From: Pseudomonadota bacterium
GTDB taxonomy: Bacteria > UBA10199 > 2-02-FULL-44-16 > JBDRGF01
Length of the DNA: 31,885 nucleotides
Direction: 5' to 3'
Assembly (NCBI GenBank): GCA_043818055.1
Contig: JBDRGF010000029.1
Span: 1 to 31,885, forward strand
Shown: positions 1-31,885 of the stretch, piece after piece
How the letters are laid out: each line of letters starts with the position of its first letter
How positions within the stretch are numbered: the stretch's first letter is position 1
The notes under the pieces: generated by a model
Told to the model about the DNA's origin: nothing
Database searches by the model: none
What the model saw: only the letters and a program-made list of their open reading frames with translations
Position numbers and translations under genes: made by a program

Positions 1-245
1 AATCTTTGTTCGCGACTGGCCCATGCCTTGTCGATCAATTTTCTTCGCTCATCTAAAGTGCGTGCTTTTTTCCACTCATCAGGGGAGATCATCTCACCAA
101 TCTCCGGTTGAATTTCGATTGGCGGATAGGGGGCTTTGAGCCAGTGACACATAGGATCCTGCTGTTCATCGCATGGTTCATCTGTTTGGTGCGACGCGCA
201 ACCTACGATCAATATGGTAATCAAGATTGTAATGAGTTGAGCCAT
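1..245 (-). CDS. Putative lipoprotein, partial (runs off the left edge; not in the ORF track)
   Basis: Manual translation from the ATG at 245 gives MAQLITILITILIVGCASHQTDEPCDEQQDPMCHWLKAPYPP..., open to the window edge. It has a hydrophobic stretch with an IVG-C lipobox and an AAGGA RBS upstream. Confidence 0.65.
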   Translation of the reverse strand, partial: MAQLITILITILIVGCASHQTDEPCDEQQDPMCHWLKAPYPPIEIQPEIGEMISPDEWKKARTLDERRKLIDKAWASREQR

Positions 246-468
246 TCAGCAATTCCTTTGCTGTTCAGAAATCGGAAAGTGTTTTTAATAAAATAATCTC
301 TAAAGTCAACAGGTTAGAGGTTATGGGGAGGATCTGTCAAGATTCTTATTGTGAGCAGGAACAAAAAATAATTATCGAGGTTAAAGTATAAAAACCTTGT
401 CACTCTTCAAAAACCGTGTCAATTTGTATTTGCCGATCTGGAGCCTTAAAAATAACCAAAAATAGTTA

Positions 469-495
469 GCAACATTTTTCAGTACATGCCGATAA
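469..495 (+). promoter_or_regulatory. Sigma28 (FliA/WhiG)-like promoter upstream of the J-domain cluster
   Basis: GCAAC-N15-CCGATAA, with a perfect GCCGATAA -10 at 488-495. The same GCAAC-N15-CCGATA geometry recurs at 27859-27885 (-). Confidence 0.55.
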
Positions 496-548
496 AAAGC
501 CAAGATTTGAATTTTAATTTAATCAGTAAATAACTAAAGGAGGAATGT

Positions 549-2648
549 ATGAGTTTTGTAAAACCACCCAGTCTGTTCACCGCACAAGCGATGAAAACAC
601 CACAAACACTTGGAACGGCTTTTAATATGGCTGTCAAAGGTGTGTTTTCCCAAGGCCAAAGTAATCTCTGGCTGGATAGCGACAGCGATCAAGGCAAGGC
701 AATTATTGGATTAGGCTCTGACCTCTATCAGATAGCTAATACGTTGAGGACTATAGACTTTGATTCAGGCAATGAACTGCAGAAACGCGTAAAGCTATTC
801 GCAGTCATTGATGGAGAGATGCATGAAGGTTCGTTAAATGTGCAAAGAGTAAAAACGAACGCAACGCAGATCGAGGAGTTGCTTATAGGTATCAAAGAGG
901 AATCCTTTGAGGAGCTGACAAAGAAAATGGCAGATCAGATGGTCGATGGTGGTGCGAGCGTTCATACAGAATTGTCCGCTTCCGTAGTTCCTTCACTAGA
1001 GGGGGGCTTTGAAATGCCAGATATCGTAATTGGAGGTGAGGAGTTGGATTTGGAATTGGGTCATGTCCATCCTCGTGTTGAAGATCCGAGCAAACGGATT
1101 CCAATCAACATGCCGGTTGTTGATCAGGCAAGGACCACTTTAACAACTGCTATCGACAGTTATTTAAAGGGTCGTAGTTATTCCTCACAACAGGTACAGC
1201 AGGTGAGAGCTCATTTTGAAGCGCTCGTCAGTGGAGAGATCGATGCGGCAGCTATGGATCGACTTGCAGTGATTAAGTTTATGGCTAAAGGAGTTGGGCA
1301 TTCATTGGGTTATGCTGAACAGCTACTTTCCGAGGCTATGATGGCTGAGTTGCTTGGTGAGGAGTTAATTACACTTATCCCAGACTTGGGTGATGTGATG
1401 CCGAAGGATGTTTCAGCCTTGGTGGCTGAGCTTGCTAAAGAGAAAAAGGAAAAGGAGAGAGCTGATAGGGCTCAGCCCGTCGTTGGTTCTCCTCGAGAGT
1501 TGCTCAGGAAACTCAAAGTTCTTGCAGCTGATCACCCAGAGGTGATGGCTGCTCTGATCGAAGCTAATCCTGGTGCATATGGAGATCTAAGCCTTTTAGA
1601 CAGTCTTCCCGGGTTTCTAGAGGCTACATCCCCTCAAACTGGTAGAAATAAAGCGAGGGAATTTGCCGAGGCTCAGGCTGTTGATTTTATCCCAAACGGT
1701 TTTATAGGGGGAGACAAAGTGAGTTTCAATGTCTCTGATCTACTTCCAACCTCCGGTGTCCCTGCCACTGTGCAGGGTAGAGTGATTGATATTTATCTAG
1801 CCTCATCAAATTATGAAAAGGCCTTGGCAACGCGAGTTGACGATTCCAAGTATCCACTTGAGGATAGGCTCAATGTGTTATTGAGGGATTTAAACGTCAA
1901 CTCTTCCTATGTACAGAAAATTGTCGAAATAAAGGATATGATGAGTAAGGATTTTACTCTGGCAAGGGTTGCATATTTACGACTCAAACTGGGTATGATG
2001 AAGAATGCGATGGATCGTGTTAACGCTGAAGGTATTACAGCAATGAATCAACTGCATGATCGATTTAACACGATGATCGAACAGGGATCTTACTCAGAGG
2101 CTGAAGTCCTTCTCAATTACGCTAAAGGTTGGTTGGAAAAGATGGAAGAGAAACTTGCAGAAGTTAGAGAGACGATTGTAAACATCCTTATGATAGGAGA
2201 TCGAGATGCAGCAACCCAGTTTGAACAGTATGCCAAGGGATTTTTGAAGGCTGAGGATTATACTGGATTGAAGCAGTTCGTTAAGAGGATTTATGAGGAG
2301 TGTAAACCTCTCGAAATAATACTAAGTGCAAGGTCTGGACTTTTGCATCAACGCGTTACAGGTACTGCTGTAACGTTAATTGAATCGATCCGTACACTCG
2401 CACTCGCATCTGCCACAGATGTAAAGATGCTGGCAGCAAAGATTCCATCAGTAGAGGCTCAGCTTCGGTTTGGGGCAACGGGTCCAGACGCTGCAAGAGC
2501 AAATCTTCGTGAGTGGGGAATACCAGTCCCAGGTGACAAGGATGTAGCTGCATTGGGAACGGCTGGAGTAGCAGGCTACTTGCCAGAAGCAATGCGCAAA
2601 GATCGACTCCTGGCTGATGGAAACGGTACAGCTGGTGAAAAGAAATAG
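549..2648 (+). CDS. Hypothetical protein, 699 aa, helix-rich C-terminal half; first gene of the cluster
   Basis: Long ORF with a strong AAGGAGG RBS, ending 2 nt before the next gene. No recognisable family motif. Confidence 0.85.
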   Translation: MSFVKPPSLFTAQAMKTPQTLGTAFNMAVKGVFSQGQSNLWLDSDSDQGKAIIGLGSDLYQIANTLRTIDFDSGNELQKRVKLFAVIDGEMHEGSLNVQRVKTNATQIEELLIGIKEESFEELTKKMADQMVDGGASVHTELSASVVPSLEGGFEMPDIVIGGEELDLELGHVHPRVEDPSKRIPINMPVVDQARTTLTTAIDSYLKGRSYSSQQVQQVRAHFEALVSGEIDAAAMDRLAVIKFMAKGVGHSLGYAEQLLSEAMMAELLGEELITLIPDLGDVMPKDVSALVAELAKEKKEKERADRAQPVVGSPRELLRKLKVLAADHPEVMAALIEANPGAYGDLSLLDSLPGFLEATSPQTGRNKAREFAEAQAVDFIPNGFIGGDKVSFNVSDLLPTSGVPATVQGRVIDIYLASSNYEKALATRVDDSKYPLEDRLNVLLRDLNVNSSYVQKIVEIKDMMSKDFTLARVAYLRLKLGMMKNAMDRVNAEGITAMNQLHDRFNTMIEQGSYSEAEVLLNYAKGWLEKMEEKLAEVRETIVNILMIGDRDAATQFEQYAKGFLKAEDYTGLKQFVKRIYEECKPLEIILSARSGLLHQRVTGTAVTLIESIRTLALASATDVKMLAAKIPSVEAQLRFGATGPDAARANLREWGIPVPGDKDVAALGTAGVAGYLPEAMRKDRLLADGNGTAGEKK

Positions 2649-2650
2649 TT

Positions 2651-5092
2651 ATGAGTCACCTACTGCTGAGGTCATTTCTTGTCGGACCGGCCTCTTCCAG
2701 GCCTCAACTGGCGGCGCAACTCTTGAGCGATGAAAGTAATACTTCACACTTAAGGGTTGCGTTGACAGGACTCTCACATTTAATAAAAAATGAACCTCCA
2801 TTTTCAGAGGTGCAAAGCTCCTTTGAAAGTGGATTCATGGCGTTTCAAACAGCGCTGGATAAAAAATCTCCATCGAGGAAATTGGCTCAAGGTATCGTTC
2901 AGAGGAAATTAGCTCCCATTATATCCGGCCTGTCCGATCAAGCCTGGAGGTCGATGCTTCGTCGCTTCAGCAGCCTCGAAGATGTCAAATCCGATTTGGG
3001 TGATACACTGCAAAATGTATGGATGCCCCGGATCGTTGTTGAGGGAAAGGAAAAAAGACGCATCGCTGAAGTTGAAGCTCTGATGACCCAAACCTTAAGG
3101 GGGATGCTTTCGCTCTCCGTATATAATAATTATAGCCCGAGGGAATGGAACGAGACGCTATTTAAGTCAGGGCTGATTGAGGCGAGTGAAGTGAAGGTTG
3201 AGGTCGAAATTCTCAAGCCCGGCGAAGATGAAGTTCTGATCCAGGTAAGTTGGAATAGAATGAAAGATGGATCACCTGTTATCAGATTTGCCTGTCATCC
3301 AAAAGTCGAATTGACGCGAGAGCTCTTTGCCACTGCGGTCATGAGGGGCCTCCGATTGAAGCCTCTGAGTAACTATTTTAAGATTAGAGGGAAGGATCTT
3401 GCTCAGGAGGATTCAACCCCGCTTAAGCAGGATATCTCATTCTTCAAGGATCTCTTTCATGGTAACCTTTTGCCAGAGGGCGCTAACGCAGTTTTGACAA
3501 AGGTGCAGAGGAAATTGATCCTGAGAAATGAGTTTGTTGAATTAAAAAATGCATTCGGATTGGTTAAGATATCTCAAAAGATGAGAGATTTTTTGATATC
3601 TCAGCTAGACTCCCTTCAATTGCGCCTGAGAGTTCACTCTGTCGAAGATGAGGGTAAAAACATCGAGGGAGTGACCACATCGTTTCGTAAGGGATATATA
3701 TACATGAACGATTCTGATGCGCGCAAGGATGATACTCTCTTTGTAGATTTTAAGCTTTCCAATTTGGTGCGCGATACGCTCACTGAGAACGAAGTCTGGA
3801 TAGTTTTAGCCCGTGCTTTTTCAATGTGGGTGTGGAGGGGAAAAGAGGAGGGTAGCTCAAAGATCGATTTTCATATGAAGGATTCATCTGCATTGGAACC
3901 GACCCCGACCTTATGCATCTCTCCAACCCTCCCCCCCCTTTCGACCCATCCCGATGTTTCTAACAGAAAAGTTGCTGAATATCACAAAATTATAAATTGG
4001 CTTTCCGCAATCGATGAAGAGAGTGTCGGTAAATTTTCCGGCCTCAAAGAATTAAAACCCTTTTTTCAGGAGATCGGTTTGGCCGGTTTTAGATACAAAC
4101 TCATTCTATTAGAATGGATAAATAAGGAGCTTGAGAGGTGGAACGACGTCTTTATGAAACGAATCGGTGAGGGTTTTTATTCCTGGGAAATGCTTGTTTT
4201 TAGAGATTTTAAGGATCTTCTTTCGATATCGCCTTTTCAAATGTTGGAGCTTTTTAATATGATTATGAATGATTGTACATCTGGTGCACATAGAACTAGA
4301 GGCCCTCAAAACTTCAAAGTAAAATTTAATCGCAATGTAACGACTGTAAATAGAGGTGAGAAGGTGCCGTGGACATGGTTGCGACTTCTCTGGAGCTATG
4401 AAAACTTCCCTGACAGTTCCTCCGCACAAAATAAGATTCAGATTTTAGGAGATAGGGCTCAGGAGCTTGGACTTCCAATGGGCAGGGCGCTTAAAAGGGT
4501 TCTTTATTCCCTGATGAGTTCTGGAGAGATGAAGAATTTCAATAGAATGACCTTTGCTGTTGACTATGTGGATGCAAAAAATCAACTTGCAGGAGTATGG
4601 GAATTAAGAAAAGCTGATGCAAATAATGTTTCGATACTCTCAGGGGCAAAAGGAAAATTGATACACTTCGACGGATATCCAAATCTGGACGATAAAACCT
4701 GGGACAGGGTGATGCGCCTTGCTCTCAGGGCACCTGAGGGATATTCCTGGATGCGTCTTGGAAAGGTGTTGCTGACAAACCGGCCAGAACTGATAGCTGA
4801 AACAGGAAATGAAGAGTGGTATATGCTGAGTGCCGGATATAAAGGAGCGCAGCCGGATATTCGTTCTCAATATCGCCTTGCATTAGACCTTGTTCGGGAG
4901 GTCTCTGTCGCAGCTGGATTTGATTCACCCACACCCCAGTCGACTCACGATGAGATACGTTCGCTCTACCGAAGTCTTGCAAAGGTTTACCATCCCGACA
5001 GGAGAGGTACGGATAAGGATGTAGATGGTCTCTTCAATAGTCTGCAGGAGGCTTTTAACATTATGGAAAAGCTTCATCCTAAGGTGGGATGA
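2651..5092 (+). CDS. Large protein with C-terminal J-domain, type A paralog 1 (YHPD)
   Basis: C-terminus STHDEIRSLYRSLAKVYHPDRRGTDKDVDGLFNSLQEAFNIM matches J-domain helices II-III with HPD. Homologous along its length to 18484-20988 (LVGPAS, WTWLRL.W.YE, MRLAL.APEG.SW, TNRPELIAE). Confidence 0.85.
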   Translation: MSHLLLRSFLVGPASSRPQLAAQLLSDESNTSHLRVALTGLSHLIKNEPPFSEVQSSFESGFMAFQTALDKKSPSRKLAQGIVQRKLAPIISGLSDQAWRSMLRRFSSLEDVKSDLGDTLQNVWMPRIVVEGKEKRRIAEVEALMTQTLRGMLSLSVYNNYSPREWNETLFKSGLIEASEVKVEVEILKPGEDEVLIQVSWNRMKDGSPVIRFACHPKVELTRELFATAVMRGLRLKPLSNYFKIRGKDLAQEDSTPLKQDISFFKDLFHGNLLPEGANAVLTKVQRKLILRNEFVELKNAFGLVKISQKMRDFLISQLDSLQLRLRVHSVEDEGKNIEGVTTSFRKGYIYMNDSDARKDDTLFVDFKLSNLVRDTLTENEVWIVLARAFSMWVWRGKEEGSSKIDFHMKDSSALEPTPTLCISPTLPPLSTHPDVSNRKVAEYHKIINWLSAIDEESVGKFSGLKELKPFFQEIGLAGFRYKLILLEWINKELERWNDVFMKRIGEGFYSWEMLVFRDFKDLLSISPFQMLELFNMIMNDCTSGAHRTRGPQNFKVKFNRNVTTVNRGEKVPWTWLRLLWSYENFPDSSSAQNKIQILGDRAQELGLPMGRALKRVLYSLMSSGEMKNFNRMTFAVDYVDAKNQLAGVWELRKADANNVSILSGAKGKLIHFDGYPNLDDKTWDRVMRLALRAPEGYSWMRLGKVLLTNRPELIAETGNEEWYMLSAGYKGAQPDIRSQYRLALDLVREVSVAAGFDSPTPQSTHDEIRSLYRSLAKVYHPDRRGTDKDVDGLFNSLQEAFNIMEKLHPKVG

Positions 5093-5107
5093 ACCGGAGA
5101 ATTAAAA

Positions 5108-7330
5108 ATGGCAATTCACCCAAAATTACGCACTGCAAATCCTTTTAAGGAGCTTCAGGGTGTTATACAAACTTCTTCGCGGTTTGCCCATCTCGGCGCA
5201 CATCTTGATAAGATAGATACGCCAGAGGGGGGATTTCAGTTGGCCCCTCAAGTCTTTGCCAATATCACACAAGGCGCTGCTAAAATTTCACCCTGGTTTG
5301 CAAGCGCTCTTGTAAATGTTGAAGCACAAGCAGCACAAGCAGACAATGCGCATGTTATGAATAGGGTTGTTGCAGGCTGTAAAGCGATTTTTACAAAGCG
5401 TGAGGGTGAGAAGGGCTTATTTATAGAAGCTCCTCTTCCTATTGAACTCGATGTATTAAAATCTGAGCTGATGAAGGCGAACGATCCTGAGATACAGAAC
5501 GATTGGTTTTTGGAGGGAATTTACAGGCTTGGTGTCATTCCAAGGAATCAGATTTCAAATGGGATTCAGATGCTAAGAGAACGGGTCGATTTTTTATGTT
5601 CTATCTTTCTTCATCCTACGGATGATAGAGAGTTTTCAATCAACTGTAAAAATCCAAGCAAGAGTAGAATTGATATTGAAGTCGATGTCCCCCTGAGTGT
5701 GAAAGAATTGTCAGGAGAGGATTTGCAGAATATAGCTGCGCGTGCTCTGACCTTTTATGTGATCAAAAAATATTTAGCCAGCGATGCAAGAGGGGCTTTT
5801 TCGACATTTATGGATCGGAAGATTACAACCTTGCCTTCGTTCGCACATGTGAAGCCTGAACTGGAATCGATAACATACCCCGGAATAACTTTTTATACCA
5901 ATTCCATTTTTAAGAGCGAAAGGACTGTCAATTCACTTCATATGATGTTGTCGTGGCTCTTCGGTTGTGTGGGTTGTCACAATGTTCTTAAATTGTCCGA
6001 TGGTATATCTTCAAAAGTTCTTCAAACAAATGATAGTACGGAAGCAGCAATTAGAAAGAATATTTCCCGTCTAAAGAAAAATGCGGATTTTGAAAGCTAT
6101 TGGAAACATTTGGTTAGCGGATCCGGAATGCTGGAAACGATCGCACAGCCGATGACTAAATTACCGATTCCACCATATGGCATAACAATCAGAATCGATG
6201 ATAGCAAAGAGGGTATTGGGATAAGCCTCTCCGGAAATGAAGTTCAGAGGAATGTTTCTTTTCACCTCTCGCTAGATCATGACACCTTGAGTAAAATGAA
6301 GAGTGAGGATTTTCTTCGCTTGTTATGGCGAATCTCATCATTGCAACATAATAGACGACGTGATTTATCTTTCCATAGAGATTTTATTCGCACCGATTCT
6401 ATCGGTGATTACGAATTACTGAAAATGAGGCTGGGGGATTATACTGGAGAGAGACTTACTTTAGAAGATTTAAGAGATGAGATCGATTTTATGAGGGACG
6501 AGAGGAGAGATTTTGCCTACATGTTGCTTCTCTTTCAACATTATCAATTCAGTCAGTCCTCAGAGAGAGATTTAAATCGGATTCAGGTTAAAGGAAATCT
6601 AAAACTATCCTCGCAGAAGTCGTTTGCAACTGTTCTCAAAGCGATAGGGTCCTTTCTAAAAATTGATACTCAGGAGTCTGCTAAGGTTGCGTGGGAGGGT
6701 GTTATGAAGATGCGCTCCTGGTTTCTGGGAGAGGGAGAATCATCCGATGATGCAACTATTGTAGAGGTCACTCCGGTTAATGAGAGCGACGTGATTATAT
6801 TTATCAAGGGTAATTCGTGGAATCTGACTTCGCTCGATTGGTTGTTTGTGTTGTGCTCAGTAACTGCGAATGGCGATAGGTCGATACGTATCGGTATAAA
6901 TAAGAAGAGTCGCGAGATTGTCAACGGGGGATCGCACAAATTGGCAGAACTTCTGTATAATACTATCGCATCGAATCCGCTTTTTAGTCCATATAATTTA
7001 TACGATAAAGGCGCAAAAAAACCTCCCCACATCGATCTAGAGTTGCCGGGAGGAATTCGTGTCTCAGAGAATCCCAATTTTGTTAACGCGAAGGTTGAAG
7101 ATCAAAGAGCCTATCTGAGCGCTTTGCGATGGTTTGCTCAATCGGATGTCCCGGATGGATGGCAGCCGAAGGCGAACGATTCGGAATCTACTATAAAGAG
7201 TAAATTTCGCCAGATGGCGAAGGCGTGGCATCCGGATTTGAATAGAGCAACGCCGGAGCAGATGAAAATGTTCACTAAAGCACAGGATCGTTGGAGCGTT
7301 GTTCAGAGCATGCATGCCGGTATGAAATAA
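5108..7330 (+). CDS. Large protein with C-terminal J-domain, type B paralog 1 (WHPD)
   Basis: C-terminus DSESTIKSKFRQMAKAWHPDLNR. Carries the family motifs LDWLFVL, ANG, IDLELPGG and ALRWF..SDVP..WQP.AN. Confidence 0.85.
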   Translation: MAIHPKLRTANPFKELQGVIQTSSRFAHLGAHLDKIDTPEGGFQLAPQVFANITQGAAKISPWFASALVNVEAQAAQADNAHVMNRVVAGCKAIFTKREGEKGLFIEAPLPIELDVLKSELMKANDPEIQNDWFLEGIYRLGVIPRNQISNGIQMLRERVDFLCSIFLHPTDDREFSINCKNPSKSRIDIEVDVPLSVKELSGEDLQNIAARALTFYVIKKYLASDARGAFSTFMDRKITTLPSFAHVKPELESITYPGITFYTNSIFKSERTVNSLHMMLSWLFGCVGCHNVLKLSDGISSKVLQTNDSTEAAIRKNISRLKKNADFESYWKHLVSGSGMLETIAQPMTKLPIPPYGITIRIDDSKEGIGISLSGNEVQRNVSFHLSLDHDTLSKMKSEDFLRLLWRISSLQHNRRRDLSFHRDFIRTDSIGDYELLKMRLGDYTGERLTLEDLRDEIDFMRDERRDFAYMLLLFQHYQFSQSSERDLNRIQVKGNLKLSSQKSFATVLKAIGSFLKIDTQESAKVAWEGVMKMRSWFLGEGESSDDATIVEVTPVNESDVIIFIKGNSWNLTSLDWLFVLCSVTANGDRSIRIGINKKSREIVNGGSHKLAELLYNTIASNPLFSPYNLYDKGAKKPPHIDLELPGGIRVSENPNFVNAKVEDQRAYLSALRWFAQSDVPDGWQPKANDSESTIKSKFRQMAKAWHPDLNRATPEQMKMFTKAQDRWSVVQSMHAGMK

Positions 7331-7353
7331 TTAATTTATAATGGAGATGAAAT

Positions 7354-9618
7354 ATGGCAATAATTGGAAAGCTATTCCCAAAATATTTTGGCACGCTTCA
7401 AAAGGCTATGAGTGAAACTCAGTTCTCATCTCTGGCTCCGCAACTCGATTCGTTTCCCAAGGATGGTGTCGATCTGCAGCGCGCATCTCAGATACTCTCT
7501 GAAATCACCCATGGAATTGCAGCACGGTCCCCCGCTTTTGGATCTGTTCTCATGAATCATGCTGCACATGCTGAGTCTGTTAAGACTGTTGGCGCCATGT
7601 ATGATGTCATTAACTATTATACTAAGGCGATGAGCCGAATGGATGAATATCGGGAAGGGCGAAATCCTCCGATTTCATTCGACAGATTTCGGGCTTTGAT
7701 GCTTAAAATAAACAGCGAGGAAGACCAATTCCAATGGTTTAAAGAGGGATTGCAGAGACTCGGAGTCTCTCATCCCGATCAGGTATTAGTTAATGTTCCA
7801 ATAAATAGAGGAAGACTGTATCTCTGTTCCATTTTTTTAATGCCCGGGGAAGGAAATCGCTTCTCAATCGATATCGATTTTCAGTCAAATGCGCATTATA
7901 AAATCTCCATTGCATTTCCAGCATCTGTGAAGAGTCTATCTGAGGATGACCTTCAGTTGATAGCCGCTCGTGGACTTCTGTTTCAGGCACTGAAGGACTT
8001 TGTTCCCAGAGAGCTCAAGGCGGGATTGACCAGCTTTTCACAAAGAGAAATTACAAAGATCCCGAGTGGGGTCTATCTCTTTCCGAAAATTAAGAATTTT
8101 TCTGAAAGGAGGATGTTTGCTACAGAGGATTATTTAAAAGGAGGAAGAAATTTTGATGGTTTGTATGATATCCTGCTTTGGTTTCTCCAGCTTAAACAGG
8201 TTAACGAGTCAATAGGTACATCGAAGACAACAGGTTCTACCATGCAAAGGTTTCGAGGCGATCTTCAATTTGCATTCTGTAGTAGCGAATATTTAAGTCT
8301 AAGAGTTCCAGATGAGAAAATGGCTGAAGGGTATGAATATTGGTATTCCCTCTTCACTGACATGAGGCTTGCTGATACGGTTTTTCAGCCCTCTCAATGT
8401 CTGCTTTCACCTCCTTATTATATGTTGCTTAAGCTTGTGAAGGGAAATTCCATCACTATAGCGTCCAGACCCCTTCCAGAGAAGAGGGGAACCTATATCG
8501 ATTTTGAGATAGGAAATTCAATTTTTTCCAGGATGGAGCCGATAGACTTTGTTAAGTTGATATGGCGAGCAACTGTAGTGGTGAAAAACGCTCAAAAGTG
8601 GATTCCACAAAACTTTGAAGCTGATAAAAATCCTCCCCTCACGCAGAAAGGTGTAACCCACGATTATCGATATTTTCAAATGAGTGGTCTTTTGTTTTGG
8701 GAACTCGATATATTGAAGGATCGTAAGGATAGAGGCGGGATTGAAACTATCACTCTTGAACAGCTGAGAGAGGGAGATGCGTTGATAGAGGATGAAAAAA
8801 AACAATTTGCCAGACTCAAGCTTCTCTTCGAACACTTTCAATTTTCGAAAAGTGGAGGCATAACACCGAATAAGATACAGATTCAGGGCGATTTGAAGGC
8901 TATTTCTCAGAGGTATTTCGCCACAGCTTTAAAGGTTGTTGGGGCACACCTTAAAACAGGTGTGCAGGATTCTGTTCAGGCTGTTTTGGAGAATCTTCTG
9001 AAGGGAAGAACCTGGTTGTTTGGTGAGACGGGCGAATCTCGCAATACTACAATTGTAGAGGTCAGCCCATCCACTGATACAACCTTTGTAATGGTGGAGG
9101 GTGATTCGATGGATCTGAATCCGCGGGATTGGCTCTTCACGCTCGCCGCAATAGCGGCGAATGGCGATAGGCCCATACGTGTTGGAATCAATGCCGCTCA
9201 TCGGGAGATTGTCCTTGGAGGCTATGAGAAATTGGTGCTGGAATTATACTCCTCTGTCGCATCGATGCGTCTCTATGACTCATTTGGATGCTTCGATCCG
9301 AAAGTCAAGGCCCCCAAAGATATCGATCTTGAACTCCCCGGGGGAGTTTCGGCTTCACTAAATTCAAACTTAGATGGTGCCAGCGCTGAGCAGAGAAAAG
9401 GATATATAAAAGCCCTGCGATGGTTTTCAATGTCAGATGTTCCGGACAAGTGGCAGCCGAGGGCGAATGAATCTGAGACTCAGATAAAGAAAAAATATCG
9501 GGCAATGATGATGGCGTGGCATTTCGACAGGGGTGAGGCAACGCCCGATCAAATCAACCTTGCGACAAGTGCGCAGCCCCATTGGGATGCAGTGCTGAAT
9601 ATGCATAAAGCTAAATAA
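7354..9618 (+). CDS. Type B paralog 2, J-like domain with HFD
   Basis: C-terminus ESETQIKKKYRAMMMAWHFDRG. Same family motifs; GGAG RBS. Confidence 0.85.
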   Translation: MAIIGKLFPKYFGTLQKAMSETQFSSLAPQLDSFPKDGVDLQRASQILSEITHGIAARSPAFGSVLMNHAAHAESVKTVGAMYDVINYYTKAMSRMDEYREGRNPPISFDRFRALMLKINSEEDQFQWFKEGLQRLGVSHPDQVLVNVPINRGRLYLCSIFLMPGEGNRFSIDIDFQSNAHYKISIAFPASVKSLSEDDLQLIAARGLLFQALKDFVPRELKAGLTSFSQREITKIPSGVYLFPKIKNFSERRMFATEDYLKGGRNFDGLYDILLWFLQLKQVNESIGTSKTTGSTMQRFRGDLQFAFCSSEYLSLRVPDEKMAEGYEYWYSLFTDMRLADTVFQPSQCLLSPPYYMLLKLVKGNSITIASRPLPEKRGTYIDFEIGNSIFSRMEPIDFVKLIWRATVVVKNAQKWIPQNFEADKNPPLTQKGVTHDYRYFQMSGLLFWELDILKDRKDRGGIETITLEQLREGDALIEDEKKQFARLKLLFEHFQFSKSGGITPNKIQIQGDLKAISQRYFATALKVVGAHLKTGVQDSVQAVLENLLKGRTWLFGETGESRNTTIVEVSPSTDTTFVMVEGDSMDLNPRDWLFTLAAIAANGDRPIRVGINAAHREIVLGGYEKLVLELYSSVASMRLYDSFGCFDPKVKAPKDIDLELPGGVSASLNSNLDGASAEQRKGYIKALRWFSMSDVPDKWQPRANESETQIKKKYRAMMMAWHFDRGEATPDQINLATSAQPHWDAVLNMHKAK

Positions 9619-9655
9619 AAGTTTGTTATTCAGGATGACGATATAAGGATGAACG

Positions 9656-11941
9656 ATGAAAGGTCAAATTCTACCAAGAGGGGAGAAACGCCTCTTTTCG
9701 ATGCTGCGCACAGCTGTCTCAGCATCTCCCTTTGCATCACTGGTTACTCATTTAGGTGGGAAGGATAGTCCACAGCCTACTTATGAATCTGCCACTTCTG
9801 CGTTGAACAATCTTGCTGACGGAATTGCAATGCAATCTCCCGGCCTCGGTTACTATCTAATGAATCATGCCGTGCTGACGGATCTCGATGCTGATAGAGG
9901 TACATTACAGGATCTTCGCTTTGAAAGTTTTATTGATGTCATATCTCAAAATGAACAACTCCCGATTCTCTCAACTGCTGTCATGTTGCCCGATGTTTTT
10001 AAAAATCTTCTACTGGAAATCAATCGTACATCTACACAGATGAATGTGCTTATCGGAGGACTTAACCTGCTCGGTATCCCACATCCGGAGAAGATTGTAA
10101 GGTATTTTGGAATTGATGAAGAGAGCCGTATTCCCTGTTCCGTCATTCTAAAAAAAAATAAGAGAAACTGTTTTGATATCTCTATCGATCATTCTATTGA
10201 TTCAAATTCGATCGATATCGATGTCGCCATTCCTGATTGTGTGCAAAAAATATCCAGAGAATACCTGTTGAAGGTGATCTCCAGGGCCTTTGCGTATGGG
10301 GCTGTTCAAAGATTTGTCACACATGATATCAATGCTTCTCTTCGTTCCTTTTCGAAGAAAAATGTAGGCCAGTTACCCGCGTACCTGCTTCTTGCTAGCG
10401 GTCTTGACTATTTCAAGGATTTGATAATTTATCCCAAAGGGTTTGTAAAAGATCCTGTTCAGATGGAGGATTTTTACGATCTTCTAAGCTGGCTAAGCCT
10501 CTGGTCGCGCGCTTGTACGATTCTTAACCGATCTGAGGTCTTTCAAAAATTTATTCAGACGAGGGACGTTCATTCTGAGGAGTGGAAGGGGGTTTTTTTA
10601 TCTAAAAAACTTCGTGGACGGCCGGTGTATTCGGTTATGCCGGATCAGGAACTCCTGGATCGCCTCGGTGAGATAAAGATGCATCCGCTATATGACCCCT
10701 ATTTTAAGAGTCTGCTCCTGCATAAGGAAGTTATGGCATCTATCTTTCAGCCGATTCGAAATCTCCTCTCTCCACCATATGGACTCACCATTGGATTCAC
10801 AAGATCATCTGATGGAATTAAGGTAGGGAGGTGGTCATATGATACCTCTGGGCCAAGTTATAAGGCGGCAGGGAGTGCAATCAAACTCAGCTGCAATAGA
10901 CGCTTTTTGAATCAGGAAAATTTTCTTCGTCTTTTCTGGAGGGTGTCGGTTTTAACACGCAATAGTGGGAGTAATGTCTATTATCCAGCGAAAGGTCTGA
11001 GTACGGTCGACGATCATATTTTGCAGCAGCGCATGTATAGCTTTTCCAACGAAGAACCTGTGAGTCTCACAGATCTTGAAGATGAGATAGGTCTCACATC
11101 TTTTGAGAGGGAGGATTTTAGATATCTGATGCTTCTTTTTAAACATTATAAATTAGTTATGTCGGGTGCTCACAAATCGGGAAAAATTCTAATTGATGGA
11201 AATTTACATCAGGCCTCAAAACAGCACTTCGCTATAGCCCTAAAAGTCATAAAAGCAAATCTTTTATCCAATGCTGGTGAATCGACGCAGGTTGTTTGGG
11301 AAAATGTTTTGAAGGGACAGGCCTGGTTGCTTGGAGAGGGTGATGAAGATCGCGATCCAGTTATTGTGGAGATCACACCATCCGAGAATAGCACGATTGT
11401 ATTTGTCAGAGGAGATTCAACGAAGATCACACGGCTCGACTGGCTCTTTCTCCTGTCCGCTGTTGCAGCGAATGGAAATAGGCCGATACGTCTGGCTTTT
11501 GGTAAAAACAGGGAAATTATTTTTGGCACTAGCGTGCAATTGGTAAAGGATCTGTATGATGCAATTGCCTCAAACTCGCTCAATAGCCCATATCAATTGC
11601 ATGATCCGGCGGCAAAGAGGCCTGAGAATATCGATCTTGAACTGCCGGGAGCTGTTCCCGTCCGTATGAATCCAAACTACGCTTCAGCGACTCTTGATGT
11701 AAAAAAAGAATATATAAGGGCTCTCAGGTGGTTTTCAATGTCGGATGTTCCTCTCAAGTGGCAGCCGTGGGCGGATGATTCCCTTGCAACTGTTAGAAAA
11801 AAATTTAGGGATATGTCTAAAGAGTGCCATTCTGATAGAGGTGCGGATGAAGGGTTGGTCGCTCTTTTGAGAGATTCAAATCAGCACTGGGCGGTGGTTC
11901 TGGACATGCATGGGGAAAAAATAGTGAGTAAGGGAAGTTAA
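9656..11941 (+). CDS. Type B paralog 3, J-like domain with HSD
   Basis: C-terminus DSLATVRKKFRDMSKECHSDRG. Same family motifs. Confidence 0.85.
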   Translation: MKGQILPRGEKRLFSMLRTAVSASPFASLVTHLGGKDSPQPTYESATSALNNLADGIAMQSPGLGYYLMNHAVLTDLDADRGTLQDLRFESFIDVISQNEQLPILSTAVMLPDVFKNLLLEINRTSTQMNVLIGGLNLLGIPHPEKIVRYFGIDEESRIPCSVILKKNKRNCFDISIDHSIDSNSIDIDVAIPDCVQKISREYLLKVISRAFAYGAVQRFVTHDINASLRSFSKKNVGQLPAYLLLASGLDYFKDLIIYPKGFVKDPVQMEDFYDLLSWLSLWSRACTILNRSEVFQKFIQTRDVHSEEWKGVFLSKKLRGRPVYSVMPDQELLDRLGEIKMHPLYDPYFKSLLLHKEVMASIFQPIRNLLSPPYGLTIGFTRSSDGIKVGRWSYDTSGPSYKAAGSAIKLSCNRRFLNQENFLRLFWRVSVLTRNSGSNVYYPAKGLSTVDDHILQQRMYSFSNEEPVSLTDLEDEIGLTSFEREDFRYLMLLFKHYKLVMSGAHKSGKILIDGNLHQASKQHFAIALKVIKANLLSNAGESTQVVWENVLKGQAWLLGEGDEDRDPVIVEITPSENSTIVFVRGDSTKITRLDWLFLLSAVAANGNRPIRLAFGKNREIIFGTSVQLVKDLYDAIASNSLNSPYQLHDPAAKRPENIDLELPGAVPVRMNPNYASATLDVKKEYIRALRWFSMSDVPLKWQPWADDSLATVRKKFRDMSKECHSDRGADEGLVALLRDSNQHWAVVLDMHGEKIVSKGS

Positions 11942-11946
11942 AGATA

Positions 11947-14136
11947 ATGTCATTGAAACATACACAATTACTTACAAGTAACTCAAAGGCCGTTCTTACA
12001 AAGATCAAAAATCATGTAGCTTTACCTCCATTTGCATCTCTTCCGATCGACCGTGAGTTGATGTCACGTCCCTCTTTGGACTATGGGTCAGCCATGCAGG
12101 TGCTCGGTGCTATAGCAGATGGAGTTGCTTATAAATCAGAGCTTGTAGGCTGTTTGCTCATGAATAGCGTAGCGGTGGCAGAGCACATGAGAAGAGGGGG
12201 GACTGCTTTTTTCAACGCCCTTACTATGTTTAACGGTAATTTGCGTCAAATTAAATTTTTAGATGAGAGCACGCAGTCGCCCATTCCGTACGATAGATTT
12301 AAGCCGCTGATTGATGAACTCTACGATCAGAAAGTTCGCGAAAATTGGGTCATGGGTGGACTTAAGATGCTGGGCATCATCCATCCTTTGGATGTCATCC
12401 TTAAATCAGGATTTGATTCTGATCACTTGCATGAATTTAGTATTTATTTCAACCCGGGCGAACATGATACATTTTCCACAGAGGAGAGTTACTATTCACA
12501 TTTGACCAACGCAAGGTTTTCTATCGATATGCCGAAGGGTGATTGCACGCTCTCTGAAGAGGATCTTCAGAAGATTGTGGCTCGCACACTAATTTATTTT
12601 TTAGTAAAGGATTTTGCCTCAGATGAGGTCAAAAAAGATTTAACCACCTTTTCATATGATGAACTGGGGAGACTCCCTGCTGACGGTTTTTTTCTGGATT
12701 TGGGGTGCGATCTGAAGAGGGTGAGATTCTATTCTGCACTCCTTTCAGATAAGTCTAAAATTTTGGACGGCTATCATGAGCTTTTGAATTGGTTGAACCT
12801 CTTTATAGTCGCTTATCAAGACCTATATGGATCTGATAAAAGTGCTGAGTTCAAGAGGAAGCCAGTAAGGATCTCTTTTGTTGATAAATATTGGCAGGAG
12901 ATGACAAGATCTAAAGGAAATATTCAAACTCTACTTGAGCCTGCCTCTCATATTCTCTACCGTCCCCACTCTTCATCGATAAGTGTTGTGGAGGGGTTTG
13001 GCGGAATAGGTGTATCTGTAAAGCCTTATAAATATTTTGCATCTGGTCATTCTATTAATATTACATTTGACAGGGAGACATTAAAACGGATGCGGATCGA
13101 CGATTTTCTCAGCTTAATTTGGAGGATCTCAGTTCTATCGAAAAACAGAAAAAATAAGCAGGGCAGTGCTGTTGAAGTAAATGAACTTCCAGTCTCCGAG
13201 CGATCAGATTTTAAGTTAGTAAGTGGGCGCGAGGATTATTATAAATATGAGAAAATCTCTTTGAATGAGCTGAGAGCTTCAAAAGATCTGACATCCTTTG
13301 AGAGGGAGGGGAATAGAAATTTACAACTGGTCTTTCAACACTATCGCTACTTTATTTCTCAGGGTACTAGCGAGAATAGTATTCAGCTCTTAGGCGATAT
13401 GGAGAAGGGCTCTCAGCATAATTTTGCTATGGCACTCAAGGTGATCGGCGCAAATCTCTCTGCAAAATCTGGCGAAACCTCCCGCATGGTATTGATGAAT
13501 ATTATGAAAGGGAGAACCTGGTTTTTGGGTGAGAGCGCTGAAGGTGATGAAAAACCTATCGTCGATATCACACCCTTTTCGGATAGTGCGATCATCTTTG
13601 TCAGGGGAAAATCGAATAAAATATCTCAGCTCGATTGGCTCTTTATTCTTTGTGCTATGGTGGCCAACAGCGGCAATACCATACGCATAGCGATCGGCAA
13701 TGGGCGGGAAATGATTATGGGACGTGGAAAAAAAATGGCGAAAGGCCTCTATGATGAACTAGCATCAAACAGGCTCAATCCCGCTGGGTTTGTGGATGAA
13801 AATGCCAGGCCTCCCCAATATATCGATTTTGAACTCCCCGGTGATATTTCGGTTACACAAAATCCACATTACTCCCCTGCTGCCGCTGAGGAGAAGCAGG
13901 CGTACTTAAACGCTCTGCTCTGGTTCTCACAATCGGATGTTCCGCTTAAGTGGCAGCCGGTTGCTAATGAATCTCTAAAAAGTGTCAAAAGAAAGTTTAG
14001 GGATATGTCTAAGGCATATCATTCAGACAGGTGTACAGATAAAAAGCTGGTCTCTCTCCTGAGTGATTCAAACCGGCACTGGCAGGCGGTTCTGGAGATG
14101 CACAAACCAAGAGGCAACAACTTAGAAAATGATTAA
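11947..14136 (+). CDS. Type B paralog 4, J-like domain with HSD
   Basis: C-terminus ESLKSVKRKFRDMSKAYHSDRC. Same family motifs; overlaps the next gene by 8 nt. Confidence 0.85.
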   Translation: MSLKHTQLLTSNSKAVLTKIKNHVALPPFASLPIDRELMSRPSLDYGSAMQVLGAIADGVAYKSELVGCLLMNSVAVAEHMRRGGTAFFNALTMFNGNLRQIKFLDESTQSPIPYDRFKPLIDELYDQKVRENWVMGGLKMLGIIHPLDVILKSGFDSDHLHEFSIYFNPGEHDTFSTEESYYSHLTNARFSIDMPKGDCTLSEEDLQKIVARTLIYFLVKDFASDEVKKDLTTFSYDELGRLPADGFFLDLGCDLKRVRFYSALLSDKSKILDGYHELLNWLNLFIVAYQDLYGSDKSAEFKRKPVRISFVDKYWQEMTRSKGNIQTLLEPASHILYRPHSSSISVVEGFGGIGVSVKPYKYFASGHSINITFDRETLKRMRIDDFLSLIWRISVLSKNRKNKQGSAVEVNELPVSERSDFKLVSGREDYYKYEKISLNELRASKDLTSFEREGNRNLQLVFQHYRYFISQGTSENSIQLLGDMEKGSQHNFAMALKVIGANLSAKSGETSRMVLMNIMKGRTWFLGESAEGDEKPIVDITPFSDSAIIFVRGKSNKISQLDWLFILCAMVANSGNTIRIAIGNGREMIMGRGKKMAKGLYDELASNRLNPAGFVDENARPPQYIDFELPGDISVTQNPHYSPAAAEEKQAYLNALLWFSQSDVPLKWQPVANESLKSVKRKFRDMSKAYHSDRCTDKKLVSLLSDSNRHWQAVLEMHKPRGNNLEND

Positions 14137-16246
14137 AAAAATCGGCACACAATTTCCTAAATTATTCTCTGAGATCGGAAGGGCTCTCGAGGGTTCTCCA
14201 TATTGCTCAGTTGCGTCTAAGCTCTCTTCACTCCCCGACGAGGGAGTCGATACTCAAATGGCATCGAATACGCTCTCTGAGATTACAAATGGAGTGGCAA
14301 GGCTCTCTCCAGGACTTGCTCATTCGCTAATCGGATATAATGCTCAATTTGAAAGCACACATTCCCTCCATGATATGAGATTCGCGCTTCTAAATTATGC
14401 AAAAGCGATTAAGGATGAAGAGAGATATAGAGATGCACCCACCTCGTTAATATCATTGATGCATCTCAAAGAGGTTATGATCAGAGCCAACCACAGGGAT
14501 TATCAGATTGATTGGCTCACACAGGGGTTGAAAGGTCTGAGTGTTTTCGATCCTGATGCAATTTTGGAGCATTTTCATTTTCGGGATAAAAGAAGGGTTT
14601 TGGCTCTTCTTCTCAGTCCCGGAGATGAAGATAATATTTCGATAGAGATCAATTACAAGAATAGTTGCGTCCCTGTCGACTTACATCTGACAGTTCCGAA
14701 TAATTTAGAGCAGCTCTCGGAGGAGATGCTCCAACTATTATTTGCGCGTGCTCTTGTATATAATGTTGTTAAAAGTTTCATAACGGAGGAATTTAGAGAG
14801 GCTATATGCTCATTTCCTGAAAATGCCATTAAGCAGCTTCCCCTATCGGCATATTTTAATTATACAATGGACGGCGCAGTTATGACCAGCTTTTATCAAA
14901 GAAATGGCATTGATAGGCCAGAGATCTTTGAGGGGGTCTTGAATTTATTGGATTGGGTTAATCAGATTAGACGATCACATATTTTTTTAACTCTGGCGCA
15001 TAATCTGGAAAATGCATTTCTTCTCCAAATGCAGGATGCATTTTATGATCTTCATAGCCCATATCGTATTCTCAAAGGGTTTTCGTCATTCAAGAGCTAT
15101 CTCGAGAGGGTGCTTCATTCAAAAGGTGTGTCAGATCATATTTTGCAATACGCCAATCGAATTCTTTCACCAAGCTATGCCATCTCAGTGAGTGTCGTTG
15201 ATGATGCAGAGAATGAGATCTCATTTGCTTTTGGTCACCTCGATCCGAATAAGAGCGTTGTGCTCGAATTTAGAATCAAACGTTCTATTTTTAGTAAGAT
15301 GTTATCACACGATTTTCTCACGCTCATATGGTTATCCTCTCAAGAAATAATGAATAGGCGTACTGAGCATGGAGAAAGATCTTTTATCCAGCTATCAGAG
15401 TTGCGCGAATATCAGGGGCTAACAGAGGAGGAGATGGAGTCTGCAACATATCTACAACTTCTCTATGAACATTATCGATTTACCCAATCAGATCGCTCCA
15501 GCTCCAATCAGATTCAAATTCTGGGAAACCTAAATTCATCATCCAAGAAGAGCTTTGGAAAGGTATTAAGAGTGATAGGTGCGCACCTCTCTTCGAATGC
15601 TCAGGAATCAGTTCAGGTAGTTTGGCAAAATGTTATGAAGAGGAGAGGATGGCTTTTAGGCGAGAGCGCACTAAAGAGTGAAAAGAATATGGTTGAAGTA
15701 ACTCCCTTTGCAGATAGCGCAATTATATTTGTCAGAGGAGATTCGACGACATTTTCGCAACTCGATTGGTTGTTTATTCTTGGCGCCATGGCTGCAAATG
15801 GAGAGAGGTTGGTGCGTATCTCAATTGCTAAGGAAAGGGAAATAATAACTGGTGGCAATCAGGCCATGGCGGTTGATTTATACAATGAGATTGCTTCGAA
15901 AGAGATCTACAATCCCTTTGGATGTTTTGATAAGAATGCAAAACAACCTTCTCGTATCGATTTTAAATTTCCCGGCGGAGTTCCAGCTGCACGAAATCCT
16001 AACTTTGAAGGTGCAAGTGCTGATCAGAGGAGGAAATATATAAATGCTATGCTTTGGTTTTCAATGTCAGACGTTCCTTCTCAGTGGCAGCCGATTGCAA
16101 ACGAATCTCTGGGAGAGGTTAAAAAGAAATATAGAGATATGATGAAGGCCTGGCATTCGGATAAGGGGGGGGCGAGTGCTGAACAGGTTTATATAATCAG
16201 TGAGGCTCAGCCTCATTGGGATGCTGTGTTGAATATGCATAAATAG
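14129..16246 (+). CDS. Type B paralog 5, J-like domain with HSD
   Basis: C-terminus ESLGEVKKKYRDMMKAWHSDKG. Same family motifs. Confidence 0.85.
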   Translation: MIKKIGTQFPKLFSEIGRALEGSPYCSVASKLSSLPDEGVDTQMASNTLSEITNGVARLSPGLAHSLIGYNAQFESTHSLHDMRFALLNYAKAIKDEERYRDAPTSLISLMHLKEVMIRANHRDYQIDWLTQGLKGLSVFDPDAILEHFHFRDKRRVLALLLSPGDEDNISIEINYKNSCVPVDLHLTVPNNLEQLSEEMLQLLFARALVYNVVKSFITEEFREAICSFPENAIKQLPLSAYFNYTMDGAVMTSFYQRNGIDRPEIFEGVLNLLDWVNQIRRSHIFLTLAHNLENAFLLQMQDAFYDLHSPYRILKGFSSFKSYLERVLHSKGVSDHILQYANRILSPSYAISVSVVDDAENEISFAFGHLDPNKSVVLEFRIKRSIFSKMLSHDFLTLIWLSSQEIMNRRTEHGERSFIQLSELREYQGLTEEEMESATYLQLLYEHYRFTQSDRSSSNQIQILGNLNSSSKKSFGKVLRVIGAHLSSNAQESVQVVWQNVMKRRGWLLGESALKSEKNMVEVTPFADSAIIFVRGDSTTFSQLDWLFILGAMAANGERLVRISIAKEREIITGGNQAMAVDLYNEIASKEIYNPFGCFDKNAKQPSRIDFKFPGGVPAARNPNFEGASADQRRKYINAMLWFSMSDVPSQWQPIANESLGEVKKKYRDMMKAWHSDKGGASAEQVYIISEAQPHWDAVLNMHK

Positions 16247-16279
16247 AAGTTGTATAACTATTGTTATTGGAGATTTTGA

Positions 16280-18463
16280 ATGACGAGAACTGTTGGAGTA
16301 AAGCTTGCCGGTTTATTTGGTGATCTAAAAGGGGTCATAGGCAGCTCTCCATTTTCATCATTGACCCCCCAGATTGACGAGTTGCCTGATGGCACTATCG
16401 ACTTGAAATCTGCCTCCAACATGCTGGTTAAACTTACAGATGGTGTGGCAAAATTAGATCCCAGCCTTGCGCATTCGCTCATCAGCTTTCCAGTTTTGGC
16501 TGAAAATACAGAGTCGTATTCCGTTATGAACAGTCTTGTTTTCGGTTTTTGTAAGACGATTCGTGAAGCTGATAAATACAGAACGATCCCATCCTCACTG
16601 ATGTCGCTAGAAGTTTTAAAAAAGATGTTATTTAAGGCCAATAACCCGGAGGAACAGGTAGCATGGTTTGAAAAGGGTCTTGAGATGATCGGGATTCCTC
16701 ATTCTGCAGCAATATTTACGAGATTGTTTGATAAAGATAGGGACGGCAGCATAGGTCTTTTTTTCAATACAGTTGAAAATGAACGCTTTGTTGTTGCATG
16801 CGATCACAGAAGCAAGGCTGCAAATATCGATATTCACATCGGAATACCCTCACATGTAACAGGTCTATCGAAAGATGACCTTCATCGGATTATGACGCGA
16901 ACCATTCTGTTTCAATCGATGAGAGATTTGATAACAAAAGATGTAAATGAGAGGTTTACCTCATTTTCTGAAGATGAGATTGCTAATGTTCCTCTCGACC
17001 TGTTCTATTTTAACGCTAGAGGCTCATCAAATAGGCTTCGCTTCTGTAAGGATCGTCTTCTTCAGGGGGCGATTTCTATGGATGTTTTGAATAATCTTTT
17101 CACCTGGTTTTTTATTATGGGAGAGGTGAATACCTGCCATAGGGGGGATGGTACTAATGTTGATATTGTTATTAATGAGATGCTCCATGATACGAGGAGA
17201 AATCTTGTTAAGAGCGTTGAAAAATTGGAGGGAGGGCGCTTCTTAAAGAGATACTGGAAAGATGTGTTTTCTAGTAAGACTTTCGTAAATACAATTCTTC
17301 AACCGATCAATCATATGTTGAGGGCTCCATACAGCATATCAATACGATTAATTTCTGAGGATAGTTGCAATATAGCAATCGTTAGAAATCTCATGCGGAA
17401 CTCCCCAGCCTCCATCATAGATCTTCAATTCAATCGCGAAATATTTTCAAAACTTAAGTTGGAGGATTTTCTTCAGCTCATGTGGAGAATTTCGATTCTG
17501 TCAAATTATCGTCGAGGGATGCGTCATAGTGGAATAAAACCGACAAATGCCTATGGACAGATTTTATTGCAGCGCAAGGGTGTTTTTAAGGGTGAAAAAA
17601 TATCATTGTCCGAGTTGAGGGAGGGTGGCGGTCTTACGAAAAATGAGAGAGAGGGATTTCAATATTTAAAGATCCTCTTTGAACATTATCAGCATGTTAA
17701 ACAAAATCCATCACCACCGGAAAATATTCAAATCTTAGGGGATATGAATAGCGGAGCTCAGGGAAGCTTCGCATTAACCCTTAAAGTTATTGCAGCAAAT
17801 CTTAGATCGAGTGATCAGGAGTTGTTTCAGGTTGTTTTGGAAAATGCCTTGAAAAGGCGGACATGGTTTTTGGCTGAGAGCGGAGGGGAGTCAGATGTTA
17901 CGATTGTTGAGATCAGCCAGTTTGCTGATAGTGCAATACTCTTCGTTAGAGGTGAGAGCGACAACCTGAGTCGACTGGATTGGTTGTTCGTGCTCTGTGT
18001 CATGGCAGCCAATGGCGCCCGTCCGATACAGGTGGGTATTCAAAAAGGCAGGGAAGTTTTACATGGCAGTCATAGTGAATTGCATAATACGCTCTACGGG
18101 AAGATTGCATCGAATAGGCTCAATCCCGATGGTTTTTTCGATGAAAATGTGAAGTCGCCATCCCGCATAGACTTTAGTCTTCCAGGTGGTGTTTCTGTAA
18201 GAGAGAATCCTAATTTCGCCGATTCAAAGACTGAAGCGAGAAAAGCCTATTTAAAGGCCCTTCTCTGGTTCGTGCAATCGGAAGTTCCCGATCAATGGCA
18301 GCCGAGGGCGAATGAATCGTTTGAAACGGTTAGAAAAAAATATTTGGATATGGCCAAAGAGTGCCATTCAGATAGATGTGCGGATGAAAAAATGGTCGCG
18401 TTTTTTAAGGAGTCAAACGAGTTTTGGCAGGTGGTTTTGGATATGCATAAAAAAATGGGATAA
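16280..18463 (+). CDS. Type B paralog 6, J-like domain with HSD
   Basis: C-terminus ESFETVRKKYLDMAKECHSDRC. Same family motifs; GGAG RBS. Confidence 0.85.
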   Translation: MTRTVGVKLAGLFGDLKGVIGSSPFSSLTPQIDELPDGTIDLKSASNMLVKLTDGVAKLDPSLAHSLISFPVLAENTESYSVMNSLVFGFCKTIREADKYRTIPSSLMSLEVLKKMLFKANNPEEQVAWFEKGLEMIGIPHSAAIFTRLFDKDRDGSIGLFFNTVENERFVVACDHRSKAANIDIHIGIPSHVTGLSKDDLHRIMTRTILFQSMRDLITKDVNERFTSFSEDEIANVPLDLFYFNARGSSNRLRFCKDRLLQGAISMDVLNNLFTWFFIMGEVNTCHRGDGTNVDIVINEMLHDTRRNLVKSVEKLEGGRFLKRYWKDVFSSKTFVNTILQPINHMLRAPYSISIRLISEDSCNIAIVRNLMRNSPASIIDLQFNREIFSKLKLEDFLQLMWRISILSNYRRGMRHSGIKPTNAYGQILLQRKGVFKGEKISLSELREGGGLTKNEREGFQYLKILFEHYQHVKQNPSPPENIQILGDMNSGAQGSFALTLKVIAANLRSSDQELFQVVLENALKRRTWFLAESGGESDVTIVEISQFADSAILFVRGESDNLSRLDWLFVLCVMAANGARPIQVGIQKGREVLHGSHSELHNTLYGKIASNRLNPDGFFDENVKSPSRIDFSLPGGVSVRENPNFADSKTEARKAYLKALLWFVQSEVPDQWQPRANESFETVRKKYLDMAKECHSDRCADEKMVAFFKESNEFWQVVLDMHKKMG

Positions 18464-18483
18464 AGTGATAGAGTAAAATAATT

Positions 18484-20988
18484 ATGATGCACCGACTAAT
18501 TAGAACATTGCTTGTGGGCCCTGCTTCAACAGAGTCGAAGTTTGCAGGCCAGGCTTTAAGAAATGAGAGAGACCTCTCTCATTTCGAGACTGCGATCAGA
18601 GGTCTATCTACAGTTATGCTCCAAGAGGATACGCTTCCCCAGGAGACAAAGAGCTCATTCGACACTGCCTGCACTCTTTTTTTGAGGGGCTCAGATTCAG
18701 ATCAAACCTCTGAAATAGATCAACGGATCATCCAATATAGACTGGCATCGATAGTATCAGGTGTCCCGGATGAGGCTTGGAGGTCAATAGCGAGACGTTT
18801 CGGAGAGCTTGAGGGGTTCTCTTTAAAAACAGGAAAATCATTAAGTGAGAGCTGGCTGCCGAAAATTGATCTGAAGGGAGAGAATGCTAAGCGAATTGGT
18901 GGGGTCAGGGCCTTAATGCCCTCTGTGTTTGAAAAGCTTTTCTCGCTCACGACACTATCTGACGCTGATACTAAAGATTGGAGCCAGCTGTTAGTCAAAT
19001 CGGAACTGCTTGATGCGGAGAGAATCACCTTTGTTCTAAGCGAGCTGGATAAGTCAGATTCAAAGTATCTAACGTGTTCCTGGGAGAAGGGGGTTGATGA
19101 CGATTTTGTTATTCAATTCGATTTTTCTCCAAGGTTAAAAGTCACCGCCACAATTTTAGCCTATGCAATTGCAAAGGCACTCCGTTCAGACAAGGTGCGT
19201 TCAATAGATTTGCATAAGAAACACCTTAAAATCGACCATCAAAGCCTGTTATATATGGAGGGATCGGCAATATTTGAGAAACGATTCAATTCTCCCCTTA
19301 TATCTAAAAAGGCTGATGACATGATCATCGACATTCAAAAAATACTAGCAAGTCAGGAGGAGAGGGGAAAAATAAAAGAGGGGCTTCTCGCGATGCAGAT
19401 GCCGCAAAAGATGATCGACTATCTGCTTGACCGCCTGTCATCAATGCGACTCAGCCTGCATATAAATTTGAACATCCTGAAAACAGGCTTAAGTGATGCA
19501 GTGAGTACAACCTTTGCGCGCAATACCCTTTTTATTGATATTTCCTCCTCACAATCAGAGCTTCTAAAGTTATCATCCTCACAGATGTGGGTCCTAATCG
19601 CCCGAACGTTTTCGATCTGGGTCGAAAGTGGAGGGTGTGCAGGGAAAAGAAAGACTTATTTTCAAACTAATAAGCCCTGCATCGCAATGCCTGCACAGGC
19701 GATCATCTTCTCGAAAAAAAGCCCCACAATCTCCTCTCATCCCGATATTCCGGACGAGCTTGTCAACGAATACGTACAACTGTTGAACTGGATCGAAGCG
19801 ATTCATAAGAGGGACACAAGGAAGTTACCTGGCACTACAGAATTGAAACCGTTTCTTAAGAAAGTAGGACTTTTAAAACCCGAGAGCTATCTGCCGCGAA
19901 TTTCAGCGCTCCAGTGGATAGGAAACAGGCGCGCTCGTAATATCGTGCTCTCTCAGGCGAGTGCAAGGGGAGGTTTCTGCAAAGGTATTATTTACGAGAA
20001 TATTAGCGACCTTGCTTTGTTACCACCTATGGAGATGATAGAGGTTGTTCACGTTTGTCAGGAAATAGCTAAATACAAAAAAGATCAATTTGCCAGACAT
20101 TCGTTATCACCTGAATCAGTACTTTCCATTAAGGAAGATTTAAAAGACAAAACTGATAGTTCCGATGGAATTTCTGAAGTGTTATCCGGTGTCCGATCTT
20201 TTCTCCCTGAAAATCCGAATCGACAAAACCTTTGGACATGGCTGCGCCTGATTTGGAATTATGAGATGCTGGCTATGAATCCTATCTCCAGGAAAGGTTT
20301 TCATATTATAGGAGAGCAGAAAAAGGTGCTCGGTCCTGATATGGGTAAAGCGATCAGGCGAATATTTCTCCCTCTAATGCAGTCTGGCAGACTTACTAAT
20401 GTCGAAAAAAGGGTCTTCATAGTCGACTATGCGAAGATCTATTCAGAACCGGAAAAAGTGACTAAAAATGAAAATATCACCTTTCTAAATACAATATTGC
20501 CAAAAAGAGAGGCTAAAAAGCTCTCTATTCTGGTAGCTTCCAATGCAACCCTGATGCACTTTGACGGTATTCCTGCCCTTGATGAACACAGATGGGATCT
20601 TTGCATGCGCCTTGCATTGACCGCACCGGAGGGCTTGAGCTGGATCACGCTCGGTTCATCGATAGAGACGAATCGGCCGGAGTTAATTGCAGAGGTAGGT
20701 GAGGAGAGCTGGTTTGCGTTGAATAAGCACTACGTCAATTCAACATTTGAAAAGCGTAATCAGTATCGAAATGCGCTTAAAATCTTTCGAACACTAGCAC
20801 AGGAAAATGATCTGTCACTCCCGGATCCACAATCATCTTATCAGGAGATTCGAGCAATCTTTCGCGAGTTTGTGAAACGATACCATCCGGACATAAGAGG
20901 GGCTGATAAAGATGTTGAAGGAATTTTTAACAACATTCATCGTGCATTTGAGATTTTGAAGTTGTTTCATCCAGAGAACGGTTCTTAA
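18484..20988 (+). CDS. Large protein with C-terminal J-domain, type A paralog 2 (YHPD)
   Basis: C-terminus SSYQEIRAIFREFVKRYHPDIRGADKDVEGIFNNIHRAFEIL. Colinear homolog of 2651-5092. Confidence 0.85.
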   Translation: MMHRLIRTLLVGPASTESKFAGQALRNERDLSHFETAIRGLSTVMLQEDTLPQETKSSFDTACTLFLRGSDSDQTSEIDQRIIQYRLASIVSGVPDEAWRSIARRFGELEGFSLKTGKSLSESWLPKIDLKGENAKRIGGVRALMPSVFEKLFSLTTLSDADTKDWSQLLVKSELLDAERITFVLSELDKSDSKYLTCSWEKGVDDDFVIQFDFSPRLKVTATILAYAIAKALRSDKVRSIDLHKKHLKIDHQSLLYMEGSAIFEKRFNSPLISKKADDMIIDIQKILASQEERGKIKEGLLAMQMPQKMIDYLLDRLSSMRLSLHINLNILKTGLSDAVSTTFARNTLFIDISSSQSELLKLSSSQMWVLIARTFSIWVESGGCAGKRKTYFQTNKPCIAMPAQAIIFSKKSPTISSHPDIPDELVNEYVQLLNWIEAIHKRDTRKLPGTTELKPFLKKVGLLKPESYLPRISALQWIGNRRARNIVLSQASARGGFCKGIIYENISDLALLPPMEMIEVVHVCQEIAKYKKDQFARHSLSPESVLSIKEDLKDKTDSSDGISEVLSGVRSFLPENPNRQNLWTWLRLIWNYEMLAMNPISRKGFHIIGEQKKVLGPDMGKAIRRIFLPLMQSGRLTNVEKRVFIVDYAKIYSEPEKVTKNENITFLNTILPKREAKKLSILVASNATLMHFDGIPALDEHRWDLCMRLALTAPEGLSWITLGSSIETNRPELIAEVGEESWFALNKHYVNSTFEKRNQYRNALKIFRTLAQENDLSLPDPQSSYQEIRAIFREFVKRYHPDIRGADKDVEGIFNNIHRAFEILKLFHPENGS

Positions 20989-21694
20989 AATATATTCCTA
21001 AAATAGTTGTGAGAATGATGAGGCTAGATGCCATGAGGAGATACTCTTTTAGATAAGCCGAGATGCTTATCATGAAAAGCGCAATGCCGGAGTAGAATAG
21101 GGGGATGCAGATTTTGTCGAAGGTTGTTTGTCTTCTATCGGTGGTTTTTAAGAATGGTAGATGTTTCCAAGCGACGAGATTTACAAGTATTGCGACCGCT
21201 GCAGTTAAAAACCAACCGGCAAAATTTGTGAGTGGGACGCCGAAATAAAACCCCGGATATACATAGTAGTGAATGCTTCCGAGAAACCAGCGATCACCCA
21301 TAGTCGCGACTGGGTCGATAATGACGTCGAGAAGCATCGTGAGCAGTCCACCTCCCAGCGTCAAAATCAAGATCGAACCTTTAGACTTTTTTATCTCTTC
21401 AAAGAGGCTAAAGCCCGCGAAGATGAGAAAGGGGTAGGATAGGGAATCAAACCAGGGGACGCCTGCAATTAGCATCTCTCCGGCGAGATTGTCGTACCTG
21501 TATTTATAGAGGCCGTAAGGAAAACCGTTGTGGATTGAAGAATATTCCGAGAGCCATGCGACCGTATAGCATGAGATCAGCCAGAACAGCGTCCGTCTCC
21601 ATCCGAATCTCCTGAATCCCAAAAAGAGAAATGAGATGAGAAAGATGAATACGTAAGGCCTTTTTACTACTGTTGTGAATATTTGTTCTAACAT
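20927..21694 (-). CDS. Carotenoid biosynthesis family membrane protein (DUF422/CruF-like)
   Basis: Multi-pass hydrophobic protein with motifs E.SSI..GFPYG.Y.Y, GVP, DVIIDPVA and GVPLTNFAGWF typical of this family. Confidence 0.75.
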   Translation of the reverse strand: MLEQIFTTVVKRPYVFIFLISFLFLGFRRFGWRRTLFWLISCYTVAWLSEYSSIHNGFPYGLYKYRYDNLAGEMLIAGVPWFDSLSYPFLIFAGFSLFEEIKKSKGSILILTLGGGLLTMLLDVIIDPVATMGDRWFLGSIHYYVYPGFYFGVPLTNFAGWFLTAAVAILVNLVAWKHLPFLKTTDRRQTTFDKICIPLFYSGIALFMISISAYLKEYLLMASSLIILTTILGIYFKNRSLDETTSKSQMHDECC

Positions 21695-21703
21695 AAGTAT
21701 AAA

Positions 21704-23113
21704 TTACCTTTCAGTAGCTTTTCTTTCCCTGATAAAGCCTAAAATCACAATGAATGAGAATAAGATGAGGAGCGTTACCCACATATTTGATCGTGTGGAA
21801 TTGATGTTCAATGAACATTTTCCCGAGGATGCACTGTCGGTAATCGTGTGAGTGTCTGTGTCTGTAACCTCCAGGCCATGAGAATCAAAGCCGGAAGTTG
21901 TAGCCGTGTTCTCAAGCGGAAAGACAGCAGCATCTGTAATGGTGTAGGTGGTCGTGAATGTTTGAGATCCATTTGCAGCTAAATCGCCGACAGTCTGACT
22001 ATACTGTTGGCCAAATAGAGGATCAGTTATTTCAACATTGTTGAGTGCTTCACTGCTGTTGTTTGTCACAACGAAAGTGTAGGTGATCGTCTCGCCACTC
22101 TTTGCCGCGGCTGGACCGGTTTTTTGAATGTCTATGATCTCTGTTCCAATTGTCATAGTGTGGGAGTTCTGATCGCTAACTGCAGTTCCGGAGCTTAAAC
22201 CTCTTCCTGAAACGGTAGCTGTGTTGACAAGCGGATTAGCATCAGTAGATTTAATAGTATAATATTCGTAGTGAGTTATTGAGAAATCGACCGGCATATT
22301 GCCTAGGCTGATTGTGCCATTTCCAGCGAGAACCATGGGATCTGATAAAACTACACCTGTCAGTGCTTCGTCTCCAGTATTTGAAACCCAGAAGGAATAC
22401 TGGGCTGTATCACCAACTGCTCCCTCCGTTGGACCAGATTTTTTCAAAGTTATTTGCGGGTTTGTGATTGTTTTTGTGACTTCAAAGCCATCCTGAAGCA
22501 TTGCACTCTGGCCATCATCGTTTGTCACAACAACATCCCAGAAACCTGGATCTGCAACGAGCAGGAATAGGGTGCACGTGATCTTTGTAGCAGAGACTAC
22601 TGTCAAGCTTGTACAATTGATATCATCCTCACCCGCCTTTGTTATCTTTGCAGTTGCACCAGCTCTAAAATTTGTTCCAGCCAGATTTGTTATATTTACA
22701 ATAGCGTCTCTAATGCCAGTTGACGGAGTGACGGCAGTCACAGTCGGAGTCGGCTGTTCTACAGTAAATCCGCCCGTCAAAGGGGTCGGCGTTTCAGCCC
22801 CTGTTATCACATTGACATCGCGAGCGCTCAAAGTTGCATCTGCCGCAATTGTAATGTTTGCAACAGCGTGAGTAGCATCTGTTACAGTAGTGCTGTTGAG
22901 GGTTATGCCAGTACCGGAAAATGTAGCTACGGATGTCCCATTTACAAAATTAGTCTCAGTTCCCAAAATTCTCACATTGAGTGTTTGTCCCTGATCTCCG
23001 GTCGTTGGGTTGATGCTCGTTATTGTAGCTGCTGCAAGACTGCTTTGTGCAAAACAGATGGAAAAAAGAAGTGAAAGAAATAAAACGAACGGCGTGATTT
23101 TTATTTTCATCAT
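21704..23113 (-). CDS. Secreted/surface protein with two IPT/TIG-like Ig folds, two DUF11-like repeats and a C-terminal membrane anchor
   Basis: Signal peptide. ITSINPTTG and VTAVTPSTG Ig-like starts. Two K[ST]GP...G.T..Y.F.V.N...EAL..V...DP repeats. Tail SSGKCSL + hydrophobic helix + RERK. Confidence 0.75.
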   Translation of the reverse strand: MMKIKITPFVLFLSLLFSICFAQSSLAAATITSINPTTGDQGQTLNVRILGTETNFVNGTSVATFSGTGITLNSTTVTDATHAVANITIAADATLSARDVNVITGAETPTPLTGGFTVEQPTPTVTAVTPSTGIRDAIVNITNLAGTNFRAGATAKITKAGEDDINCTSLTVVSATKITCTLFLLVADPGFWDVVVTNDDGQSAMLQDGFEVTKTITNPQITLKKSGPTEGAVGDTAQYSFWVSNTGDEALTGVVLSDPMVLAGNGTISLGNMPVDFSITHYEYYTIKSTDANPLVNTATVSGRGLSSGTAVSDQNSHTMTIGTEIIDIQKTGPAAAKSGETITYTFVVTNNSSEALNNVEITDPLFGQQYSQTVGDLAANGSQTFTTTYTITDAAVFPLENTATTSGFDSHGLEVTDTDTHTITDSASSGKCSLNINSTRSNMWVTLLILFSFIVILGFIRERKATER

Positions 23114-23144
23114 TTCTCCTAAGAAGATTGTCTGTTGTTTTTAC

Positions 23145-23170
23145 GTAGGGGCGGGTTTGAAACCCGCCCT
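23145..23170 (+). repeat. GTAG-type REP palindrome (singlet)
   Basis: GTAG-GGGCGGGTTT-G-AAACCCGCCC-T; intergenic, with further copies in the window. Confidence 0.85.
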
Positions 23171-23190
23171 TAAAAAAATCATTACAATAT

Positions 23191-23487
23191 TCAATCGCAA
23201 GGCATGCAGTTACCGTTTATATCTCTGCCGCATTCGCATTGTTCGGGACATGGAAGACATTCGTCATCTATGTCAAAGCCGCAGGGACAGGACTTCGGGC
23301 ATTGCAGGCACGCGCCATCGATGTCGTAGCCGCACCTGCATGGATTTGTCGGTGATTCGCAGGGCAGGCAAGTGCTGTCATAATCATATCCACACGGGCA
23401 CACTTTCGTTGAGTCTGCCCTTAGTTCATAATTTCCGCAAAGTAACAGAAATGGAATCGCTAAAGTAATCAATAATATTTTTTTCAT
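23191..23487 (-). CDS. Small secreted cysteine-rich protein with four CxCGxDx4CxxC repeats
   Basis: Signal peptide MKKILLITLAIPFLLL..., then CPCGYDYDSTCLPC, CRCGYDIDGACLQC, CPCGFDIDDECLPC and CECGRDINGNCMPC. Starts 4 nt after the antiporter stop. Confidence 0.8.
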   Translation of the reverse strand: MKKILLITLAIPFLLLCGNYELRADSTKVCPCGYDYDSTCLPCESPTNPCRCGYDIDGACLQCPKSCPCGFDIDDECLPCPEQCECGRDINGNCMPCD

Positions 23488-23491
23488 TTAT

Positions 23492-24844
23492 CTACCCCCG
23501 TTGTGAGAAGCGATTCTGTTTTATCTCTTCGAATATCTTTTTCTCGAAGGCCGATCTGTCCTTCCTCTCATAAAAGACCATGGCTATGAATGAGGCTGCT
23601 ACCGTGGCGACTAAGATCGCATCCTGAGCGCCGGCAATGGCGATTAAACAAAACCCGGCTCCCAGTATGCACGCCATTATTTGAAAAAATATCTTCTTAG
23701 GTTTCATCTCGAAGGTGTGGAGCATGTTGAGTACCGAGTAGAAGTAGGGGAGGATCGTCAAGAGGACGGCGATCGATATCACGTTGCCAAATAAAGTTTG
23801 AGCGTTTTTGCTCTTCGAGAAGAACATTAGGATGATCATGAGAATGCTCATCATTGTCGAGATCAGTATTATTCCCGCCGCGGGGATATTCCTCTTGCTG
23901 ATCCTGCCGAATATAGCAGGAAGCATCTTGTCGTGAGAGGTTCTTGCGCCTGCCTGAGCGACGAGCATCATCCATGATCCAAGCGATGTCAGACAGCCGA
24001 ATGCGACCAGGGCCGAGACGATTTTGGAGGCCCAGGGACCTACGATGTGAGCAACGGCCAGCGAAAATGGAGCGCCGGATGCTGCGACTTCGTGAGCCGG
24101 AAACATGCCGGATATCGCTGTGCATGATGCAACATATACAAGTGCCGCGATCCCCGATCCGATCATCGTCGCCATTGGAATCGTTTTGGTGGGTTTATCC
24201 ACGAGGCTCGCGTCAGTCGTAGCGCTCTCCACACCGATGAAGCTCCACAGACAGAGCAAGACGCCTGAGACGACAGCATGGAAATCGCCCTTCGGTGAGA
24301 TATTCCAGTTTTCGACGAAATGAGATGGCTCGAAATAGTAAAAGCCGCCGATGCCGGTGAGGACGACTGGAATGAGCAGGAGTGCGACACCGATCGCCGT
24401 AAGTTTGCCGATCCAGCTCGCTCCCAGAAGATTCAAAATTGCAAATATCCAGACGATCGCTATTGTAGCTATCCCCCCCATTATCGGATCTGTTAATGCA
24501 GGAAAAAATACTGAAAGATAAGTGACGCCGGTGATCGCAATGGCTAAGTTTCCTATCCAGTTAGCATGAAAATAGAGCGTGCCAGCCTGATAACCTAAGA
24601 TGGGAGCAACCTCTTCGGAGTACGCGATTGGCCCGCCCTCTTGCGGATTGGTTGTCCCGAGTTTTGCAAAGACATATGCAAGTGATAGCGCGCCTAAGAT
24701 TGCGATTGCCCAACTGATAATAGTGATCGAGCCGATGGCAGCGAGATTTGAAGGCAATAGGGCTATGCCAGAGCCCATCATGTTTCCCGCGACAACAGCC
24801 GAACAGGTGAACAACCCCATTTTCTTCACAGTTTTTGAATTCAT
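23492..24844 (-). CDS. cadB: APC-family basic amino acid/polyamine antiporter, CadB-like (cadaverine/lysine)
   Basis: KKMGLF...VVAGNMMGSGIALLP, NPQEGGPIAY, HANWIGNLAI and LWSFIGVESA closely follow CadB. Substrate not proven. Confidence 0.8.
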   Translation of the reverse strand: MNSKTVKKMGLFTCSAVVAGNMMGSGIALLPSNLAAIGSITIISWAIAILGALSLAYVFAKLGTTNPQEGGPIAYSEEVAPILGYQAGTLYFHANWIGNLAIAITGVTYLSVFFPALTDPIMGGIATIAIVWIFAILNLLGASWIGKLTAIGVALLLIPVVLTGIGGFYYFEPSHFVENWNISPKGDFHAVVSGVLLCLWSFIGVESATTDASLVDKPTKTIPMATMIGSGIAALVYVASCTAISGMFPAHEVAASGAPFSLAVAHIVGPWASKIVSALVAFGCLTSLGSWMMLVAQAGARTSHDKMLPAIFGRISKRNIPAAGIILISTMMSILMIILMFFSKSKNAQTLFGNVISIAVLLTILPYFYSVLNMLHTFEMKPKKIFFQIMACILGAGFCLIAIAGAQDAILVATVAASFIAMVFYERKDRSAFEKKIFEEIKQNRFSQRG

Positions 24845-24990
24845 TGTCCCCCCAGTTTTAAAACTTTTTCGATTTTACTTGCTTTTGATATCCGATGCAA
24901 GAATGCAATCGTAATTGTTTTTTTTAGTGAATTTTTCTATTTTCGTGTTACTATGACGAAATTTCGTAATGAAAAACCAAAGGGGGAAAG

Positions 24991-25461
24991 ATGAAAAATT
25001 GTTTTAAAGTGTTTGGAGTTTTGGCTGCATTCTGTTTGTTTTTATCCTGCGGTAGCAGCGGGACTGGTACCACAGGACAACAGGCAGCTGAAAATTCTAT
25101 GGATGCCTTCATTGCGTTACTCTTTACTGATGCAGTCACCCCTTGTACCGATGGACTAGCTGCCAACTGTAACTGTCCGGGTAGCGGCACTGTTTCCGGT
25201 ACGGATACTCAATACACCTTTGCTAATTGTACGGATACATCCGGAAATAATTTTAACGGTACGATAACATTGGATCAGGTGAACGACACTGTCAGTGCAA
25301 ACTTTCCCACTTTTGATCAATGCACTAATGTCACAGCTCAGAACATCCCAGGAAACGACGCTGCCGATTGTGCCGGCACTATAACAGGAACGTGCGCAAG
25401 TGAGACAGTTACGTGCACTCTTGTAGATGATGGCGAGGGTGGTTGCGATTGTAATTTTTAA
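24991..25461 (+). CDS. Cysteine-rich acidic lipoprotein
   Basis: Signal peptide with FLS-C lipobox, a Gly/Ser/Thr linker and 10 further Cys; GGGGG RBS. Confidence 0.75.
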   Translation: MKNCFKVFGVLAAFCLFLSCGSSGTGTTGQQAAENSMDAFIALLFTDAVTPCTDGLAANCNCPGSGTVSGTDTQYTFANCTDTSGNNFNGTITLDQVNDTVSANFPTFDQCTNVTAQNIPGNDAADCAGTITGTCASETVTCTLVDDGEGGCDCNF

Positions 25462-25476
25462 CGTCTTGTTTTTTTT

Positions 25477-25528
25477 GTAGGGGCAGGTTTTAAACCTGCC
25501 CTAGTTTGTTTTAGGCAGGGCACCTACA
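25477..25528. repeat. GTAG-type REP plus degenerate inverted partner
   Basis: GTAGGGGCAGGTTTTAAACCTGCCCT at 25477-25502, then a remnant ending CCTACA at about 25528. Lies between convergent genes. Confidence 0.75.
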
Positions 25529-25558
25529 ATTAACCGAGGGGTCGGTATGCCCCCACAC

Positions 25559-26329
25559 TTAACCAAAGATCTTCTTCCAGATCGATTCTTCGAAACCCTG
25601 TTTATTCTGCGACAATTCAGCAATGAGTTTTTTCCATCCCATCTTTTGAGCGCGCTTTAGCATCAGTCGAAAGCCGTTGCCATAGGTCGGGTCATTGTTC
25701 TCCATCAGGCTTTTGATGAGAAACCCAGACAGTTCCGATTTATCCCGCTTGTAGATCCAGTACGATGCGAGGTTGCAAATCCCCTCAGTGTGCATAGGGC
25801 TCAACTTGAAATCGTTTTCATTGAGCCATACGTGCATCAGTTCATGAGCCACTATTCCTTCAAATTCGATCCTTGGCAGTCCGTGGAGTATATAGATCAT
25901 ATGAACCATGCCGGTGCGGCGATTGTTTTTGAATTGAAACTCTGTCCTAGTCAGTCCTTTGGCCAGATCGTATGTCGATTGGTTGCTCAGCGCTATCTGA
26001 TCGACGAGGTGGATCTTAGTGTTCTTCGGAATATCTTTAAATCCGATTTTTTCAAGCTCGGACTGGACTTTACGCTTTGAAAAAGAGGCCTTGATCGATC
26101 CCTTGATAGCAGTCCTGTCGCAATAGCCACAGATAGCCCGGCCATCTGTATAAACATGCCCTCCTGATGAAGTCTTGGGAGATATGATTCTGCTGCACGA
26201 GTTGCAGATGTGGCAGTTGTGGAATGCGTGGGCACTCTTTCCCCACGGGTCCTTAATATATGTGCCTTCGAGTATTTCCCCACACACGTCACATTTTTTA
26301 TCTGTGTTTTTTTTAATCCGATTGGACAT
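25559..26329 (-). CDS. DA1-like protein: LIM-like zinc fingers plus HExxH zinc metallopeptidase
   Basis: Cys/His fingers CDVC..H..H.C..C..C...C..C, then GLT, ILHGLPR...GIVAHELMHVWL, EGICN and DPTYGNGFR. Confidence 0.8.
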   Translation of the reverse strand: MSNRIKKNTDKKCDVCGEILEGTYIKDPWGKSAHAFHNCHICNSCSRIISPKTSSGGHVYTDGRAICGYCDRTAIKGSIKASFSKRKVQSELEKIGFKDIPKNTKIHLVDQIALSNQSTYDLAKGLTRTEFQFKNNRRTGMVHMIYILHGLPRIEFEGIVAHELMHVWLNENDFKLSPMHTEGICNLASYWIYKRDKSELSGFLIKSLMENNDPTYGNGFRLMLKRAQKMGWKKLIAELSQNKQGFEESIWKKIFG

Positions 26330-26469
26330 GACGGAAGAGGATTATCACGTGAGAGTCAAAAGAGCAAAATGAATATGATCTGTGGAGCTCTAAAAACTAT
26401 TTTGTTTTGTTCTTCGCGTTATCACTGCTTGTGAGCCTGTTGCTGAACTTAGTTGCATATTTGAATTTT

Positions 26470-26532
26470 GTAGGGGCGGGTTTCAAACCCGCCCGAGATT
26501 GTCTTTAGGGAAGGTTTGAAACCTGCCCCTAC
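26470..26532. repeat. REPIN (inverted REP doublet)
   Basis: GTAGGGGCGGGTTTCAAACCCGCCC (26470-26494) and the inverted copy GGGAAGGTTTGAAACCTGCCCCTAC (26508-26532). Confidence 0.85.
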
Positions 26533-26558
26533 ACTACCAAATACTTTAATAGATAAAT

Positions 26559-27827
26559 TTATTTCTCAACGCCAGGATCCATCATCTTTCCCATGAAGAG
26601 TATAGCGTTCGATCGTTCGTCCTGAATCACGAAGATGAACGGTCTGTCAGCTGTGAAGACAAAGATGTCGTTCTCAGACGGTGCCATGACGGGTACGATA
26701 TCAACAGCGGTCGCTGCAGCAGCCTCAGTCCCTTCTTCATTCACATCTACATAGGTCTGATGGATCACATCATTTATCATGAGCGGGAACTTTGAGCAGA
26801 TTCCCGGAAATGTGGCATAATCTGAGAATGCCAATTGCACCCCCATCTTCTCTAGAACATCTTTGAGTTTCTTTTTGTAATCCATTGTAAAGCGTGGAAA
26901 TGAGAGCCGTACATCGCCATATGTAAAGGATGTCATCCACTTTTTCCAGTCGTCGATTGTGATTCCTTTAACAAAATCATCGATCATTATGCCTTCATTG
27001 GGGAGGATTAGTATCATCGAAAGCTTGTCATTTGTGTATGGCAGCTTCACCGCAAGAAAGTTGTCGCCCTTTAGGTGATGATATTCATTTTTCTGATACA
27101 TCATAGGGACGCTTTTTTTGGTATCATTGGTGACATGAAACGATTGTTGTTCTGTCATCTCTTTGTCAAAGAGATCTTTCCACGTTGCTTTGAAATAGAG
27201 GGTATTGATGAGGATAAGAAGAGAATTGTCGGAGAGTTCGCTTAGGAGATTTTTTATTTTACCTTTGGTCTCATCTTCCACCCACGCGTTTATTGTCTCG
27301 AGAGATTTCGGATCGGAGAAGGGGAGCGTTTCAAATTTAGCGTCATAGTATTTTTTATTCATCTCTACGAAGTCAGCGTTGATCATTTCATCGGTCTTGT
27401 CGTTTACCCAACCAGAGTTTGCTACATCGAGTTCGATCTTGGGATCGACATTGTCGATGCTTGCTGCTAAGTATCTGAACTGTTCATTTAGTTTATCCAG
27501 GCTCATGTCTTCAAACTTGAGCGCTGATGCCATCTCGTCCTTTGTCTTGTCTGAGGCGCCGTTGTAAACCATTGCCATGAGGAATGATATGCTTGCGGGA
27601 GAGATGAAGAGATTTATATCTGGTTCCATCCCGACCATCTCTTTGAAAAAATCCAGGGCGAAAGTGTTGTTCGCATCTACAAAATTCTTATCCAGAGAGA
27701 ATGCGCTTTCATCGGAATTAATATTATTATCATTGTCTTTCTTGTCATCGGTGGCAGAGCTCCCCTTGTTACAACCTGATAATGCGATCATGAGTACAAC
27801 GATCAATACTAAGAATCTCTTTCCCAT
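26559..27827 (-). CDS. Serpin family protease inhibitor, lipoprotein
   Basis: LSG-C lipobox. Serpin motifs NLFISPASI, INAWVEDETKGKI, LINTLYFKATW, hinge VNEEGTEAAAAT and FTADRPFIFVI...ILFMG. Confidence 0.95.
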   Translation of the reverse strand: MGKRFLVLIVVLMIALSGCNKGSSATDDKKDNDNNINSDESAFSLDKNFVDANNTFALDFFKEMVGMEPDINLFISPASISFLMAMVYNGASDKTKDEMASALKFEDMSLDKLNEQFRYLAASIDNVDPKIELDVANSGWVNDKTDEMINADFVEMNKKYYDAKFETLPFSDPKSLETINAWVEDETKGKIKNLLSELSDNSLLILINTLYFKATWKDLFDKEMTEQQSFHVTNDTKKSVPMMYQKNEYHHLKGDNFLAVKLPYTNDKLSMILILPNEGIMIDDFVKGITIDDWKKWMTSFTYGDVRLSFPRFTMDYKKKLKDVLEKMGVQLAFSDYATFPGICSKFPLMINDVIHQTYVDVNEEGTEAAAATAVDIVPVMAPSENDIFVFTADRPFIFVIQDERSNAILFMGKMMDPGVEK

Positions 27828-27858
27828 ATTCCCTCCCGGATAGTTGTTTGTGATCTAT

Positions 27859-27885
27859 ATATCGGTTTGGCTTTTGGAAAGTTGC
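27859..27885 (-). promoter_or_regulatory. Sigma28-like promoter upstream of the serpin
   Basis: Minus strand reads GCAAC-tttccaaaagccaaa-CCGATAT, the same 15-nt spacing as 469-495. Confidence 0.5.
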
Positions 27886-27923
27886 GTACTATTTTAAGTT
27901 TTGTGGAGATTGCGGTATGTTTA

Positions 27924-28808
27924 TTATCCGGCGGAGCCGTGCAGTTCCCGAGCTCCCCTTTCGAATAAGTTTATGACCTGTGCGATAGCTGAGAGGGCGG
28001 CCTCTTCTGGTAGTCTCTTTGGCACCGCGGTGTTGACGGCTGTGAGGCAACTGATGAGTAGCTCAGCCACACCGGGAAACCCATGTGTTAAGAATCTGTT
28101 ATTTATGAAGCCATGGGTGTTGTCACCAAGTGCGAGTTGCAATATGCCAAACAGCGAGCTTAGATCGATTCCCTCTCCATGGTTTTCTACTGGGTGGATG
28201 AAATGCTCAGCCCCTTTTATCGCAATGGCGATGCCTGTCAGAGAGAGATAGTTGAGATATCGTGGATCAGCATTTTCCGGTGGAAAGATGAAATTCTTTG
28301 TCTGATATCCCTCTCTTTGAGTCTCCTGCACATATAACATCCCAACAGGTGTGCTAACGCGTGGAATTATCAGGGATAAATCATCAGGAAGGTTTGTTGC
28401 CCTGCTTTTTTTTATTTTTGGCTGGAAACGTCTTTTGAATTCCGTGCCGAATTTCCAAAGTATCTCCCCCATGTCATGCCGGTCGTAGTCGCCGTCTATC
28501 CAAAAATCTCTCGAACAGCTTCCCTCGAATATTCTTCCTTCAAAGGAGAGGGCTCTGATTCTCGTAATAGGTCTGAATAAAGGTGGCTTATGCGGCCCCA
28601 TAAAGTCTGTTTCGAACTTTCCAACTTTTAGGTTTGTAGCTCCTGCTATCTTTGTCATGGCCTCCATGCTTGCCCTGGGAACATGTACGAAAGAGGTCTG
28701 TGGTCTGTTTAAAAAAACATTTTGTGGTGTGAAGTGCGTAGTTGATGTGGAATTATAAATTCCTTGTGGAGCCTGAAGGGGTCTTAAAGGGATAATCTTG
28801 TTTGTCAT
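27924..28808 (-). CDS. Hypothetical protein, 294 aa
   Basis: Long ORF filling the gap between neighbours, with a Pro/Thr-rich N-terminus and no recognised motif. ACCGATAA lies about 45 nt upstream. Confidence 0.65.
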   Translation of the reverse strand: MTNKIIPLRPLQAPQGIYNSTSTTHFTPQNVFLNRPQTSFVHVPRASMEAMTKIAGATNLKVGKFETDFMGPHKPPLFRPITRIRALSFEGRIFEGSCSRDFWIDGDYDRHDMGEILWKFGTEFKRRFQPKIKKSRATNLPDDLSLIIPRVSTPVGMLYVQETQREGYQTKNFIFPPENADPRYLNYLSLTGIAIAIKGAEHFIHPVENHGEGIDLSSLFGILQLALGDNTHGFINNRFLTHGFPGVAELLISCLTAVNTAVPKRLPEEAALSAIAQVINLFERGARELHGSAG

Positions 28809-28884
28809 AATTTATACGTTTTGTTAGCTATAAAACTGTATAAATTATTCTTATCGGTTTATAAGAAAAAATTCAAGAAAAAAA

Positions 28885-29589
28885 TTACTTTTTGCGAAAC
28901 AAATCTTTTATTCCATGACCTATTCCCTGGATTTTGCCCTTTCCCATCTCTTTTAAAATGTTTTTGTGGATGGATGGCAGCATCTTTTTCAAGATCATCG
29001 CTATTATTTTGGTAGTGTCGACGCTTCCTCCTTCTCCAACGTCATTAATTATGATGTCGGAAAGCTTGATGGTAATAGCCTTATGGCCCGGGATATCCGG
29101 ATACCATCGAACGGTGGGCGCTTGTATGATAAGGGTTTTGATTACGAATTTTTTTCCGTCGGATTTTTTGTCATCACCTGAAGGGCTTTCTGCGTTTTTC
29201 TGAAGCTGATCGATATTGCTCCATTTTCTCCCCGATTCTATATAGTTGATTGCTGGACTTTTGATTACGACCCGGTTTACCTCAATAGTCTTTTTAAAAA
29301 TCGCCATCGGTTTCATTTTCACGGAGATCTCGGGCGCGTACAAAGCATCGCCTCTGCCAAACCCTTTGGGGTTTCCGATGCTAAGGTCTGAAATGAGGGC
29401 ACTTCCCGATAGCGGGGATATGTAGACTTTTCCAAGAACAAGATCTGCCTGAAGAGTCTTTTTACCCAGCCTCTCAGCGCCAAATTTCACGATAGATCCG
29501 AGTGAGAGTGGCAGGACGACAAATAGCAACACGAAGATGACAACAAATACGGCGAGAGCGATAACTTTTTTCGGTGTAAAAATTTTCAT
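28885..29589 (-). CDS. AsmA/DUF748-like membrane-anchored protein
   Basis: N-terminal TM helix, then ISPLSG...L.IGNPKGF, I.V..V.I..P.I.Y and SNIDQL, a pattern typical of short AsmA-family proteins. Confidence 0.7.
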   Translation of the reverse strand: MKIFTPKKVIALAVFVVIFVLLFVVLPLSLGSIVKFGAERLGKKTLQADLVLGKVYISPLSGSALISDLSIGNPKGFGRGDALYAPEISVKMKPMAIFKKTIEVNRVVIKSPAINYIESGRKWSNIDQLQKNAESPSGDDKKSDGKKFVIKTLIIQAPTVRWYPDIPGHKAITIKLSDIIINDVGEGGSVDTTKIIAMILKKMLPSIHKNILKEMGKGKIQGIGHGIKDLFRKK

Positions 29590-29738
29590 ATTACCCCCTA
29601 TAGTTTTTTGATAGTATGATTTTACATAATTGCAGTGCTGTTGACGAGTGTTTTTTATCTTTTAAAATCGGTTGCCAGAGTGTAAAATGATTTGTAGCTC
29701 GTGCAAAATAAAATGACTGGTTTTATAATATTGCTTTT

Positions 29739-29802
29739 GTAGGGGCAGGTTTTAAACCTGCCCGAAAATGTGGACGTGGGCGGGTTTGAAACCCGCCCCT
29801 AC
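29739..29802. repeat. REPIN (inverted REP doublet)
   Basis: GTAGGGGCAGGTTTTAAACCTGCCC (29739-29763) and the inverted copy GGGCGGGTTTGAAACCCGCCCCTAC (29778-29802). Confidence 0.85.
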
Positions 29803-29850
29803 AAATCAGTTATTTTGTTTTACGGTTGCTATAACAACTAAAAGGATCAG

Positions 29851-30372
29851 ATGATTCATCCAAAAGATGCGATAAAATTTTGTCCCTATTGCGGAAGTGA
29901 AAAGTTTAAATTCCGGAATGATTTATCTTTTATCTGTACTAAATGCGACAAAGAGCTCTTCATCAATGCTGCATCCTCAGTTGTAGCCGTAATTTACGAC
30001 GATCAAAGAAGATTGCTTTTCTGCACGAGGGGGAGGGATCCTCACAAGGGGATGCTCGACCTTCCCGGTGGTTTTATAGATCCGGGTGAGACGGCAGAAA
30101 TAGCCCTACATCGCGAGATGAAAGAGGAGCTTGGAAAAAATGTCATCAGCCATTCGTATCTTGGATCGTACACAAACGAGTATCCGTATGGTGGGCTTAC
30201 CTATTATACGCTAGATCTGGTCTTTGAATGTAAGCTCGATAGCTATGAAAATATATCGGCGATGGATGATGTTTCGGCGGTGGAATTTATATCCCCCGAG
30301 ACCGTTGACATCGATTCGATCGGCTCGGAGTCGATAAAGAATATTGTCAAGTCGATCATTAAAAAGAATTGA
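29851..30372 (+). CDS. NUDIX hydrolase with N-terminal zinc ribbon
   Basis: FCPYCG...CTKC zinc ribbon; Nudix box GGFIDPGETAEIALHREMKEELG. Confidence 0.9.
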   Translation: MIHPKDAIKFCPYCGSEKFKFRNDLSFICTKCDKELFINAASSVVAVIYDDQRRLLFCTRGRDPHKGMLDLPGGFIDPGETAEIALHREMKEELGKNVISHSYLGSYTNEYPYGGLTYYTLDLVFECKLDSYENISAMDDVSAVEFISPETVDIDSIGSESIKNIVKSIIKKN

Positions 30373-30376
30373 AAAT

Positions 30377-31000
30377 ATGAAAAAGAAAACTCAGATCAAA
30401 TGCATTTTTGTCGATATCGGAGGAGTTCTTCTTTCCAAGGGTTGGGGACATGAATCGCGCATGGATGCTGCAAAGAAGTTTTGCGTCGATTATGATGAAA
30501 TGGAATCCAGACATTGCAAAATCTTCAGCAAGTACGAGAAGGGGTTGATCAGCCTTGATGAATATTTAAAGGCGATAATCTTCTATAAGAAGCGGTCGTT
30601 TACTAAAGGTCAGTTTAAAAGATTCATATTGGCACAATCGAAACCTGTTAAGCGGATGATCTCGTTGATGCGCAAATTAAAATCGAAATATGGACTGAAG
30701 ATAGTAGCGGTGAACAATGAAGGGTTGGAGCTCAATTTACATCGAATCAAAAAATTTAGGCTAAATGCCTTTATCGATTTTTTCGTATCATCGTGCTTTG
30801 TTCATCTCATCAAGCCTGACAAAAATATTTATAAATTAGCGCTGGATCTTGCTCAAATTCCCGCGGGTCAGGTGCTCTACATCGATGACCAACAGAGTTT
30901 AGTCGATATTGCAGTGTCATTAGGAATTAAAGGTATTTGCCACACCGACTATGAATCGACATTGAGCAAGCTTGGAAGATTCGGATTGAAGGTTGTATGA
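30377..31000 (+). CDS. HAD-superfamily phosphatase
   Basis: Motifs FVDIGGVL, VNN, KPD..IY and YIDD. Start moved to the ATG at 30377, 4 nt after the NUDIX stop. Confidence 0.85.
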   Translation: MKKKTQIKCIFVDIGGVLLSKGWGHESRMDAAKKFCVDYDEMESRHCKIFSKYEKGLISLDEYLKAIIFYKKRSFTKGQFKRFILAQSKPVKRMISLMRKLKSKYGLKIVAVNNEGLELNLHRIKKFRLNAFIDFFVSSCFVHLIKPDKNIYKLALDLAQIPAGQVLYIDDQQSLVDIAVSLGIKGICHTDYESTLSKLGRFGLKVV

Positions 31001-31035
31001 TGGAAGATGAAGGCTCTAATAAAGGATGTGAAATT

Positions 31036-31599
31036 ATGAATATGAAGGCAGCAGATTTGATTGAGTTGCTGGGATTGACTCCTCTTCCGGAAGAGGGTGG
31101 GTTTTACAAGGAGACGTATCGAGCATCCGGTGAAATACCGCAAAGTGAATTGAAGGGCCACGAGGGGAGTCGAAACTATTCAACTGCGATATACTATCTC
31201 ATCACGCCGACCGAATTTTCAGCGCTGCACAAACTTCCGCAGGATGAGGTCTTTCATTTTTATCTGGGCGATCCCGTCGAGATGATTCAAATAGATGAGA
31301 ACGGAAAACTAAAAACGATCATCATGGGTCAGGATATAAAAAATAGTCAGCAATTACAGGTGATCGCTCCAGGAAATGCATGGCAGGGTACGAGGCTTGT
31401 CGAAGGTGGAAGCTGGGCGCTACTAGGAACAACAGTGGCACCAGGATTTGATTTCAAAGACTTTCAAGTATCTTCGAGAAGAGAGTTGATAGAAAAATAT
31501 CCCACTCATGAGAAAAAAATAGTCGAGTTTACGAGATATAGTGAATCAACCCGCTCCCCCATCCCCTCCTTATCAGAGGCTGTTGCCGAAGTGTCTTAA
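31036..31599 (+). CDS. Cupin domain protein (DUF985/Cupin_5)
   Basis: LGL.PLPEEGGFYKETYR, STAIYYL, FSALH...DEVFHFYLGDP and TVAPGFDFKDF. Start placed at 31036, after an AAAGGA RBS. Confidence 0.9.
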   Translation: MNMKAADLIELLGLTPLPEEGGFYKETYRASGEIPQSELKGHEGSRNYSTAIYYLITPTEFSALHKLPQDEVFHFYLGDPVEMIQIDENGKLKTIIMGQDIKNSQQLQVIAPGNAWQGTRLVEGGSWALLGTTVAPGFDFKDFQVSSRRELIEKYPTHEKKIVEFTRYSESTRSPIPSLSEAVAEVS

Positions 31600-31713
31600 A
31601 AGAGCAAATATGCTTTTTCTATATTTGTCATTCCCGTGAAAACGGGAATCCAGAGGTTTTATTATATATGGATCCCCGATCAGAGTCGGGGATGACAGTT
31701 CGCCAACAGCCTC
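31576..31713. mobile_element. 138-bp MITE with 20-bp terminal inverted repeats and 5-bp TSD (TATCA)
   Basis: Left end GAGGCTGTTGCCGAAGTGTC and right end GACAGTTCGCCAACAGCCTC match at 18/20 as inverted repeats. TATCA lies at 31571-31575 and 31714-31718. Confidence 0.8.
31626..31697. repeat. Double-hairpin palindromic element (dRS3/Rickettsia-RPE-like)
   Basis: TGTCATTCCCGTGAAAACGGGAATCCA ... TGGATCCCCGATCAGAGTCGGGGATGACA. Contains ATTCCC-N8-GGGAAT. Confidence 0.75.
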
Positions 31714-31760
31714 TATCAAGGAGGGGAGTTGATTCAGCAACAGCCTCTTTCGCAGGGATG

Positions 31761-31885
31761 GTGCGCCAGGATAAATCTGGTCAGACTTGTAAGCTGAAAG
31801 GAGTTTACCATGTGAATTGTCCATACGACATGTAGCTAAGGAGGCGACAGGTCGGAGTAATCCGGGTGTCGAAGCCCTCCGCAGC
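31761..31885 (+). mobile_element. Probable 5' end of a group II intron (domain I), truncated by the window edge
   Basis: Starts GTGCG. Stems follow in order: GTAAGCT/AGTTTAC, CATGT/ACATG, then TAGC and nested GGAGG/CCTCC, CGACA/TGTCG, CGGA-GTAA-TCCG (GNRA loop) with GAAGC on the 3' side, as in subdomain Ic. Confidence 0.6.

Follow-up and report, generated by a model that had tools for sequence, protein, structure and literature searches.

An undescribed array of proteins with C-terminal J and J-like tails and its predicted regulatory tie to an atypical type III secretion system

J domains recruit Hsp70, which is the basis of the last step of the mechanism proposed below. A locus that encodes eight large proteins, each ending in a J or J-like tail, raises the question of whose Hsp70 they would engage and for what purpose. 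The locus lies in a 31,885-nucleotide stretch of DNA (the window) from an uncultured groundwater bacterium; the best-matching public sequencing runs come from groundwater and biofilm. We re-derived the open reading frames and found, in agreement with a preliminary description, nine co-oriented plus-strand genes (g1 to g9) with gaps of 2, 15, 23, 37, 5, −8, 33 and 20 nucleotides, in which g2 to g9 encode proteins of 705–834 amino acids. A convergent gene (20927–21694, minus strand) overlaps the 3′ end of g9. The array does not result from misassembly. Three public runs, one of which may be the source sample, have contigs that cover positions 1–20000 with zero indels listed, and pieces among those listed span the g2/g3, g6/g7 and g8/g9 junctions. 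Because the paralogues are only 30–35% identical, a collapsed repeat does not explain the array. RNA data were uninformative on the array.

Two related protein types and a recurring cassette

BLASTP divides the eight tailed proteins into two subfamilies with weak cross-links. Type A comprises g2 (2651..5092, 813 amino acids) and g9 (18484..20988, 834 amino acids), which share 31% identity. Type B comprises g3 (5108..7330, 740 amino acids), g4 (7354..9618, 754), g5 (9656..11941, 761), g6 (11947..14136, 729), g7 (14129..16246, 705) and g8 (16280..18463, 727), at 30–35%. The A and B profiles are nevertheless homologous across 483 columns (hhalign 99.5%, E 2e-22). Thus the description of g2 to g9 as eight paralogs stands at the level of a single superfamily, but one made up of two types. 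The remaining gene, g1 (549..2648, 699 amino acids), has no J domain and received no assignment in Pfam, NCBIfam, PDB or Atlas.

An all-protein search returned 29 matches at E 1e-10 or better, and past approximately rank 45 the matches span essentially the J region alone. Of the 93 genomes from the phylum, six carry type B, three carry type A and three, by single-sequence search, carry g1. A fourth type A match was rejected as an ordinary J domain. A search for homologous arrays was rewarded in a few relatives, where a unit of B, g1 and A recurs with tight gene gaps. The unit is complete in L053 and divided between two contigs in both G021 and G013; G084 carries B, B, g1, and G033 has a more distant operon of four tailed genes. 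In G021, G084, L053 and G013 (in the last as a 5′ end only), a g1 homologue lies beside genes of type B or A. Judged by its gene order, the window (g1, A, six B, A) contains this three-gene cassette in expanded form. Neither g1 as a conserved partner nor the cassette expansion had been picked up in the preliminary description.

Models were made of g2 and g8. The g2 model shows an N-terminal helical bundle followed by approximately four beta3-alpha (zincin-like) units and a J domain (residues ~739–811), while that of g8 has a helical bundle at residues 1–100, three beta3-alpha units and a J-like fold (~659–722). The bodies are therefore modelled, with moderate structural scores, as tandem repeats of a zincin-like fold. 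The bodies had been called unrecognised, and indeed Pfam matched none of them; beyond the J domain, Pfam and PADLOC gave no family membership for the array proteins. HExxH is absent from 48 of 49 sequences, and the equivalent helices of the zincin-like units contain neither HExxH nor a conserved histidine. This catalytic motif is what separates the array bodies from AsaP1/M35, Wss1, minigluzincins and YbeY, and the tandem arrangement, three to four units per protein, is also unlike these known zincin folds. The non-catalytic zincin copies in TAF2 and GH20 N-domains are likewise among the nearest known fold relatives. The results support a family of J-domain proteins that had not been described and whose body is unrecognised.

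J and J-like tails

A J domain had been placed at the extreme C-terminus of all eight proteins. The HPD motif is intact in only three of them, g2 (at residue 781), g3 (708) and g9 (801); g4 has HFD, and g5 to g8 have HSD (at 696 in g8). By the HPD triad test, g4 to g8 are J-like and non-canonical. This loss of the proline in five of eight tails had been overlooked. The Pfam DnaJ profile (cut-off 27.8) was passed by g2 (35.9) and g9 (30.1) and by no others: g3 (27.5), g8 (17.8) and g4 (13) scored below it, and g5 to g7 gave no match. Similarly, for the three array proteins searched, NCBIfam returned nothing beyond DnaJ matches below cut-off. A J fold was nonetheless recovered in both models made, including that of g8 with its HSD. 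The earlier assignment thus holds for the predicted fold in these two proteins, while five of the eight depart from it in the motif.

The type B profile matches CbpA and DnaJ at E 4e-5, and the J region's best PDB matches are, narrowly, CbpA and DnaJ of bacteria as well. Since the Pfam matches begin at profile position 10–11, a longer helix stands in place of helix I. By sequence the proteins are not class A or B DnaJ members: the J domain is C-terminal, the CxxCxGxG zinc-finger motif was not found in array proteins, as first described, and none has a DnaJ_C match.

To follow the motif beyond the array, we used a tree of 44 C-terminal segments, which left out partial or tail-less matches such as P0023, P0024, P0026, P0027, P0031, P0039, P0042 and P0046. 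HPD is present in 28 rows, HxD in 13 and neither in 3. The six B copies of the array fall into a single clade (100/97) in which g3 branches at the base, suggesting that one proline loss preceded most duplications; across the tree the proline was lost at approximately seven places, counted by eye. In G013, G021 and L053, B has HPD and A has HTD, while in G000 A has HPD and most B copies have HSD. In the DnaJ-DnaK structure as outlined in PMC8215388, H33 and D35 form hydrogen bonds and P34 makes a hydrophobic contact. A large survey, as summarized in PMC10410713, excluded non-HPD domains from its main dataset.

One reading of these losses is that in most copies the tail has given up its action on Hsp70 and serves either as a structural cap or as a binding site put to a new use, with the zincin-like repeats acting alone. 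The repeated loss of proline, the three rows lacking the whole motif, a tail-less B homologue in G038 and a helix I unmatched by Pfam would all suit it. However, H and D are kept in 41 of the 44 divergent tails, and HPD itself in 28. Furthermore, of the helix II basic positions compared (DnaJ R22, K26 and R27), a basic residue occurs at 22 in 8/8 array tails and at 26 in 7/8, though at 27 in 0/8. We regard this reading as highly improbable; the retained H and D fit continued Hsp70 contact, short of proof. Because H and D are fixed in the natural HSD, HTD and HFD tails, these allow the contribution of the HPD proline to be tested directly.

A shared promoter motif and the type III secretion context

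Upstream of g1 lies the sole strong copy in the array of a sigma28-type motif, GCAAC-N14-GCCGATAA (469..495, plus strand). Genome-wide it has 54 occurrences against ~7 expected, 49 of the sites are intergenic, and the spacer is 14–15 in 42 of 56 pairs. With a scoring matrix trained without this contig and 200 shuffles as background, the site before g1 scored 28.3, where the shuffles reached at most 11.6, and none of g2 to g9 exceeded 6.7. Two genes in the T3SS (type III secretion system) operon scored 23.6 and 25.1, with scores of 14–30 at the heads of the cassettes of G013, G021, G038 and G033, all above the 200 shuffles; the G084 cassette motif is weak. The matrix found no motif before sctV, the C12 chaperone operon or dnaK. 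A total of 44 open reading frames are led by the motif. Of the 39 scanned in Pfam, 30 lack a match, compared with 4 of the 27 genes taken as controls from three stretches. By count in six genomes, the motif predicts 30–150 co-regulated, mostly orphan genes per genome. Because its −10 box, CCGATA, is the FliA box in Bdellovibrio as reported in PMC3627812, the C90 sigma factor probably reads it, and a FliA/WhiG-like sigma gene lies inside the T3SS operon. The shared motif argues for a strong regulatory tie of the array to an atypical T3SS.

In the genome, SctN, SctR, SctL and SctV are over cut-off, SctJ, SctT and SycD-like proteins are below it, and a Q-like protein is also present. Flagellin was not found in this 94% complete genome. 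Its three secretins resemble GspD, PilQ and Tad types, and SctC exceeds the cut-off in 0/93 genomes of the phylum. The proposed check for co-occurrence with a T3SS was positive beyond the genome itself, since T3SS genes adjoin cassette genes in two relatives, an adjacency observed in one genus; in G013 one half of the cassette lies against sctT and the other, on a separate contig, against a SycD-like operon. An acid-poor N-terminus rich in S/T/P/N/Q marks type III signals. The first 25 residues of the array proteins have a D+E fraction of 0.03 versus 0.11, and are rich in S/T/P/N/Q like those of motif-led genes. Although signal-like in composition, these N-termini are largely helical in the models. 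The nine proteins also lack a clear transmembrane helix, as claimed, given that their highest 19-residue hydropathy is 1.53.

The preliminary description offered two readings, effectors aimed at a foreign Hsp70 or adaptors feeding the cell's own DnaK in stress or phage defense. The motif, the T3SS neighbours and the signal-like N-termini add to the first. An anti-phage or general stress system would suit a patchy distribution and tandem duplication. However, PADLOC matched 0/9 proteins at E 0.01, g3 has no phage match, GC and GC3 of the array are in line with the genome values, and the motif is common to T3SS genes and absent before dnaK. Such a system is thus very hard to credit.

A related reading is that the proteins stay in the cytoplasm as class C co-chaperones of the native DnaK and are expressed in one life stage together with the T3SS. 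Their role would be to unfold large secretion substrates, to load them or to remodel the secretion apparatus. They could form a g1-A-B complex in which active J domains are combined with attenuated ones, as in Pam18/Pam16. The conserved, tightly spaced cassette, the division of motifs between B and A (HPD/HTD, or HSD in most B copies beside an HPD A) and the folded N-termini of the models are consistent with this, and T3SS adjacency suits an accessory role equally well. Yet the cassette occurs in 6/93 genomes and the T3SS ATPase in 87, which indicates that it is not a core T3SS accessory. Additionally, six B copies at 30–35% would suggest target diversification over a stoichiometric machine, and even distant homologues have signal-like N-termini. 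We consider this reading, the main rival, rather unlikely. The window has no dnaK, as first noted, the genome's two Hsp70 genes being on C121 and C14.

Delivery into a eukaryotic host such as a protist, against its Hsp70 in the manner of HopI1, is improbable. SctO/SctP-like proteins and SycD/LcrH-like chaperones are present, and the genome also holds a serpin and a match to TLC-family ATP/ADP transporters. Against this stand the lack of SctC over cut-off in the 93 genomes, the chaperone neighbours, which have no translocator family match, and the 39 motif-led genes scanned in Pfam, which gave no ankyrin, LRR or ubiquitin-ligase match. The J region's nearest PDB matches, by a small margin, are bacterial as well.

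Proposed action and relation to known systems

We give about even chances to T3SS-delivered J-domain adaptors that act on the Hsp70 of a target cell, probably bacterial prey. The target is most likely bacterial because a secretin-less T3SS together with a Tad system is the arrangement of Myxococcus contact killing. The array would represent a lineage-specific expansion of the cassette within the sigma28-like regulon of the atypical T3SS. The FliA-like sigma of the T3SS operon would drive one long transcript from the 469–495 motif, and the short acid-poor N-termini would send the products via the T3SS into a cell in contact with the producer; this cell would more probably be a bacterium, prey or host, than a eukaryote. 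There, catalytically dead zincin-like repeats may bind target proteins, with different paralogues binding different targets or different prey, and g1 as a co-acting partner. Finally, the J domain would bring the target cell's DnaK/Hsp70 onto the bound proteins, or occupy it. HPD copies should stimulate Hsp70; those with HSD or HFD, in which both hydrogen-bonding residues persist, may stimulate it weakly or compete. We infer the single transcript, and likewise the export of the proteins, the binding of clients and the engagement of Hsp70. More tentatively, these would be interbacterial effectors, delivered through the secretin-less T3SS, that hijack or jam prey DnaK, with the dead repeats choosing targets and HPD activators set against HSD competitors. 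The cassette would then be a single entry in a sigma28-like regulon that extends across the phylum, with dozens of orphan candidate effectors in each genome. The chief weaknesses of the delivered-adaptor reading are that sigma28 regulons can also be life-stage programmes, that the T3SS adjacency comes from one genus, that the modelled N-termini are helical and that the RNA data were uninformative.

The literature, mostly non-subscription, yielded no description of the locus or motif, in keeping with the claim that no such architecture had been described. The array is a real, undescribed variant of J-domain protein, and its regulation is strongly tied to an atypical T3SS. By analogy, it would work as class C J proteins do and, should it be secreted, as HopI1 does. 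HopI1, the Pseudomonas syringae T3SS effector as described in part in PMC8150971, likewise has a C-terminal J domain; for the array, type III export and use of a foreign Hsp70 are proposed. Set side by side by description (Pfam gave no body match for the array), the array differs in its zincin-like body, eight copies in one operon, partner gene, five of eight tails without HPD, a T3SS without SctC and a probably bacterial target. The class C proteins DjlA/B/C, HscB and atcJABC, as outlined in PMC8215388 and PMC10939069, also append J to a specificity module without a G/F region or zinc finger, and AtcJ too sits in an operon with partners. Unlike them, the array has no adjacent dedicated Hsp70, has bodies of 700–950 amino acids without a family match, and carries a T3SS-linked motif. 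Pam18/Pam16 (Tim14/Tim16; 2guz; outlined in PMC10939069) are a J and J-like pair; any pairing in the array is hypothetical, and its degenerate copies keep H and D, without an import motor.

The Myxococcus T3SS*/Kil predation system, from the account in PMC12075869, resembles this genome in combining a T3SS lacking its own secretin with a Tad-type system. The Bdellovibrio FliA attack-phase regulon, as presented in PMC3627812, likewise places a sigma28-type CCGATA −10 box over many uncharacterised genes, with TTAAG at −35 versus GCAAC here. Unlike both systems, this genome has SycD-like chaperones and possible needle-like genes, and predation by the lineage is hypothetical. J-domain effectors are already known against plant Hsp70; one aimed at DnaK would, if real, be a new form of bacterium-on-bacterium attack and a first handle on the life of an uncultured T3SS-bearing phylum. 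If the regulon reading is true, the promoter motif allows the orphan candidate effectors of this phylum to be listed.

Distribution of the promoter motif

To count the sigma28-type motif that heads g1 and genes of the T3SS operon, we searched genome-wide for GCAAC-N13-15-GYCGAT and used the reversed motif as background. The motif occurs genome-wide in the source genome, and in other genomes of the phylum its copies numbered 51 vs 3 for the reversed control (G013), 52 vs 3 (G021), 31 vs 3 (G084), 42 vs 2 (G038) and 147 vs 9 (G033). The motif marks a predicted phylum-level regulon consisting chiefly of orphan genes, some of which encode products of 1200-1900 aa.

Within the window, a strong variant of the array's promoter motif (score 20.9) is found near 27885, before a minus-strand gene for a serpin with a lipoprotein-like N-terminus (26562-27827). 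By matrix scoring, the orphan with a Pro/Thr-rich N-terminus at 27927-28808 (minus strand) lacks a strong motif. Also on the minus strand are a small repeat protein rich in Cys, whose beginning resembles a signal sequence (23194-23487), and, divergent to the array, a lipoprotein-like ORF represented by its start only (1 to about 245). This ORF runs on into contig C86 of the source genome, which shares 141 nt with the beginning of the window.

Homologues in relatives and variation in g4

G033 carries an operon of roughly seven orphan genes that is headed by the motif (L024:6102-20000 and L025:1-2844). It includes one g1-like gene and four distantly related genes with J-like tails, only one of the four retaining the HPD triad. 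In G038, a homologue of type B, the subfamily of g3-g8, ends before the J tail while retaining the promoter motif (L023:3849-5522). The protein hit P0024 likewise has this short form without the J tail.

A contig from run X3, with a depth of 3.6, differs from g4 at 10 positions within a 74-nt stretch of a variable loop (window 8736-8809). By hand count, 7 of the 10 fall at codon position 1 or 2; they may represent either a strain variant or error.

T3SS components and other genes of the source genome

Two small proteins encoded in the T3SS operon on contig C90 (L029:730-1233 and L029:5022-5498) had no match in Pfam or PDB, and their C-termini presumably resemble needle or inner-rod subunits. 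The first gene lies before one for a CdsG/SycD-like chaperone. Among the 93 genomes of the phylum, an orthologue of the ATPase SctN occurs in 87, and the secretin SctC scored over the cut-off in none.

Elsewhere in the source genome, a match to the TLC ATP/ADP transporter family (contig C141, L100:8609-9994) exceeds the cut-off, spans part of the profile only and is a possible energy-parasite trait. Additionally, an apparent gas-vesicle gene cluster at C14:33368-47504 contains a second gene for Hsp70 as well as a weak J domain.
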